Part shown: positions 1-64,000 of the stretch, piece after piece
Layout of the letters: each line of letters starts with the position of its first letter
Numbering within the stretch: position 1 is the first letter of the stretch
Assembly (NCBI GenBank): GCA_946965045.2
Contig: OX337233.1
Span: 3,100,001 to 3,164,000 of the forward strand
From: Epithemia pelagica
Taxonomy: Eukaryota; Protista; Bacillariophyta
Direction: 5' to 3'
DNA: 64,000 nt
The notes under the pieces: generated by a model
What the model was told of the DNA's origin: nothing
The model's input: only the letters and a program-made list of their open reading frames with translations
The model's database searches: none
Made by a program: the position numbers and the translations under genes

Positions 1-1955
1 TTGGGAAAGACGAACTCCCCCGTCAAGATGGAAAACTAGAGCGAGAGATAACGCGCGCAAGACAGTTTTGTTCTGGGTGAGAATGGTGAACCAACGCATT
101 CAACGTACAAAAGGATTCGGTGCTTACAAAGTTGTTGCCCATGCTGTAGATATCAATCATTTCGTCCAGAGGTGCATCCATATACTCCTCGGGTGAACGC
201 CACTTTGGTACCAAACAAGTTGACAAAAGAACAAGGACAACAAAACGAGTACAAAACACATAGTGAGCTCCTCCAATAGTAAAGCTTCCATCCACCAATG
301 CCTCGCATACACGTACATCCCCGTGTCCTACTCCATTCTTATATTTGCAGTATTCCTTGTGTTTGTGATCGTACATCATGCCTTCGGCTCGATTAAAGTC
401 ATTGAGTTTGACTCGGACATGGTCCTTGTTGCTTTTTGTTGTTGTAGTTGTCATTAAAAACTGATCCAGTTTGATATCATCGTGGACAATGACACCAAAT
501 CGGTTGTTGTGTAACAAGGCCAAGGCTTTGGACATGTCCAAGGCATGCTCCAACTTTTCAATGGCGGTAAAGGGACTTCGACTGTACACGGTTTTGGATT
601 CCGTGTGTGGTTTTTCAATGGGAATTGTTACGTGAGGTTTTTCTTCACACCGATCCTTGAGACCCAAGGCATCCTCCATGGTCCCACCATCCATGTATTC
701 ACTGAGCAATCCCACGCTGCAATAGCCATAGACATCCACGAGAAGAGGATGTGGTCCAATCGCGGCATAGACGACTCCGTCCTGTATTGATGCAGTGTGG
801 CAACCGAATGATGAGTACGCCTCGATTCAGGAACATACACACTCAGAATATTAAAAAGGGATTGAAACTTACTTGACGGTAGTCGTGCATTTCCTTGAAA
901 GTAAAGTCATCATTGTCCATGGTCGCAAATTTGACCACAAAGGCGTCGGACTGTCGTTTTCGCGTGTCCACCACCAGAGTTTCACGAAAGGAACCTTCAC
1001 TGTCAATTCATATACCAAGCACCAAGAAGAGGGGACGAGTGTGAACAAGAACAAAATCTTGGGCACGTATGGTAGCGTGTCCTTTGCCGAGACAGCACAA
1101 GTCTCCTTGAACTAGAAATATAGACACTTACTCCAAGAAACGCGACAGGCCCGCTAACAGGTAATCATTCAAATCCAATTCATGAAACTTGTTGCAGACG
1201 GGAAACTCTAATTTCTTTTCGACATGAGAGTTTTGACAGGAATAATCCGGTTTGATGCGTCGGTACCCATCATCATCGGTATGATAAGGTGTTCGTTCGT
1301 AATCGTCATCCTGGGCATAGTAAAAATAATGATGTTGTTCATGTTTCTTGTCACGATACTTGGGACCTGGTCCGGCCGTATAATCCCAAATATGACGAGT
1401 GGGGACCAACATATCATGATCGGGTATCGGCACATTATTTCGTATTGCTCCACCACCCTTCTTGTTGGTTGCGGTTTTGGCATCTCGAATGGGATCCCAA
1501 AATTTCATTTCCAAACCGGCAAAGTCAGCACGTCTACCAGGTCGAGACGGAGGAACAACCCGATGCGAGTCGGTCATGTGTACCACGAGTGATATCTTTG
1601 GTGGATTGTAGCGCTGAGAGATGCGAAGGGACGACGCCATGGCACGGACCCATCCAGCATCGGTACCACCAAAGTCTGGAACCCATGGCAGCTTTCTTGA
1701 CAAGGCCAGTGCCAAACACGAGAAGACACCGACGAGTATGACAGCGACCAACACCGTTGTTCGATCCTTGGTATGGATCCACCGTTTGGCAGACCGTTGC
1801 AGTCGAAAAATCCATGACAAGTATCCTTCATTCTGGTTGCCTATTCGAAGCAAGGGACTTTTGGATTTTCCTTTGGGAGAATCCTCCTCCTCTTTTTCGA
1901 TGGCACGGTGCGAGGAGGACGAAGTAGCACGACGACGTTGGTTCAACAAAACCAT
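1..1955 (-). CDS. Kinase K1: membrane-anchored atypical protein-kinase-like gene (PKDCC/POMK-like), 3' end outside the window
   Basis: Deduced exons (minus): 1955-1132, 999-873, 781-317, 202-128, 35-<1, all with GT..AG borders. The spliced product has an N-terminal hydrophobic anchor (TVLVAVILVGVFSCLALAL), an FPVCNKFHE stem, EGSFRET, VVKFA (Lys), HDDIKLDQFL, KLNDFNRAE and WRSPEEY. ATG assigned by comparison with K2. Confidence 0.85.
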
Positions 1956-2249
1956 TCTCTCTCTCAACACATGGTCAAATAAGAGGGAGGATAATTTTGT
2001 GAGTTCGTTGTGAGCTCACAAAATTGTACTCACCCTAGGGGGAGTTTCTTCAGGGGGAGTTTCTATATTTTGTCCACATTATGTCTGAATACTCATACTA
2101 GTCCATAGTTTGATTCTTCGGACATTATTCAGATGTCTCACTGGTACTTAATGGCCAATTTAGTGAGTTCAAGCTGTCGACCGTCTGATTTTTTGGCCAA
2201 TTTTGTGAGCTAAAGAACTCACTGGAACACATGTCCAATGTTGTGAGCT

Positions 2250-2527
2250 AAAGAACTCACTGGAACACAAAAGAAGAAAAAGTTGTGAGCTCATCATCTG
2301 ATATTGTATTGGGCCAAAAAAAGAATTCGCCGGAACACAAAAAAAGAAAAAGATGTGAGCTCGTCATCTGATAATGTATTGGGCCCAGATAAAGAATTCA
2401 CCGGAACACAAAAGAAGAAAAAGCTGTGAGCTCGTCATCTGATGTTGTATTGGGCCTAGATAAAGAACTCCCGGGAGCACAAAAGAAGGAAAAGTTGTGA
2501 GCTCGTCATCTGATGTTGTATTGGGCC
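2250..2527. repeat. ~70-71-bp tandem repeat, about 4 copies
   Basis: GGAACACAAAAGAAGAAAAAGTTGTGAGCTCGTCATCTGAT-TTGTATTGGGCC units recur at about 2262, 2332, 2403 and 2473. A solo fragment lies near 2742-2760. Confidence 0.9.
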
Positions 2528-3522
2528 AGCTGCGTACTACTACTCTACCTATCTAGCATACAGCATACACCAAGCTTAATGACTACAAGATACCCCCGAG
2601 CCACTAATCCCGACCATTTTTTCCTCTACTTCTCACAATCTGTGAGATTACAGAATATAGAATATGAATCTGTTGTGTGTTGTTTGTGCCATTGGTTTTT
2701 GTGTGCTGCGTGCTTTTATCTTGCAAGCATCACTAGACCCACCTGATATTGTATTGGGCCTCTTTGTGCTTACCCCGTCTCGTGACTCGTTGTTTTCACT
2801 TCCAAATCTGGCTTTGTGAGTTTTTCCACTGAATTGGGGGACATATCCGAGGTAACCAATCCCACGGCCAACCCAATTCCCAGTCCCCGCGAGACTGTGT
2901 AATCCCCCTTCCCGTACGTGAACGTACAAGTAGGCCAATAGGCTGAAAAGAGGGCGATCCTTGCCAGACCGGCTGGATATCGTTAGGGGGGTGAAGTTAA
3001 GGTACTCAACAGGTACTACTTCGCGTGCTCCGGCACACCGCTTGTTTCCTTACAAAGCATCTGTTGCTGTCGCCTGCCAAGCGACAAGGCTCTCTATCTT
3101 TGTGCTGTGGCAGGTTGATCCGTCTCCTGCATTTACATACACATAGTGTGGTTTTGCAATTGGACAAACGTGGAATTCATCAATTTGGAAAGATTTCGTG
3201 TCTACGTGTGGAGATTGGGCTAGGGACTGGCAATCCTGGTGTGTGGAGACAAGAACAGTTACCGTCAGAACTTGCTAGTTCTTGGTTACTTCCGAGTAGC
3301 TACCTAGCCTTAAGACTGCAGTGGAAGCGTGTCACACCTAATTAGCTTTGCCAGGCAAGCCCAGTGACAACTGCTCCCGGTACTGATTACATTCCATTGG
3401 TGTTTTGACATTCTACTGCTGTGGATCACGCGTTTCGTCATTAGTCGTGACATCTCTACCCGACTGGTAAGGGAGAGATAACTACAGCAGGGAACTCAGT
3501 TGGTTAGTTTTCTTCATTAATC

Positions 3523-5204
3523 ATGTCTTCTTCTAATGCTCAAGACTTGGATGAGGACAAAACTGTTAGAATTCTCACCGTCTATGGTGGTTAGATTCTA
3601 CATCTCATCGATTCCCCATGTCACATAGCCTCGTGCTATCGCATCATGCCATCTAGCTTCGAGCTATGTTCCCTAGCTTCACGCTATATCGACCTATATT
3701 TCTTCGCAAATCATGAAAAGTGAGAATAGATTGACAAACTCACTCTCAAGACTAAACTGGGTCGTGCGGTATTACAACGGACGTACGTCGCGCAAGGCGA
3801 GCATCCGAATTCGTTCCCCTCCCGGCTCTACGATTTCTGGATGGCTCCTGATTCTGGATCGAAGGAGCGTGAGAAGAGCTCACTCTTCTCGGGTTCAGCA
3901 TCTTTGCAACTATACGAAACAAGTTCAAAGATTGCAAGGTCCTAGTTAGCTATCATCAAGCGTTTGTAACCTCCTTTGTTGTTTACCATGACTTTCACTG
4001 ATTGGCCTTCCTTTTTGAAGCATTCTCAGCAGGCTGCGCCGACTGGTTCTGGTCGTTCGCGCTCTCGTTCCTCGAACCCGACTACTGGTGACACGATCAA
4101 CCCAAGCACTTCCTCTCGTGACCCCGACCATGGTGAACTTTCCGACTCGGAGATCCAAGGCCTGGTCTTCCGACCTTCAAGAAACCTCCGACCAAAGAGA
4201 AGACTACGCCTTTTGATGATGGTTCGAACGCTCCTTCTGTCGGCACGTTGAAAGACGATTCGACGAAGCCCTCGGATGCCAATCCAAACAACAATGCATC
4301 TCATTGTTCTGAACTTCCACCTCCTCCTTCTTCTCATGAAGATGGTGTCGACGTTCCCACGGAAGAAGATGATGACGATTTGGATCCCTCCTCCCCTTCG
4401 CAACAGCATCATCGTCTTGAGATTTTCTTTGGTGTCAGCTTTCCTCCTTCCTCCAAGATGGATTTTGACCTCTTGCTCAATCATGTATTGAAAGTTGTTC
4501 CGGTTGATTGGTGTGACTCCTTTGCTGCACCTTTCCATATCTCCTTGGCTTGTGATTCTGCCATGTGGCATTGTCTTTGCGATACATATGACCGTCTCTT
4601 CAACCCCAAAGATTTGAACATTTTGCAACTCGCTTGACTTTTTGAGTGCTAGTCCTACTGGTCGTCCCATGTTGTTCCATAACCTTTGCTCTCCTGAAGC
4701 TTGTGGTACCTTTGCCAACCTAAAGTTGACCTTTTATGCACTTGATCAGATTCCGTTTGACGATATGTCGGAGATGATCCGATCTTCGATGCACCGCAAT
4801 GTTCCTACCTTTTCGGAAATCATTGCGCACTGTGTTGTGGATTCTGATGTTGCCTCCAACGAAGGAGATCTTCCCCGTCAATTTTTCAATCCTGAAAGCT
4901 TGAAGACTTCTGCCCACTTCTCCCTCCAAGTACGACCCAGATCACTCCTTTTCGAGCTCAGGTCTTTGCCTTCTTTCCCCAACATTCATCAAACAATCTT
5001 TCAAACAAAAGCAACAACAGAAACATCACCAAGGTACCCACAAAGTCGAGAACCATGATGCCGACCAGACACCTTCATCCACTCCCACAGCGCGACCACG
5101 ACCATCCAAGCGCGACACTACCGTACTATCGCTACACAATCGCCCAGAATTGATCGTTGCGTCGAAAGCGCGACCAATGTTGGCAGGCCACCTTCGCAAG
5201 ATCA
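3523..5204 (+). pseudogene. Decayed TE-like ORF, interrupted by the Ginger element and resuming at 37700
   Basis: One frame runs from ATG 3523 (MSSSNAQDLDEDKTVRILTVYGG*...) through several in-frame stops into track ORF 3976-4251, then frameshifted pieces 4248-4637 and 4642-5058. Across the GATT TSD a frame reads ...MLAGHLRKIR|FGHDPFLDSLK... into track ORF 37764-37961. Product unknown. Confidence 0.45.
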
Positions 5205-6095
5205 GATTTGTTACTCAATATTTCAACGCAAAGGTTATTTCGCGCATGAAAAAAAAACAGATTAATATGCAGTTCGGCAAATCCTAGCGTTATTTTTCCT
5301 TACTGTAAAACCTAACGTTTTTTCAATACCTATCGTTCATTTTCATTTCTAAAAAATATTTGGAGCTGCCCACAAATCGTCTGTTTTCTTGCTCCATGAA
5401 CAATGGTTATCCATGAAACTCACGTGTTTGATGGTTCTGATAGTTCTCTTGAACATGTTACCGGTAGGTTCGTGAGTAATCAACGATCTTTCCCAAATCT
5501 CCCTATCAGAATATTTGACCGCCATTGTCAGTTTTTGCTTTGTGTCGTCTCATTTTCCCCCCAAGTCATTCACATATGACTTGTCTCGCCAGAGATTTGT
5601 ATTTTTTTGATTTGTTGAAGCTATTTTCTGAAATATCCTAATATGGACCCATCAAATCGGCACAAAAATCCAGCAGATTAATATTTTTTCATCCTGACTT
5701 CTAACATGTTCGAATTTTTGTTTCGATTTGTTTCCGATACAAACAAATCAACGCATTTGTGACATTCCATACATTTATGCCCCAAGTATTTCAAATTGGG
5801 GCGTCGTTTTGGCGTGACACTGGTCCTCTGTCTGTTGGTGTTGCACACCTCTTTTGCACATTGGCTGTTCAACTCTCTCTTTCTCCTCTTTCAACTGTCG
5901 TGTTTGACACTGAGACACTTTCATTGGTACTTCCGTTTATTTCATATTCTTCCAAGTTGATACGGAATTCGTTCGGCGCAAAAGACATTGTGGTAGCTTG
6001 GCTGACTTGTGGTTGGAGCAGAAACTGTAGTAGCTCAACCAACGAATTCCGTTCCTCAAGAGCTCTCCAAGAAGTGGTACCTTGTAAGTTGTATC

Positions 6096-7408
6096 ATGTC
6101 TGGCCGACAGAACAAGAAAAGAAAAGAGACCGAAGACCATGACGTGGAGGAGGTGGTAATTACCAAAGAAGACATGAAATTGCTTTGACCCTTGCTCAAC
6201 AAACTTAAGCGACAGAAGAAGACCAAGGAAACTAGCCTATCTGACATTGAGGAAGAAGGCAGCACTTATGAGGAAGAGAAATCCAACATTTCATCCGACT
6301 CCTCTCTGACAAATGTTGCATCAAAACAACATTCTTCTACGTCCAAGCAACGTTCCCCTACTGCTTCAAATAAGGCTGCCACTGTGACTACTGATGGCAC
6401 AAAAAAGAAAAGAGGGAGACAGAAAAAGAGTCCTCCGAAAAAAGATATTCCCAAAAGAAACAGACATCATTCACGGCAGTCATCATCTCCTGAAAAGAAT
6501 GTATCTGCAAAAGACCAAACCAAAGAGACGGCCAAAGATTCCCCCAACCCCCAACCTGGTCCTGAAACGGAAGTAGTACCTGACAATTTTGATGGTAATC
6601 TCAACGAAGAACATAGACTTCGTTTCAACCTTGCTGTCTTTGGCAACTCTTTTACGGACCCTTCCTCGATGGAACCAGTCTCTGCAGGATCAACATCAAG
6701 GAATTCCCAAGTAATGTCTCGGTATCGTCTGCAGCAAGAGATTTACATTCTTCGGCATTGGGAATCTGGAGACCCTAACGCTGCTCCACCAGAAGATGAC
6801 AGTGCACCAGATCCGAGAACGGGCATTGGCTTTAGAAAGTTGCATCCAATTGGGCGTAACACAAAATATCAAAAACGGGAAGTTAGGACTATTCCTTTGG
6901 AGAACAACGAGGAGGAATATGCCTTGTTCCATGAAGGTCGTCATGTTTGTTCTGCAGAGCAAGTTTTCGATATCATCCATGAAAGACACGGACAAACCGG
7001 TCATGCTCTAAACGAAGAAACGACATATAATTTCATCAAAGACGATTATCAAAATATTACTATGAGACAGGTGAAACAGTTTATCAATGGATGCCCTCAA
7101 TGTGTCTTACGGAAAAAAAAACAGGTGCCTCACAAGGGGGCTTCAAAACCCATACGGTCTTTCGGTTTTAGAGACCGCTTCCAAGCTGATCTTATAACAA
7201 TGACTCAGGAAGGAAAAGAAGGGGATAAAGATGTGTACGGAATTGAAATGAAGTTTATCCTCTCCTGCAAAGATCATTTCACCCAGTTCGTCATGTTGGC
7301 GGCCATTCCGAGTAAAAGCACGAAAATAATAGCCCATCACTTGGGTATTATGTATGGAATCATGGGCTTTCCCACGATTTATCAAACTGATAATGGGAAC
7401 GAAGTCTG
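6096..7408 (+). pseudogene. Ginger transposase, N-terminal part (H2C2 zinc finger plus first two DDE aspartates)
   Basis: HERHGQTGH...CPQC zinc finger, RFQADLITM, KDHFTQF and YQTDNGNE. ATG 6096 is in frame with track ORF 6192 but separated by TGA at 6186-6188. The frame is cut at 7408 by the nested element. Confidence 0.85.
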
Positions 7409-7769
7409 CGTCTAAGGGCAGCGTCACGCGCCCCCAAAACGCACACCCCATACGCGCCGTTGGCATGCGCCATTTTTCGTACCCGGTTTTTTTATACGGA
7501 TTTACACCATTTTGACTAATCCCCCCCCACCATCACGCACATACAACATCATACACATTCACGGCGACCCTAGCTTCCACGCACGCACACTCCCATCTTC
7601 CACGCACAGAGAACTTACCTTCCAAGCACACTGACCTCGCCCTCCACGTCCAAAACACTCTGAACACAAAGTACCAACCTCATCGGAACAAGGCATCTAT
7701 ACACCCTCTCCACAGGTGCAATAACACAAGGGCAAACCCCCAATCTCTCCTATCCCATTCTCCAATGAC

Positions 7770-7962
7770 ACCAGCGGAAGCCACTCACCTTTTGCATCCC
7801 ATACTCCGAAAGCACCAGCGGAAGCCACACACCATTAGCATCCCATGCTCCGAAAGCACTGGCAGAAACCACCTACCTTTTGCATCTCAGGCACCGAAAG
7901 CACCGGCAGAAGCCACCCACCTTTTGCATCTCAGACTCCAAAAGCACCAGCAGAAGCCACAC
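7770..7962. repeat. 44-bp tandem repeat, about 4.4 copies, near the left end of the inner element
   Basis: ACC(A/G)GC(G/A)GAAGCCAC...TTTTGCATC..A..CTCCGAAAGC units start at 7770, 7814, 7858, 7902 and 7946. Confidence 0.9.
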
Positions 7963-8049
7963 ACTTATGGTAACTCATTTCACAACACAATCGATACCAT
8001 CCACAGAAGAATGTGAAAACATGCACAGAAGCTAATGAAGAGATACTAT

Positions 8050-10382
8050 TTAAAAAAACCAGAGTCCGTGCTTCCTCCGCTTTTTCTGCTGCGGTTGATC
8101 TTGATCAGCACTGTCCACATATCCCATCCTCTCCCGATGTTTCTTAAGAAGATTCTCCATGAACACATTTTGTCTCTGAAACAGTCCATCAACTGATACA
8201 TATTCTTGATCATCCCTCACCTTCTGCTGCAATTCATCAAGACGATCAAGGCCAATATCACTCATACCACGTCCCTTTTTGTTTGCACAACCTGAATACT
8301 TGTATTGTTCTACTCCATCTGTATCAATGTCCCCATTAATTTGGTGCGCTTGACACCAAGCAGGGTCTTCTTTGTACAACTTTTGTTTGAACTCTTGTCT
8401 GCTCCTCAGAGCCCATGCATCCCATGAATCTTCAAGAGCCAAGAGAATGAAAGCTTCATCACTTGTAGTAAACTTACTCATCGCTTCCTTCCATATTGCT
8501 TGCTTTTGTGCTTCTGGTGTATTAGCTGTAATATCTTGATTAATGATATCTCTCACCATTCCATCTCCATAAACCGACCCCCAAATACTTCAAACATGAA
8601 AACATAAGCATCATTGTCTCCATTCACTCCTCTCATTTGCATCATCTCTTCAAGACTTGGCATAGGACCTAGATTTTCATCGTCAACCAATAACTTAGGG
8701 AATTGTCGCCGAACAATTCCACCACCATGTGTTCTCCATAGATTTAACGAGAAATGTTCTGCCAGGCAGGAAGGCTCATGTTAGAGCAAAACTTTCCACA
8801 AGAATGAGAACAAGATAGCACCAAGACAGTACCAACTTACTCATGAACCTGAACCTTAGCGATTGTAGAACATTTGATCTCTTGCGTCTGAATTCTTTCC
8901 TCAAATGGGGGGAATACCTTTCCCACCACTTTGCCTTAGCCACATCACCAATAATCTTTTCTCGTTCGAAATACGCCTTGAAGTGATCCTTCCCCAAATG
9001 CCATAATCCATTATCATCTGCATCACAATCATCGGCAAGTGAGAAATACTTCACATACCTCCAAGCAACATCAGGCACAAAAGTCTGGAACTCATCCGTA
9101 CGACAAGCTAAGGGTAGATCCTTGTATTTGCTCCTGCTCTTTCTTTGCTGTTCTCTCTTTCTTTCCCTCTTGTCTTCTCTCCTTCTTTCCCTCTCACCAG
9201 ACGTTGCATTAGCCCCAGAACTCTGACCATCACTAGTACCATAGATAGATGATGCAACCATTGAGCTATCGCCTCCGACTTCCATGGCTACAAGAGATGA
9301 TGACGACCAAGAGAGATCAGAAAGTGAGGAAACATCATCCATCCAGAAGTCCACATCTTTTTCGATTGTACATTTCCAAACCCACATCAACCCAGATTAG
9401 AGTTCCACTCTAACCAGTCAATACCGATAGGGCACAAACAAAACAAAGGAAGTACACCTTACTTACAAACGCGACTGACTCCTCCGCCACCACCACCACC
9501 ACCACCCATAACCTCTTCCATAATATTTTCAACATCTTGGTGCGACATTACAGTCACACCACCATTGTCATTAGCTGCGCACTCAATATTATTTGTATCC
9601 ATATGGTGCATCTGTGTTTGCTGTGGTTGGTGAACACCAGCGCCTCCTTGCATCAGAACGCCCCCATTGGGTGGGTATGGGACAGACATCATCTGCTGTT
9701 GTGGGTATCCTTGATGCACCATAATACCAGTTCCTTGTTGTGGATAAATCGTAGATGATGAGGCCGCCGGGAAATGATGATGTTGTTGCCCCCCAAGAGG
9801 AGCTTGGGAATAATTGAACTGTGTATGGACCTGATGTTGTTGTTGCCCTTGAGGAAGAAATGACAACACCGATGGATTTGGTTGCTGGTGAGGATAAGGA
9901 TGGGTATGATTCGGATATGGAGCAACTCCATTCGCATTATAAGGAACTCGCTGACCATGGTCGACTCCACTCATAACAGCAGTATTCTTGTGTTCGGATT
10001 CCACAGGTGCTCCTGTATTAGTAACACCACGGGTTCCTGTACAGCTCATGGTACTACCTTGGTCCTGGGATTCGTTGGATGAAGCTCCCCGTCCTCCTCT
10101 TTCCTGAAATATTACCTGACTCTTTTCAGATACGGATCCTGAATCCTCTTGGTTACGGTCATCATTGCTATTCTTGTTGTTGACATCTCTGATCGTTATT
10201 TCTTCGTCGTCTGTTTCATCATCGGTACTGCTTTCTCCAGCATCTTTGCCACCAGATAAACCATGGAACGCTGAATTCTTACTGTTTTGGTTGTCCTTTT
10301 TATCTTGCTTTGGATCACCACAGCGTTGGCTTCCTTGTTTTCTATTCTTGGTCCCCTGGTTTGTTTCAGAAGGGGGCGACAT
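8050..10382 (-). CDS. Probable multi-exon accessory (second) gene of the inner element, divergent from the transposase
   Basis: Three consecutive minus-strand ORFs (9459-10382, 8776-9390, 8050-8559). The first two end at GTAAG-type donor sequences; a CTGGCAG acceptor near 8765 opens the frame leading into 8050-8559. N-terminus is Q/S-rich; C-terminus has TTSDEAFILLALEDSWDAW. Exact exon borders uncertain. Confidence 0.55.
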
Positions 10383-10821
10383 GACAAGAAGAGTATACCT
10401 GATATAAGAAGCGTTGACAATGCAATGAGTTTTGGGTGCAACAAGAGGAGAATGTTATGCCAATCCGTTTTCATTGAGGTCTTACCTTTCGACTATCAAC
10501 TTTCAAAAGTCGAGCCGTTTGTTCCGAGTACACCCGGTTTTTTTTGAATTGAACCAAATCGACAGGCGACAATTATACATTCAAACGTCCAATGCCACAT
10601 GGGCATTTGTGTTCGTTCCGATCCCATGTACTGATAGACTCATAGTTTATGTAGAATAGTATGGGTGGGTGGGGGGGGGGGGGGGAGGGGGGTAAACCAT
10701 ATCCATCCACAACCAATGAAAAAGCGAGCCGGGCGACCATAAAATCGAAACCATTCGTGTCAGTCGTCACATTAGCAATGATTCTCATTCCACAAAGACT
10801 AAGGACCACAAAACCAATACC

Positions 10822-13800
10822 ATGGGCCGTCCTTGTAAACCAAGGTATTTAAGAAATAAACCTTCCGTCATCAAAGATCAATGGGTAGGCGAAGATCCAA
10901 ATGCGAGTACAGGTGGTTCCATTCTTCCATGTCGTAAATGTAGAAATTGTCATGTATTATTCCACGTCTCCGGGATCTTCCAACATGAAAGGGTTTGTAG
11001 CACCAAAAGAGAAAACGGTACTTTGGTCTCACATGCATTGGAGCACGAATCGTCCATGATATGCCACGAAACTGCTGGAGTCGAGAACAATACCTCTCAT
11101 GATAAAGATCAGGGAAATCATTTAGAAAATGGTGGAACCGATGATTGTGCTGTAGGGATTTCAGAAAATGGAGGAACCGACGATGGTGCTGTAGAGATAC
11201 CCTGGGCGGACGATCGAGAAGATGAGGAAAGAGAGGATCTGCAACCCACTACACAAAAACAACCCGTCGTGAGACAGCCATGTCGGAATAGTACAAACAT
11301 TGCTCATTCCTTGCTGTCATCTGAGAATGAGGAAGAATCAGATGAGGACCAAGAAGAAGGACCACCAGCAGATCATGATGATGGGCTCCAACAAACTGTC
11401 GATGACAATGAGGATGTCCAAGGCAAAGGTTCATCCAGTGATGACCATGTTATCGATGAAAACTCAAAAGACAATCCTTTGGAATTTCCAGTGTATCTTG
11501 AACAAAATGGTCTCCAATTTTCCGAAGATGACAAGGCTTTATTGAGGTTGGCCATACTCCTCCGGAATGCTGGGTGTCCGAAGTTCATGTTCGATGCCAT
11601 TTTGGCATGGATTGATTATACTAACGAGTGTTGTGGCTCACGTTTTTTCAATAAAAAACATCCACGGCGAAAGGGATTCATGGCGAAATTCGAAAAAAGA
11701 GGTTTCGATTTCCCCAAACCAAAGATTGTCACCGTCCCAATGGAAGTTACAACCAAAAAGGATATAATCGTTCCAGACAGTGAGAAGTCCGTTGATACCG
11801 TTATATTTGATTTTGTGCATCAACTTCGACGTGTCTTGCAAGATCCTGAAGCCACTTCCAAGGATAAAACAATATTATGTGATGACGACCCGTATCGCCC
11901 TTATACACCGAATAAATGTCTCGAAAACATACAAGATGGCCATGTTTTCCAACGTACCGTACGGAAATACAGACATGACAACGATACTTTCGTTGTTGGT
12001 TTATTGTCTTATATGGATAAGACACACGCGACAGGGGATGGTCGCTTTAATGCGGAACCAGTTGTTATGGTACCTTCATTTTTGACGATGTCTGAAATGC
12101 GAAAACCGAATAGACAAATCATCTTAGGGTTGATCACAGATATGGAACGGAAGTCATCTGCGGCCAAATACATCTTGGATAGGGGGTCCCCCTGTCGGAA
12201 TTATCATGCACAGCTCTCGCGAATACACCAAGCTCTTTTGAAGATACAGAATCGAGGTGGGTTGTGGATGCGATTACGGATCCATGGGATCGAGAAGGTG
12301 GTGAGATTAGTATTACCCGTGATCATGATAAAGGGAGATGCGAAGTCACAAGATAACATCGCAGGAAGATATGCATCTCATCATCAAAGTGTTGGCCGGC
12401 TTGTTTCGCAGTGTGATTGCACACCTCAGGAGTCTAGATACCCATGGTCCACATGCAACTACCTCTTCAAAAACCCTATCCATTTCAGAAGCCTCCGTGT
12501 GCTTGGTTTAGATAAACCATCAGGAAACCCAATAGTTATCGATTCTGGACAACCCGGTATAGATGATCCGAGAGAGGATCCTTGGAGAGAACCTGTGAAC
12601 AATTCCAAGAAAATTTTACATCAGATTGGACAATACCCAGTGAACAACATCTACAACCATTTGTATTTGGGTGAGGGTGTTAATAAAACACATGGGATTT
12701 TTACCGTGGCATGTTGTGATGTATTACATACTTTGAAATCGGGGATCATGAAATATATCATGACTGATTTCTTTGCTCTGATGACAATGAGAGAAAAAGC
12801 CATGTTTGATTTCTTGTACAGCTCTTTCTTCCGAGCCAACCGGCAGTCGGTATTCTCTTATTCTTCTAGTTGGGGGTACCCCAGAACATCCTTCTCTGCA
12901 GGTATCAGTAATGTTACAAAGGTAACAGCCAATGAATGGGTTGGTATTATGTTTGTCTCAGCCGCTTTGTGTGTTTCTGTTCGTGGTCATCTTATTTTCG
13001 CTTCGACTATGGCGGAGAAATGGAAAAAAGTAGTTGCAGAGTGGAAACAATGGTGCAAAGAAGAAGAAGAGAGACGAAAGAAAAAGGAAGAAGAGAAAGA
13101 ACGGAAGAGAAAGAAAAATGAATTAGAAAAAAAAAGAAAAAACGACAACGAATGGGCGCTGGACAAAACAACGTATCCTCTACCAACAATAAACGTCAAC
13201 GACCATCGAAAAAAAACCCGGTTGTACACCACAGTATTGCTGATGCTTCATCCGATTCGGATGAGAATGACTCACCTGTGGATGATAGTTATGAAGAAAT
13301 AACCACAAATATCAACGACAATCTGCCCGGTCATGTACAGGAAAATGAAGATTACCAATATTGTGAACCTGACATTGAGGTACAGGTTACTAGCGAAACA
13401 GTATTCGACGATGACCCTGTGGCATATGCATCGATCTGGGATGTAGGTGAGCGGGAACCATATCTGGATTTCCTCTTCCTGTTTGAGACAATACTCTGTT
13501 TCAACAGCTGGACAAGGATGGATAGATTTTGGGATAGCGACCCACGTTCTCCTGCCGCGAAGGAAACAGCGCGACGATCAGTTGAATCTGTCAAGATAAT
13601 GATGGATGGTATACGGCGGTATGCACCACGATTGGATAAAAAAGGGAAACTGATGTGCAATGGTTGGATGATCCCAAAATACCACAACTTGGTACATATA
13701 GTTCGACAGGTGTCCAATTTCGGCCCGGTTAAAATATCCGACACTGAATCAGAGGAGAGTAACCACAAAGAAATCATCAAACTGAATGCCAAAACAGTAC

Positions 13801-14948
13801 AAAAGCGAGGTAAGGGTGTCTTCGACAGTCAACTTGGTGATAACATGTGGCAGATGCAGGCATGGGATCTGCTCTGTAAAGCATCAGGGATCAAACAAGA
13901 TGACGTGGAGCTACTAAAAAATGGTCAATCTCCAACCATTGTGGCAAGGAAAAAAAGAAGTCAAGTGTATCATAGTCATGAGAATGATGACGAGGACGAT
14001 GAAGAAGATAGATGTAAATTCAAGGGGCGAGGGACAACAATACAAATCCAATTGGTCAGATCTGGACGGACAGAGAGCCCCGTGGTCAAGTGTACTTACA
14101 AGTATATTTCGAAAACAAATACCGGTATGATCCTCCCAAAAGTAATCCTTGACTTTCTGGTGAAACATGCAAGTGCACTCTTCACACAAATGAATATTAT
14201 ACAACAGAATGACACAAGTGATTACATCATGATCCATGGGTGTACAGAGGTCAAATTCAGGGACGAAAACATAGGTGGTATCCGATGTCATCCTAATTAC
14301 CAAAGTGAGGGTCCTTGGAGAGACTGGGTGAAAGCATGGATCCCACGACACCAGCGAACACCATTCACTGACACTGCAACAGGTAATCAGGGAACAGACA
14401 ATATCTTGGTACTCTGTCAGGTTTTATGCTTCATACGCAGACCATGGGAACAACGGGAAAGTGCTGGTCACATGCAAGAACAGGGAAATGATGCTCGTAC
14501 ATCAAGAATCCACCAAGAAAAACCGAGAGATGTCACACATGCTTTACTACGAACCACTTATCGTCGTAGCGACAAGGATAAAGAGAAGTCCTCCGTCCTT
14601 TTCATTCGATGGAGCAAGGCCTTTACCCGGAATTCCCGTGTTCCCGATCTTGTATTGGTTCCTATCACCAATATAGTTGAATTGGTAGGAGTGATCGATG
14701 AAAACCCGGAAATGATCCAACACCGAGATAAGGTACCGGAATACCTGCATTCTGATGCGGAAAGAGAAATATTGCTTGAATATACTTGGAATCACAGGAA
14801 CTATTCCGATATTGTATGGGAGGTACTTCCTGCCAGTAAATGGGCCAATGAGTTCAATGACTCAGCAAGTGATTCGTTGAGAGCAAGATATACATCATCA
14901 TCAGATCCTTCACAAACAACAACAGATCGTAACACTGCTGGATCATGA
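10822..14948 (+). CDS. Plavaka/CMC-type DDE transposase in two overlapping frames (10822-13302 and 13152-14948)
   Basis: Plavaka-like motifs: SYMDKTH...EPV, IMIKGDAKSQDNIAGRY, CCDVLHTLKSG, YPRTSFSAGISNVTKVTANEWVG, then PKYHNLVH...FG...DTESEESNHK (catalytic Glu) in ORF2. The frames differ by -1 and both are open across an A9 run at 13127-13135. Confidence 0.8.
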
Positions 14949-15340
14949 AGGTGTCAGTGAAAGTCGTTCTGTATAACCAATAAGGGGGGGGTGGGGGTGG
15001 GGGGGGTGTGTTTCCAACCACCAACAAAGATCATGGGGGATGTCCGAGTGGTATCCGTAATATTTATTTCAGAGAAGTGGTCCCAATAATATACTCCCCA
15101 ACATGTCGGAGTGGTATTCCGTTTATTAAAAAGAGTGACACGTGATGAGGGATAGTATGAGATAGATGTCCATGTGGTACCCACAAACGGCAGCCGACCC
15201 ATTATTCTTCATAAAAAAACAAATACATCTTAGTAGATGTCTCGTCTCTTCTTTTTCTTGAATGTGATAGGTTCATTCTGTTTGATCATCAAGTAATCAT
15301 TTTTACACAAGCGGTGAGATAATACTCTCTAGCTTACGCA

Positions 15341-16612
15341 ATGTTGAGCAATCCATACAAAAAACCACGCACCATGATGAACCCATACAACAAACGCCGA
15401 AAACCACAAAGTACCAAACCACAAAACAAGGGGGTACTTAGTGAAAGCCGTGGAAACAATCTTCATCCAGAAGAAACCCAGTTCCAAAATGACGACGACA
15501 TCACATTTCTCGAGGATTTATTTCAATGGAGAGAAGAGAAATTCCAGAAAGAGAATAAAGGACATCACAAAAATAACAACAGCAACCACGTCGGTGAATT
15601 GGTACCACGAGTAGTAGATGACAGCTCTCCTGAACCAGGTATATCCGTCGAAGGGCATCACGAGAAAACAGAGCCTCCAAAGAAAACAGAGACTCCTGGT
15701 AACGTTGTTGTACCACCATCCATTCCCGATACAACTATCGTTCCTCATACTAATCCCAAGAAAACGGTCATTCGCAATCCATATGCGGTCAAAAGCCGTA
15801 TCATTGACCCCTCTGTGGTCACTGCGAAATTTAAGACAATACCATTGGCTCCAGAATCACCGAGTTATTCTGATCGAGTTGGTGACCGAGATGCAGACTT
15901 TCACCCTGAAGTGGTTAAGTTCACCAGACTTGCCAACGAGGTATTGGGTTCTACAGAGAATATAGCAGATGCCATTTGTCCAGTTTGTTTGTTTCAAGAT
16001 AACCCAACAACCGATTGGTATTTAACAGGAAAATTCTGGCATCCTTTTGGTACTACTCACCGGTGCCGTGACCATTGTTACGGTTGTGGGGTACATTGTG
16101 ATGTATGCGAAACAGGTGGCAATGAATACAAATGCCGACAATGCATTTTCGACCACGATGGGAAACTCCATGATAAACTTGTGGATCGCACATGTACTTA
16201 TATTCCAATCGTATGTAAGGGTTGCCTCCGACCATGCAATTCAAATGGAGAATGTGTCAGTATTCGGGTCTGTTGGAAGTCCAACAATAAATATTTCATA
16301 TGGCGTTTCTGTATGATCGTTCGAAGAGCCTTACTCTTGAATCAATACAGGCCTGACTTGACTTCTGGGGTAGGAGGGATACCCCGATACACACAGGTAG
16401 TCACAGTCAAAGCAGTTCAACAGATGTACAAGGACCTCCGGTACCCCAATGAATCATCACAATTCTCTAGCCCCTTCATACACATGGGAACAGAGGTCGA
16501 GTGGACAAAATGGTTGGTATCAACGTGCTTCGGTCCCTTTTTCAATTACATGGTGTTATTCCGATACTGTTTCCAAGCCATCATGAACCTCAAAGAGAAT
16601 ACCGCGACTTAA
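15341..16612 (+). CDS. Cys/His-rich cargo protein A of unknown function (423 aa)
   Basis: Intact ATG ORF with many CxxC pairs (CPVC, CYGC, CDVC, CRQC, CKGC). Paralogous to the ORF at 23937. Confidence 0.65.
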   Translation: MLSNPYKKPRTMMNPYNKRRKPQSTKPQNKGVLSESRGNNLHPEETQFQNDDDITFLEDLFQWREEKFQKENKGHHKNNNSNHVGELVPRVVDDSSPEPGISVEGHHEKTEPPKKTETPGNVVVPPSIPDTTIVPHTNPKKTVIRNPYAVKSRIIDPSVVTAKFKTIPLAPESPSYSDRVGDRDADFHPEVVKFTRLANEVLGSTENIADAICPVCLFQDNPTTDWYLTGKFWHPFGTTHRCRDHCYGCGVHCDVCETGGNEYKCRQCIFDHDGKLHDKLVDRTCTYIPIVCKGCLRPCNSNGECVSIRVCWKSNNKYFIWRFCMIVRRALLLNQYRPDLTSGVGGIPRYTQVVTVKAVQQMYKDLRYPNESSQFSSPFIHMGTEVEWTKWLVSTCFGPFFNYMVLFRYCFQAIMNLKENTAT

Positions 16613-16616
16613 ATTA

Positions 16617-19600
16617 AACAGACGTCGATGACCCAAACTTTCATGGACATGGAGCAAAGACACCCTTCTATAACTTGAATCGCTCTAAATTTCAATAGAG
16701 ACACTTGGGGTATCGTAGGAATGGACGTCATAGACACGTTACTCGTGTATCGCAGACCAAAAGTCTTGTTGTAGACCATACCGGTGTCGTGTTGTCGATG
16801 TCCCAAACTTCCATGGACATGGAGCAAAGACACCCTTCTATAACTTGAATCACTCCAAATATTGGTAGAGACACTTGGGGTATCACAGGAATGGACGTCA
16901 TAGGCTCTGAACTCGTCTAACATGGACCAAAAGTCCTGTTATAGACTTTACCAATGTCGCGTTGTCAATGTCCCAAACTTCCATGGACATGGAACAAAGA
17001 CACCCTTCTATAACTTGAATCGCTCCCAATTTCGCTAGAGACACTTGGGGTATCATAGGCATGAATGTCATAGGCTCTGAACTCGTCTATCGCGGACCAA
17101 AAGTCTTGTTGTAGACCATATCGGTGTGGCGTTGTCGTTGTACCAAATTACCATGGACATGGAGCAAAGACACCCATCTATAACTTGAATCGCTCCAAAT
17201 ATTGGTAGAGACACTTGGGGTATCATAGGCATGGATATCATAGGCTCTGAACTCGTCTATCACAGACCAAAAGTCTTGTTGTCGACCATACTGGTGTCGC
17301 GTTGTCGATGTCCCAAACTTCCATGGACATGGAGCAAAGACACCCTTCTATCACTTGAATCGCTCCAAATATTGGTAGAGACACTTGGGGTATCATAGGC
17401 ATGGATGTCATAGGCTCTGAACTCGTCTATCGCAGACCAAAAGTCTTGTTGTAGACCATATCGGTGTGGCGTTGTCGTTGTACCAAATTACCATGGACAT
17501 GGAGCAAAGACACCCTTCTATAATTTGAATCACTCCAAATTTCGGTAGAGACACTTGGGGTATTATAGGAATGGATGTCATAGGCTCTGAACTCGTCTAT
17601 CAAGGACCAAAAGTCTTATTGTAGACCATACTGGTGTGGCGTTGTCAATGTCCCAAACTTTCATGGACATGGAGCAAAGACACCCTTCTATAACTTGAAT
17701 CGCTCCAAATTTCAATAGAGACACTTGGGGTATCATAGGAATGGATGTCATAGTCTTTGATCTCGTCTATCGCAGACCAACAGTCTTGTTGTAGACCATA
17801 CCAGTGTCGTGTTGTCGATGTCCCAAACTTCCATGGACATGGGGCAAAGACACCCCTCTATAACTTAAATTGCTCCAAATATTGGTAGAGACACTTGGGG
17901 TATCATAGGCATGGATATCATAGGCTCTGAACTCGTCTATCGCGGACCAAAAGTCTTGTTGTAGACCATACCGGTGTGGCGTTGTCGTTGTAACAAATTA
18001 CCATGGACATGGAGCAAAGACACCCTTCTATAACTTGAATCGCTCCAGATTTCGGTAGAGACACTTGGGGTATCATAGGAATGGATGTCATAGGCTCTGA
18101 ACTAGTGTATCGCGGACCAAAAGTCTTGTTGTAGACCATACCAGTCTTGCGTTGTCGATGTCCCACACTTCCATGGACATGGAGCAAAGACACCCTTCTA
18201 TAACTTGAATCGCTCCAAATATTGGTAGAGACACTTGGGGTATCATAGGCATGGATATCATAGGCTCTGAACTCGCGTATCGTAGACCAAAAGTCTTGTT
18301 GTAGACCATACCAGTGTCGCGTTGTCGATGTCCCAAACTTCCATGGACATGGAGCAAAGACACCCTTCTATAACTCGAATCGCTCCAAATATTGGTAGAG
18401 ACACTTGGGGTATCATAGGCATGGATGTCATAGGCTCTGAACTCGTGTATCGCGGACCAAAAGTCTTGTTGTAGACCATACCAGTGTCGTGTTGTCGATG
18501 TCCCAAATTACCATGGACATGGAGCAGAGACACCCTTTCTGAACTCGTGTATCGCAGACCAAAAGTCTTGTTGTAGACCATACCAGTGTCGCGTTGTCGA
18601 TGTCCCAAACTTCCATGGACATGGAGCAAAGACACCCTTCTATCACTTAAATCGCTCCAAATATTGGTAGAGACACTTGGGGTATCATAGGCATGGATGT
18701 CATAGGCTCTGAACTGGTGTATCGTAGACCAAAAGTCTTCTTGTAGACCATACCGGTGTCGTGTTGTCGATGTCCCAAACTTCCATGGACATGGAGCAAA
18801 GACACCCTTCTATAACTTGAATCGCTCCAAATATTGGTAGAGACACTTGGGGTATCATAGGCATGGATGTCATAGGCTCTGAACTGGTGTATCGTAGACC
18901 AAAAGTCTTCTTGTAGACCATACCGGTGTCGTGTTGTCGATGTCCCAAACTTCCATGGACATGGGGCAAAGACACCCCTCTATAACTTAAATCGCTCCAA
19001 ATTTTGGTAGAGACACTTGGGGTATCATAGGCATGGATATCATAGGCTCTGAACTCGTCTATCGCGGACCAAAAGTCTTGTTGTAGACCATACCGGTGTG
19101 GCGTTGTCCATGTCCCAAACTTCCATGGACATGGAGCAAAGACACCCTTCTATCACTTAAATCGCTCCAAATATTGGTAGAGACACTTGGGGTATCATAG
19201 GCATGGATGTCATAGGCTCTGAACTCGCGTATCGTAGACCAAAAGTCTTCTTGTAGACCATACCAGTGTCGTGTTGTCCATGTCCCAAACTTCCATGGAC
19301 ATGGAGCAAAGACACCCTTCTATCACTTAAATCGCTCCAAATATTGGTAGAGACACTTGGGGTATCATAGGCATGGACGTCATAGGCTCTGAACTCGTGT
19401 ATCGCAGACCAAAAGTCTTGTTGTAGACCATACCGGTCTTGCGTTGTCGTTGTACCAAATTACCATGGACATGGAGCAAAGACACCCTTCTATAACTTGA
19501 ATCGCTCCCAATTTTGGTAGAGACACTTGGGGTATCATAGGAATGGACGTCATAGGCGCTGAACTCGTGTATCGCGGACCAAAAGTCTTGTTGTAGACCA

Positions 19601-22600
19601 TACCGATGTGGCGTTGTCAATGTCCCAAACTTCCATGGACATGGAGCAAAGACACCCTTCTATAACTTGAATCGCTCCAAATAATGGTAGAGACACTTGG
19701 GGTATCATAGGCATGAATGTCATAAGCTCTGAACTCGTCTATCGCGGACCAAAAGTCTTGTTGTAGACCATACCGGTGTCGCGTTGTCCATGTCCCAAAC
19801 TTCCATGGACATGGGGCAAAGACACCCCTCTATAACTTAAATCGCTCCAAATTTTGGTAGAGACACTTGGGGTATCATAGGCATGGATATCATAGGCTCT
19901 GAACTCGTCTATCGCGGACCAAAAGTCTTGTTGTAGACCATACCGGTGTGGCGTTGTCCATGTCCCAAACTTCCATGGACATGGAGCAAAGACACCCTTC
20001 TATCACTTAAATCGCTCCAAATATTGGTAGAGACACTTGGGGTATCATAGGCATGGATGTCATAGGCTCTGAACTGGTGTATCGTAGACCAAAAGTCTTC
20101 TTGTAGACCATACCGGTGTCGTGTTGTCGATGTCCCAAACTTCCATGGACATGGAGCAAAGACACCCTTCTATAACTTGAATCGCTCCAAATATTGGTAG
20201 AGACACTTGGGGTATCATAGGCATGGACGTCATAGGCTCTGAACTCGTGTATCGCAGACCAAAAGTCTTGTTGTAGACCATACCGGTCTTGCGTTGTCGA
20301 TGTCCCAAACTTCCATGGACATGGAGCAAAGACACCCTTCTATTACTTGAATCACTCCAAATATTGGTAGAGACACTTGGGGTATCATAGGCATGGATGT
20401 CATAGGCTCTGAACTCGTCTATCGTGGACCAAAGGTCTTGTTGTAGACCATACCAGTGTCGCGTTGTAGATGTACCAAACTTCCATGGACATGGAGCAAA
20501 GACACCCTTCTATTACTTGAATCACTCCAAATATTGGTAGAGACACTTGGGGTATCATAGGCATGGATGTCATAGGCTCTGAACTCGTCTATCGTGGACC
20601 AAAGGTCTTGTTGTAGACCATACCAGTGTCGCGTTGTAGATGTACCAAACTTCCATGGACATGGAGCAAAGACACCCTTCTATAACTTGAATCGCTCCAA
20701 ATAATGGTAGAGACACTTGGGGTATCATAGGCATGAATGTCATAAGCTCTGAACTCGTCTATCGCGGACCAAAAGTCTTGTTGTAGACCATACCGGTGTC
20801 GCGTTGTCCATGTCCCAAACTTCCATGGACATGGGGCAAAGACACCCCTCTATAACTTAAATCGCTCCAAATTTTGGTAGAGACACTTGGGGTATCATAG
20901 GCATGGATATCATAGGCTCTGAACTCGTCTATCGCGGACCAAAAGTCTTGTTGTAGACCATACCGGTGTGGCGTTGTCCATGTCCCAAACTTCCATGGAC
21001 ATGGAGCAAAGACACCCTTCTATCACTTAAATCGCTCCAAATATTGGTAGAGACACTTGGGGTATCATAGGCATGGATGTCATAGGCTCTGAACTCGCGT
21101 ATCGTAGACCAAAAGTCTTCTTGTAGACCATACCAGTGTCGTGTTGTCCATGTCCCAAACTTCCATGGACATGGAGCAAAGACACCCTTCTATCACTTAA
21201 ATCGCTCCAAATATTGGTAGAGACACTTGGGGTATCATAGGCATGGACGTCATAGGCTCTGAACTCGTGTATCGCAGACCAAAAGTCTTGTTGTAGACCA
21301 TACCGGTCTTGCGTTGTCGTTGTACCAAATTACCATGGACATGGAGCAAAGACACCCTTCTATAACTTGAATCGCTCCCAATTTTGGTAGAGACACTTGG
21401 GGTATCATAGGAATGGACGTCATAGGCGCTGAACTCGTGTATCGCGGACCAAAAGTCTTGTTGTAGACCATACCGATGTGGCGTTGTCAATGTCCCAAAC
21501 TTCCATGGACATGGAGCAAAGACACCCTTCTATTACTTGAATCACTCCAAATATTGGTAGCGACACTTGGGGTATCATAGGCATGGATGTCATAGGCTCT
21601 GAACTCGTCTATCGTGGACCAAAGGTCTTGTTGTAGACCATACCAGTGTCGCGTTGTAGATGTACCAAACTTCCATGGACATGGAGCAAAGACACCCTTC
21701 TATAACTTGAATCGCTCCAAATAATGGTAGAGACACTTGGGGTATCATAGGCATGAATGTCATAGGCTCTGAACTCGTCTATCGCGGACCAAAAGTCTTG
21801 TTGTAGACCATACCGGTGCCGTGTTGTCCATGTCCCAAACTTCCATGGACATGGGGCAAAGACACCCCTCTTTAACTTGAATCGCTCCAAATATTGGTAG
21901 AGACACTTGGGGTATCATAGGCATGGATATCATAGGCTCTGAACTCGTCTATCGCGGACCAAAAGTCTTGTTGTAGACCATACCGGTGTGGCGTTGTCCA
22001 TGTCCCAAACTTCCATGGACATGGAGCAAAGACACCCTTCTATAACTTGAATCGCTCCAAATATTGGTAGAGACACTTGGGGTATCATAGGCATGGATGT
22101 CATAGGCTCTGAACTCGTGTATCGTAGACCAACAGTCTTGTTGTAGACCATACCAGTGTCGTGTTGTCGATGTCCCAAACTTCCATGGACATGGAGCAAA
22201 GACACCCTTCTATAACTTGAATCGCTCCAAATATTGGTAGAGACACTTGGGGTATCATAGGCATGGACGTCATAGGCTCTGAATTCGTGTATCGCAGACC
22301 AAAAGTCTTGTTGTAGACCATACCGGTCTTGCGTTGTCGTTGTACCAAATTACCATGGACATGGAGCAAAGACACCCTTCTATAACTTGAATCGCTCCAA
22401 ATTTCGGTAGAGTTACTTGGGGTATCATAGGCATGGATATCATAGGCTCTGAACTCGTCTATCGCGGACCAAAAGTCTTGTTGTAGACCATACCAGTGTG
22501 GCGTTGTCGTTGTACCAAATTACCATGGACATGGAGCAAAGACACCCTTCTATAACTTGAATCGCTCCAAATTTCGCTAGAGATACTTGGGGTATCATAG

Positions 22601-23740
22601 GCATGGATATCATAGGCTCTGAACTCGTCTATCGCAGACCAACAGTCTTGTTGTAGACCATACCAGTGTCGTGTTGTCGATGTCCCAAACTTCCATGGAC
22701 AAGGAGCAAAGACACCCTTCTATAACTTGAATCGCTCCAAATTTCGGTAGAGACACTTGGGGTATCACAGGAATGGACGTCATAGACTCTGAACTCGTGT
22801 ATCGTAGACCAAAAGTCTTGTTATAGACCATACCAGTGTAGTGTTGTCAATGTCCCAAACTTCCATGGACATGGAGCAAAGACACCCTTCTATAACTTGA
22901 ATCACTCCAAATTTCGGTAGAGACACTTGGGGTATTATAGGAATGGACGTCATAGGCTCTGAACACGTGTACCATGGACCAAAAGTCTTGTTATAGACCA
23001 TACCAGTGTAGTGTTGTCAATGTCCCAAACTTCCATGGACATGGAGCAAAGACACCCTTCTATAACTTGAATCGCTCCAAATTTCAATAGAGACACTTGG
23101 GGTATCATAGGAATGGATGTCATAGTCTTTGATCTCGTCTATCGCGGACCAAAAGTCTCGTTGTAGGCCATATCAGTATCGCGTTTTCGTTGTCTCAACC
23201 TTCCATGAGGGGTATGGAGCAACAACACCCTTCTATGACTTGAAGCGCTCCAAAATTCGGTACAGACACTTGTGGTATCATAGGCATGGACGTCATAGGC
23301 GCTGAACTCGTCTATCATTGACGTAAATTATTGTTGTAGACCACACCGGTGCGGTGTTGTCCTCGTCCCAATCTTCCATAGACTTTTTGGAGCAAAGACA
23401 TTTTTCTTTTCATCTAATCGACCCAGGTCTTGGTACATATCCTCGGGATATCATAGCCATGTGTACCATAGGCTCTGATCTCATGTGCCGTCAAGACAAA
23501 GACTTGCAATAGATTAGATCGGTTTGGTGTTGTCGTCGTGCCAAAATTGTATGGACATGGAGCAAAGAGATCCTTCTCTTCATGGAATCGGTCCAGATTT
23601 TGGAAGAGACCCATAGTGTCTCATTTTTATGGATACCATAGGATCTGATCTCGTGATATGTGACGAGAAAGGCTTGCAATAGACCATACCGATATAGCGT
23701 TGGCCTTGACATTGTCCAAAAATTTCGTACGCTCATTTCA
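16617..23740. repeat. 170-bp satellite array inside the transposon (about 39 conserved monomers plus a few degenerate ones at the right edge)
   Basis: Monomer ...TCCCAAACTTCCATGGACATGGAGCAAAGACACCCTTCTATAACTTGAATCGCTCCAAAT..GGTAGAGACACTTGGGGTATCATAGG... Track ORFs recur every 170 bp (17918, 18088, 18258). One 102-bp truncated monomer lies near 18540. Copies beyond about 23150 diverge progressively. Confidence 0.97.
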
Positions 23741-23936
23741 TCCTCCATTGATTCGTATGACAAAGCAAACAAGACTCAGAAATTCTTAGCATTATTTGAA
23801 TTTTCCCCATAAAAACGATAAGAACTGAGAGATAGTCAGGATCAGTTGTTTTCTCTGAAGTACATCTTCTTCCAACCGCAAACAGAAATCCTCGTACCAT
23901 TACTCTTCAAGAAGACCGTTCGATATCATATGAAAG

Positions 23937-24813
23937 ATGGAAGACTCGTCTTGGTTGAATACTGTTGCAATATGGAATCTCATCTCGAATACACGATTTG
24001 ATGTTGAAACTTCGTTTTGTCTTCGTAGCAGTGATAGGAATGTTGTTCTCACTGAAGATGTTGCAGCGGCAGCCAAAGGAATCAAAAACGAATTCAAGGA
24101 TCTTGTAGACAAGATTATTAATCACGAGGGACGACTTGATGTGATTTCCATTATGAATGGTAATCAAGAGGGATATACAGAAGAGCACCAGTGTCAGATG
24201 GGCACATGGGCAGACAGACCGGAATTCCTTGACGGACCCTTCATCTGGAAACAAAACTTCCTCGAGACATGTCTTGTTTGCGGTAAATTCACCTGTAATC
24301 AACGGGCAACAATATACACATGCAAACATTGTTTCCGTCCTTTACAAGTACCTGGGTCGTCTTCATCTTGTGATACCACTTGTGCAAAGACTCCCTGTAC
24401 TTCATCCATGAACATGTCCTTCGTATGGGAGTTCTGTATGACTTTAAGAGAGGGATTCCAAGCGTGGTTTGACTTCCACAAGTTTGGAAAAAAACAGAAA
24501 GATTCCCTTTTTTGAATATATCCCAGCCGAATTTTGTGGGATCTTGACAAAAACGGTCGGTAAAGTATGGAGAGAAAAATTGGAGCCTTATTACGACGAG
24601 GATACCAAGTAGCGTAGTCCATCTCATTTCATTCACACCGAGAAACAATGGGCATTGTGGCTGATTTCTTCACCACCTGGTTGCTCCTTTTGCAACTATA
24701 TGCCTATTTTTACTGCATGTTATCACATAGCGCTGGAAAATCCAAAGAAACACGCTGCTGGTGTACCACACCAGAGTGCTCATAAGAAGCAAAAGACGTG
24801 GAATGCTCCTTGA
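23937..24813 (+). pseudogene. Cys-rich cargo protein B, disrupted paralog of 15341-16612
   Basis: IYTCKHCFRP...FVWEFCMTLREG matches PIVCKGCLRP...FIWRFCMIVRRA. After a frame change at the T run (24508-24513) it reads ...K*RSPSHFIHTEKQWALWLISSPPGCSFCNYMPIFTAC, matching SPFIHMGTEVEWTKWLVSTCFGPFFNYMVLFRYC. In-frame TAG at 24610. Confidence 0.7.
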
Positions 24814-24852
24814 ATTTGTTTTTCCTTGGTGATGAATGCATCCAGAAAGAAT

Positions 24853-26841
24853 TTATAATGTTCCGCTACGAATGCCTTGAACCGTTTTGGTTATACCGTG
24901 GTCCTCTCTTGTTTTGTTGACAGTTGCATTCATAGACCTGGAACTTACTGCCCAAAACCAACTAATAGTGTGGTTCTTCATGTTCCCATCTGTATGTTGT
25001 CTTTGTGTGTGTATTGACGTTCCATGCCGGATCACACGTCCATCCCATAGAACCGAAACCCCATGAAATAGTTGTATACAAAGACCATGGTATGTAGTAC
25101 CATCATATTCCACCAGAATATTTGGCAAAACAAAGAACCAATTTTGGGAGTCACCTGGGATTGTCTCTGTCCAGATTGCGAATGAAACAGAACCATCGTG
25201 AACATCATAGTGTGTCGTGTTCATGAGGTTCAAACTCAGGGTAATGGCTGAGGTCATACCTCCGACTCTTCCTCCGAATTCACTAGGCATTTCTTCGCCA
25301 GCTGAATCTTCTAGATACCGGAATGTTGGAATCACCCCAGGATATTCGCGTTCACAGAACCTTTTTGCCGCTGTACTTATTTTCGGCAGTATCATCGATA
25401 ATGTCTTGTCCTTTGTAAATAATTTCTCGGAAACGAAAGTAGAACCGTTTCCTCTTGCCGCAGTATTACCAACAGTAGTCATAGATCCTAAGTCTCCCTT
25501 ATTACATCTGGCATTGGCCGCCTTTCTCAGAGACCCAGTACGTGTAAACTCCCTTGCTCTGTGGTGTAATAGGTCCAACAACGTCTGGTCCTTCCGTAAC
25601 AGGGATGTCACTCGAATGTAACTAAGTGACTCTGGTCTCCCATCATTTCGGCGTGTCTGAACAATGAAAGTAATGTTTCCCCGAATACGATGGTCGTATA
25701 CCAGTGGCCTTGGGTGTGTACCGGACGACATTTGCAACCATAGGTTTCGATGCAAAGCACCACTAACATATCTCCGACTCCCTTTCTTATCTGAGTCATT
25801 CCTGTTTATAATCAGCCTTGTTCGATATTGTTCCCGTGACATGTGATGTGTCATCGACTGTTTATTCCCTGGCTTTTCGATCTTTCCCTTGTCATCGAGG
25901 TACACGTCAGGAGGTAAAAGTGGGCTCCCATTCTCCACATCGGACCATTGGTAACATTCCTTCACAGTTTTGTCATTATTAGTAAGTTGTTCACCCCAAT
26001 CTAGACTCCAACAACGATGAATCTTTTTCAAGAATGCATTACTTGCAGGTTGGCCATCTTTGTGTCGCAGACGTAACCAAGACAATGGTAGTGGGACTGA
26101 TGACGATGTGATGTTGGACGACCTTGATAGTTCTTGAAATTGACGCACACATGTATAAAAAACCCCAGCCAAAGGGAAGAGGATAATGATATCTCTGAAG
26201 AGGTGATCATTTTCGTCAAGACATAAATTTTTGTTAGTCCGAATCATCATGACAGGATCTTCGAATATAGAGGACGACACATGTGTTGTCTTTTTCCTGA
26301 TTTCTCTATATCTTGTCCTCGACAAAGTACATTCCAATATGAATGCATTGTGGATCGTTTTAGTTACAAGACCCACCGGGATTTGAGTAACAATCATAGG
26401 ACAACATTCTGGTATAATGTTCGAATGACTGACAACGTCATCTCTTGTCTCCACAACATCATCCATAGCCTTGTTGTATATTTCTGGGATACGTGCAAAG
26501 ACACTCGGGATATCTTTCATATCGACCTTCCGTTGTATCATCTCCTTTTCGAACGACAAACCAAAACAATCTTGATCGTCGTAACTTCCAAAGCAACGCT
26601 GCAGTAGATGCGATAGCATCCTTATTCGATCGATGTCCTTGTCCAAGACAAAGTAGCACATTCTTTCGTGTGCACTTTCGTTCCGATGCGACATGGCGAC
26701 CACTGTTTCACTTATACGTTGCGTTTTCTTCTTTTCGTACTTGGCATAGGTCTCCTGTGTACATGTGAGTCTCGAAATCGTCTGATCCGATGCCATATCT
26801 TCGAAAGTGGGACGAATATGTTTCTTCTTTATGGATGTCAC
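24853..26841 (-). CDS. TET/JBP-like 2OG-Fe(II) dioxygenase (cargo of the inner element)
   Basis: C-terminal double-stranded beta-helix signature: KGDLGSM..G, N-T-T-H-Y-D-V-H-D (HxD), WFFVLPN, LFHGVSVLWDGRVIRHGTS (distal His). The track ORF starts at GTG; first ATG at 26796. Confidence 0.75.
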   Translation of the reverse strand: MTSIKKKHIRPTFEDMASDQTISRLTCTQETYAKYEKKKTQRISETVVAMSHRNESAHERMCYFVLDKDIDRIRMLSHLLQRCFGSYDDQDCFGLSFEKEMIQRKVDMKDIPSVFARIPEIYNKAMDDVVETRDDVVSHSNIIPECCPMIVTQIPVGLVTKTIHNAFILECTLSRTRYREIRKKTTHVSSSIFEDPVMMIRTNKNLCLDENDHLFRDIIILFPLAGVFYTCVRQFQELSRSSNITSSSVPLPLSWLRLRHKDGQPASNAFLKKIHRCWSLDWGEQLTNNDKTVKECYQWSDVENGSPLLPPDVYLDDKGKIEKPGNKQSMTHHMSREQYRTRLIINRNDSDKKGSRRYVSGALHRNLWLQMSSGTHPRPLVYDHRIRGNITFIVQTRRNDGRPESLSYIRVTSLLRKDQTLLDLLHHRAREFTRTGSLRKAANARCNKGDLGSMTTVGNTAARGNGSTFVSEKLFTKDKTLSMILPKISTAAKRFCEREYPGVIPTFRYLEDSAGEEMPSEFGGRVGGMTSAITLSLNLMNTTHYDVHDGSVSFAIWTETIPGDSQNWFFVLPNILVEYDGTTYHGLCIQLFHGVSVLWDGRVIRHGTSIHTQRQHTDGNMKNHTISWFWAVSSRSMNATVNKTREDHGITKTVQGIRSGTL

Positions 26842-27319
26842 CTCCGCTCTAGGATGTGTGCTTGTCGTTTCCGAACTTCTTGTAGTACAAAGACATAGTT
26901 AGTACGCGGATAGAAATGCCAAATACCTGAAACTAGAATGTCTCTTCTTTTGATCGAGAGTACTAATAATATAAGACTGGTTCCATTGTGGGCAGGGATA
27001 TTTCAGAGGGGTCCCAATTTGAGTTCGTTACATAGATCAACTCGTCTTTGAATGCTCTTTCGATTGGTTCAATATATGCCTCGCCAAATTAAGATATACA
27101 CTTTGAAATATTGGACTAAAGTATGGCCGGCAAAATTTTAGTATTCAAAACCCTAATGTGAGATGTGCTAGAAGGTACGTAAAAACGGTACTGCAGTCGC
27201 GCACGTGAATGACAATAGGGGTATATCGCGCGCATACCGCGCAAAACTTTCAAGCTTGATTTCTCGAAAAGTGGATTTTTCAAATATCCCTGGTGACGAT
27301 GGAATCAGTCTTATATAGA

Positions 27320-30300
27320 TCAGACTTGCCTTTTTGCTTCTGTGTTACTGATCGTGACAGTAGAAGATTCAGTTTGGTCTCTCCTATTCTTCTCCTTTTG
27401 TTGTTTTTTACTCATGAAACGGAGAGTTTCCAACGGTACACGACCCCATGCTGTCTCTGGAAATACAGGGACCGGTCTGTAGAGACCACGATGTTCATCT
27501 TTTGACACGCCAACTTCTTCAACTGAACCATCATGTGCATTGGTGTACGTAATCGAAGCAATATCTCCGTTGCACAAAGGGCAACTCTCGTTCATTTCAG
27601 GAGGTGTCGATTTCTGTTTCCCCATAGGAACTTGTTTTTCGGTGGTAAGGACATGACCAAGACACACCCGACAAAACTTGTGCCCGCATCTCTCGATCCG
27701 ACAGTCGTTAGGACGCTGTCCATGGCATATGGCACAATATTGTTCGGAGTCTTCATCATATTCGTCTAGGACGATTGTCTTGTCTTTCTTCGCGATTAAT
27801 TCTGTCTCATGTAGATCGTGTGGTATTAGCTCAGCATGACTATGACCGCATATGGAACAAAATCGATTCTTCACCGAATTCCGGATGAAAGTACATGTTG
27901 GACAATGATAATGAGGACAGTTGGAGGTTTCTTGCCTTGTCCAACTCACGATAGAAAAGGTCCGACTTCTATCCAGATCCTTTTTAAGCAATGAGGTCCC
28001 ACAAGTGGAACAGAGTGCCTCTTTCTGATCTTCATCGTTCAATGTTCGTACCAGATCCAAGAATCGCCGATCTTCGTGAAGTCGTTCGAGCGCCTTGTCC
28101 GCTTCTGTAATCTCTTGTATCACTTTAATGTCCTCGAATCGTTCATCGTCGGAATCCAGCATATCTTCCATTACCTCCCCTCGATCTTTCCCTTCCATTA
28201 TAAACCGGCGACTGCGTTTGATCCTTGGACGTGTATCGTCATTAACGTCCTTGAAACATACACGCAGAGTCGAATCACGTTTCGCTTTATTGATAGCCGT
28301 ACTCACGATATGATTGCAGGCCTTGTGACATTCTCGCCTACACGATGGCAATTCTTGAGCCCATTTCCCCATCATCTGATCACAGGACATATTAGGGGAC
28401 GCCTTTGACAGGATCTCGTCGATCACACATATGATTGATACTTGGGGAAGCGTACACGCACTTGGTGCCACCGGATTCGGATACTTCTTATAAATGAATC
28501 TCCAGTCACATCCAACGAGCTCTTCCTTTATATCAACGCTCAAGAATGATTGGATTTTCTTTTCGTCGTCCAATAGCCTTAGTTTCCGTAGACATCGAAT
28601 CACTGTAGGCCTCCACGAGCGAATATCCCTTGTCGATAATGGATCGAAAATCAACACTTCTCTTTGATGTGCTTGTAAGAGGATTAAGACGGGATAAAAA
28701 GCTTCATACTTGGTAGTGACGACGACCAATGTAGTATCGGAAGACGACGAACTCAAATCCATTGCAGTCATTGTGTCCATTCTCAGACTATCTTCGTCGA
28801 TTTGCTCAAAGCAAACGGACTTGTTGTGCCATTTATGAACCACCAGCACAAGCATCGACCTGAATATGAGGGGAGGGATCCCCTTAAACTTAGTCGTCTC
28901 TTGAGTATTCGTCCGTAGCAAAAGGTTTCGTCTGTACTGGCGATGTGGGACAAAAAGGACGTCCATTTTCCCATTGTCATGTTGTAGAGAACCATTCTTG
29001 TTGGTACAGCAAGCGTAGGTAAAGACAAATCGCAAAACAACTTCATGGATGCTTCCCTTACGTCTAACGGCACTTTCTTTACAGAGATCCCAAGCTTCAT
29101 TGATCGCTGACATCGACTGTTTGAGGGACCAGTTAGCCATATGAATCAAACGGTCGTTAGTGAAAGATGCAAGGTCGTCTGATGGACCAGGTTTATTCTT
29201 GAGAGGAGGTGGTTGCTTTGGTATTCCTTTAGGTTTGTCGCTACCGTGGTCAACATATGATTTACTTTCCAACAGACCCACCTTTGATTGAGAGGAAGAT
29301 TTTTTTGTCGTCGCTTGTTTTCCTTTTTGTGGTTTCTTTTTCAATGCAAGAGTATCAAAAATGGAACTCCGATCCTCCTCGGTCGCTGACAGAGACTGAG
29401 ATTGTGATTTGCTCTCGTTATTTGAAACAGTGAAAATGGTAGAACTTGTTGCACCATCACATTTACTGTCTGACGCTTGTTTACGGCGTTTCCTGTCTTG
29501 AGATCGTTGTTCATGTCGCCCCTTCTGATACTCCTTCGTCTTTGTAGCGTATTCCCGTTCCATCGTCTGGTAATATGAAATTAGAACCGCCAAATTGGAA
29601 TAGTCGTTCGCGGGATACTTAACAGCTCTTGGTATGTCAAAATAAGGACAAAACCAGCAATCAGGAAGTGTAAGGGCTAATGCTTTTTCAACATCGACTC
29701 CTTCCATTTCATAGGAGTCAGATTCCAATACCCGATACACAGCTGCCATATGTTGAACGCTCCAAACCATTTCTCGGACTGGTATTGTTCTGTCTTTCCG
29801 AAACTTCGATCTATCAGACGTCATGTAGTCCAATATTTTTGCAGCCACGACATTAAGCCGTCTCTCCATCGAATACGAGTTGAGGACAATATCAGCGAGC
29901 ATAGGATGGGCTCCAAGAAACACCTTGAGGGATCGAGTAAAGCTTGCGCTCGACTTTGATCTTGTCGTTGACGGGAATTCCTTGTCCCACAGACGAAGTG
30001 CGTCTCCATATAGAGTTTGTTCGAATAGGTCGATTCCTGGTGAAATAAAACTACCAGCTCCGTCACTCTTGTTTCCCTCTTGTTGTTCTTCGATCGTCTC
30101 TACAAGTCTCAGTATCTTCGGGAAACAAACAGCAGCATGCGAGGCGATATCACTGAAAATACTTGATCCACAGCGCAAGAGGGATACGAATATAGTTTCA
30201 CCTCCATATGTAGTGGAGAAATCTGTCCAATTATCAGTGTTGGAATAAACAGAACGATACCACTCGATTGTATATTCATAACATATCAAGTCTGGGAAAT

Positions 30301-30331
30301 ATCGATCGGAATCTTCTACCGAATCAGCCAT
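27320..30331 (-). CDS. 1003-aa cargo protein with a degenerate Ulp1-like region and two C-terminal RING-like zinc fingers
   Basis: CAIC...RCGHKFCRVC...CPLC is a C3HC4 RING; CSTC...CPHYHCPTC...CSIC is a second finger. VLILLQAHQREVLIFDPLS...SACT resembles the Ulp1/C48 core, but no catalytic His is evident. Confidence 0.65.
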   Translation of the reverse strand: MADSVEDSDRYFPDLICYEYTIEWYRSVYSNTDNWTDFSTTYGGETIFVSLLRCGSSIFSDIASHAAVCFPKILRLVETIEEQQEGNKSDGAGSFISPGIDLFEQTLYGDALRLWDKEFPSTTRSKSSASFTRSLKVFLGAHPMLADIVLNSYSMERRLNVVAAKILDYMTSDRSKFRKDRTIPVREMVWSVQHMAAVYRVLESDSYEMEGVDVEKALALTLPDCWFCPYFDIPRAVKYPANDYSNLAVLISYYQTMEREYATKTKEYQKGRHEQRSQDRKRRKQASDSKCDGATSSTIFTVSNNESKSQSQSLSATEEDRSSIFDTLALKKKPQKGKQATTKKSSSQSKVGLLESKSYVDHGSDKPKGIPKQPPPLKNKPGPSDDLASFTNDRLIHMANWSLKQSMSAINEAWDLCKESAVRRKGSIHEVVLRFVFTYACCTNKNGSLQHDNGKMDVLFVPHRQYRRNLLLRTNTQETTKFKGIPPLIFRSMLVLVVHKWHNKSVCFEQIDEDSLRMDTMTAMDLSSSSSDTTLVVVTTKYEAFYPVLILLQAHQREVLIFDPLSTRDIRSWRPTVIRCLRKLRLLDDEKKIQSFLSVDIKEELVGCDWRFIYKKYPNPVAPSACTLPQVSIICVIDEILSKASPNMSCDQMMGKWAQELPSCRRECHKACNHIVSTAINKAKRDSTLRVCFKDVNDDTRPRIKRSRRFIMEGKDRGEVMEDMLDSDDERFEDIKVIQEITEADKALERLHEDRRFLDLVRTLNDEDQKEALCSTCGTSLLKKDLDRSRTFSIVSWTRQETSNCPHYHCPTCTFIRNSVKNRFCSICGHSHAELIPHDLHETELIAKKDKTIVLDEYDEDSEQYCAICHGQRPNDCRIERCGHKFCRVCLGHVLTTEKQVPMGKQKSTPPEMNESCPLCNGDIASITYTNAHDGSVEEVGVSKDEHRGLYRPVPVFPETAWGRVPLETLRFMSKKQQKEKNRRDQTESSTVTISNTEAKRQV

Positions 30332-30439
30332 ATTAGCGTGCGATTCAATCAGCTTGGGGAAGAAACTAGGAGAAATTTTCTTTCGATGCAGGGTTCCGAT
30401 GCAACTTGATACTACCGTTTCTCAAGCTTGCGTGATGGA

Positions 30440-31620
30440 AACCCTGGAGGGTCTTGGTCGATAGGGATGGAGGAGTGAGGGATATGGGTGTACCAACTTG
30501 ATGTCTCGGTCCTTCCAGTCAAGAATCAGAAGCAAATACAACAATCCAATAGGGTCTTGGTCGATAGAGATAGAAGATAGAAGTATGGGGGCGCACCAAC
30601 TTGGTGTCTCGGCCCTTCAACAGAACCACCAATCAAGATATAGCAATCCAATGGGGTCTTCTTGGTCGATGTAGATGAAGGAGGGATGGAGAGGGGTGCA
30701 CCAACTTGGTGTCTCAGCCCTTGTTCCAATCGGGAAGGAGTAGCAACACAGCAATCCAACAGGGTCTTGGTCGGTGGAGATGGAGGAGTGAAAATTGGGT
30801 GCACCAACTTGGTGTCTTGATCCTTGTTCCAATCGAGAAGGAGAGGCAACACAGCAATCCAAAAGGGTCAAGGTCGATGGAGATGGAGGGGTGAAGGAAA
30901 TGGGTGCACCAACTTGGTGTCTCGGCCTTTGTTCCAATCGGGAAGGAGTAGCAACACGGCAATCCAACACGGTCTTGGTCGATGGAGATGGAGGGGTGAA
31001 GGAAATGGGTGCACCAACTTGGTGTCTCGGCCCTTGTTCCAATCGGGAAGGAGTAGCAACACGGCAATCCAACACGGTCTTGGTCGATGGAGATGGAGGG
31101 GTGAAGGAAATGGGTGCACCAACTTGGTGTCTCGGTCCTTGTTCCAATCGAGAAGGAGTAGCAACACAGCAATCCAACAGGGTCTTGGTCGATGGAAAAG
31201 GAGGGGTGAAGGAAATGGGTGCACCAACTTGGTGTCTTGGCCCTTGTTCCAATTGAGAAGGGGTAGCAACACAGCAATCCAACAGGGTCTTGGTCGATGG
31301 AGATGGAGGGGTGAAGGAAGAGGGTGCACCAACTTGGTGTCTCAGCCCTTGTTCCAATCGGGAAGGATTAGCAACACAGCAATCCAACAGGGTCTTGGTT
31401 GATGGAGATGGAGGGGTGAAGGAAGAGGGTGCACCAACTTGGTGATTTTTGCCCTTTGTTCAATAGAATCCTCACCAATCCGACCGTTCAGATCGTTGAA
31501 AATGGTCTTCTGGGATAATAGGAGGGAAGAAGCAGCGGCAATCCAGCAATCCAACCAGTTTTGGTCGATGGAAATTGATGGGAGAATGAAATGGGTGCAC
31601 CAACTTGGTGTCTTCGCCCT
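30440..31620. repeat. 105-bp tandem repeat, about 8 conserved copies plus degenerate flanks
   Basis: GTGCACCAACTTGGTG anchors at 30696, 30799, 30904, 31009, 31114, 31219, 31324 and 31429. Track ORFs repeat every 35 aa. Confidence 0.93.
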
Positions 31621-32228
31621 TTTTCAAACAGAACCACCAATCCAGTCGTTCAGAGCGTTGAAAATTGTCTTGTGGGATGATAGGAGGGAAGAAATAGTTG
31701 CCAAACAGCGATCACACGGTTGGGTTTTCATGGAAACAGAAGAAAATGATTAGTGGGCATATAGGAAAACGACAAAACGAACTCTCACTGTTGTCTTGTC
31801 GACTTGGCTTACCTAGCACCTTTCCAATTTGAAAAAGGAAATGATTCTCTTTGTGTTCGCCTGTTTGTTGTAGCTGTTGTTGTTGTTGTTGCTGTTGTGT
31901 TGTTGTTGTTGTTGTTGTTGCTGCTGCTGTGTGTTTTTTGGGGCGTTGGGGGTTGGTGTGAGTTGGATGAGGCAGTCTATGACTCTATCGTCAAAAAGTG
32001 ATCACAAAAGTGGGAGAGTATATCTTTTGTGTGGTTGTTGTGTGAGGAAAATCTAATTTTCAGCGTTCTTCTGTGATTTTGTGTCCATTGTTCTTCGTAT
32101 GTCACTGTGACGTGATTTGGTGGTGGAGGAGAAATTTGTGGGTCGCTTTTGGAGTTTACGTGCGACTGGAATACTAGGTGTTATATGTGTAGCTAGTAGT
32201 TAGGTATCTAGGCAAAGGTTAGGCTCTG

Positions 32229-32416
32229 TGCACGCGTTTCCACATACAATAAACATGCTCACGCGGGTGTCAACACGTTTCACGCGTTGTCTACACGTTT
32301 CACGCGCATTAACGCGCAATCTGGAGCGCCACGCGCTTCGTACGCGCCAAATGCGCGTGATCCGTGTTCTGGGGGTGCTGCACGCGCCTATTGGGCGTGT
32401 GTCACGCGCCTATTGG
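32229..32416. repeat. Subterminal CACGCG-type short repeats of the inner element
   Basis: About 10 (C/T/A)ACGCG words, including CACGCGCCTATTGG at 32381 and 32403. Related GTCACGCGCC (7423) and TACGCGCC (about 7452) occur at the left end. Confidence 0.7.
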
Positions 32417-32457
32417 TGGAATTCCAGTCACTTATCTTCAAAAAACCTCCTTAGACG

Positions 32458-35400
32458 TGTGGCAATGAGGTAGTGAGGCTTGTGATGGAAAGTAATCCAC
32501 ACATTGACACAATTACAGGACGTCCTCGTACTCCTCGAGAACAAGGTTCCGTGGAGAATGCAAACAACGGCATTCGGAATACTGTCCAATCGATTGTTTC
32601 GGAGGAATGGGCTCGTGGGAATACGGAGTTCAACTGGACAATGGCACTGGGAAGAGCAATGGGAACATTGAACGGTGCTTTTCGACGGACAACAGCAAAT
32701 ACCATTTCGTCATACGAAACTGTCTTTGGAACCAATTCTACTCTCCCAATTCAGAAGGTGTGAAAGGATTATCTTCAACAGAATTGAGAATAGCCGGGAC
32801 CACAGCGGTTGAACGGTGTCTCCGTACCCGCAGTAGCGCCCTCACAGAAAAATATGCGATTTGTGGTGAAATTACTGAAGCCGACATTGAAGACCTTGGA
32901 GACCTTGCATCGCCAAGAGTGCAATACCTAATGCACAACTATAAACAAACACATAAAGAAGCGGCAGATGACAAGTTCATGCTGATACAAAATTCCGATT
33001 GGTCACTGGTACCTGAAGGTCTTAGACCTATATCAGTTCCAGATGAACATGATATGGTCAGAAAAGGTGAAGAAACTGTGGGCGACTTAGATTCTAAACC
33101 AAAAGCTGTTGATTTGGCCCGAAAACAAAAACATACGGCTACGGCGAATCAAGACAGTGAAGTACCTGACGATGACCTTAATTCCAAACCCAAAGCAGTG
33201 GAAAATCAGACATTCCGAAAGGAGATTGAGAGTCGGAAGACACAGGAACTAGTAAGTTCCTCAGATCTGGCGGGACTGTTGTATTGCCAACCCGTATTGG
33301 CAACCCAAAAAGCAGCCCAACAAGAGATTTCAAAACAGAATACCAAGAAATCATCAAATGACGACAACAAGCCAGATGCAAGTTTTGACGCGTCGGACGG
33401 GAAACAAAATGTTTCGAAACAAGGTGTCGACATATCACAACACAAGGTTCATTTATCAAAACTTCGTTCCGACAAGAAGCCAGATGCAAGTTTTGACGCG
33501 TCGGACGGGAAACAAAATGTTTTGAAACAAGGTGTCGACATATCAAAACACAAGGTTGATTTATCAAAACTTCGTTCCGACAAGGAGCCAGATGAAAGTT
33601 TTGAGGCGTCGGACGGGAAACAAAATGTTTTGAAACAAGGTGTCGACATATCAAAACATGATACGACCATTCTGGAACAAAATCCTGATCTGTCAAAACA
33701 AGATCATAACATGTCGAAAGAAGAGAATGACAGCAGATCAAAACACCAGATTTTACGAAACAATGATCAAGAAGACTCTGGTAATGAGTCTGTCATTGTT
33801 GTTGCAACACCCAAGGGAACACCAGTAACGTCCAAACGGAATGACAATAACCCACTCTTGTCAACAGTTCTAAATGTTCTCGTGAATTCCGATGGTTTCA
33901 GGAACGCACAAGCCGCTGACAAGACATTGCAAGTATTCATGAAGTGTGAGATTTGTCCAGATCTTTTTGTGAATAAAGATGTTCTGTTTAACATCCCATC
34001 TGGCGAGTGCTTGGAGCATTATTTCGGAGAAAATTCAAGACAGTGGCTACCACATTCCCTTGTCCACACATTTGGACAACTTGCATCCCATTGGAATCAC
34101 AGTTCTACAGTGATTTTCTATGCCTGTATGCATAACTTGTCGATGGCAACTTTCTTGGAAATTTCGAAAATTATTGGAGAGATCTCACCTGTTCTGAAGG
34201 ATAATGCAAACATTGATGAAATCATATCATTGGGTTTCACTGGTGACCACTACGCAGTCATCCACATCCTTCTGTCAGAGAAGAGAGCAATTGTCTATGA
34301 CGGAATGGTAACAAGTACAATGGACGTTTGGAAAAATGTTGTGAAATATGTTTTGTGGAAATTTGGAGTCCAAGGATTGGACAACATGGATGAACTTATT
34401 GACGAAAGGACCAAACAGAAAACAGAAGGCATCAAAGACCAATGGACAATATCTCGGGATCAAACAATTAGTGGTATTCAACTTGACACACACTCATGTG
34501 GTCCAATCGCAATGCTAGTAATTGCCTGTTTGTTCCAAACACGACAGAGCAAAATGGACGGCGGGACAAGCCTATCTCAATTGCATCCAGCAAATGTGCC
34601 GTCCAAAAACTGGAGGTCAACAGCGTGCACCTTATTCAAAAAGTTTATTGAATTCACATGGACAAATATGTATTCTGTGAAGACTATACCGACAGCGGAT
34701 CAGCAACATGTGATGGACATTCACATGACCACTCAAATCCGCAACTTTCTAAGTGCTGGACAGAGTGTCCAGAAAGATAAGACTCTGCCTACGAACGATT
34801 TTGTGGAGAAGTCGTCTAAGGTGAAGTCTCCTGCAAAGACCATAAAACAAGCACCTGTGGAACTTAAGACAGTTCCACAAGGTACATCAACAAATCAAGG
34901 AAACACCACTGGAAACAACATAGCACAAACAAAACCAGAGCTTCGGCGTTCCCGAAGAAATCGAACAAATAGGTGAGTATCAAACAAGAACGATACTTTT
35001 AGATCTATAAGTGACGCGTCTGAAAAAAAACCTAGTGATTTATGTATTATGGACGACAATGAAATGCGAACTGACCAACGCAATGAAAATGTGAAGCAAA
35101 GAAGGTTTGATCAATCGTATCAAGCGAGTAAGATGATACGAATGAATAGAAGAGCAGGTTTCAAAGTACATAAGGGACAGTCTGTGGCGTTATTTGCAGA
35201 TCCAAGGGACAGAGCAACCCACAGTAGACTTGGTATCCACTGTCTGATAATTGATGTAACCACGGGTGCATATCCTTCTGTACGATTGGTAATTCCTGAA
35301 GGCATCATTGGAGATAAACAGTCAAAAACATCCATTTGGTTTACACATGATAAATACAACTTACTTGATGCCTCATCACCTCTTGGACCAGAACGGCGTT

Positions 35401-35732
35401 TGTTACGGCAACAGATTTTGGATAAAAGTTTCGATCAAACCAAGTATAAAATCATTTCTGTCCGAGAAGCACATCGTGTTACCTACAGCAAGCATCATTC
35501 TATCAAGAAACAAAAGACAAATTTTGAAAGAAGGAAAACAAAGTGCAATTGCAAACGACTAGGGCTTCAATGCAAGACTAATACTTGTGGATGTCGAAAA
35601 GCTGGAATTGTCTGTACGCATCTGTGTAAATGCAACAAAAGTGATTGCATGAACAGGCATATTCACGGGGTAGTACTGGAAGATGAAGTCAAGGCCGGAA
35701 ATGAGGTACCGAAAAACCAACCCACTGTGTGA
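32458..35732 (+). pseudogene. Ginger transposase, C-terminal part: rve end (Glu), Ulp1/C48 protease and CXC (tesmin/TSO1-like) domain
   Basis: ITGRPRTPREQGSVENAN...NWTMALG completes the rve core. A -1 frame change near 32750 leads into ORF 32607-34976 with GDHYAV, VYDGM and QLDTHSCGP (His/Asp/Gln/Cys of Ulp1). After one TGA (34974) the same frame continues into 35049-35732, ending CNCKRLGLQCKTNTCGCRKAGIVCTHLCKCNKSDCMN. Confidence 0.8.
33370..33660 (+). repeat. 108-bp (36-aa) coding repeat, about 3 copies, in the transposase linker
   Basis: KPDASFDASDGKQNV(S/L)KQGVDIS(Q/K)HKV(H/D)LSKLRSDK repeated. Confidence 0.9.
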
Positions 35733-37477
35733 CCAATTGTTCCATCGAAACCAAAGGCACACTCATGTTTGGAAGTGCAATGACGGATGACACGACCATC
35801 GAATAGAATTGTCACGCCATGTGATAATTCAATCACCAGGCCATTATAAGTACGGCCATCTCTTTTCAGCAGAACATCTGGAAAAATGAAAAACCAGTTC
35901 TTTGTAGTATGTGGCATGGTTTCGGAAAATACAACGAAGCAAACACTAGCGTCGTTGATATCAACATGGGATGAGTTTTCCAAATCAACACTTACTGCGA
36001 TGTTGGAACAAAATCCGTCTGTCCCACCCAAATCTTGAGGGACATCAATATCTGCCTGTTTACGTAAAGATGTAAACAAGGGCAATATTCCCGGATAGTG
36101 TTGTTGAATTCTTGTCCCAACCGTGGAGCATAACTGCCCTACATTATTGTTGAGTGATGTATTGTCCATGGAGATTGGTATTGATTTTAATTGTTGCTGA
36201 TAACGGTGGAACGTGATTCCATACCCACTCATTTGTCCGTTGTCTCCTGTGTTTCTCCTGGAGTTCCCACAGCTTGAAACATTCTTGTCTGAGACATATA
36301 AGTTTGCCACAGAAGCAAAGTCATGATAAAGCTTCTCAGACGATGATACATAGGACACGACAATGTAGGATTGTCCAACTGGCCGTTTGTTGCTGTCCAA
36401 AATAGTAGTCTGGAATGCGTGGAATCGTCTTTCTTCAGATCTTGGGTTTAAAATATAGGCCGAGGAACCACGGATGGAACGATACAGTGCACCAGTGACA
36501 TATCTGCGACAGCCAATTTTATTGGATCCTGACTTTTCAAATAAAGCACGGTAAAATGTACGGCGATCTTGGATTTTGTTAATAATGTTGTCACCGATAC
36601 AGTCAGGTGGTAGAAGAGGAGTATCAACATCACCGTCGTCAAATTGAATGCTGTGAATAACTTTGGGCAATTCGTTGGAAACAACATAATTGATTGTCCA
36701 TACTCTGTTTATAGACTTGATGAAGCTTCCCAACGCTGGTTCACCAGTTGTATAAACAAGACGTAACCAGGAAAGTGGTAATGGAGTAAGTGACGAAGTG
36801 GTGATAGATTTGCCAATGCCACACTGTAGTTCACAAAGAAATTTGGAATTGTCCGAGGTAAAGGCAGTTGTCCAAAATACTGATGCATAGGGGAAAATAA
36901 TTATGACGGTGCGAAAAATGTGATCAAATTCAGTAGAACAGAGTTCCCTGGAGGTTCGTGTACGGTGTATCACTTCGTAGTAGGGTTGGTTGTACGGAAT
37001 TCTTGGTTTACGGTGTGTCCTGGACAATGTACAGTCAAGCATGAATGCACCATGCAATTCATGTGTAAGCTGTAAAGGAATGGCTTCCTGTATTCGTAGG
37101 TCATGATGTGATATTGATGAACGTGTCAACTGTAGTTCTTTAAATCCCCGCTTGATTTCTTTGATGAAAATATGAATATGAGGGACACTTGGAACAGATT
37201 TAAGGTACGGCAAACTGTGTTGGATGAAGGCTTGTTGAACATCATCCCCTGGTAGACACAGGGAGAACATTTCACAGAGAAGTAATGTGAAGTCGTCAGT
37301 ATCAAAGCAGTATGGCTCATGTCGGATAGAAGTCTGAGCGGATTGATACACATGAATGATTCCTGGAGGTCGGTTGCGACGAGAAGAGTTGCTCTTATGC
37401 TTGGATGAAGTCTTTGTCTTCTTCATGATGGACGTATGAAGGGAGGCTGTCAACGATTCGATGAAGCGAAAGAACAA
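35663..37477 (-). CDS. TET/JBP-like 2OG-Fe(II) dioxygenase (cargo of the Ginger element), convergent with the transposase
   Basis: TGDNGQM..YG, N-S-S-H-V-D-I-N-D (HxD), WFFIFPD, LSHGVTILFDGRVIRHCTS. Shares blocks with 24853-26841 over most of its length. Likely ATG at 37426. Confidence 0.75.
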   Translation of the reverse strand: MFFRFIESLTASLHTSIMKKTKTSSKHKSNSSRRNRPPGIIHVYQSAQTSIRHEPYCFDTDDFTLLLCEMFSLCLPGDDVQQAFIQHSLPYLKSVPSVPHIHIFIKEIKRGFKELQLTRSSISHHDLRIQEAIPLQLTHELHGAFMLDCTLSRTHRKPRIPYNQPYYEVIHRTRTSRELCSTEFDHIFRTVIIIFPYASVFWTTAFTSDNSKFLCELQCGIGKSITTSSLTPLPLSWLRLVYTTGEPALGSFIKSINRVWTINYVVSNELPKVIHSIQFDDGDVDTPLLPPDCIGDNIINKIQDRRTFYRALFEKSGSNKIGCRRYVTGALYRSIRGSSAYILNPRSEERRFHAFQTTILDSNKRPVGQSYIVVSYVSSSEKLYHDFASVANLYVSDKNVSSCGNSRRNTGDNGQMSGYGITFHRYQQQLKSIPISMDNTSLNNNVGQLCSTVGTRIQQHYPGILPLFTSLRKQADIDVPQDLGGTDGFCSNIAVSVDLENSSHVDINDASVCFVVFSETMPHTTKNWFFIFPDVLLKRDGRTYNGLVIELSHGVTILFDGRVIRHCTSKHECAFGFDGTIGHTVGWFFGTSFPALTSSSSTTP

Positions 37478-37491
37478 CGAGTATGACGGTG

Positions 37492-37543
37492 ATGTGAGGT
37501 AAGAAAATCAGTGGTCATGTGAGGTAAGAAAATCAGTGGTCAT
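37492..37543. repeat. 25-bp direct duplication upstream of the Ginger TET/JBP gene
   Basis: ATGTGAGGTAAGAAAATCAGTGGTC twice in tandem. Confidence 0.9.
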
Positions 37544-38119
37544 AAACGATGAAAAATGATAGAAAAAATATGGGGATTTTGTTTTAATTTGATATGCCGG
37601 CGAACAACAAATCAAAACATGACGACGTTTTAATAATTTTCAACAAATCAGCGCAAAGTTTTGATTTGCCGTTTGCGTCGAAATCTCGGGTAACAGATTC
37701 GGCCACGACCCCTTCCTTGACTCCCTCAAAGCTACCAACCACAAAGTCGTCATTCCACCTATCTTGTCAGTGGGTGTGACTGTCCCTGTCACCGTTTGGA
37801 TGAATGTCCCACGAGTATTAATAACGGAGATGTTGGGAATGCCACGACAATGGAATGATGACCAGTCCACCGTCCATGTCCTGCATTCCACTCCCTTCAA
37901 CTCGGGCCGTCCAGGAGTAACTGAAAGGAGGGGCTTGGGCCAGGGAGTGTCGCATTGCTAACAAACCAAGACGCACACTCATGATAAGGCAACTCCATCT
38001 ACTAGTAGCAGCGATTCTGTTAACTCCACGTATGTACGAAAAGCAGCAATGTCATTCTCGCCAATTTGCGTCCTGTAGCCAAACTATTTTGCAGAACCGT
38101 CATTGGTTGGAACGTCCTC

Positions 38120-39635
38120 CTATCTTGTTCTCCTTTTGTCCGGACCATGCCCTGCATGCATGTCTCGTAGCGTATTCTCCAACTTTTGCTTATCTATTTG
38201 CAACTGTTTTTCCAGCGCCTTTTCCAACACTGTAATAATCTGGCCAATGTTATATCGATTCTTGGGATCTTGTTCCCAGCATTTTTCAATGACATGAACG
38301 AGTTGGCCTTCGGCATGCGATACATTGGCCCATCGGGGATCCAAAAAGCATCTCTCACCTTGTTTGATTCTCCGTTTGACCTTTTTGTCGTTGCACGTGT
38401 TGGGAAAGAGGAATTCTCCCGTCAAGATGGAAAACTAGAGAGAGAAAAGGAGCGCAAGACATTTTCGTTCTGGGTGAGAATGGTGAACCAACGCATTCAA
38501 CGTACAAAAGGATTCGGTGCTTACAAAGTTGTTGCCCATGCTGTAGATATCAATCATTTCGTCCAGAGGTGCATCCATATACTCCTCGGGCGAGCGCCAC
38601 TTTGTTACCAAACAAGTTGATAAATGAACAAGAACAACAACAGAACGAGTACGGAACGCAATGTGAGCCCATGCCATAGCAAACCTTTCATCCACCACAA
38701 TGCCTCGCAAACACGTACATCCCCTCTTCCTTCTCCATTCCTATATTTGCAGTATTCCTGGTGTTTGTGATCGTACATCATGCCTTCGGCTCGATTAAAG
38801 TCATTGAGTTTGACTCGGACATGGTCCTTGTTGCTTTTTGTTGTTGTGGTGGTCATTAAAAACTGATCCAGTTTGATATCATCGTGGACAATGACACCAA
38901 ATCGGTTGTTGTGTAACAAGGCCAAGGCTTTGGACATGTCCAAGGCATGCTCCAACTTTTCAATGGCGGTAAAGGGACTTCGACTGTACACGGTTTTGGA
39001 TTCCGTGTGTGGTTTTTCAATGGGAATTGTTACGTGAGGTTTTTCTTCACACCGATCCTTGAGACCCAAGGCATCCTCCATGGTCCCACCATCCATGTAT
39101 TCACTGAGCAATCATTTCGTCTTGTTCTTCCACCCCTCTTCTTGTTGGTTGCGGTTTTGGCATCCCGAATGGGATCCCAAAATTTCATTTCCAAACTGGC
39201 AAAGTCGGCACGTCGGCCATGTCGAGCAGGAGGAACAACCTGATCCGAGTCGGTCATGTGCACCACGAGCGATATCTTTGGTGGATTGTAGCGCTGCGAG
39301 ATGCGGAGGGATGACGACATGGCACGGACCCATCTAGCATCGGCGCCACCAAAGTCTGGAACCCATGGCAGTTTTCTTGACAAGGCCAGTGCCAAACACA
39401 AGAAGACACCGACTAGGATGGCAGCAACCAACACCGTTGTTCGATCCTTGGTATGCATCCACCGTTTGGCAGACCGTTGAAGTCGAAACATCAATGACAA
39501 GTATCCTTCATTCTGGTTGCCTTTTCGAAGCAAGGGACTTTTGGATTTTCCTTTGGGAGAATCATCCTCCTCCTCTTCGATGGCATGGTGCGAGGAGGAC
39601 GAAGTAGCACGACGACGTTGTTTCAAGAAAACCAT
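38120..39635 (-). pseudogene. Kinase K2: near-identical copy of K1 with a 725-bp internal deletion
   Basis: Collinear with K1. Junction ACTGAGCAATC|ATTTCGT at 39113/39114 joins K1 position 711 to 1437, removing the stem, exon 2 and the kinase N-lobe. Confidence 0.85.
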
Positions 39636-39999
39636 TCTCTCTCTCAACACATATTGCCTTACAGACAATGTTATGTTCTATTTGGAGTTCGGAGCGAGAA
39701 GGTGTCGTGCTTTCTTTTTTGCTTTATGGTCTCTTTGTATGAATCGTTTGATTTTGATTGTCCCAAGCATGGTCATAAATGGGCGCGTGGCGAGCGAGGT
39801 GCGGAAAATATGATTACTTCAATTAAATAGGTGAGTGGTTTGGTCTTGCCAAGATCTTTGGTCTTGCAAGGGCTCTAGCCTCACAGGAAATTTTGTAGGA
39901 TAACCGTTATCATTGGACATCAGCAGCTTTCCTTCTCACCGAGGGTACCCCCTAGCGGGGGTGAGTCATGAGGATTAGTGACCGGAATTTGATGAGCAT

Positions 40000-41890
40000 A
40001 TCTATCTGGGAGGGTCTCGAAGTGTCGCTGCCACAAAATCCTTTGCGCCCGACTTTAACCATCTCCAGATCCAATTTCTTCTTCCACAAGCGCACGAGTT
40101 GGACCACGACACCACCAATGCCACGAATCGTACGTGGACCACGGTCGACATGACCCTTCCTCGACAGATTTGGGATACTGGAGCTGGACCTGGACCGCAG
40201 TACAAGGATTCGGAGCACGAACACCATTTTTATTTTTACTATGCCCAGGATGACGATTACGTACGGACACCGTATCATACGGATGATGACGGGTACCAAC
40301 GATTGAAACCGGATCATTCTTGTCAAAAGTCCCATGTGGAAAAACAACTCGAATATCCAGTCTGCAACAAGTTTCATGAACTCGATTTGAATGACTACCT
40401 CGGAGCTAATCTGTCGCACTTTTTGAGGTATGGAAGCATGACATGCACACATGAGGGTTTTCTCATGAGTGACTTGTTTGGCATCATCAAACGCACATTT
40501 CTCTCACGGTTCTTGTTTGTTTTCTTGTTCTGCTCTCTCCGCACGGTGTAAACGAATACGATACACAGCGCGGGATGGTTCGCGAGACGCTCGTCGTCGA
40601 CACCCGCCCGAAACGAGACGACGGAGCGTTTGTGGTCAAATTTGCCAGCTTGGAGGACAAACACGATTTTACCTTTAGAGATATTCATGACTATCGCCAA
40701 GTAAGTATACTGCGGTGGTACTGCTAGGGCACAGACGAAAAATGACTTTGTGTGTTTACACCAAGCGGCAGTATCCCCTAACCATTCGTTTGTTCCTTCG
40801 TTCTGTCTACCGTCTTTGAGTATACTTATGGCAGGACGGAGTCATTTTTGCCGCGATTGGACCACATCCCCTCTTGGTGGATGTCTATGGTTATTGCAGT
40901 TTGGGATTGTTGAGCGAATTCATGGATAGTGGCACCATGGAGAACAAACTGCAACTCCAAAATCGTAGTAAACATGACGACGGCAAAAACAAGAGCAAGT
41001 TTATCGTGCCCCTTGAGCAGCCTCACACCGCGTCCGACCAACTTTACAGTATCAGTCCCTTGACACCAGTGGAAAAGTTGGAGTATGCCCTCGACATGGC
41101 GCAAGCCCTGGCCTTGATGCACAACAACGAGTTTGGGGTCATTGTTCACGATGATCTGAAATTGGATCAATACTTGATCCGAAACACCAACCAACAGTCC
41201 ATCGACAAGAATGGTGGTCCTCGCGTCAAGTTGAATGATTTCAATCGTGGCGAAGCCATGATCTACGACCACAAACATGGCGAATACTGCAAATACAAGA
41301 ATGGTCGCGGACGTGGAGATGTACGTTGGATATACGACATCCCAATCGTGGTTGTTCTGCTGGTGTTCGTGTGTGATTTCGGGACGACTCACGTATTGCA
41401 TTGTTGCTTTTCTTGCCGCCGTGGTACTCTTGTATCTCTCTTGTTGGACTCTTTTAGTGGCGATCGCCGAAAGAGTACTATGACAAACCATTGGATGAAA
41501 AGATTGATATTTACAGCTTGGGCAACAACTTTGTATGTGAAAGCTTGTGGAACCACAGAATCTTGCTGTCTCTCTCCATCTGATTGAATTCGTTGTTATT
41601 GTTGTTGATTGCCGTTCCAACAGTTTTCAATCTTGACGGGAGAATATGTCTTTCCGAATACGTGCAATATAACACAGATTCAGAGTCGCATCATGGGAGG
41701 AGAACGATGTTTTTTGGATCCCCGATGGACCATGAATGCATCGCATGCCGAAGGTCAATTGGTCCATGTCATTCAAAAATGCTGGGAAGCCAATCCGGAA
41801 GATCGATATGAAATTCAAGATATTATTGTCATTCTCCAAGAAGCTCTGGAAAAGCAACTGTACTTGGATCAACGGAAGAATGCCGTCTAG
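40000..41890 (+). pseudogene. Kinase K3: 5'-truncated, frameshifted paralog of K7
   Basis: Homology to K7 begins only at about 40000 (YLGGSRSVAATKSF), with no ATG or TM segment. Exon 2 reads GGATGGTTCGCGAG versus K7 GGATACTTTCGCGAG (1 nt shorter). Downstream exons retain HDDLKLDQYL, DFNRGE and WRSPKEY. Confidence 0.75.
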
Positions 41891-42529
41891 GAAGTTGTCC
41901 AAACGAGAATACCCATCTTGTTGTAAAACCAGCTCTGCTTGCAAACAGGACAAGGTCCGAATCGAACCTCGTCTTGTCTCGCACCCCGAATCTCAAACCA
42001 TCGTGGATTCTAGTCGTTTAGTACTCAGGAACACTTTTGCTCCCCCTGCCGCCAGTGCATCGCGCCACTCTATCACCAACTAGAATAATTCTGCAGACGC
42101 ACCGGAAGCCACGCCATTTTTATGCTACCCGAATCAAGAAAGGAGCCTTTCGGGAAAACTTTTCTCGAAGAATCAAAGAATCAGTTGGTGGTTTTTCTCC
42201 TCCCAACAGAAATTGTCATGAAACGAGTGCTACTTCTGTCGGAACAAATCCCTTCCATTCCACGAACGCGTACCCCCAACCAATGTTGACGACAATCAGA
42301 ACAAAGAGTCACATATCACTCCATTCGCCAGGATTCGGGCGACTCCATGTAGGTAGTTCTAAGCACAGGAGAGGTTTCTTGTATCGTCCAATCTCTGGTA
42401 GGGAAAACGTTGTTGCATGTGCGGCTCCGGATCACCCAACGAACTGCTTCTTGCTACCTCTAGATAGACGGTCGTACTCTTGAATCTCTCGATCCGACCG
42501 GCATGTCTCGTAGCGCATCTATGGCCGAG

Positions 42530-43593
42530 CTACTGCATGTCCAATTGTACCTGCTTCTCCAGCGCCTGTTTCAATACTGTAATAACTTGTTCAATTCGAT
42601 CGGAGGATTTCTCCTTGAGCTTGAGGAGGAGTGCCCACACGTGACGAGTCGAAGGTCCCCAGGAAAAGGCATTGGGTGCAAAGGGAGAGGAAAGTGGTGC
42701 ATGGGGATGCCACAAATTTAACTGAGGGGCAACTCGATCCAAACAGAGATATCCACATCCCGAATCGGCCACCAAACAATCGGTATCGCGAGGTCTACGG
42801 GCTTGACCAAAAGTGTTTTGGGGCTTTGGGAGGAGGAGGACGTTGTTCTTTGCCATTTTCCTTGGTGGTACGATTCTGGTTCGAACCCTTGGAGGTACGA
42901 TTTTGTGGGTGCCGTGTCTGGTTCACCATCAAACCCCCGCCGGAACAGGGTATGACCACGGTTCGGGCACGTTCGTCGTGTGCCACGACCAGGGCTTGCC
43001 GAAATTGTGAGAGAACCGATTCAAAATAGGGTCGTCCAATCAATTCGTCAATGGTGACATCCAAACTCTGATTGGCCAAGTCGTAGACAATGGCATCCCA
43101 AGAAATCATGGATTGAAATTCGGGTGAATGAAGGACGGATTGCCTCTCCAAGGATCCCTCAAGTGTATATGGTTGGGAGGAGGAATGAGGTGACATCCAC
43201 CACCGCCCCCATCGTAGGAACCACCACGTTTGGCCGACAAGTACAAGACACATCCCCAACGGTACCTTCCACAAGAGGGACAGGGCCACAATGGATTCGC
43301 CAAAGCGTTCGGTAATGCCCACGAAAACATAATCCCTTGAATCAAATCCGTCGAATTCATACGTCGGTCTTGTTCTTGTTGTGTTTGTTGTTGTTAATGC
43401 CGGGTTGTTGCGGTCGTGACATCAAGGGTCGCATCGAGACGGCTGGAGAGTAATAATTGGTATTGCGTGGTTTGTAGAAATAAAGAATTGGCTCTTGAAA
43501 GTTTTCCACCGTGGCATTCCAACTGCCCCGCGAAACAGAAAAGTGAGGAAACAGGCTCTGTAGTCGCGACGTGGAATGACGGGCCTGTACCAA
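42530..43593 (-). pseudogene. Sulfotransferase S1: 5'-truncated, frameshifted copy of S2 whose 3' end is fused to a kinase tail
   Basis: Fragments RHSTSRLQSLF, GITERFGESIVALSLLWKVPL and DTDCLVADSGCGYLCLDRVA in different frames. Ends ...KEKSSD-RIEQVITVLKQALEKQVQLD, which is kinase exon-5 sequence. Confidence 0.75.
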
Positions 43594-43609
43594 TGGAAAG
43601 TATATATAG

Positions 43610-45157
43610 CTAGCGAATCATGTTTGAATCCAACCATTGCAATTGCGTTTCGAGGGCTTGTTGGAGAATGACAATAATGTCTTGAATGTCATATCGATCC
43701 TTGGGATCTTGTTCCCAGCAGTTTTGAATGACATGGACCAATTGGCGTTCCGCATACGATGCATTCGTGGTCCATTTTTGGGGATCCAAAACGCTTCGTT
43801 CCCCCTCCTTGATACGGGTTTGAATCTGTTTCCAATCGCATAAATCGGAAAAGACGTAGTCTCCCGTCAAGATGGAAAACTGATGGGATTGTTGACAACC
43901 ACAACGCCATGGAACGAAACCAACAACGATCAACAAGAACCGCCATATGTGTGTGAGAGAGACAACAAAACATGGGTCCACCACCAACACAAGAGTCATC
44001 CACACAAGATCACAAAACGTACAAAAATGTTGCCCAAGCTGTAAATATCAATCTTTTCATCCAAGGGATGGTCGAAATATTCCCCGGGCGATCGATTCTG
44101 AGCAACAAAACACAAGACAGACAAGGTGATGTGAGAGTCGTCGAAACAAAACACAGACACAGAAACAATCAGTACACGTGCAGATGCGATCCAGATGCCA
44201 AAAAGAACCACGTACCGTTCCCCGACCCCGACCAGTTCGGTACTTGCAGTATTGGCCCTGTTGGTGGTCGTACATCATGGCTTGGGCACGATTGAAATCA
44301 TTTAATTTGACGCGAGGACCACGACTACGAGTGCGGTCGTTGTTGTTGTTGGTGGTGGTTGAACGAGGAGACGATGGTGGGGCAATCAAGAATTGATCCA
44401 ATTTCAAATCTAGTGCACCAGGACACCAAACTCATTGTGGTGCAACAAGGCCACGGCTTGTGCCATGTCGAGGGCATACTCCAACTTTTCCTCTGGTGTC
44501 ATCAACAAGGGACGAATGCTGCTGCTGCTGCTGCTGCTGCGGTCCAAGTGTGGTTGTGGGGACGCGGTCTGAGACGGGTCGTCCATCACTTGGTCCGTCG
44601 TCGTCATTTTCTTGTGGTCGTTGCAGCGACCGGGGAGTTGCAGTTGGTCCTCCAGGGTACCCCGATCCATGAATTCGCTCAACACTCCCAAACTGCAATA
44701 TCCGTACAGGTCCACCAAGAGCGGATGCGGTCCCGTGGCGGCGTAAATAACGCCATCCTGACCAAAAAGGAGGCGATGATCCGTCATGGATAGAGTTAGA
44801 TCCACACGCGCAATACACAAAAGAGATGTGAGCCGTGTAGAGTCCAGACACGGAGACACGAAAGATGGGTCGGTTGTCCAACGAATAAGCACACACACAT
44901 ACAGACACTACTACAAAGGAACGTACTTGGCGAAACTCGAGATAGTCTCGTTTGGTGTAATCGCGGGATCCTTTCAAAGTGGCCACTTTGAGGACCACGA
45001 CTTCTTGTCCCGTAGTGCGCAAGCTGTTTGTGGGGTCATTAGCGCTGCTGCTGCTGCTCGTCGTTGTTGTTGGTGTTGTCGTGTTTGGGGAAGTAACAGG
45101 TCGTTGGTCCAGTACCAACGTTTGACGAAAGGCACCCTCGCTGTGGTGTGTAAGGAG

Positions 45158-45188
<31 letters not shown>

Positions 45189-46485
45189 CACGAAACGTAA
45201 GAATCGTATACGAATGAAATGGCATGGACCAAACCCAAGAAACTGTGTGTGAGAACGACAACCACAAAAAAAGAAAAAGAGAGAGAGAGAACGGATTTGG
45301 TCGCTTGGCGGTGGGGACGGACCTGGGTGGTACACAGTGTTCCATCGACACCACCCCGCAACCAACCAACGACACACGACGTACGTACCCAACCAACCGC
45401 AATGTGGGACTTTGCCTCAACGTGTGGGGAACCGAACGTTCGTGAAAGAGATTGCAGACGGGAAATTCCATGGCCTTGGCCACATGCGAGGATTCACAAT
45501 GATGTGACTTGGTGGTTTTGGTGCGCGTGCCAAGCCGTTCGTAACAATCATCGTCCAAATGACGATGTTTCGTGTCACGGCGTTGCTGCGCCCGTGATTT
45601 GGGCCGCCATTCCAGGGCGGGTGGATTGTCCGACCCAATGACCCTCGTCGGAAACTCGACACGATATTGTGGACTTGTTGTGGTTTGGTTGTTGTTGTCG
45701 TTTGTTGTGGCAAGAGTGTTGGTACGGGTCGGATTGTTGTTGGTAGTGTTGTTGGTACCCCAAAAGGTGATTGTCAAATTGTTGTAATCGGCATCGCCTC
45801 GATTCGTCATCATCATCATGCTGGGACCAACCACAACCACACCGTTGGTGTTGTTCTTGTCCGGATGTGGTTGTAAAAGGGATGGAACCATGTCCGGGGA
45901 ATCGGTCAGGTACACCACCAGCTGGTGCGACAAGTTGTCGTCCTCCCGAATGTGGTGGTGGTGTCGTCGTCTCGTTCGGGTGGTGGTGGTACCACCACTA
46001 TCACTGGGTGAATTCCTTAAGACGAACTGGAACGAAGAAGCAGACGACGACAATGATTCCAGGGTCATGAGACGAACGTCGTCTCCACTCAAAGAAGAAT
46101 GGTCCAAGGCGGGGATGCCAAAGACGGCAATGGTCCAGCAAGCCAGCAATTCAATCACATTCCAGATCCACACGAGCCTGGTTGTGGCACCGACCGTGGT
46201 GGTGGTCCTTGACCCTGGATGTTGACGTCGTGGCCGTGAGGATGAAACGAACGTGATCATGTTGTGGAGCGAGGAACGAACGGGGTGGTCTCCTCCTCTT
46301 TGATGTGGCTGGAACTCGTCGTAATTGTCGTCCTTATCATTCGTGGAGGAGAATGACACGGTGTGGATGATGATGTTGTTGTTGGTGGTGGTGGTGGTGG
46401 TAGACGCTCGTCCTGTCGTCAACAATGAGGACCCATCCGTGGAGGAACAATGGCGACCACCACGGCGATGTTTCAACCACTGCAT
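43610..46485 (-). pseudogene. Kinase K4: K6/K7 chimera with a frameshift in the catalytic loop
   Basis: Exons 46485-45389, 45140-44927, 44757-44216, 44097-44023 and 43879-43610. The catalytic loop reads GTG CAC TA GAT TTG AAA (44410-44412), 1 nt short of V-H-D-D-L-K. Confidence 0.8.
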
Positions 46486-47455
46486 GCGGCTGCTGGTGAA
46501 GAACTGATGTGTGCTGATCCACAGCGTCACACACACTTCTTGGTGGTTCTTCTTCTTCTTCTGCACTCTTGGCGTTCCCCACTCGTAAAAGAGCGAGAGA
46601 GGGAGAGATAGACAAACACCTCTCAATCCTTTTGTCATATATGCTACGACAGGAGCAAAACCACAAGGATGGGAGAAACCATGACAACATGGAGGGGTGT
46701 GTGCCGTCGTTCCGGTGGGAGCACGGAGATGGTCCGCGCGCTCGCGGACGCTCGTGACTGAGCCTGCACCGCCGCGCCTCAACCTAATAGAGAGGCAGCT
46801 ATTAGCAGTCCTATTACCTTCCGAGAGCAGCAACGGCGACCTACACAGAAATTCATCCCTTGATACTAGAACAATCTCGACATGGGTGTTCGAATGGTTA
46901 CATAGTCCAAGAAACACACACGAGCATGAGATGGACTCTCTCGCAGGCATCGTTTCTAGGGTATGGAATGGATGGGGACGCTTTCGATCCACAGGAGGAA
47001 TGCCGTTGTTACCATTCTCTCTATCTATTCCAGAGACTGTGTGTGCCACGACACCACCACCACCAACCGACACTAGTGTGTGTGTGTTGGGCGGTCCTCC
47101 GTGGTGCATCGCCACCATATGGTCTGGTCTTGGTGGTGGTTGGGCCAGTCGTCGGCACCAACGACCATGACCAACACGTCGTCCCCCACCAGGACACCCC
47201 CCATACGACGTATTCGGCACGCTTGGCTCGACGTTTCTACTCGTGTGGGTGGTCTTCTCTCGGTCGACGGTTGCCAGTTTTGGAGGTTGGAATGGTCCCC
47301 AACCAGCCGCATGAATCCTGGCGTCGTGCAGGTGATGGGGGAACGCCTGTTTCGACGACGTGGCCTGTTTCTCTGTACCTTGTCGTCCGGATGGAACCAG
47401 AGTGCCAATATCGGGCCGTATTCCAGGGTGGTTTCATTCCATGGAGGGTTTCTTT

Positions 47456-49267
47456 TTAGTCATGCCCACGTCCACGAGTATTATTGGGTTCCAGTTTTGA
47501 TTTCTCCTTCTCCGGTTGGAGCCGTGCCCATTCGCGACGCGTGGAGGGTCCCCACGAAAAGGCGTCGGGTGCAAAGGGATAGGACAGGGCTTTCTGGGGA
47601 TGCCACAAGTGTAATTGTGTGGCCACTCGATCCAAACAGAGATAACCACATCCCGAATCGGCCACCAAACAATCGGTATCGCGAAGTGGACGGGCTTGCG
47701 CAAAGGTTACTGATGGTTGTGGTTGTTTTGGACGACGTTGCTGCTGTTTGTCATGGTTCTTGGTAGTACGATTCTGTGCTGGGTTCCTCCGTCTGGTTTG
47801 GTTGTTGTGGTGCGGAATTCCCAACCCACCGCCCGAACAGGGTGTCACAACGGTTGCGGCACATGTCTCTTGTGCCACGACGAGGGCACGTCGAAATTTC
47901 GCAAGCACGGATTCAAAATAGGACCGTCCAATCGTTTCGTCAATGGTCTTATCCAAACTGCGATTGGCCAAGTCATGGACGACGGCATCCCAGGCAGTCA
48001 TGGCTTGAAATTCCGGCGACTGCAAGACGGCTTGCCACTCCGGGGAGCGTGTCGTCATTGTCGTCGTTGTCGTCGAGGGAATAAGGTGACAGCCACCGCC
48101 ACCGCCATCGTAGGAACCACTTCGTTTGGCCGACAAGTACAAGACATCGGCCAACGGTACCTTCCACAAGAGGGACACGGCCACGATCGATTCGTCAAAG
48201 CGTTCCGTCACGCCGACAAAATCATAATCGTCCAAAATGCCGTGCAGCAAATCCGTCGCATTCATGCGTCGTTCTTCCTTGTGTTGACCGGCTTGTGGTG
48301 GCCGGGACAATAAGGGTCGCAGGGATACGGCTTGAAAGTAGTAGTTGGTGTGGCGGGGTTTGTACCGATGCAAAAGTTGTTCCACAAAGCATTCCACCGT
48401 GGCATTGCACAGGCCGCGTGACACATAAAAGTGATGAAACAAACTGAGCAATCGTGACGTGGGATGCCGCACCATGGTCCACAAGAGCGATTTGTCCCGA
48501 TGGCGATGGGCAAAGCGTCGTCGCGCCATGGCATGATCCCAACTGTTGCGACAAATGATAGGAGTAGTGTGGTTGGTGTGGTTGTGGTTGGCCGCCGCCG
48601 CCATGTATTGTCGATCGGCGGCATTGCGGGCCATGCGCAAATGGACCCCAGCCGCGGTACTACCACCCACTTTGGTGGGTTTGCCAAACAACAAGCCTTG
48701 CGTGACGACGGCATTGCGATTGCGACGCCAATTCACGGAATCCAAGGGAGGAAAGCAAGGCAATTGCCCATTGTCAAATCGAGAATAGGGATAGGCACGG
48801 GGTTGGACGGAATGGTGATGTTGCTGCTGACGTTGATGTTGATAATAGTGGTTCCAAACGGGCGATGGAGCAGCAGCGTCCTGGTGATTTCGCGCTTGTG
48901 ATTCCTCATCCTTCCATCCAATGCCAGCATCACTGGGAGGATTGGTTTCGTCATTCTTGTTTCGCAACACTGAGGAATCGACTCCATGTAATGTCTGGTT
49001 TGTGCGGGTCGAATCGGACGGATCGTTCTGGTGGTACTTTTGGTGGGTGGTTGTCCTTGTTGGTGGTGGATGGAATCGAATCATTAGCCGTGTGTGTTTC
49101 GTATGATACGAGGGAACCACCACCACCAACAGGACCAGATACAAGGGCCACAATCGTCGATTACACACGAGGCGTTGGATGGTATTAGTCGTCCCGAGGA
49201 GGCGACGAGGATGAGGAGGAAAAGGAACAACCCATGGCCTTGATCTCGTTCGGGTCGTCATGGTCAT
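47456..49267 (-). CDS. Sulfotransferase S2: galactose-3-O-sulfotransferase-like type II membrane protein, intact
   Basis: Single long ORF with a hydrophobic segment (WPLYLVLLVVVV), PAPS 5'-phosphosulfate loop KPTKVGGST, 3'-phosphate motif VRHPTSRLLS and YDFVGVTERFDES. Start Met inferred. Confidence 0.8.
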   Translation of the reverse strand: MTMTTRTRSRPWVVPFPPHPRRLLGTTNTIQRLVCNRRLWPLYLVLLVVVVPSYHTKHTRLMIRFHPPPTRTTTHQKYHQNDPSDSTRTNQTLHGVDSSVLRNKNDETNPPSDAGIGWKDEESQARNHQDAAAPSPVWNHYYQHQRQQQHHHSVQPRAYPYSRFDNGQLPCFPPLDSVNWRRNRNAVVTQGLLFGKPTKVGGSTAAGVHLRMARNAADRQYMAAAANHNHTNHTTPIICRNSWDHAMARRRFAHRHRDKSLLWTMVRHPTSRLLSLFHHFYVSRGLCNATVECFVEQLLHRYKPRHTNYYFQAVSLRPLLSRPPQAGQHKEERRMNATDLLHGILDDYDFVGVTERFDESIVAVSLLWKVPLADVLYLSAKRSGSYDGGGGGCHLIPSTTTTTMTTRSPEWQAVLQSPEFQAMTAWDAVVHDLANRSLDKTIDETIGRSYFESVLAKFRRALVVAQETCAATVVTPCSGGGLGIPHHNNQTRRRNPAQNRTTKNHDKQQQRRPKQPQPSVTFAQARPLRDTDCLVADSGCGYLCLDRVATQLHLWHPQKALSYPFAPDAFSWGPSTRREWARLQPEKEKSKLEPNNTRGRGHD

Positions 49268-49603
49268 GATGGTGGTGTCGGTGCGAGAGAAAGGGTAGCT
49301 ACTCGTGTGTGTCACGCATTGGGATTCCTTCGCGCGCGGCGACATGGGTTGCGCGCACGCCGAGCAAAGAAGCAAGGATCCGTTGCCCATGGATCCGATG
49401 CAGACTTTTGTGTGTGTTTTGTGGATATGAGAACCGAACGATAGATCTGTATACCGCGTAGATGAAAGAGAGAACACCCACCAGCCAAAAGCAACCGAAC
49501 GAGCACACGAGACAGTGAAGCATCTCCTCGATTCCCTTGGAAACGACTGGGGTACCCCCTACTACAGAGATCAAGATCGAGAGACACACATGTCCCTACC
49601 AGC

Positions 49604-50001
49604 ATGATGTGGTTGAAACAACGTCGTCGTCGATCCACCACCACGCCCTCTTCAGCACCACCATTACAAGAAGCATCCACGCTCCAACACTCCCCCACCA
49701 ATACGACGAATCGACAGGCTGCTGCGGCGACGGCTCTTCGAAACCACCACACCACCAAACGGTCCATAATTATGACGATTCGGCGCCTCGTCGTCGCACC
49801 ATTGGTCCACGGGTCCCTTTTATCGAGGATTGGAATGGTCGCGATTATTCTCATGATCAGTGTCGTGGGTCTCCTCCGTCTCATTCTTGGTTGGACATTT
49901 GGGGGGCGAGCCGCAATGAATACTACCAAATTGGGCCACCAAGAGGAGGGATGGTCATGGTCGTCGTTGGGTTCCACCACAACACGCCATGACGGGGCAC
50001 C

Positions 50002-50044
<43 letters not shown>

Positions 50045-52086
50045 GACCTTGTTGGTTCACCACCACCATCCAGTACGGAGGAACCCCGAACCACCACCAC
50101 CACTCTAGTCGTGTACCTGACCGGTTCCCCACAGCTGTTGCCCCTGGACCGGATCCAGTATCGTCCCGATTATAATGATTTGGAACTAACCTTTGGGCGG
50201 GCATCATCCCCCAACAACAACCACCACCACAATGACACGGCCGGAACAGTACCACCACCACACGATGTCTACACCACGCGACACGTATGGGATTTCACCG
50301 CGGGACCAGGGCCGTACTACAAGGATGCGCATCATGAATACAAGGTTCAAAAGTATTCCGTTTGGGCCAAAAAGGACCAGGACCATAAGGAACGGACACT
50401 CATCCATCATCACAATGGCACCCACCGCATCCCGACCACGCATAATGATGATTCCTGTGAACTGTCGCATGTGGAACAGCACATGGAATTTCCAGTCTGC
50501 AACCACTTTCATGAATTGCCCGTGCAGGACTATCTTCAATCGGATACCGCGCGGTTTTTGGGGTACGTCTCCATCGAAACCATGGGATGGTGATGGAAGC
50601 GGCGCGGTTTGGGCGTTCCTACTCTTCTAACACTTTCACCTCTTTTGCTGCTCTCTTTTTATTGTTGTTGTTGTTGTTGGTCATTGGGTCGTTCCGTACC
50701 ATATGTTTCAGGCATGGTGTGTATCGCGACACGCTTGCGGTGGACCTGCGAACCCAGAGTCATCCGGCGGACAATGCCTTTGTCATCAAGTGGGCCACCT
50801 TGTCGGGCAATCACGACTTTACGTTCAAGGAACTGGAGGAGTATCGCAAAGTAAGTCCTCACACCATTCGTCTGCTGGCGTCGACTGTTGCCACAACCGT
50901 CCTGCTCACGACGCGACTGTGCTGACCGCCCATGCTCACACACTATACCTTTACACGCCATGATGATGATGATGAGACAGGACGGCGTCATGTATGCCGC
51001 CATGGGACCGCATCCACTCTTGGTGGATATGTATGGATATTGCAGCGTGGGATTGCTCAGTGAATTCATGATGGGTGGTACCCTGGAGGACGCACTGGGA
51101 GTACCAGATCGATGCAACGACACAACGGAACCAGACAACCACAATCATCACCAAACCATTCGAGAGCCAATCATCCCACCGTCGAACCAGCATGGGCACA
51201 CGCACCGTCGTCCTTGGTCGGCCGTGGAAAAGCTTCAGTTTGCCTTGAATGTGGCCCAAGCCGTGGCCTTGTTGCACAACAACCAGTGGGGTGTTATTGT
51301 GCATGGGGATCTCAAATTGGACCAATTTTTACTGACAAAGAACAACAACAAGGACAACAACAACAACGGCAACAACAACAGCCCTGTCCGTGTCAAACTC
51401 AATGACTTTAATCTCGCCGAGGCCCTACTGTATGATTACCAGCACAACAAGTATTGCCAATACAACAATCACGAAGCCCATGGTGATGTACGTACTACGG
51501 TAAAAAACAACCACTCGAACAACACACACATATATATATTGGAGGACAGACTTGTGTGTGTGTGTATGCGTGTCTTTAGAGTACGATGCCTCATGTCCTG
51601 TTTGTCATTTGTTGTTGGTTTCGTGTTCCGTATTCCTTGTTTTCTGCTTGTCAACAGTGGCGCTCCCCCGAAGAGTATTTGGATCGTCCCGTTGATGAAA
51701 GGATTGACATTTACGGCATTGGCAACATTTTGGTACGTCCAGCAGCGCGCTGCACTTCAGTTCTCTATACATGTGTATTATTTGTGGTTGGTCTCGCTTC
51801 GTCCCTCATCTCTCCCCACACACAGTTTTCCATCTTGACGGGATCCATTGTTTTTCCCAACACTTGTAGTGTGAGGCAGGTCCAAAAAAAAATTCAACGG
51901 GGCGAACGAAGCGTTTTGGATCCCCGCCATTGGGCCAATGTATCCTATGCCGAAGGCCAACTCGTCCAGGTGATTCAAAAGTGTTGGGAACACGATCCAC
52001 AGGATCGCTATCGCATTGAACAAGTGATTTCCGTATTGCAACAGGCGCTTGTCAAACAGCTGCAATTGGATCAACAGAAACGATGA
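49604..52086 (+). CDS. Kinase K5, apparently intact
   Basis: Exons 49604-50562, 50712-50850, 50981-51487, 51658-51732 and 51826-52086 with GT..AG borders. TM segment, poly-Q (CAA run at about 50000-50045), FPVCNHFHE, VIKWA, HGDLKLDQFL, DFNLAE and WRSPEEY. Confidence 0.85.
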
Positions 52087-52199
52087 TGGTGAAGAAAATG
52101 AAGCAGCAGACTCGGAAGGAATGGATGATCCAACATGGTCTCGTACGGTGTGCGGGCAGACTAAAGTGCACTCATGAACAGTTGTACAGTGCAGAAAAG

Positions 52200-53150
52200 G
52201 CCATGGTGGAGGAGGACCTGTTGTCGCAATAGTTTGGAGGTTCCCTCTGCGCTTGTTTCACTTGGAGTATTACTCTGAAGAGGTCAAAACTACTTGGATT
52301 CCGCTCGAGAAGAAGAATGCGGTCGCTTCTGGTTTTTACGACCACACGGCTGAAACGGTTCCAACCACCCCCACAAGTACCAGAACGACCCGTCCAACAA
52401 TTCGTCCCATACATCAAACCAGCAGACAAAGAAGCACGTGGAATCCTCCTCCTTGCGAAAGACTGATGAAACCAAGCCTCCATGTACTGTCATTGGATGG
52501 ATCGAGGAACAGCAGCAAATCACCAGGACCAGGACGCTGCTTCTCCATCCAGAATCCAGACGCCATCTCCCTTTTGGAACCAATAATGTCATCATCAGCC
52601 TCAACGTCATCAACAACATTCGGCGCAACCACGTGCCTTTTCCTATGCTTGATTCAACGACAGTCGTTCGTTTGCCTTCTTTTCCTCCTTTGGACAAGGT
52701 GAACTGGCGTCGCAATCTTAATGCTTTCGTGACGCACGCAATGATTTTTTTGGCCTTGCCGAACAATTCGTGAATGTGCCGAAACAGTCGTGTCACCTTG
52801 TTCCGGCGGTGGGTTGGAGATTCCCCACAACTGCCCTCAGAAACACGATCGTACCCAGGGTTCGAACCACAACAGTATCAAGGGTTCTAGGTAGGAACCA
52901 AAGTTCTACCACCACCATGGGTCATGGCAAACAGCAACGTCCTCCTTCTCCTCCCCCCAAGCCCCACAACAACAACAGCAGCAATTGACCACCTTTGGTC
53001 ATGCCCGACGACCTCGCGATACGGATTGTTTGGTGGCCGATTTGGTTCGAGTTTCCACTACTTTCCTATCCCTTTGCCGCCGACGCCTTTTCCTGCGGGA
53101 CCCTTCACACGCCACGAGTGGGCACTTCTCTACGAGGAGAAGAAGACGAA
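52200..53150 (+). pseudogene. Sulfotransferase S3: degenerate, internally deleted plus-strand copy
   Basis: YQNDPS, PPLDKVNWRRN.NA.VT, then a jump to TVVSPCSGGGLEIPH and GHARRPRDTDCL. All are homologous to S2, but the catalytic middle is missing. Confidence 0.7.
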
Positions 53151-53600
53151 CATGAAGCTCAATGACCATTGCAACCGCCAGAACCAAGTAATACTGCGAC
53201 TCATGGTCATCGTCGTGACGAATGGCGGAATTTAATCGGGGCCTTGTCGATTGTCAAGGGCACACCAACGAGTTTCCCACAAGATGCTTTTGTTTCAATC
53301 TTGACATATTCATTGGTCAGACAGTCTCCTCCACCATCATCCTCTGTGCACACCCTCTGCAAAGTGTCATTGCAAAAACATGGTGGACGGTCCTACAACT
53401 ATTCGAAAACCATGCCAATATTGTCCTTTAAGCTCTACACGCGATACGAGTCGAAAGGCAAGTTCACAATTACGATAATTAACGGAGAGACTTAACCGAT
53501 CAATTGTGGCAATTGAACTTTTCACTGGATCGGTTGTCCTGTCGCTGAAAAGCGCAGAAACATCTGGAGGACCGAACACGGACCCACTCGCACAATTGAT

Positions 53601-56048
53601 TTAGCCCTCTTTCGGACGAGCATCATTCTTGAACTCCCAAAGGACGCTCTTGTAAATTTCTTCCCAGTTATCATCCAGCACCAACTTCTCGTCTGGTTGG
53701 AGTTTCTTGTGGCATGCTTGAGACAAATAGCATGGCTTCGATGGATCATCAGAGTACCTTGCACCCATTTTGATAGGCGGTTCCAGACGCCTGGTTTGGT
53801 CTCCCCATACTGCACAAGCTTGCTCCAGATTCTGCTGGAAGGATTCTACACCTGGACAAACATATCTTTGAGAGAGAAGAGCAAGAGAAGCAGGAAGCTG
53901 GATCTCTGTCATGAACGTACCTTGCACGACTTCACGATAAAGTGAATCAAACTTGCGTAACATTGTTTGCGCAATCTCACCCACTGCACTTGCCTCCCCA
54001 TTGTACAAGATTGCATTGTTATAAACAAGACGGACATCCGTCGCAAACAGTTCCGTATCACCATAACTCGCACTTTCCAGTTTCTTCTTTACAAGAGAAA
54101 GATGCATTGGATTCTTGACGACATCAAAATAATCAGGGAGATTCAATGCCACGGGATCCACGGGTTCAAGGAACACCCAGCCGAACTCATCATCGATGAG
54201 AGCGTCCATAATGGGCATACACTTGTGTGTGACGCCCAGTTGTTGTGACTGTGTCTCTATCTCCTGGCCAAGTCGATTTTGCTGCTGTTGACAACGTTTG
54301 AGTAGTTGAAGGCGCAAAAGGTTGTGCTGTCGAAGCTGTTGTGCCTGAGGCGAGTTCATGTCTGAAATGCGCTGCAATTGTTCCTGGAGTCTAACTTGCT
54401 GGTCAAGAAGCTGTTGTTCTTGACCCCGAAGCTGTTTCATGGCTTCCAATTGTTGCTGTATCTTCATTTGATGTTGCTGCAGTTGCTGCCATTGATTACT
54501 GCTGATGCCACCACCTCCCCCAAGGGCCCGGTTTCCCTGTTGAGAAGAGCCAGGTCCCATGCGCACTTGGTTACCTTGTATGGGCATTTGGCCTTGAAGA
54601 TCATTCTGCATCCGAAACATTATCCGGCTCAGTGTACTAGACCCGCTATGGCTTACGATGTACTTGATCCATGCCATTTGTTCTTTCGGGAGGTGCAAAT
54701 CGGAAAAATAATCGGCCGTCCCAGTCCCATGGTTCACCATGTACAAGGATTGTCCCTTGTCCAGAGCTAAACAGAAGGACAGAATCCTAGTGAGTCGGCG
54801 TGACTTGAAAAGACAATCAATGGCTTGTTCGAATTCGTCGCTGAACCCAAAGTCTTCCCAGGCTTTAACTAGGTCGTAAACCAGGTTCAAGCATACCTTC
54901 CGGAACTTGCTCATGGCTATGGCGCGCTTGTCTTTGGGGTTTGAAAGACGAGCTGTACACACTTCTTTTCCCCAATCTTCAAGGTCCTTCGATCCTCTGT
55001 CTTGATCCATTCTCTCCAACGCATCTTGAATCTCTGAAGTATTGTATCGGCTCACGTATTCCTTCACCACGGCGTTTGGATCTCCGTGGTACCGTTTGCT
55101 ACGTTTGGGATTTGGGTGCTCAAACTGTTCGAGCTGTTCCTGCGGGACGGTCGCGCCTGCAAATCGAGGCGCCTTGACCGCGACGGGAAAAGCCGATTCG
55201 ATGGAGCGAGCCATGGGTGGTTGAGTGATGCGATTGAAAGTCCGCACGGGCGGAATGATGGTCAATCCGTCCGATGGAGCTGGACCACCCTGAGTGATGG
55301 TCAACGCGTGGGATGGAGCTGGACCACCCTGAGTGATGGTCAATGCGTGGGATGGAGCTGGACCACCCTGAGTGATGGTCAATCCGTTGGATGGAGGTGT
55401 GCCACCCTGAGTGATGGCCAATCCGTTGGATGGAGCTCGGCCAACAGTTTCCGCCTGAAGCTGTTTCCGAACATGCTCCAAGGCTTTCCGCAGTGACCAT
55501 TCGAGATTTCTCTTGAGACTTCCAAGATTTTCTGTAATATCCTTGAAGCTTGATTCCTTCCAGTTACTCTCATTAAGCCTTTTCTTGGGTTTACCATAAA
55601 TAGGTTTCCATATGCGGAAGCGGGATCCTTCGACACCGCTTGTCTCTTTTGCTACCGAGTTCGCCAGCTCCATTACATCCTCCACCTCTCCTCTAACGCT
55701 GGACTCCGATCCAATTTCAGCCGTAATCGTTCTGGCCGCAATCTTTCTGCGAAAATGTTCTCGTGCTACCTTGCGAAACATTTCATTGTGACCTTCATTT
55801 TTACCGAACGGATCGAAATTGGAACAGCCGCAGAGAAAATGATAATCATTCGGAAAGGTTTTTCGAATTATGTTCCCCAGAATTATGGCTCCCACGATAT
55901 CGCCCGCCTCCATCTCGTTCTTCTTCGATTCCTTTGTGTGGAGAGAAATAGCTTGTGGATCCGTGTGTGGATGAAATAAATAATGATCCTGTTCGTTGGA
56001 ACCATGGATTTTATGTGCCTCTCTCGAATGCACCGCCATCCTATGCAA
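53601..56048 (-). CDS. Bromodomain protein resembling a truncated CBP/p300-type (KAT11) acetyltransferase fragment; possibly a pseudogene
   Basis: FGWVFLEPVDPVALNLPDYFDVVKNPMHL...YNNAILYNG bromodomain. Probable 69-nt in-frame intron at 53852-53920. ACAVWG...LEPP and KND..KEG* resemble the region after the bromodomain in diatom CBP-like HATs. Q-rich middle; N-terminal FLCG...GHNEMFRK resembles diatom DUF6824. Confidence 0.7.
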   Translation of the reverse strand: MHRMAVHSREAHKIHGSNEQDHYLFHPHTDPQAISLHTKESKKNEMEAGDIVGAIILGNIIRKTFPNDYHFLCGCSNFDPFGKNEGHNEMFRKVAREHFRRKIAARTITAEIGSESSVRGEVEDVMELANSVAKETSGVEGSRFRIWKPIYGKPKKRLNESNWKESSFKDITENLGSLKRNLEWSLRKALEHVRKQLQAETVGRAPSNGLAITQGGTPPSNGLTITQGGPAPSHALTITQGGPAPSHALTITQGGPAPSDGLTIIPPVRTFNRITQPPMARSIESAFPVAVKAPRFAGATVPQEQLEQFEHPNPKRSKRYHGDPNAVVKEYVSRYNTSEIQDALERMDQDRGSKDLEDWGKEVCTARLSNPKDKRAIAMSKFRKVCLNLVYDLVKAWEDFGFSDEFEQAIDCLFKSRRLTRILSFCLALDKGQSLYMVNHGTGTADYFSDLHLPKEQMAWIKYIVSHSGSSTLSRIMFRMQNDLQGQMPIQGNQVRMGPGSSQQGNRALGGGGGISSNQWQQLQQHQMKIQQQLEAMKQLRGQEQQLLDQQVRLQEQLQRISDMNSPQAQQLRQHNLLRLQLLKRCQQQQNRLGQEIETQSQQLGVTHKCMPIMDALIDDEFGWVFLEPVDPVALNLPDYFDVVKNPMHLSLVKKKLESASYGDTELFATDVRLVYNNAILYNGEASAVGEIAQTMLRKFDSLYREVVQGTFMTEIQLPASLALLSQRYVCPGVESFQQNLEQACAVWGDQTRRLEPPIKMGARYSDDPSKPCYLSQACHKKLQPDEKLVLDDNWEEIYKSVLWEFKNDARPKEG
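55255..55445 (-). repeat. 39-bp (13-aa) coding repeat, about 5 copies
   Basis: (A/P)PS(N/H/D)(G/A)L(T/A)ITQGG(P/T) repeated within the bromodomain ORF. Confidence 0.9.
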
Positions 56049-56153
56049 CTCGTGCGTCTCGAGTAGCGCTGGTACAATTTCTACGGCAGACGATGGCGAG
56101 ACTTTTTGGTTTTACGTGGGATTGGTACAACTTCTACAGATGCGACTTGCGAG

Positions 56154-56296
56154 GAGATGCGGATCATACCGGATAAGTACTTATTTTTCTACAGTGAATG
56201 ATGTGACACATGTCAATTAGAATGTCAGGACTTGCAGAGAGATGCGGATCATACCGGATAAGTACTTATTTTTCTACAGTGAATGATGTGACACAT
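56154..56296. repeat. 58-bp direct repeat in the divergent intergenic region between the bromodomain gene and K6
   Basis: GAGATGCGGATCATACCGGATAAGTACTTATTTTTCTACAGTGAATGATGTGACACAT at 56154-56211 and 56239-56296. Confidence 0.9.
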
Positions 56297-56802
56297 ATTG
56301 TTGGGTACGCAGTGTGACAATTGTTGGGTACACAAATATTCATTCTGAAAATGTCCGAATTTATTCCTAGGGATCTCTTGCTTTCCAAGACCAAACCTTG
56401 ACACCTCTGTTGCGATTGTACCCTATTATAAGAATCGGCAACCCAGGCTCAGTCACGAGTGTCGGTGGGCGCGAGATCGAGCCCGCTCACCTCCACCGAT
56501 GAGGGCAGCAGCGCACACACAACTTTGCCAATTTTGTCATGATATGTGTCTCTCGTTGCTTCTTTGATTTTTTGGTCGTTCATGTGGATGAATGAATGAT
56601 TTGAAAGAGGATTGAGATACGCCAACACGACGACGACGACAACAACAACAACCTTCTTCTTCATCGTTTCTAGTGACCCCACCGTTCAGCACAACCAACC
56701 AGGAGTGTGTGGAATGGCAGATACCAACCAGCAAACACGAAAGAACACTGACTAATCTCTTCTTCTTCTTCCGGATCAAGGAACGCAACCTTTCAAAGCA
56801 TC

Positions 56803-59731
56803 ATGCCGTGGTTGAAACACCGTCGTGATCGTATGAGTAGTCGCCATTCCACTTCGTCGTGGACGGTTGCGTCCACCAACACCACCAACAACAATAACAA
56901 CAACGACAACACATCAGTACCACCACCACCCACTGACAACAAAGACGGCAACAACGGCAAGGAGACCCGAACCATTTCTTCAGTTTCGCGCCCCGTTTTC
57001 AGCAGCAGCAACAACACCGACTCTTACAGGATGCGCCGTTTCAACAAATCCAGCGAGTTTGTGTCTCCGCTCCACACCATCGTTTCGCGAGCAAGAGGAG
57101 GACGACCACAAGGGTCGACAACCCACACGACGACGACAACGACAACGACAACAACAACCACAACACTCTTGTGGATCTTGAATGTGATTGGGTTGCTGGC
57201 TTGCTGGACCATTGCCGTCTTTCGCATGCCCGCCTTGGACCATTCTTCTTCGAGTGGAGACGACGTTCGACTCATGACCCTGGAATCATTCTCCTCGTCG
57301 TCTGTTTCTTCATTCCAGTTAGTCTTAAGGAATCCACCCAGCAATAGTGGTGGTACCACCACCCGAACGCGACGACGACACCACCACATTCGGGAGGACG
57401 ACAACTTGTCGCATCAGCTGGTTGTGTACCTGACCGATTCCCAGGACATGGTTCCATCCCTTTTACAACCACACCAGGACAACAACAACAACACCAACGT
57501 GGTGGTTGTGGTTGGTCCCACCATGATGATGATGATGAATCGAGGAACTGCCGATTACAACAATTTGACAATCACCTTTTGGGGTCCCAACACTACCAAC
57601 AGCAATCCGACCATTAACAATACTCTTGCCGCATACATCAACAACATCAACAAAACCACAAGTCCACCCCATCTCGAGTTTCCTACCAGGGTGATTGTGT
57701 CGGACGATCCACCCCTGGGGTCGCGGCATAAATCACGGACGCAGCAACGCCGTGACACGAAACATCGTCATTTGGACGATGATTGTTACGAACGGCGCAA
57801 CATGCCCCGAAAAACCAAAGCCTGTGAATCCTCGCATGTGGCCAAACACTTGGAATTTCCCGTTTGCAATCTCTTTCACGAACATTCGGTTCCCCACAGT
57901 TTGATGCAAAGTCCCACATCGCGCTTCGTTGGGTACGTCGAATGTCGTGTACATATATATCGAGAGAGAAAGACCTCGAATGTCGTTGGTGGCTGGTAGC
58001 TGATGGAAACACAGTGAACCAACGTGCAGCCCGTCCCTCCGCCATGCGGCCAAATCCGTTCTTTGTCTTTTCTTGTTCTCACACAGTGCTTGTTTTTTTG
58101 TTCGTTTGTTCCATGCCATTTCATTTTCATGTCTCCCTCTCTCCTTCTGGTTTGTCCCACCACGACGCACAGCGAGGGTTCCTTTCGTCAAACGTTGGTG
58201 ATGGACCAACGACCTGTTTCTTCCCCAAACACGACAACAACGACGACGAGCAGCAGCAGCACCAATGACCCCAATCACAGCTTGAGCAATACGGGACAAG
58301 AAGTCGTGGTCCTCAAATTTGCCACGTTCAAAGGATCTAGCGATTACACCAAACGAGATTATCTCGAGTATCGACAAGTACGTTCCTTTGTAGTGTCTGT
58401 GTGTGTGTATTTATGTGGACAACCGACCAATCTGTCTTGTCTTTGTGTATGTCCTATACACGGCTCACGCGTGTCTATATCTCTATTACGGATCACTGCC
58501 TCCCTTCTCCTTTGATTTCCCTGTGCGTGTGCACGTGTTGGTCAGGATGGCGTCATCTACGCCGCCACGGGACCGCATCCGCTCTTGGTGGACCTGTATG
58601 GGTATTGCAGTTTGGGATTGTTGAGTGAATACATGGAGGGTGGGTCCGTCGATGACGTCTTTGGGGCACGCCAACGCTGTGATCGACCCAACACTACCAT
58701 TCCTCTGGAATACACCACCACCAACAACAACAACAGCAATGTGTCACTACCACCATTGGACAACCAGGAGACGGTGTATTCGATTAGTCCCTTGACGGCC
58801 CTGGAAAAATTGTACTTTGCCTTGGACATGGCTCAGGCCGTTGCCTTGTTACACAACAACCGATACGGTGTCATTGTCCACGATGACATTTGGTTGGCGC
58901 AATTCTTACTTTCCAGTCCTCGCCACACGAATTCTACAAATACTTGGTTGGGACAACAAGGACGGCTTCCACGGATCAAACTCAATGACTTTAATCGAGC
59001 CGAAGCCATGATGTACAACTACGAGGAGAAGCGCTATTGCAAATATCAGAATGGCAAGGGAAACGAAGATGTACGTGTAGAATGCTGCTTGGTCGTGTAC
59101 CAACTACTACCATCCCGGTATTCGGATTGTGCCTCACACGACACAATGTCCTTTTGTTATCTCGTTGTTGTTGTCCTTTTTTGGTTCTCCACCCCAGTGG
59201 CGTTCCCCCGAAGAATATTTTAACAATCCTCTCGATGAAATGATTGATATCTTTAGTTTGGGCAACAACTTTGTAAGTGCAGGATGTGTCAGATGAGGCA
59301 CAACAATGGGGCTTTCGTGCATCGTGACTCATACGAATTGTGGTTGGTTTCGTTTTTGTGTTTTGCCCATGACCTACTACTACCTACTTCTACTCCAGTA
59401 TACACTCTTGACGGGGGAATTTGTCTTTCCCAATACGTGCCGTTACAGACAGGTTCAAGACAAACTCCGACGGGGTGAACGAAGCTTTTTGGATCCCCGC
59501 TGGGCCAATGTCTCGCACGCCGAAGGACAACTCGTCCATGTGATTCAAAAGTGTTGGGAACAAGAGCCGCAGGATCGTTATCGCATTGAACAAGTTATTA
59601 CAGTATTGGAACAGGCGCTGGAAAAACAGTTGCAATTGGATAACACGAAAATGATGGTGAAGAAGAAGACGAAGAAGACGAAGAAGACTCGGAAGGATGT
59701 GGATGATCCAACACTGTCTCGCACGGTGTGA
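56803..59731 (+). CDS. Kinase K6, apparently intact
   Basis: Exons 56803-57932, 58173-58377, 58546-59070, 59198-59272 and 59399-59731. TM segment LLWILNVIGLLACWTIAVF, FPVCNLFHE, VLKFA, HDDIWLAQFL, DFNRAE and WRSPEEY. Confidence 0.85.
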
Positions 59732-60633
59732 GGGCAGACTGTTGTGGACTCATGAACATTTGTACAGTGAATCGGAGGTTACCAGGCAATGTCCAAACAC
59801 AGCGCTTGTTCCACTTTTGCCTTTTCTTGTCGATCCGATTCTGCCTCTACTTGATGTGTAGCTTCCGAGTCCCATTCCAGGGAGGACAGTCCATCCAATC
59901 TCGAGATCTCGAATGGACCGCTAATTGTACATTACGGAATCTACCTACCTCTAGGAACAATTCACATCGACATCTGGATGAAAAGAGTCTATTCCACTCC
60001 TTGATAAAAAATACTGAAGTTGGAATAGTCATTCGTCGTATGGGTTCTCGTAGACCATGCGGCGACCAGATGGGGGACCTTGGGGGAACTGGAGATATTT
60101 CAAAAGCGTAAGAATAACGGTAAAGAGGATGCCTGGCGATATCAAGACCAAATCAAGTTTCGCACCTCATCGTCCAACGTTCGTCCAATTTCCAAAATGG
60201 TGGCAAGTTGCAAGTTGCAGCCACCCGGCAACGAGCTGAGCGAGAATGACCTATCTGCGATTTGTAATTACACCGCCCTTTAATTGGCCCGGATTTGAAA
60301 ATCTCTCCAACGGAAAACGAGCACAGGATCAAGAGCAAAAGTTCTACTGCCCACTCGAACACTTTAGATAATTTTAAGTAGGAGTATGAAAAGAGGCTTT
60401 TGTAGTCACACGTGCCTTGATCCCTCCAAAGTTCCTCAACGTCATCAGCCGACCAATATTGGGAAATTTGCTCACTTTTTCTCGAGAAACTCCAGCCAAA
60501 ATTGCTATCCCCGCTGCGGAAACAATGCCACCGCTGCCGATTGTGAGTATCCAAGAACTTGCTTGTTCGTACAATTGTTGGTTTTGGTCGTAACTCATAG
60601 AATCAACGTTCAACTTGTGAAAGACAAAACACA

Positions 60634-62943
60634 ATGATGCTCACATCCCCGTTGACGGGGGCCAAAGGAAGACAGCAGTCCATCGGCGTCTCCCTACGAG
60701 GATCCATTGACAGTTCGGAGAGGAAACCAGTGATGCAAAGACTTTCCGTCTCTCTCAATCTTCTCTTTCATTCCACGAGAAGACAACCAAAAAGACTCCT
60801 ATTGTGGATCATTAGTAGAACAGGCCTCATTCTGTGCCTCATTGTGGCTTTTTCGCTGGGACCACCATTGTCGTCTTTGTCGTTCCACTACCATGGGGCA
60901 GAGCACTTATGGCGTCCTGTTGCGTCATCCTCTCGACGATCCTCGACATCTTATTTTCGTGCCTCTCATAAATACGAACGACACACGGCACTGAACGAAT
61001 GGAATGACAAGAAGAATGCACATCCGCACTTTCTATCCCGTCATTCCTCACCAACCCAGTCTCTGTTGGTTCATTTGGGTGGGTCTCGAGGTGTCGCTCC
61101 CACCAAGTCCTTCGACCCTGACTTTAACAAGCTCAAGATGCAATTTCCCCTGCCGCAAGCACACGAATTGGACAACGAGGACACCACCAATGCCACCCAA
61201 CGTACGTGGACCACTATGGATACGGCCATTCCTCGAAAGATTTGGGATACTGGAGCTGGACCCGGACCACAGTACAAGGATTCCGACTACGAATACAATT
61301 TTTATTATTACTATGCCAAGGATGACGATTACGTTCGGACACCCTACCATACCGATGACGACGGGTACCAGCGACTCCAACCCGATCATTCTTGTCAAAT
61401 GTCCCATGTCGAAAAGCAACTCGAGTTTCCCGTCTGCAACAAGTTGCATGAACTCGACTTGAATGACTACTTGGGCGCGGATCTGTCACATTTCTTGAGG
61501 TAAGGGACTCCTGATATATCAAGGAAAGTTGTCGTGTTGTCAGCAAACGCACATTCCCCTCACCACGGTTGTGTTCACTCTGGATCGGAACTTTGCAACA
61601 GCGCGGGATACTTTCGCGAGACGCTCGTCGTGGACACCCGTTCGCAACGAGACGAGGGTGCGTTTGTGGTCAAATTTGCCAGCATGAAGCACAAGGACGA
61701 GGACGATTTCACCTTTTCCCACTTTCATGACTATCGCCAAGTAAGTAGTGATGCTTCAAACAAAACAAAAATGAGCGTGTGTGTCAGGATCTGCTAACCT
61801 CCGTGTTCGTCGTCACCCATGTATGTGTGATTTTGTGCATACCAGGACGGAGTCATTTTTGCCGCCATTGGACCACATCCCCTCTTGGTGGATGTGTACG
61901 GGTATTGCAGCATGGGATTGTTGAGTGAATTCATGGATCGGGGTACCATGGAGGACAAACTGCATCTCCAAGATCGCTGTGAACAGCAGGACGACAAAAA
62001 GAAGGGCAAGTTTGTCGTGCCCCTCGAACAGTCTCACACCGCGTCCGAGCAACTCTACAGCATTAGTCCCTTGACACCCGTGGAAAAGTTGGAATATGCT
62101 TTGGACATGGCGCAAGCCTTGGCCTTGTTACACAACAACGAGTTTGGTGTCATTGTGCACGATGATTTGAAGTTGGATCAATTCCTGATTGCCCAACCAT
62201 CTTCTTCTCCTGCAAGCACCACCACCCACGGCCGTAGAAGCAGTGGTCCTCGCGTGAAATTAAATGATTTCAATCGTGGCGAAGCCATGATGTACGACTA
62301 CCAACATGGCGAATACTGCAAATACCGAAATGGTCGTGGCCGTGGACCGGTACGTTGCATCCTCTGGATCGAATCTGCACTTTTGTGCTGGTTGTGTGTG
62401 CGTGTGTGCATGTTTCGACAAGAACTCTCACACCTTGCCTTCTTGTTTCGTTTCTCAGGCGCGATCGCCCGAAGAGTATTTTGACCATCCCCTTGATGAA
62501 AAGATTGATATTTACAGCTTGGGTAACACTTTTGTACGTTGTGTCATCATATACGTAGAGACCTCAGGTGTTGGCGGTGGACCCACGTTTCGTTCTCTCT
62601 CTCACACATGGTTGTTCTTGTTTTTGGTTGGTTTCGTTCCATGTCGTTGTTGTTGCTGCTGCTGCCAAACCCACAGTTTTCCATCTTGACGGGAGAACAC
62701 GTCTTTCCCAATTCGTGCGATACCAGACAGGTTCAAAAGCGCATCAAGGAGGGGGAACGAAGCTTTTTGGATCCCCGATGGACCACGAATGCATCTCATG
62801 CCGAAGGTCAATTGGTCCATATCATTCAAAAATGTTGGGAAGCCAATCCGGAGGATCGATATGCAATTCAAGACATTATTGTCATTCTCCAACAAGCTCT
62901 GGAACAGCAATTGTACCTGGATCAGCAGAAGAATGCCGTCTAG
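60634..62943 (+). CDS. Kinase K7, apparently intact
   Basis: Exons 60634-61499, 61602-61740, 61846-62349, 62459-62533 and 62677-62943. TM segment, FPVCNKLHE, AGYFRET, VVKFA, HDDLKLDQFL, DFNRGE and RSPEEY. Confidence 0.88.
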
Positions 62944-63756
62944 GAAGTTGTCCAAACGAATTTCCATCTTGTTGTAAAACCAGCTCTGCTTATAAAACAG
63001 GACAAGGTCCGAATCGAACCTCGTCTTCTCTCGCACAAGCGCTCGAAACACAATTGCAATTGTTGGATCCAAACATTATTCGCTAGCTATAATTACCATT
63101 TGTACCATCATCATGCATGTTGGCGAGGAGTCTCGCACACACCCAATCTCGTAGCAGTGCGTTCTTTACCTCGTTTGTATGCAGGGGAGACTCATTTTCT
63201 TCCTCACTCGCCAGTCCATCATCCACCATTGAGCATCATTGGCTGTGGTTCAAGTTCTATAGGCGATGGGTCTCCTTGCACCAGCCAACGGGTGTGTGAG
63301 CGTCCTTGTGTTTCGTCTCTTGCATATAAGTTTCGATGAGGTATTTTTTTGGTCGAGTGAAAAGGGTGATCGGGCGCTGACGTTGCGGGTGCGGAGGCTT
63401 AAATAGTCTTGCATTACATGTAATCTTGATCCCGCAGGCAATAACAGTTTTTTGTTGGTGCTTTTTATGATGATGTTACGTTGTGCCCCCAAACAGAAAC
63501 CTTTTGGGGATTTACCGCATGTCCGTCGGTCGCCCGTCATACGATACCATGCCATCACTGTCGCTGTCGCGGCACGATTCTTTGCCCCACTTCTGTCGTC
63601 ACTTCTTCTTTGTGGTGTTCGCTCTTTGTGCATCTCCAGATTCTCAAGACAACAACAGAAAAGAACCAGGCCGTTTTTGTACAAAGGCATTTGGTCTCAA
63701 CTCAAAGTTTCGTTGTCCTCTCGAGGTCTTGATCGAGCGGTGTGCAGGATACGAGC

Positions 63757-64000
63757 ATGTCCAAGTTGTACAAGGGCCCCCAAGGCGATGCCGATGCTTT
63801 GTCACCGGCCTCCAAACCACCCTCGGAAACCGTGCCACCAACGGAAAAGCCAGCAGCAGTGCAAGACTCCAATGTCTTGTCTACCAGCGCCGTCTATGTC
63901 GAGGAAGAACAACTGTCGGGCTTTTTTCGTGGCATTTCGGTGGCGACTCGCAAATTCGTCATGGCGGGCAAAAAGGTCATGGCCGCCAAGGCTCCCGCCT
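63757..64000 (+). CDS. Start of an unidentified gene running off the window
   Basis: ATG at 63757 is open to the end (MSKLYKGPQGDADALSPASKPPSETVPPTEK...). It is absent from the track because no stop codon lies in the window. Confidence 0.45.
   Translation, partial: MSKLYKGPQGDADALSPASKPPSETVPPTEKPAAVQDSNVLSTSAVYVEEEQLSGFFRGISVATRKFVMAGKKVMAAKAPA

Follow-up and report, generated by a model that had tools for sequence, protein, structure and literature searches.

The window, by which we mean the whole 64-kb stretch of DNA analysed, was found to contain seven paralogous copies of a kinase gene, named A to G (Table 1), in agreement with the initial annotation, which had described a seven-member cluster. 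The cluster was interrupted at 2-38 kb by ~36 kb of unrelated transposon or satellite DNA, and one Golgi-type sulfotransferase gene and two sulfotransferase fragments were located inside it.

Table 1. Coordinates of the kinase copies and sulfotransferase sequences in the window
Feature	Position	Strand	Exons	Remarks
Copy A	1..1955	-	1955-1132, 999-873, 781-317, 202-128, 35-<1	exon 5 passes window start
Copy B	38120..39635	-		pseudogene, DNA 93% identical to A
Copy C	39982..41890	+		pseudogene related to G
Second sulfotransferase fragment	42605..43581	-		directly downstream of D
Copy D	43610..46485	-	46485-45389, 45140-44927, 44757-44216, 44097-44023, 43879-43610	pseudogene
Sulfotransfer_2-type gene	47456..49477	-		PF03567, 26.1 bits, cut-off 22
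Copy E	49604..52086	+	49604-50562, 50712-50850, 50981-51487, 51658-51732, 51826-52086	intact, 646 codons by phase arithmetic
Third sulfotransferase copy	52360..53210	+		weaker fragments downstream of E, as a counterpart to the fragment near D
Copy F	56803..59731	+	56803-57932, 58173-58377, 58546-59070, 59198-59272, 59399-59731	intact, 755 codons
Copy G	60634..62943	+	60634-61499, 61602-61740, 61846-62349, 62459-62533, 62677-62943	intact, 616 codons

Intact and broken copies of the kinase gene

Five exons separated by GT-AG introns of phases 2,0,0,0 were identified in A, D, E, F and G. The same layout had been attributed to all the copies, but B and C do not conform to it, due to a deletion and a 5' truncation, respectively. 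Only E, F and G were complete and intact. Copy A likewise seemed intact and carried a TM anchor, the two-cysteine module, HDD..Q and DFN, but it crosses the window edge; its exon 5 continued for 100 further open codons in L002. Copy E combined HGD..Q with a full G-x-G-x-Y-R loop, and copy F showed a long N-terminus and stem, rich in Thr, Asn and Ser, and a catalytic loop (HDDIWLAQ) inside the range of the family.

The remaining three of the seven copies were pseudogenes, a state overlooked in the initial annotation. In B, a frame-shifting internal deletion with its junction near 39111-39118 had taken everything from the end of exon 1 to the start of exon 3, exon 2 included. Copy C lacked ~145 N-terminal codons, the TM segment among them, and its exon 2 (40569-40700, 132 nt) was out of frame in the Gly-loop region through a one-base loss. 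In D, exon 3 (542 nt) contained an in-frame TAG (44412-44410) and a one-base loss, both within the H-x-D motif; the 5' half of this copy resembled F and its 3' half G.

The lesions of C and D recurred in gap-free matches to DNA contigs from three runs (X1-X3 in the case of D), and that of D was also present in a spliced contig of run X4, which we took to be RNA from its spliced contigs. GT..AG joints were detected in X4 contigs at introns 1, 3 and 4 of C and at intron 3 of D, and exons 2 and 3 of A were likewise joined. Splicing of A, C and D thus agrees with the predicted sites, and the pseudogenes C and D are still transcribed. Judged from the sequence, E, F and G, and probably A, would be the functional copies, and B, C and D are decaying duplicates; with three of its seven copies broken, the cluster shows rapid birth and death of genes.

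The intact sulfotransferase gene, which belongs to the genomic context and not to the kinase family, is placed head-to-head with E and has its own N-terminal hydrophobic anchor. The fragment next to D matched residues 337-660 of the intact protein, split across frames. Kinase and sulfotransferase genes were not adjacent at the two other diatom loci examined.

Family membership, active site and membrane anchor

The family was found in diatoms only, where it numbers over 300 representatives at 50% identity. All named homologues came from diatoms, both pennate and centric and including Thalassiosira species; no member from T. pseudonana was named among the matches listed. The seven copies formed a single lineage-specific clade (support 97/97) and were the only members of their subfamily in the 60.5-Mb genome. 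The expansion assumed in the initial annotation is borne out locally, in a family that occurs across diatoms; the family itself is probably not new, the cluster being a further set of its members.

When ten full-length homologues were compared with the Pfam profiles Pkinase and PK_Tyr_Ser-Thr (cut-offs 23.1 and 31.7), they scored 51-77 bits (E 1e-14 to 1e-21), and single exons from the window gave 15-21 bits each, as expected for pieces. The kinase domain of the AF2 model was confident and superposed on solved kinases over ~260 residues with Z 24-27 and rmsd 2.3-2.8 A, at 15-24% identity. The proteins are members of the eukaryotic protein kinase superfamily with the canonical bilobal fold. The top matches by profile, Foldseek, VIA-align and Atlas were TK/TKL kinases (CSF1R, KIT, TAK1, TNNI3K, Roco4, IRAK4, plant RLKs, Fes, TGFbR1 and BRAF), with E values down to 1e-19 for the best sequence matches. 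Ordinary membership of TK/TKL was nevertheless rejected, as the HRD Arg, the DFG Gly, the catalytic-loop Asn and the alpha-C Glu are replaced family-wide.

The motifs listed in the initial annotation were all recovered, except that H-x-D is broken in D. The two-cysteine module C..SHV......E(F/Y)PVCN.(F/L)HE preceded the kinase domain in A, C, D, E, F and G, and an acidic (DDD) stretch was conserved together with it at the end of the stem. The Gly loop was reduced to G-x-G-x-(F/Y)-R or weaker, H(D/G)D..L.Q(F/Y)L was present in six of the seven copies and DFN in all seven. The beta-3 Lys was invariant across the copies in exon 2, and the catalytic Asp of H-x-D and the metal-binding Asp of DFN were present in the exon 3 alignments. 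Throughout the family, Asp occupies the position of the alpha-C Glu, H-x-D....Q that of HRD....N and DFN that of DFG, with the Lys, the alpha-C Asp, H-x-D, the Gln, DFN and PE being invariant. The Gln, which corresponds to Asn171 of PKA, did not vary across a 30-sequence alignment, and the H-x-D....Q pattern was shared by at least 315 of the 327 proteins retrieved, x never being Cys among these 315. Five cysteines were near-invariant, including the two of the pre-kinase module; two of the five, those in L.G.C and CW, are common in TK/TKL kinases and thus provide no evidence of disulfides. Lacking the HRD Arg, the kinases are of the non-RD type and therefore probably constitutively active, not switched by phosphorylation of the activation loop; the domain is predicted to be catalytically competent.

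A single strongly hydrophobic segment (Kyte-Doolittle 19-mer 1.9-2.8) was detected by hydropathy after the basic N-terminus in A, D, E, F and G, as had been proposed. This N-terminus spans 55-140 residues in the window proteins, the segment would act as an internal signal-anchor, and its N-flank was more positive and its C-flank more acidic. Regarding the homologues, an anchor upstream of the kinase domain was present in 72 of 98 Met-started proteins, the N-flank being more positive in 56 of these 72 and the bias reversed in 11; in some homologues the hydrophobic segment was signal-peptide-like and located at the very N-terminus. ER-retrieval signals were not found at the C-termini. Hydropathy and charge bias, on which the topology was predicted, favour a type II orientation with a lumenal or extracellular kinase domain, in line with the membrane-anchored, lumen-facing divergent kinases suggested initially.

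Comparison with known kinases

Heavily phosphorylated secreted proteins are needed for silica formation and adhesion in diatoms, and to our knowledge tpSTK1 is the only kinase responsible for such phosphorylation that has been characterised. Multiple paralogues of it, with low similarity to ordinary kinases, were reportedly described by Sheppard, Poulsen and Kroger in 2010 in J Biol Chem. The present family resembles these tpSTK1-like kinases in being a diatom-restricted multigene family of low similarity to other kinases with N-terminal anchor- or signal-like segments; tpSTK1 and its paralogues would be the likeliest known relatives. Published work describes tpSTK1 as a Ser-specific silaffin kinase of ~60 kDa associated with the ER/Golgi (PMC4557024; PMC3820600), reportedly accounting for about a quarter of the silaffin kinase activity (PMC3820600). 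It is a membrane-associated lumenal kinase whose substrates are cell-wall phosphoproteins; secretory entry, predicted here, and a size of ~60 kDa are shared by many members of our family, whereas tpSTK1 is described with a cleaved signal peptide in place of the internal signal-anchor of the window proteins. tpSTK1, the best precedent as regards the substrates, was absent from the initial annotation.

The resemblance to POMK (SGK196), already pointed out in the initial annotation, held for individual residues but not for kinship. As in POMK, Gln takes the position of Asn171 of PKA and a polar residue that of the DFG glycine (PMC5142810), a Cys pair lies N-terminal of the N-lobe, and the activation segment has a conserved Cys. 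POMK carries its kinase domain in the lumen behind a type II anchor, an arrangement that hydropathy and charge bias predict for the diatom proteins. However, POMK did not figure in the 60 best PDB sequence hits, nor in the 50 best hits of either Foldseek or VIA-align. POMK has Ser at the beta-3 Lys position with a Lys in beta-2, a DLD motif, and an MCD catalytic motif with a catalytic-loop disulfide replacing H/YRD (PMC5142810); it has also lost the alpha-C acidic residue and alpha-G and gained an extra catalytic-loop helix, whereas the beta-3 Lys, the alpha-C Asp, H-x-D and the canonical fold are all present in the diatom family, with DFN instead of DLD. By these comparisons, specific kinship was not supported. 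POMK itself ranges over opisthokonts, with remote homologues in plants (PMC3696010).

PKDCC/VLK acts in the secretory pathway and, like the diatom family, is scored as a classic member of Pkinase/PK_Tyr (PMC3696010), but is a metazoan, secreted tyrosine kinase; the nearest Atlas models included no PKDCC cluster, a result that speaks only weakly against kinship. The TK/TKL kinases (also BRI1, FERONIA and Raf/CTR1) share L.G.C, W..PE and CW..P..R with the family, but theirs are cytosolic domains with HRD, DFG, Asn171 and alpha-C Glu, all four of which are replaced here, and the diatom proteins have an additional conserved Cys/acidic module on the N-terminal side, as well as an N-terminal signal-anchor in place of a C-terminal location behind a TM segment. 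Kinship with Fam20 or Four-jointed, the former raised in the initial annotation, was not supported: no Fam20 Pfam hit was obtained, Fam20 did not appear in the top 50-60 of the sequence and fold searches, and its fold is a different, atypical one. Fam20C, Fam20B, Four-jointed and Toxoplasma RON13 are functional analogues only, as kinases within the secretory pathway, RON13 having also a non-RD catalytic motif (HFD) (PMC8213820). Several independent origins of secretory kinases are thought likely (PMC9941534).

Proposed role and alternative explanations

The explanation that we prefer, with moderate confidence, is that the window holds a lineage-specific local cluster of diatom-only type II lumenal protein kinases that phosphorylate secretory cargo. 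In such proteins, a basic N-terminus would remain cytosolic and be followed by one signal-anchor and a stem partly rich in Thr, Asn and Ser, which would end in the DDD stretch and the two-cysteine module, from where the kinase domain would project into the ER/Golgi lumen; the kinases may also reach the cell surface or the silica deposition vesicle. The active site would operate with the Lys and both Asp kept, and with Asp for the alpha-C Glu, Gln for the Asn and Asn for the DFG Gly. As the catalytic domain is predicted to lie inside the secretory pathway, the proteins qualify as candidate kinases of cell-wall or mucilage components, and by analogy with tpSTK1 the cargo may be silaffin-like cell-wall proteins or components of the adhesive mucilage. 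The family, delimited across diatoms by a common signature (signal-anchor, two-cysteine module, H-x-D....Q, DFN and W/Y-R-S/A-P-E-E), supplies specific candidates for the kinase activities not yet accounted for, and would exemplify a canonical kinase fold adapted to the secretory lumen.

The proteins could instead be lumenal glycan kinases that, as POMK and Fam20B, target sugars on glycoproteins or sulfated polysaccharides, a possibility we regard as unlikely in spite of the POMK-like features (Gln, replaced DFG Gly, Cys pair, activation-segment Cys and the predicted type II anchor) and of the carbohydrate-type sulfotransferase genes interleaved with the kinases, since the beta-3 Lys and H-x-D are canonical, POMK was missing from the closest matches, the sulfotransferase adjacency is not conserved, and the sole characterised diatom lumenal kinase targets protein serines.

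Rather improbable, too, is that these are cytosol-facing signalling kinases, with a conventional TKL-like domain tethered to an endomembrane by the N-terminal segment. The nearest structures and sequences are indeed cytosolic TK/TKL domains, their hallmarks are conserved and the charge bias is opposite in the 11 homologues mentioned, but the long K/R-rich N-termini (median ~14-16 K+R before the anchor) would be hard to translocate, some homologues start with a signal-peptide-like segment, the pre-kinase Cys pair is invariant, and the loss of the HRD Arg, the DFG Gly and Asn171 throughout the family is unlike regulated cytosolic TKLs. Finally, that the altered motifs (DFG, HRD, alpha-C Glu and Asn171) reflect loss of activity in dead pseudokinases drifting to pseudogenes, as the three broken copies might suggest, is very improbable, because more than 300 diatom proteins show the same deviations without variation, which indicates that a specific active site is under purifying selection, the Lys, the catalytic Asp and the metal-binding Asp are kept, and POMK is active despite Gln at Asn171 and a replaced DFG Gly (PMC5142810).

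It is conceivable, if doubtful, that a TK/TKL-type kinase was independently recruited to the diatom secretory lumen, that its metal site was remodelled as in POMK, with Gln for Asn171 and a polar residue for the DFG Gly, and that it gave rise to a large family of which some members, among them the cluster interleaved with sulfotransferases, phosphorylate glycans or sulfated mucilage and not proteins. If so, lumenal glycan kinases would have arisen a second time, by convergence.

A cluster of seven kinase copies and its neighbours

Motif scans, tblastn searches with peptides from the exons of copy G as queries and three-frame reading of the DNA revealed seven paralogous kinase copies (A to G), which are listed below together with neighbouring sulfotransferase sequences. 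The copies and motifs of the cluster described in the initial annotation were thus borne out, but three of its members (B, C and D) are pseudogenes.

Kinase copies and sulfotransferase sequences, in window coordinates
Feature	Position	Strand	Evidence or context
Kinase copy A	1-1955	-	motif scan, tblastn, three-frame reading
Kinase copy B	38120-39635	-	motif scan, tblastn, three-frame reading
Kinase copy C	39982-41890	+	motif scan, tblastn, three-frame reading
Kinase copy D	43610-46485	-	motif scan, tblastn, three-frame reading
Kinase copy E	49604-52086	+	motif scan, tblastn, three-frame reading
Kinase copy F	56803-59731	+	motif scan, tblastn, three-frame reading
Kinase copy G	60634-62943	+	motif scan, tblastn, three-frame reading
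Intact Sulfotransfer_2-type gene, own anchor	47456-49477	-	head-to-head with E
Decayed sulfotransferase copy	42605-43581	-	just downstream of D
Decayed sulfotransferase copy	52360-53210	+	just downstream of E

The span of 1-62943 originally assigned to the cluster does have copies at both ends, but the true extent of the family is much narrower, as six copies fit within 25 kb and copy A lies ~36 kb away from them. No kinase homology was detected in the ~36-kb stretch between A and the other six. The gap from A to B (2000-38000) holds long ORFs without Pfam match and weak integrase zinc-finger, Ulp1-protease and RING matches, a content consistent with mobile elements splitting an older contiguous cluster.

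Splice sites read from the DNA gave a five-exon structure for A, D, E, F and G; their introns, 91-248 nt long, are of the GT-AG type and lie in phases 2, 0, 0 and 0. The five-exon layout attributed to all copies therefore holds for these five, but not as a general rule. Phase arithmetic alone gives uninterrupted reading frames of 646, 755 and 616 codons for E, F and G, respectively. Every exon of A within the window is also open, and its exon 5 continues stop-free for 100 codons past the window start. Exons were searched singly, and the kinase matches of single exons to Pfam were all below threshold; statements on full-length proteins rest on database homologues, and full-length family members pass the Pfam kinase cut-offs.

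The motifs listed in the initial annotation were all confirmed. The pre-kinase module C..SHV......E(F/Y)PVCN.(F/L)HE closes exon 1 in all copies except B, and the reduced Gly loop takes the form G-x-G-x-(F/Y)-R in three copies (D, E and F), A and G having a weaker version with a substituted first Gly. H(D/G)D..L.Q(F/Y)L was found in six copies, and DFN in all seven. A single hydrophobic 19-mer (Kyte-Doolittle 1.9-2.8) is present in five copies (A, D, E, F and G), behind an N-terminus that is rich in K/R and 55-140 residues long; its C-flank is neutral or acidic.

Maximum-likelihood analysis of the exon 3 region, with D entered read through and an X at its break, placed the seven copies in one clade (97/97 support), joined by two database ORFs at least 97% identical to B and F; the supported groupings within it were A with B, and C with G (and D). 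As these copies are also the only strong matches to the exon 3 profile in the whole 60.5-Mb assembly, the proposal of an expanded family is upheld. Four distant family members lie on two other contigs (L009 to L012). L009 (G000:C4:2597892-2601338) is a single-exon ORF of 501 codons with an anchor, the two-cysteine module, an HTD....Q loop and DFN, and the matches at the other three loci carry TGA stops.

The decayed sulfotransferase fragments lie downstream of D and E in mirror orientation. Kinase and sulfotransferase seem to have been copied together, as one unit, in an inverted duplication. This adjacency was absent from the two loci examined in other diatoms, one in Cylindrotheca closterium and one in Nitzschia inconspicua, where kinase tandems do occur; it is suggestive at most. 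Between E and F lies an 815-codon ORF with a bromodomain (PF00439, E 5e-19; 53601-56048, minus strand).

A diatom family and its relation to known kinases

Of 1.84 billion representative proteins searched with the exon 3 peptide profile, only 839 matched at E<=0.001 (306 at E<=1e-10); the profile is therefore specific and does not pick up kinases in general. Word-index searches that started from two full-length matches and from a 30-sequence alignment returned hundreds of proteins, and all the named sources were diatoms, of the genera Phaeodactylum, Seminavis, Nitzschia, Cylindrotheca, Mayamaea, Amphora, Pseudo-nitzschia, Leptocylindrus, Chaetoceros, Coscinodiscus, Attheya and Thalassiosira. 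The closest ESM Atlas clusters were likewise from Bacillariophyta. A match to PIP49_C (FAM69) appeared in one of ten homologues, at 17.9 bits against a cut-off of 25.2, and was not counted as evidence.

The alignment is invariant or near-invariant for a pair of cysteines, spaced 14 apart, in the pre-kinase module and a DDD motif ahead of them, the beta-3 Lys, an Asp in place of the alpha-C Glu, the L.G.C cysteine, H-x-D....Q, DFN, an activation-segment Y-C, (W/Y)R(S/A)PEE and a C-lobe C-W. Among 315 retrieved members, the x of H-x-D is Asp in 225 and Arg in none. At the second position past the catalytic Asp, 238 members have Gln and only 10 have Lys, which the window subfamily keeps; as this position varies across the family, the Trp of copy F is within the family range and no defect.

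The best PDB matches of the exon 3 profile were plant receptor-like kinases and TAK1 (E about 1e-5), and those of the full-family profile were CSF1R, KIT, FLT3, FGFR1, Trk receptors and TAK1 (E down to 1e-19). An AlphaFold2 model of the database homologue P0007 (mean pLDDT 73, most of the kinase domain >80) matched TNNI3K, Roco4, LCK, FERONIA, TAK1 and IRAK4 in Foldseek, Fes, TGFbR1, Roco4 and BRAF in VIA-align (Z 26-27), and, in the Atlas, its own diatom cluster followed by TNNI3K, plant STY46/CTR1 and LRR-RLKs. The grouping with TKL kinases, which the initial annotation had named as counting against its own reading, was thus borne out in part, as an affinity of fold and sequence. However, identities are 15-24%, and the HRD Arg, the DFG Gly, Asn171 and the alpha-C Glu are replaced together, so that the diatom family is no conventional TKL.

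The kinship with POMK or Fam20 that had been considered was not supported, as neither appeared among the best 50-60 profile, Foldseek, VIA-align or Atlas matches. In POMK, too, Gln occupies the Asn171 position and a polar residue has taken the place of the DFG Gly; a loop behind the N-lobe contains a cysteine pair, and the activation segment a further cysteine (PMC5142810). All these are real resemblances to the diatom family, but POMK is devoid of the beta-3 Lys and H/YRD, whereas the diatom proteins retain the beta-3 Lys and H-x-D. According to a review, kinases of the secretory pathway seem to have had several independent origins (PMC9941534), and we read the resemblance to POMK as parallel adaptation rather than kinship.

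Predicted topology and a functional precedent

A type II arrangement, with a cytosolic N-terminus and a lumenal or extracellular kinase domain, is the likely topology predicted from sequence. It is supported by the long, strongly basic N-termini and by the unequal charges on the two sides of the anchor in the window copies. Strong upstream hydrophobic segments were present in 72 of 98 Met-started homologues with the cysteine module and DFN, with the N-flank the more positive in 56 of these 72, the reverse in 11 and equal charge in 5; in some homologues the hydrophobic segment is at the extreme N-terminus and resembles a signal peptide. The lumen-facing orientation originally proposed is therefore favoured by charge bias, but no ER-retrieval signal of the KDEL/HDEL type was detected at the C-termini.

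The invariant cysteine pair also argues for type II topology, as it lies outside the kinase core, although two other conserved cysteines, those of L.G.C and C-W, are commonplace in TK/TKL kinases. An N-(V/A)-S sequon at the same exon 5 position in all seven copies (for example, within 62677-62940 and 59399-59728, both plus strand) would point the same way, but in such recent paralogues it proves little; the nearest homologues, P0007 and P0019, lack it. The subfamily also has two additional cysteines, one following D-R in exon 3 and the other following F-P-N-x in exon 5, which outside it are present in only a few close homologues: both occur in 5 proteins, one in 5 and neither in 162. Their co-occurrence probably reflects a single ancestral gain, and is thus weak evidence for a disulfide.

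The 2010 abstract on the kinase tpSTK1 is said to report that diatom genomes encode multiple tpSTK1-like proteins of low similarity to other kinases, a description that suits the present family, Thalassiosira members included. Two papers describe tpSTK1 of Thalassiosira pseudonana as a silaffin kinase of ~60 kDa that is specific for Ser and associated with the ER/Golgi; it is up-regulated while valves form and contributes about a quarter of the silaffin kinase activity (PMC4557024; PMC3820600). It is the closest functional precedent for the diatom family, and we lean slightly towards its being a member. No T. pseudonana protein was named among the matches listed in the word-index searches, and literature text searches found no sequence-level description of tpSTK1. 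The window cluster most likely represents further members of this diatom lumenal kinase kind.

Lesions and probable transcripts of the disrupted copies

Copy B is 93% identical to A in DNA, but it carries a deletion that extends from the end part of exon 1 through exon 2 and takes in the first 24 codons of exon 3, with a frame shift at the junction. Copy C begins ~145 codons into exon 1 and consequently has no membrane segment; its exon 2 measures 132 nt where 1+3n is required, with one base missing in the Gly-loop codons. In copy D, exon 3 measures 542 nt, and TA replaces GAT right after the His of H-x-D, creating an in-frame TAG (44412-44410). Copy D is also a mosaic, with exons 1-2 closest to F (78% DNA identity) and most of exon 3 to exon 5 closest to G (77%), which suggests recombination or gene conversion among cluster members. 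The lesions of C and D are spanned gap-free by contigs of three DNA-like sequencing runs (38900-44890 examined).

Contigs of the fourth run, X4, showed GT..AG joints exactly at the predicted introns 1, 3 and 4 of C and intron 3 of D, and a loose end at 40835 corresponds to the final 30 bases of A exon 2, joined to exon 3. One contig of C (record 28, 40567-41320) has introns 1 and 3 removed and intron 2 (40701-40834) kept. The k-mer depth of the A-type exon 2-3 contig was ~10 times that of the C contigs and far above that of the D contig. The type of X4 is not on record, nor is any RNA run; all four runs belong to one study, and the source sample may be among them. From its spliced contigs we take X4 to be a transcriptome; if so, A, C and D are all transcribed, and their transcripts are spliced.

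In two of the DNA-like runs (X1 and X3), a joint 39946->41755 would leave out 1808 bases and with them almost the whole of pseudogene C; the joint, backed by only 22 letters on one side, may represent a second haplotype without C. Runs X1, X3 and X4 also carry 37 extra letters at 39924/39925.

Follow-up and report, generated by a model that had tools for sequence, protein, structure and literature searches.

The window, a 64,000-nucleotide stretch of Epithemia pelagica contig OX337233.1, contains two nested DNA transposons, one of them inserted in the integrase gene of the other. The features are, by position in the window:

5209–37695, plus strand: host Ginger-type DNA transposon, 7,436 bp minus the insert, ends TGTTAC..GTAACA
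6192–7408, plus strand: N-terminal part of the host integrase, with H2C2 zinc finger and the first two D of the DDE core
7407–7408: left 2-bp target-site duplication TG, from sequence, copies and empty host sites
7409–7417, plus strand: left terminal inverted repeat CGTCTAAGG (9 bp), identical end in 16 genomic copies
7752–7964: 44-bp subterminal array, about 5 units, found in all fetched copies
8050–8665, minus strand: accessory ORF A, 204 aa in other copies, 1-nt indel here (C run at ~8577)
8776–9390, minus strand: accessory ORF B, 203 aa, no Pfam match
9459–10382, minus strand: accessory ORF C, 305–307 aa, low complexity
10822–14948, plus strand: transposase, two ORFs here, 1,376 aa in intact copies
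15341–16612, plus strand: Cys-rich protein 1, 423 aa, no family match
16624–23710: 170-bp satellite, 42 units, non-coding, 11–42 units across family copies
23937–24813, plus strand: Cys-rich protein 2, 291 aa in other copies, 1-nt indel here at ~24487
24853–26878, minus strand: TET/JBP-fold dioxygenase ORF, intact, 647 aa from the first ATG, H529-D531-H591, probable second exon
26879–27329, minus strand: candidate GC-AG intron, donor GCAAGT, branch TACTAAC, in-frame acceptor
26973–27312: MITE, 340 bp, this copy only, ends AAGACTG..CAGTCTT, AT-rich target, inside the candidate intron
27320–30331, minus strand: RING ORF, 1,003 aa, probable first exon
30448–31750: 105-bp subterminal array, about 10 units, 9–32 blast pieces in other copies
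32449–32457, minus strand: right terminal inverted repeat CCTTAGACG (9 bp), from sequence and genomic right ends
32458–32459: right 2-bp target-site duplication TG, from sequence, copies and empty host sites
32460–34976, plus strand: C-terminal part of the host integrase, with Ulp1-like domain
35049–35732, plus strand: host ORF, weak CXC (TCR) match
35663–37477, minus strand: TET-like ORF of the host Ginger itself, 604 aa, 31% identical to the cargo enzyme over 613 aa

The inner element occupies positions 7409–32457 (25,049 bp, or 25,051 bp including one duplication), and both 9-bp repeats and the TG pair were located, as expected from the first-pass annotation, which had described a 25-kb element with exact ends. 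At least 16 left and at least 15 right ends of the family are present in the genome. The search for further copies with different 2-bp duplications, proposed in that annotation, was successful: the flanking dinucleotides are identical in 11 of 12 left-right end pairs (chance about 1e-12) and of seven kinds among these 11, the flanks of the remaining pair being unmatched, and TA accounts for 5 of the 16 left flanks. Paired copies span 7.9–26.1 kb and are ~99% identical (<1% diverged). Metagenomes scanned for the terminal pattern of the element returned no match. The 25-kb cut-and-paste transposon is real and has recently multiplied.

The insertion had been placed in the integrase core of a Ginger-type gene, and two empty host copies (C13:2702876 and C18:2857601, 97–98% identical) run through the junction as predicted, both having one TG at the site and an open frame, and reading DNGNEVCGNEVV. 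The host integrase has an additional 1-nt indel at ~32733 compared with an empty copy. The host shares with Ginger (Bao et al. 2010, PMC2836005) the TGTNR ends, terminal inverted repeats, 4-bp duplication (here GATT at 5205–5208 and 37696–37699), H2C2 finger with integrase core, C-terminal Ulp1 domain and a size of about 7 kb. It differs in its imperfect inverted repeat of just ~26 bp, compared with 40–270 bp in Ginger1, and in its AT-rich target, GATT, unlike the CCGG/CCGT of Ginger1. A provirus or LTR element is ruled out by the inverted repeats, the 4-bp duplication, the 7.4-kb length and the lack of a reverse transcriptase ORF. The TET-like gene of this host is absent among the 11 TET-carrying lineages of PMC12730594.

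The transposase reported earlier for the inner element is present, with the correction that it is frameshifted into two ORFs in this copy which, as assembled, would thus be mobile only with the help of another copy. Among 85 homologues, the catalytic residues D399, D506 and E979 are 98–100% conserved and those of the H(3)H motif 97% (H955) and 94% (H959); CxC is present in about 40% of the homologues. The invariant C531 and C545 lie 13 residues apart, unlike the C(2)C motif after the second D of the CMCT clade. A fold search with a model covering the part up to the second D and the insertion domain retrieved RAG1/Transib proteins as its top 46 matches, RAG1 being the best (E 1e-5). This transposase had no direct match to the Pfam Plavaka model PF18759. 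Of 42 aligned homologues, 25 did match that model at E<=0.1, the best at 8e-15 and some above the cut-off; Transposase_21 was matched by none of them. Scans of the genome with the Plavaka and Transposase_21 models gave no matches, the latter scan being uninformative because its control likewise gave none. In a tree of homologues the transposase falls in its own supported subclade of 9. The 2-bp duplication lies within the 2–5 bp of the CMCT clade, and the ends are CG..CG here and CA..TG in sister families, which begin CATCTAAGG. These data support assignment of the transposase to the CMCT clade, nearest Plavaka; the earlier description as a CMC/Plavaka-type transposon agrees with the copies, duplications, empty sites, DDE and H(3)H motifs, RAG1 fold and Plavaka-matching homologues. 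The termini are indeed non-CACTA, as had been stated, but they depart from the clade rule by a single base (CG for CA) and are hardly exotic, since the sister families have CATCT ends and a relative in Fragilaria crotonensis CATCA..TGATG.

PlavakaA needs TGT..ACA ends, not present here, and ESTA, with its TA-specific duplication, is contradicted by the seven dinucleotides among 11 pairs. EnSpm/CACTA also belongs to the CMCT clade and shares the RAG1-like fold, short inverted repeats and subterminal repeats; it was rejected because the element has no CACTA/CAC end, a 2-bp rather than 3-bp duplication and no Transposase_21 match. PlavakaB (Kojima 2025, PMC12730594) shares varied 2-bp duplications, short C-initial inverted repeats, a DDE transposase with 2 Cys and 3 His and, in some families, TET/JBP cargo. 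However, fungal PlavakaB elements are about 6–9 kb with CATCA..TGATG ends, whereas the elements described here reach 26 kb with CGTCT..AGACG ends, have C(13)C instead of C(2)C and are missed by the Pfam Plavaka model; their cargo enzyme has HxD without the 2-oxoglutarate (2OG) Arg, the fungal Plavaka type HxE.

All the contents named earlier (Cys-rich paralogs, 7-kb satellite, TET/JBP-like gene, RING protein and 105-bp array) were found, the accessory gene upstream proving to be three minus-strand ORFs instead of one. These ORFs A–C may be exons of a single gene; homologues of ORF A occur in sister elements and in the Fragilaria element. The two Cys-rich proteins share 29% identity over 136 aa (E 2e-12). 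In the 170-bp satellite neither an open frame in register nor a stable hairpin (z 0.08) was found, and it resembles neither the element ends nor the 105-bp unit nor a 175-bp unit of Fragilaria. Among the matches listed it is confined to family copies, plus diverged single pieces in sister elements, and a captured centromeric satellite was rejected because no unit lies outside element copies among these matches. The array probably arose within the element, where a unit present once in the sisters would have been amplified.

The RING and TET-like ORFs were analysed separately; they are probably one spliced gene, with a candidate intron of 451 nt here versus 107 nt in other copies. The RING ORF carries a C3HC4 RING finger (residues 866–920) and a second Cys-rich finger (774–828). 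The dioxygenase had no direct Pfam match and, searched by sequence against solved structures, gave chance matches only, CMD1 being unmatched at this level. Its four best structural matches are TET2, NgTET1, CcTET and CMD1 (Z 12.7–14.8), and a feature search returned 25 Tet_JBP clusters at 0.96–0.97. The HxD..H iron triad (H529, D531, H591) is invariant in the enzyme family, while the canonical 2OG Arg is missing, with no conserved Arg before the last strand. The gene was thus rightly called TET/JBP-like, given its double-stranded beta-helix fold nearest TET/JBP and its triad. Its family is found in the unrelated Ginger host too; a recent transfer between the two was rejected, since the proteins are 31% identical and each has closer relatives elsewhere.

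Across nine copies, dN/dS is about 0.35 for the transposase, 0.29 for the TET-like ORF (p 2e-6) and 0.43 for the RING ORF; the TET-like ORF is therefore as constrained as the transposase, and the RING ORF is also under significant purifying selection. Constraint on the accessory and Cys-rich ORFs is not significant within the family. Transitions affect 9.7% of CpG sites versus 2.3% of other C/G in the copies, a 4-fold excess (p 2e-24). The corresponding values in the host Ginger are 7.4% and 1.6%, a scar of about the same strength, so that protection by the enzyme, if any, would be partial. The TET-like gene is moreover dispensable, since a complete 12.8-kb sister element (L061) lacks it; internally deleted family copies without it also exist (C17b). 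Transposable elements of diatoms are CG-methylated and silenced by DNMT5 (PMC9998398).

We consider it likely that the locus holds a member of a young, giant, CMCT-clade, Plavaka-like cut-and-paste family in a diatom, whose TET-like cargo has an anti-silencing role. The RAG1-fold DDE transposase of intact copies would recognise the 9-bp ends and subterminal sequence, excise the 8–26 kb unit and reinsert it with a 2-bp stagger at varied dinucleotides, by the chemistry expected of its family. This copy would have entered the catalytic core of the Ginger-type transposon and later received the MITE, and the cargo would pass on with the element and be maintained by selection. The host would methylate CpG in element copies, and the spliced RING-finger/TET-like iron dioxygenase would modify the 5-methylcytosine of the element, incompletely weakening silencing. 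The cargo enzyme thus probably helps the element to resist silencing.

It is possible, if on balance doubtful, that the enzyme is CMD1-like, vitamin C replacing 2OG and 5mC being converted to a glyceryl-modified base, which would refine this explanation and not compete with it. Pocket residues of CMD1 (PMC7854593) recur by spacing from the iron-binding His, namely D+2, D+5 (the 5mC reader), W+13 (the Trp blocking the 2OG arginine site), F+26, S/T-8 and a T two after the second His; position +13 is W or F in 20 of 21 family members, none of the Arg before the last strand is conserved, and, of the vitamin C pocket residues (T337, W358, F371, T399, S414, R244 and H249, the last two outside the mapping), four match by spacing. 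CMD1 is itself carried by an 18.4-kb DNA transposon (10.1101/2022.06.16.496473). However, the mapping is based on residue spacing and not on superposition, fold searches place TET2 and NgTET1 slightly above CMD1, V342 of CMD1 is Asn in the cargo enzyme and R418 has no counterpart, the His-His gap is 62 versus 52, and a match at sequence level is lacking. The dioxygenase could instead act on a different base, turning thymine into 5-hydroxymethyluracil or removing 6mA, or be an inactive 5mC-binding adaptor bringing the RING ligase to methylated chromatin, which we regard as distinctly unlikely: TET/JBP members active on T and 6mA are known (PMC12730594), and the missing co-substrate Arg, the probable RING fusion and the persisting CpG scar would fit, but family-wide there is little or no variation in the iron triad and in D+5, the residue by which CMD1 selects cytosine.

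That the cargo genes are chance-captured passengers of no benefit to the element is very unlikely. The lack of significant constraint on the accessory and Cys-rich ORFs and the copies without the TET-like gene (C17b, L061) agree with such an origin, whereas purifying selection on the TET-like and RING ORFs, and the occurrence of this enzyme family both in another diatom and, at this locus, in transposons of two unrelated types, speak against it; it is largely refuted for these two ORFs and for now stands for the small ones. An assembly chimera of repeats is extremely improbable. The first-pass annotation had proposed a check of spanning long reads; reads or contigs bridging the junction of this copy were not seen, three public runs give the empty host site only, and the three ORF breaks are single-base homopolymer indels typical of long-read errors. 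Yet the join is base-exact, a mis-join would not produce the 2-bp duplication, and ten other copies follow the same rule at other sites; the runs differ from the window at many sites, which points to another strain or to collapsed copies.

Returning to the Plavaka-like family with TET-like cargo, its giant, cargo-carrying nature stands as first described, but its size and cargo are less unprecedented than implied, because red algae have giant Plavaka of 17–19 kb with oxygenase cargo and tandem arrays (10.1101/2025.02.11.637652) and fungi have Plavaka that carry TET genes (PMC12730594). The Plavaka of Bostrychia moritziana (10.1101/2025.02.11.637652) resembles the element in its 17–19 kb, its several accessory genes, its putative 2OG-type oxygenase beside tandem arrays and its cargo common to transposon superfamilies. 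Its cargo is PAG1-3 (methylase/SET, ParB-like DNA binder and oxygenase) and its copies are mostly old, whereas the element has RING/TET-like and Cys-rich genes, a 7-kb 170-bp satellite and copies <1% diverged. DNA-1_cRei of Chlamydomonas (10.1101/2022.06.16.496473, PMC7854593) is likewise a large DNA transposon (18.4 kb) with a TET-like gene, CMD1, which resembles the cargo enzyme in having a Trp in the pocket and no functional 2OG arginine site; it differs by 8-bp duplications, 67-bp inverted repeats and no recognisable transposase. In the literature we found no description of diatom Plavaka or TET/JBP transposons; the undescribed part is the diatom lineage and its enzyme type.

In Fragilaria crotonensis the same enzyme family adjoins a Plavaka-like transposase at three loci. 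One relative (L069:5028-15055) has the PlavakaB ends CATCA..TGATG and the duplication TG, and the transposase/TET-like pairing lies beside a 175-bp array, echoing the 170-bp satellite of the element. One could speculate, although we think it unlikely, that several unrelated kinds of transposon in diatoms have in common a distinct family of TET-like enzymes, which would turn 5mC into an unusual base with vitamin C, or some co-substrate other than 2OG, and that in Plavaka-like elements the enzyme is RING-fused and targeted to its own element via a nucleosome-length (170–175 bp) array. If true, these elements would carry a complete anti-silencing module of their own, and diatoms would have a new DNA modification.

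The idea that transposon-borne TETs undo their own silencing is long-standing and, to our knowledge, untested. As diatoms can be manipulated genetically and use CG methylation by DNMT5 to silence transposons, the idea becomes directly testable in them. TET-carrying DNA transposons, known from fungi and from green and red algae, now extend to diatoms: two unrelated carriers are nested here in a single locus, and a second diatom species adds a further case. If the pocket is CMD1-like, a base derived from vitamin C might also occur outside Chlamydomonas. These elements are among the largest cut-and-paste transposons with just 9-bp ends; they also disseminate a satellite, and the genes they carry are prone to mis-annotation as host genes. 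The 340-bp MITE had been overlooked in the first-pass annotation; about 12 near-full copies of it exist elsewhere, one of them identical.

The 25-kb element is real, and it entered its host by cut-and-paste insertion with a 2-bp stagger. The left junction (window 7401-7417) reads ...GAAGTC TG CGTCTAAGG and the right junction (window 32449-32467) CCTTAGACG TG TGGCAATG, with an inverted repeat of exactly 9 bp. The first 342 and last 358 bases have 16 and 15 full or near-full matches, respectively, in the 60.5-Mb genome (95–99% identity), from which 12 left and right ends could be paired on one contig and strand, spanning 7.9–26.1 kb. The first-pass annotation had anticipated other copies with differing 2-bp duplications, and the flanking dinucleotide is indeed identical in 11 of the 12 pairs (TG and TC twice each, TA three times, AA, CA, CG and AG once), an agreement expected by chance with a probability of ~1e-12. 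The remaining pair, a full-length copy at G000:C17:1183549-1208880, is flanked by TG and CA and may be a recombinant of two insertions. Also as anticipated, empty copies of the Ginger-type host read through the junction: those at C13:2702876 and C18:2857601 (97–98% identical) have a single TG at the insertion site and the open frame DNGNEVCGNEVV, and three more distant relatives read through as well. The Ginger-type element was in place before the 25-kb element arrived. In three public runs from this organism only the empty host site was present, with no bridging read seen, so the insertion is absent from, or unassembled in, those samples.

The window copy was compared with eight others read along their whole length, which are colinear with it and 98–99% identical. 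Size variation comes from the 170-bp satellite (11–42 units per copy, missing from two deleted copies), the 105-bp array, internal deletions, two private insertions and a 1,980-bp transposase triplication; the latter lies in frame within the transposase gene of the copy at G000:C3:472580-498722 (L058-L060) and produces a 2,696-aa open frame. The copies diverge by 0.3–0.8% from the family consensus, which identifies a young family that spread recently. A 340-bp MITE (window 26973-27312), with about a dozen near-identical copies elsewhere, is private to the window copy, giving a nest of three elements, with the MITE inside the Plavaka-like element and the latter inside Ginger. Accessory ORF A and Cys-rich ORF 2 of the window copy are broken at ~8577 and ~24487 by single-base homopolymer indels, which could be assembly errors. 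Another copy, G000:C3:3780182-3802927, contains a foldback insertion, a near-perfect palindrome of 421 bp, just before the start codon of the TET-like gene (element position ~16272-16692). Two same-orientation copies lie 3.2 kb apart near the end of contig C20 (~41000-62267 and 65427 onward); their outer ends were not found there.

The transposase is a single 1,376-aa ORF in copies C16a and C3a, while in the window copy a run at ~13126 is one A short, separating two aspartates from the glutamate. Of 1.8 billion representatives searched, 1,155 were relatives. Among 85 full-length sequences D399, D506 and E979 are 98–100% conserved, accompanied by H636, H955, H959 and two invariant cysteines, C531 and C545. 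The top 46 structural matches of the core model (pLDDT 86) are RAG1, RAG1L and Transib. Pfam Plavaka is matched by 25 of 42 aligned homologues and Transposase_21 by none, the transposase of the 25-kb family itself matching neither; in a tree among unnamed homologues it forms its own subclade. Plavaka sits in the CMCT clade, characterized mostly by CA..TG ends and 2–5 bp duplications, the ends of PlavakaB being CATCA..TGATG (Kojima 2025, PMC12730594). CATCTAAGG begins both a sister end at C13:2880534 and a complete 12.8-kb sister element on a metagenome contig (L061:6896-19666, ENA ERZ21939226), which is flanked by a TG duplication. The CG start of the 25-kb family therefore differs by one base and would most simply have arisen from CA. 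The termini had been described as non-CACTA; this holds for the CG start of the window copy, but they are only one base away from the CA start of the sister families. In its workings the element resembles a Plavaka, and it is a member of CMCT; formal Plavaka membership is likely, the comparison having covered unnamed homologues. The metagenome sister has the two Cys-rich genes and, of the RING ORF, the N-terminal part; it lacks the TET-like gene and has the satellite unit as a 78-bp piece only. Starting from a unit held once by sisters, the satellite would have grown through slippage or unequal exchange.

The TET-like ORF (window 24853-26796) has no Pfam match. The model of its C-terminal domain (pLDDT 81) best matches TET2 (Z 14.8), NgTET1 (14.4), CcTET (13.3) and CMD1 (12.7), and feature and shape searches retrieved Tet_JBP clusters and one unnamed diatom cluster. 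The iron triad H529-D531-H591 is invariant in the enzyme family, and no conserved Arg was found at its 2-oxoglutarate site. In this family, positions +5, +13, +26 and -8 from the first His are occupied by D, W (or F), F and S, respectively, and T follows two positions past the second His; by spacing comparison, not superposition, CMD1 has equivalents at matching offsets (D350, W358, F371, T337 and T399), whereas its V342 and R418 are unmatched in the cargo enzyme. W358 is the CMD1 residue that excludes 2OG (PMC7854593). A candidate intron separates the RING ORF from the TET-like ORF in all eight copies retaining the region and in one metagenome copy. Its donor is of the GC type (AG/GCAAGT), its branch site reads TACTAAC, and its acceptor, which is in frame, lies 107 nt from the donor; the MITE of the window copy falls within it. 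The RING and TET-like ORFs probably encode, as separate exons, a single protein.

Both are co-inherited with the element and under selection. Based on distinct changes among the nine copies and context-weighted expectations, dN/dS is ~0.29 for the TET-like ORF (p 2e-6), ~0.43 for the RING ORF (p 6e-5) and ~0.35 for the transposase; constraint on the small ORFs was not significant. The copies are also hypermutated at CpG, with transitions at 9.7% of CpG positions vs 2.3% of other C/G (p 2e-24), an excess found within the 170-bp satellite as well, and the host Ginger has the same scar. This pattern suggests that the element copies have been CpG-methylated. In Phaeodactylum, transposons are silenced by DNMT5 CG methylation (PMC9998398); together with the scar, this indicates that a pressure for such an enzyme to counter exists. 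The enzyme would quite probably act on 5mC of the element; that it would do so with CMD1-like chemistry seems rather unlikely, and that the array would target the enzyme is more doubtful still. Any protection is partial at best. Similar elements have been reported elsewhere: TET-carrying Plavaka in fungi (PMC12730594), giant 17–19 kb Plavaka with an oxygenase beside tandem arrays in red algae (10.1101/2025.02.11.637652) and an 18.4-kb transposon carrying CMD1 in Chlamydomonas (10.1101/2022.06.16.496473); a literature search on diatoms found no paper describing such elements.

The genome holds 58 enzyme-domain matches at roughly 50 loci, belonging to the 25-kb family, to a 60%-identical sister family, where the domain lies within ~1,776-codon frames, and to Ginger-type elements. 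The host (window 5209-37695; 7,436 bp when empty), for which Ginger (PMC2836005) served as comparison, has TGTTAC ends, a GATT duplication and an H2C2-integrase-Ulp1 organization, and its own TET-like copy is 31% identical to the cargo enzyme. A 1.35-kb internally deleted host derivative keeps both ends (G000:C8:789156-790507), and at least six diverged Ginger-type TET-carrying copies cluster within 90 kb at G000:C5:846800-932600. Named members of the enzyme family come from the diatom Fragilaria crotonensis (GCA_022925895.1), in three element copies that are 93–99% identical:

L069:5028-15055, Fragilaria crotonensis element
L067:6061-15535, Fragilaria crotonensis element
L068:6532-14134, Fragilaria crotonensis element

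At all three loci the TET-like gene and a Plavaka-like transposase are arranged tail to tail, and two of the loci have an ORF A homologue. The L069 copy, of 10,028 bp, is complete, with exact PlavakaB ends, CATCA..TGATG, and a TG duplication. A 175-bp tandem array adjoins the TET-like gene; sequence comparison found no relationship between its unit and the 170-bp unit. The Fragilaria members are also the chief ground for regarding the source organism of the window as a probable diatom.

Elsewhere in the window, a 108-bp in-frame repeat (33362-33658; 36 aa, ~3 units) lies in the linker between the host integrase and Ulp1 domains. To the left of the host lie an element of 1.56 kb whose subterminal units measure 71 bp (2000-3563; at least six relatives at ~86%) and a 225-bp repeat (3561-3785; >25 copies at 99%), often paired 7–10 kb apart in an LTR-like manner. 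Genes of the host organism at 23-739, 47456-49477, 50888-51838 and 53601-56048 comprise two kinase-like ORFs, a sulfotransferase and a bromodomain protein. Stretches within 37750-44000 are similar to 1-2000 and to further places in the window, which suggests a local gene cluster with duplications.

Follow-up and report, generated by a model that had tools for sequence, protein, structure and literature searches.

A Ginger-like transposon and a Plavaka-like transposon nested within it each carry a gene for a predicted TET-fold oxygenase in Epithemia pelagica

Introduction

Transposon-encoded TET/JBP dioxygenases of fungi were reportedly described by Iyer et al. in 2014. The TET-carrying transposons of fungi belong to many superfamilies, including Plavaka, and comprise ten carrier lineages (Kojima, 2025, PMC12730594). 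Ginger elements are absent from this published list, in agreement with an earlier note on the DNA studied here, according to which a TET/JBP-carrying Ginger was not known, and in the literature we found no report of TET-carrying Ginger elements, nor of TET-carrying transposons of diatoms. Ginger1 transposases are Gypsy-integrase-like proteins with a C-terminal Ulp1 or OTU domain, and the TGTNR terminus is the pattern of Ginger and Gypsy (PMC2836005). In the model diatom, 5-methylcytosine (5mC) is confined to transposons, as stated in PMC12344493. The DNA analyzed in this work is a 64-kb stretch of the Epithemia pelagica genome (OX337233.1:3100001-3164000, GCA_946965045.2), hereafter the window, within which all positions are given.

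Results and Discussion

Nested architecture of the locus

The locus is a Ginger-like cut-and-paste transposon (5209-37695, 7.4 kb without the insert, TGTTA termini, 4-bp GATT duplication) interrupted by a Plavaka-like CMC transposon, and each of the two carries an oxygenase gene: ORF B belongs to the former and ORF A to the latter. The parts of the Ginger-like element are as follows:

5205-5208, no strand: target-site duplication GATT, left (identical GATT at 37696-37699)
5209-5235, plus strand: left terminal inverted repeat, begins TGTTAC; the homology of the window, L003 and L004 stops exactly here
6192-7408, plus strand: N-terminal part of the Ginger-like transposase, truncated by the insertion (H2C2 zinc finger, DDE integrase core up to DNGNEV)
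32607-34976, plus strand: C-terminal part of the Ginger-like transposase with an Ulp1 (C48) protease-like domain (Peptidase_C48, E 7e-4, under the Pfam cut-off)
35049-35732, plus strand: Cys-rich (CXC-like) accessory gene, 227 aa (weak TCR/CXC match, E 0.034)
35663-37477, minus strand: ORF B, TET-fold Fe(II) dioxygenase-like (predicted), Ginger-like cargo
37669-37695, minus strand: right terminal inverted repeat, followed by the GATT duplication 37696-37699

The Plavaka-like insert splits the integrase gene two codons past the catalytic glutamate motif, and the Ginger transposase is dead, as had been claimed. The exact empty site was found in an uninterrupted Ginger-like copy, L004, the bases 15002-15003 of which align to both flanks of the insert and thereby also reveal the 2-bp duplication, TG at 7407-7408 and 32458-32459. 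Excision of the insert in silico restored the frame (...NEV-C-GNEV...), matching the transposase of another copy, L002. The nesting proposed in the earlier note thus acquires exact boundaries from the empty site, the duplications and the inverted ends; the assignment of the two oxygenase ORFs to Plavaka-like (CMC) and Ginger-like carriers likewise holds, being supported by termini, duplications and transposase homology.

The product of 6192-7408 matches Pfam Integrase_H2C2 (E 4e-4) and aligns at 60% identity (E 4e-120) with residues 158-445 of the L002 transposase; in the latter, which is uninterrupted, the HxxxxH..CxxC and D, D, DNGxE motifs can be made out. The 32607-34976 part is 97% identical to L004, where the same sequence continues the integrase ORF, and the near-identical L004 transposase displays H2C2 (E 3e-4), rve (E 0.012) and Peptidase_C48 (E 0.002) domains in the canonical order, each of these scores being under the Pfam cut-off. 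Neither a reverse transcriptase nor an LTR was found within the Ginger-like element. The terminal repeats 5209-5235 and 37669-37695 form an imperfect inverted repeat of ~27 bp, and the combination by which Ginger elements are recognized, TGTNR termini, inverted repeats and a 4-bp duplication (PMC2836005), was found both in the window and in the sister copy L003, which has a 4-bp GATT duplication too, in a different host context. The CXC gene is convergent with ORF B, with the 3' end of which it shares 70 nt, and its position is conserved in L002 (60%), L004 and L007 (50%), with E values of 1e-73 to 1e-95. The gene order transposase, CXC, convergent oxygenase is common to these three copies, the oxygenase identity being 49-58%.

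The Plavaka-like element includes the following features:

7409-32457, minus strand: Plavaka-like (CMC) transposon, 25,049 bp, 9-bp inverted ends CGTCTAAGG, with empty site
10822-14948, plus strand: Plavaka-like transposase gene in two overlapping frames, 10822-13302 and 13152-14948
16617-23740, no strand: 170-bp satellite array
24853-26841, minus strand: ORF A, TET-fold Fe(II) dioxygenase-like (predicted), Plavaka-like cargo
26974-27312, no strand: MITE-like insertion separating the RING ORF from ORF A within their spacer, ~339 bp with inverted ends of 35 nt
27320-30331, minus strand: RING-finger ORF, 1003 aa (weak RING matches, E 8e-5 and 1e-3)
30448-31461, no strand: 105-bp minisatellite (periods of 105, 210 and 315 bp) upstream of the RING ORF, in L001 too

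A copy on another contig, L001, terminates at the identical base with TG immediately before it. Subterminal repeats are represented by the ACGCGC motif, 8 of the 10 window occurrences of which lie within the two 600-bp ends of the element; together with the short inverted ends and a target duplication in the 2-3-bp range, they make up the end structure by which Plavaka/CMC elements are recognized. The transposase is collinear with the single 1285-aa protein P0184 and with the 98% identical P0185, and a stretch of 95 nt in the window corresponds to 32 codons (96 nt) of P0185, which reveals a one-base frameshift. Compared directly with Pfam, the window transposase gave no match at E ≤ 1. Its homologue P0189 (E 3.7e-24; tblastn 1e-30) exceeds the cut-off of 26.3 for Pfam Plavaka PF18759 with 38.9 bits, and the Atlas feature scores of the two transposase halves to Plavaka clusters were 0.94 and 0.93, the second half being DUF6830/Plavaka.

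Over the part scanned (from 18000), the satellite unit occurs 30 times at intervals of 170 bp; the array is present in L001 too, the blastn alignment to which spans 16624-23710. The MITE-like sequence is missing in L001 and in one genomic contig of run X2. The next ORF upstream of ORF A, in the same orientation, is the RING ORF, and this pairing is retained in L001, with a 134-bp spacer, and in L008, a diverged copy with a zf-C3HC4 match; in both copies the Plavaka transposase accompanies the two genes as well. In the window, the spacer has a TACTAAC box, AG sites that would join the frames and a GT that shares bases with the stop codon; judging by these signals, the RING ORF may be spliced to ORF A, the latter being a downstream exon of the RING gene.

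The oxygenase family and selection on it

Both ORFs were found at the coordinates given in the earlier note, on the minus strand. Counted from a mechanical start, ORF A has 662 codons and ORF B 604. Publicly available gene calls put ORF A at 647 aa and the ORF B sister at 593 aa, and the true starts are therefore probably internal ATGs. The two products share 31% identity over 613 columns in BLASTP (E 6e-85), with every collinear block listed in the earlier note lying in this alignment, which excludes chance resemblance. The claim that the pair is diverged and does not represent a recent duplication was also borne out: dN is 0.76, synonymous sites are saturated, and the genes fall into separate, well-supported clades, of which the Ginger-borne one has 100% support. 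Both genes encode members of a single large family outside Pfam recognition, comprising 745 proteins at E ≤ 0.001, with 23 members in the 90% cluster of ORF A and with some relatives fused to DEAD-box helicases. An extra N-terminal region (CTLSRT and PLPLSWLRL blocks) is conserved in the family.

The sequencing runs containing the locus are genomic DNA. Both oxygenase genes exist in several copies, move together with their elements and are under purifying selection. The gene layouts of both elements are conserved across lineages with just 37-58% identity. The dN/dS ratio, which the earlier note proposed to determine, is 0.13 for ORF A against L001 (15 synonymous and 7 non-synonymous changes) and 0.11-0.12 for ORF B against its 98% identical sisters in L003 and L004; between diverged lineages it is 0.105-0.113, far from ~1. 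As had been stated, both ORFs are intact; both transposases at this locus are broken. Since the window copies differ from their sisters by just 1-2%, little time was available for changes, and this, along with the broken transposases, is what could be expected of passenger or decaying ORFs without present function, open merely through the youth of the copies. Such a reading is disfavoured, and we consider it highly improbable: full-length ORFs are kept across lineages with 49-58% protein identity at the low ratios given above, no variation is seen at the catalytic residues among 115 relatives, and the deletion copy L003 dropped transposase sequence but retained ORF B. Purifying selection among transposon copies implies that the gene matters for their spread; the biochemical role is not thereby given.

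Predicted fold and active site

In hmmscan against Pfam, ORF A and ORF B matched no family at E ≤ 1, the Pfam 2OG/Tet models (PF12851 Tet_JBP, PF20515) found none of the ~62-63 aligned relatives at E ≤ 0.01, and the family profiles A2 and A3 retrieved no chain among PDB sequences at E ≤ 10. The HMMER comparison with Tet_JBP suggested in the earlier note thus came out negative for either ORF and for ~62 relatives; the structural comparison suggested there did yield nearest structures of the TET type. For the deep-alignment AlphaFold (AF2) model of ORF A (pLDDT 90.8, pTM 0.92), these were TET2 (Foldseek 2e-11, VIA-align Z 19.3), CMD1 (4e-10, Z 16.6), CcTet (2e-8, Z 16.2) and NgTET1 (2e-6, Z 16.2). 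The best 16 VIA-align entries are all TET-type, the AlkB/FTO family comes next at Z ≤ 11.6 (ALKBH3), and the clusters neighbouring it in AFDB and Atlas are Tet-like ones of fungi (PF20515) and Tet_JBP ones of phages. According to the model, the family has the fold of TET/JBP nucleic-acid dioxygenases. As the Pfam models gave no match, the TET/JBP label rests on fold and motifs: the earlier designation stands for the TET-type fold and the intact iron site, and not for membership in PF12851 or PF20515.

These comparisons bear on the possibility that the oxygenase serves transposition or host manipulation via an RNA or protein substrate, with no epigenetic counter-defence and with hydroxylation perhaps coupled to the ubiquitin/SUMO functions of RING and Ulp1. 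Each element does possess a domain of this type (RING by ORF A, Ulp1 in the Ginger transposase), and the Pfam nucleic-acid oxygenase models are without a match. However, the 16 top-scoring structures all belong to DNA-base oxygenases, prolyl hydroxylases reach just Z ~10, the fusion of some family members to helicases speaks for nucleic acids, and Ulp1 is a frequent transposase appendage without any oxygenase (PMC2836005). We find an RNA or protein substrate quite improbable.

The iron triad HxD...H is complete in the family (ORF A numbering: H544 and D546 in 115/115, H606 in 112/112 sequences), with the same residues in ORF B. At HxD+3, where D350 of CMD1, N1387 of TET2 and D234 of NgTET1 read the cytosine N4 (PMC7854593), D549 is present in 114 of the 115 family sequences; its equivalence to the TET-type base-reading residue is assigned by motif position. 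In the same comparison of CMD1, TET2 and NgTET1, 2-oxoglutarate is bound by the arginines R1261 and R1896 of TET2 and R224 and R289 of NgTET1, and the C5-site arginine of CMD1 fails to bind the co-substrate, which goes with vitamin C use (PMC7854593). R445, found in 113/114 sequences, may be the counterpart of TET2 R1261. The Rx5-aromatic place before the last strand (TET2 R1896/NgTET1 R289), located from motif spacing and predicted strands rather than by superposition, is occupied by N623 in 75/101 sequences, then by F629, with an Arg beside N623 in just 7; R602 and R605 are conserved near the distal His. The C5-carboxylate arginine for 2-oxoglutarate appears, from the alignment, to be replaced by a mostly conserved Asn, owing to which the co-substrate may bind unlike that of canonical TETs.

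Relatives of these enzymes act on 5mC, thymine or 6mA. A modification different from 5mC oxidation, be it JBP-like thymine hydroxylation, CcTet-like 6mA demethylation or a CMD1-like adduct made with a co-substrate other than 2-oxoglutarate, would mark or protect the element DNA with no erasure of 5mC. The apparent Asn replacement is in line with this, as are the position of CMD1 as the second-best structural match, the association of vitamin C use with an arginine that fails to reach the pocket in that enzyme (PMC7854593), and the CcTet structures with 6mA DNA among the Foldseek matches. Yet D549 matches the cytosine N4-reading residue of CMD1 and NgTET1, and R602 and R605 could provide the absent charge, and we regard a different modification as rather unlikely. 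The bolder proposal of a new TET-fold branch with a rebuilt co-substrate site, yielding a product other than 5hmC or using another co-substrate and shared across at least two superfamilies, seems to us unlikely.

Proposed role of the cargo

With moderate confidence, we take the best overall explanation to be a TET-fold cargo in Ginger-like and Plavaka-like elements, with base oxidation acting as presumable counter-silencing. The products of ORF A and ORF B would be active Fe(II) oxygenases, which would flip out and oxidize a modified base, most likely 5mC, in the element's own DNA or around it. The methylation silencing the transposon would thereby be removed or masked, which would favour the spread of copies retaining the gene. 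If the oxygenases acted in trans, as they could, this would account for the intactness of both despite the split and frameshifted transposases. The transposons of a non-fungal alga may use oxygenase cargo against methylation silencing. As for the earlier suggestion that the cargo has moved between superfamilies, it is plausible, but the two cargo clades are not sisters in the oxygenase tree, from which neither a donor nor a direction of transfer nor a paralogue in the host emerged.

TET enzymes carried by transposons had been regarded as peculiar to fungi, a range which a diverged TET-fold family, conserved as the cargo of Ginger-like and Plavaka-like elements in another eukaryotic group, would extend. 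This would suggest that a base-oxidase cargo is a general, recurrent counter-measure of transposons wherever 5mC silences mobile DNA, and the family may help us to understand why large transposon families remain active in methylating genomes. Being testable and having an apparently altered co-substrate site, it could also add to DNA-modifying chemistry and tools.

Comparison with known systems

The fungal TET/JBP transposons (PMC12730594) resemble the present elements in carrying TET-fold cargo on cut-and-paste DNA transposons of several unrelated superfamilies, in the relatedness of the oxygenases across superfamilies and in the proposed role of evading silencing by methylation; the 'PE type' of Kojima is, like the family of ORF A and ORF B, recognizable through structure only. 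Unlike them, the elements described here reside in a non-fungal host, one of them belongs to a group, Ginger, missing from the ten published carrier lineages, the oxygenase ORF A is linked to a RING gene, and the family matches neither PF12851 nor PF20515. The ends CGTCTAAGG also differ from the PlavakaA/PlavakaB consensus of fungi, TGT..ACA or CATCA..TGATG (PMC12730594).

With Ginger1/Ginger2 (Bao, Kapitonov and Jurka, 2010, PMC2836005) the outer element shares the TGTNR termini and the 4-bp target duplication and, judging by motifs and sub-threshold Pfam scores, probably also the H2C2 finger, the DDE integrase core and the C-terminal Ulp1. It differs in the target (GATT instead of CCGG/CCGT), in two additional genes, CXC and oxygenase, and in a host outside the animals and the fungus named in that paper.

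Human TET2, NgTET1 of Naegleria and CcTet of Coprinopsis, best structural matches with Z 15.5-19.3, share with the family the HxD...H triad, Asp/Asn at HxD+3 and possibly the TET2 R1261 counterpart, an Arg ~100 residues upstream, whereas the identity is 8-14% with no sequence-profile matches, the place equivalent to R1896/R289 appears to be Asn, and the conserved N-terminal region is additional. CMD1, the TET homologue of the alga Chlamydomonas that converts 5mC to 5-glyceryl-methylcytosine with vitamin C, offers in its C5-site arginine, which does not bind the co-substrate, a parallel to the apparently missing arginine here; the alignable Arg410 is, however, still present in CMD1, which is a host gene there and not, as in E. 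pelagica, the cargo of a transposon.

Two homologous oxygenase-like genes

The earlier note had proposed that two diverged copies of a TET/JBP-like gene lie in two nested transposons. Both reading frames were open where it had placed them:

24853-26841, minus strand, 662 codons: ORF A, the oxygenase-like cargo of the Plavaka-like element
35663-37477, minus strand, 604 codons: ORF B, the oxygenase-like cargo of the Ginger-like element

In BLASTP, their products share 31% identity across an alignment of 613 columns (E 6e-85), and all blocks listed earlier were seen in this alignment (CTLSRT, PLPLSWLRL, PLLPPD, RRYV.GAL, GD.G.M, HxD..D, NWFF and HGV..L.DGRVIRH.TS). The non-synonymous divergence between the genes is 0.76, with saturation at synonymous sites, as expected from the claim that the pair is diverged and not a recent duplication. 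Judged from this comparison, the homology is real and old, and the original observation is confirmed.

Nesting and boundaries of the two elements

Element boundaries were set by comparing the window with other loci of its assembly (ENA ERZ21939226). At two of these, L003 and L004, the ORF B region recurs with 97-99% identity in two distinct host contexts, and the homology of the window with both stops at TGTTAC termini, which form imperfect inverted repeats of ~27 bp. These termini are flanked by a short duplication, present in L003 too:

5205-5208 and 37696-37699: 4-bp duplication GATT at the termini of the ORF B element

Termini and duplications thus delimit the ORF B element to 5209-37695. 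In L004 the same element is uninterrupted and 7.4 kb long; since both 7407-7408 and 32458-32459 of the window align to L004 bases 15002-15003, the stretch 7409-32457 (25,049 bp) came in as one insertion and is flanked by a 2-bp TG duplication. The ends of the inserted element form a 9-bp inverted repeat, CGTCTAAGG; they were obtained by copy comparison, as short-word BLAST between the flanks yielded no usable inverted ends. On another contig, L001, the inserted element recurs with the same end base, likewise preceded by TG. The diverged, uninterrupted transposase of locus L002 reads ...DNGPEV-S-GNEII... across the junction, and the window reads ...DNGNEV-C on one side of the insertion and C-GNEVV... 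on the other, placing the insertion two codons past DNGxE, a motif of the integrase core. The proposed nesting is therefore correct, with the ORF A element landed within the ORF B element and the empty site preserved in L004. The duplications, the vacant insertion site and the presence of several copies ruled out that the two ORFs are host genes and not cargo, and the transposon anatomy is well supported.

The Ginger-like element

A Ginger transposon is recognised by termini of the form TGTNR, a 4-bp duplication and a transposase resembling Gypsy integrases (Bao et al. 2010, PMC2836005); in many Ginger1 families the transposase also has a C-terminal Ulp1 domain (PMC2836005). The L004 transposase matched Integrase_H2C2 (E 3e-4), rve (E 0.012) and Peptidase_C48/Ulp1 (E 0.002) in the canonical order, each below the Pfam cut-off. 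The ORF B element, with its TGTNR-type termini, fits the published description (PMC2836005) in termini, 4-bp duplication, and the predicted transposase type with its putative Ulp1 domain, and its designation as Ginger-like was upheld; it differs by the target, GATT and not CCGG, and by two extra genes, ORF B and a Cys-rich gene:

35049-35732, plus strand: Cys-rich (CXC) gene, 227 aa, convergent with ORF B

The order of transposase, CXC gene and convergent oxygenase is retained in L002, L004 and a further locus, L007, with oxygenases 49-58% identical to ORF B. In L003, a deletion derivative, 1.5 kb of the transposase is gone and ORF B is retained.

At L002, a complete diverged Ginger-like element lies beside a partial, inverted one (10000-21000), the two oxygenase genes facing each other, and a copia-type RVT_2 gene is found at the locus end. 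In the window, the Ginger-like element is flanked on its right (38100-44400) by inverted, decayed duplicates of protein-kinase-like gene fragments, with inverted repeats of 105-170 nt that are 70-85% alike; beyond them lies one more ORF:

47456-49477: sulfotransferase-like ORF

The Plavaka-like element

8776-10382 and 15341-16612: three further ORFs, of 204, 307 and 423 aa
10822-13302 and 13152-14948: transposase ORFs, collinear with the single 1285-aa protein P0184
16617-23740: 170-bp satellite array, 7 kb, copies 90-98% alike
30448-31461: 105-bp minisatellite, higher-order periods 210 and 315 bp, upstream of the RING ORF

The transposase ORFs had no direct Pfam match. Their homologue P0189 (E 3.7e-24; tblastn 1e-30) scored 38.9 bits on the Pfam Plavaka model PF18759 (cut-off 26.3), and by language-model features both transposase halves adjoin Plavaka and DUF6830 clusters (scores 0.94, 0.93 and 0.91), in agreement with the assignment of the ORF A element as Plavaka-like. 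Compared with published Plavaka transposons (Kojima 2025, PMC12730594), the 2-bp duplication fits, whereas the termini are unlike the PlavakaA and PlavakaB types. Eight of the ten ACGCGC motifs in the window fall within the two 600-bp ends of the element.

The transposase ORFs are also collinear with P0185, a sibling at 98% identity, which has 32 codons where the window has 95 nt (13057-13151), that is, a one-base frameshift relative to P0185, which could be an assembly error. With this frameshift, and with the Ginger gene split by the insertion, both transposases at the locus are defective and both oxygenases intact, which extends the earlier remark on intact oxygenases beside a dead Ginger transposase.

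Leftward from the right terminus, the element holds the minisatellite, a RING ORF (1003 aa), a MITE-like insert, ORF A and the satellite array, followed by the 423-aa ORF and the transposase. The minisatellite was found in L001 in another copy register, and a satellite array of similar length in L001 indicates that a nucleosome-sized satellite travels and spreads with the element. The ORFs of 204, 307 and 423 aa were without Pfam match; the last is 99.2% identical in L001, and its exact look-up returned no match.

In L001, where a 134-bp spacer separates them, the RING ORF and the oxygenase are neighbours on one strand, and so they are in the diverged locus L008, which additionally holds a Plavaka-like transposase fragment. 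The spacer in the window has the following features:

26842-27319 (9861-10000 in L001): intron-like RING-ORF A spacer, with a GT that overlaps the stop codon of the RING ORF, a TACTAAC box and AG sites
26974-27312: MITE-like insert of ~339 bp with 35-nt inverted ends, within the 134-bp spacer

Neither L001 nor one genomic contig of sequencing run X2 has the insert. Several AG sites and many GT..AG pairs would bring the reading back into the ORF A frame, so that, with the GT and the TACTAAC box, a RING-oxygenase fusion protein made by splicing is possible.

Enzyme family and fold

Neither ORF A nor ORF B matched any Pfam family at E<=1 (hmmscan) or any PDB sequence (phmmer). An exhaustive profile search recovered 745 relatives at E<=0.001, 103 of them at E<=1e-30; none of 63 aligned members (the two ORFs and 61 relatives) matched a 2OG or Tet model in hmmscan, and two family profiles found no PDB chain. 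AlphaFold2 with a 4-sequence alignment gave pLDDT 32, and only a 115-sequence alignment gave a confident model (ORF A residues 140-645, pLDDT 90.8, pTM 0.92). Foldseek ranked the solved TET-type enzymes TET2 (2e-11), CMD1 (4e-10), CcTet (2e-8) and NgTET1 (2e-6; TM 0.56 by target) first, followed by FTO. In VIA-align, each of the 16 best entries was TET-type (Z 19.3 for TET2, 16.6 for CMD1, 16.2 for both CcTet and NgTET1), the next family (ALKBH3, FTO) starting at 11.6; the distance in Z from the TET enzymes to every other family ruled out a generic 2OG oxygenase. AFDB neighbours belonged to fungal 'Tet-like 2OG-Fe(II) oxygenase' and 'JBP1/TET' clusters, and among the Atlas neighbours were phage Tet_JBP, fungal PF20515 and one unnamed cluster in which most of the known members come from Bacillariophyta. 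The predicted TET-type fold of the family is thus well supported; of the TET/JBP identity claimed earlier, the fold stood, and a match to the Pfam Tet model was found in none of the 63 members. In two relatives, P0112 and P0142, the oxygenase is joined to DEAD-box helicase domains (DEAD and Helicase_C), which suggests that the substrate is a nucleic acid.

Active site

Conservation was counted over 115 sequences in ORF A numbering. H544 and D546 were present in 115/115, H606 in 112/112, D549 in 114/115 and R445 in 113/114; R602 (94/111) and R605 (101/112) flank the distal His. According to structural comparison, the Asp/Asn at HxD+3 reads cytosine N4, and the 2-oxoglutarate carboxylates are bound by two arginines (R1261 and R1896 in TET2, R224 and R289 in NgTET1), the second lying six residues ahead of a stacking aromatic (PMC7854593). 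Here the residue six positions ahead of the conserved F629, where the last predicted strand begins, is N623 (75/101), and an Arg beside this position occurs in 7 sequences only. With equivalences placed by motif spacing and secondary structure, the predicted metal site and base-reading Asp are TET-like; N623 would occupy the place of the second arginine, so that the C5-carboxylate arginine appears to be missing.

Selection, copies and phylogeny

The 90% cluster of ORF A comprised 23 members on different large contigs, and ORF B-type clusters 8, 5, 3, 13 and 10 members; the sequencing runs holding the locus (X1-X3) are genomic DNA, with contigs up to 0.5 Mb. Compared with L001, ORF A showed a dN/dS ratio of 0.13, from 15 synonymous and 7 non-synonymous changes. 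For ORF B the ratio was 0.11-0.12 in comparison with L003 and L004, and among diverged Ginger-borne lineages it was 0.105-0.113, with hundreds of substitutions and dS near saturation. Young copies are 98-99% identical in coding and non-coding parts alike, so the inter-lineage ratios are the stronger evidence. The check suggested in the earlier note thus gave 0.105-0.13 for both oxygenases, not ~1.

In a 49-row tree, the Ginger-borne oxygenases formed one clade (SH-aLRT 100) and ORF A with its relatives another (support 96), both inside a 21-row clade (99) and not sisters. Intermediate lineages come from short metagenome contigs; P0006, P0008 and P0022 lie on 1-2.4 kb without readable context. 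The tree is compatible with a cargo that has long resided in each superfamily and that was transferred in the distant past, or captured separately, at least once; it gives no donor or direction. The proposed movement of cargo between superfamilies is consistent with the tree, and so is separate capture.

Comparison with known systems

TET-carrying transposons of fungi have been described, with cargo that moved from one superfamily to another and a 'PE type' that can be identified by structure alone (Kojima 2025, PMC12730594), so that the principle is already known. That paper mentions neither Ginger nor diatoms, in agreement with the earlier remark that no TET/JBP-carrying Ginger was known, and full-text literature searches for TET/JBP with diatoms or stramenopiles found none. 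In the model diatom, 5mC is stated to be confined to transposons (PMC12344493). The proposed anti-silencing mechanism, by which the cargo may counteract host silencing, is a reasonable inference. The new parts are the host group, the Ginger carrier, the RING linkage and a divergent enzyme family with an apparently altered co-substrate site.
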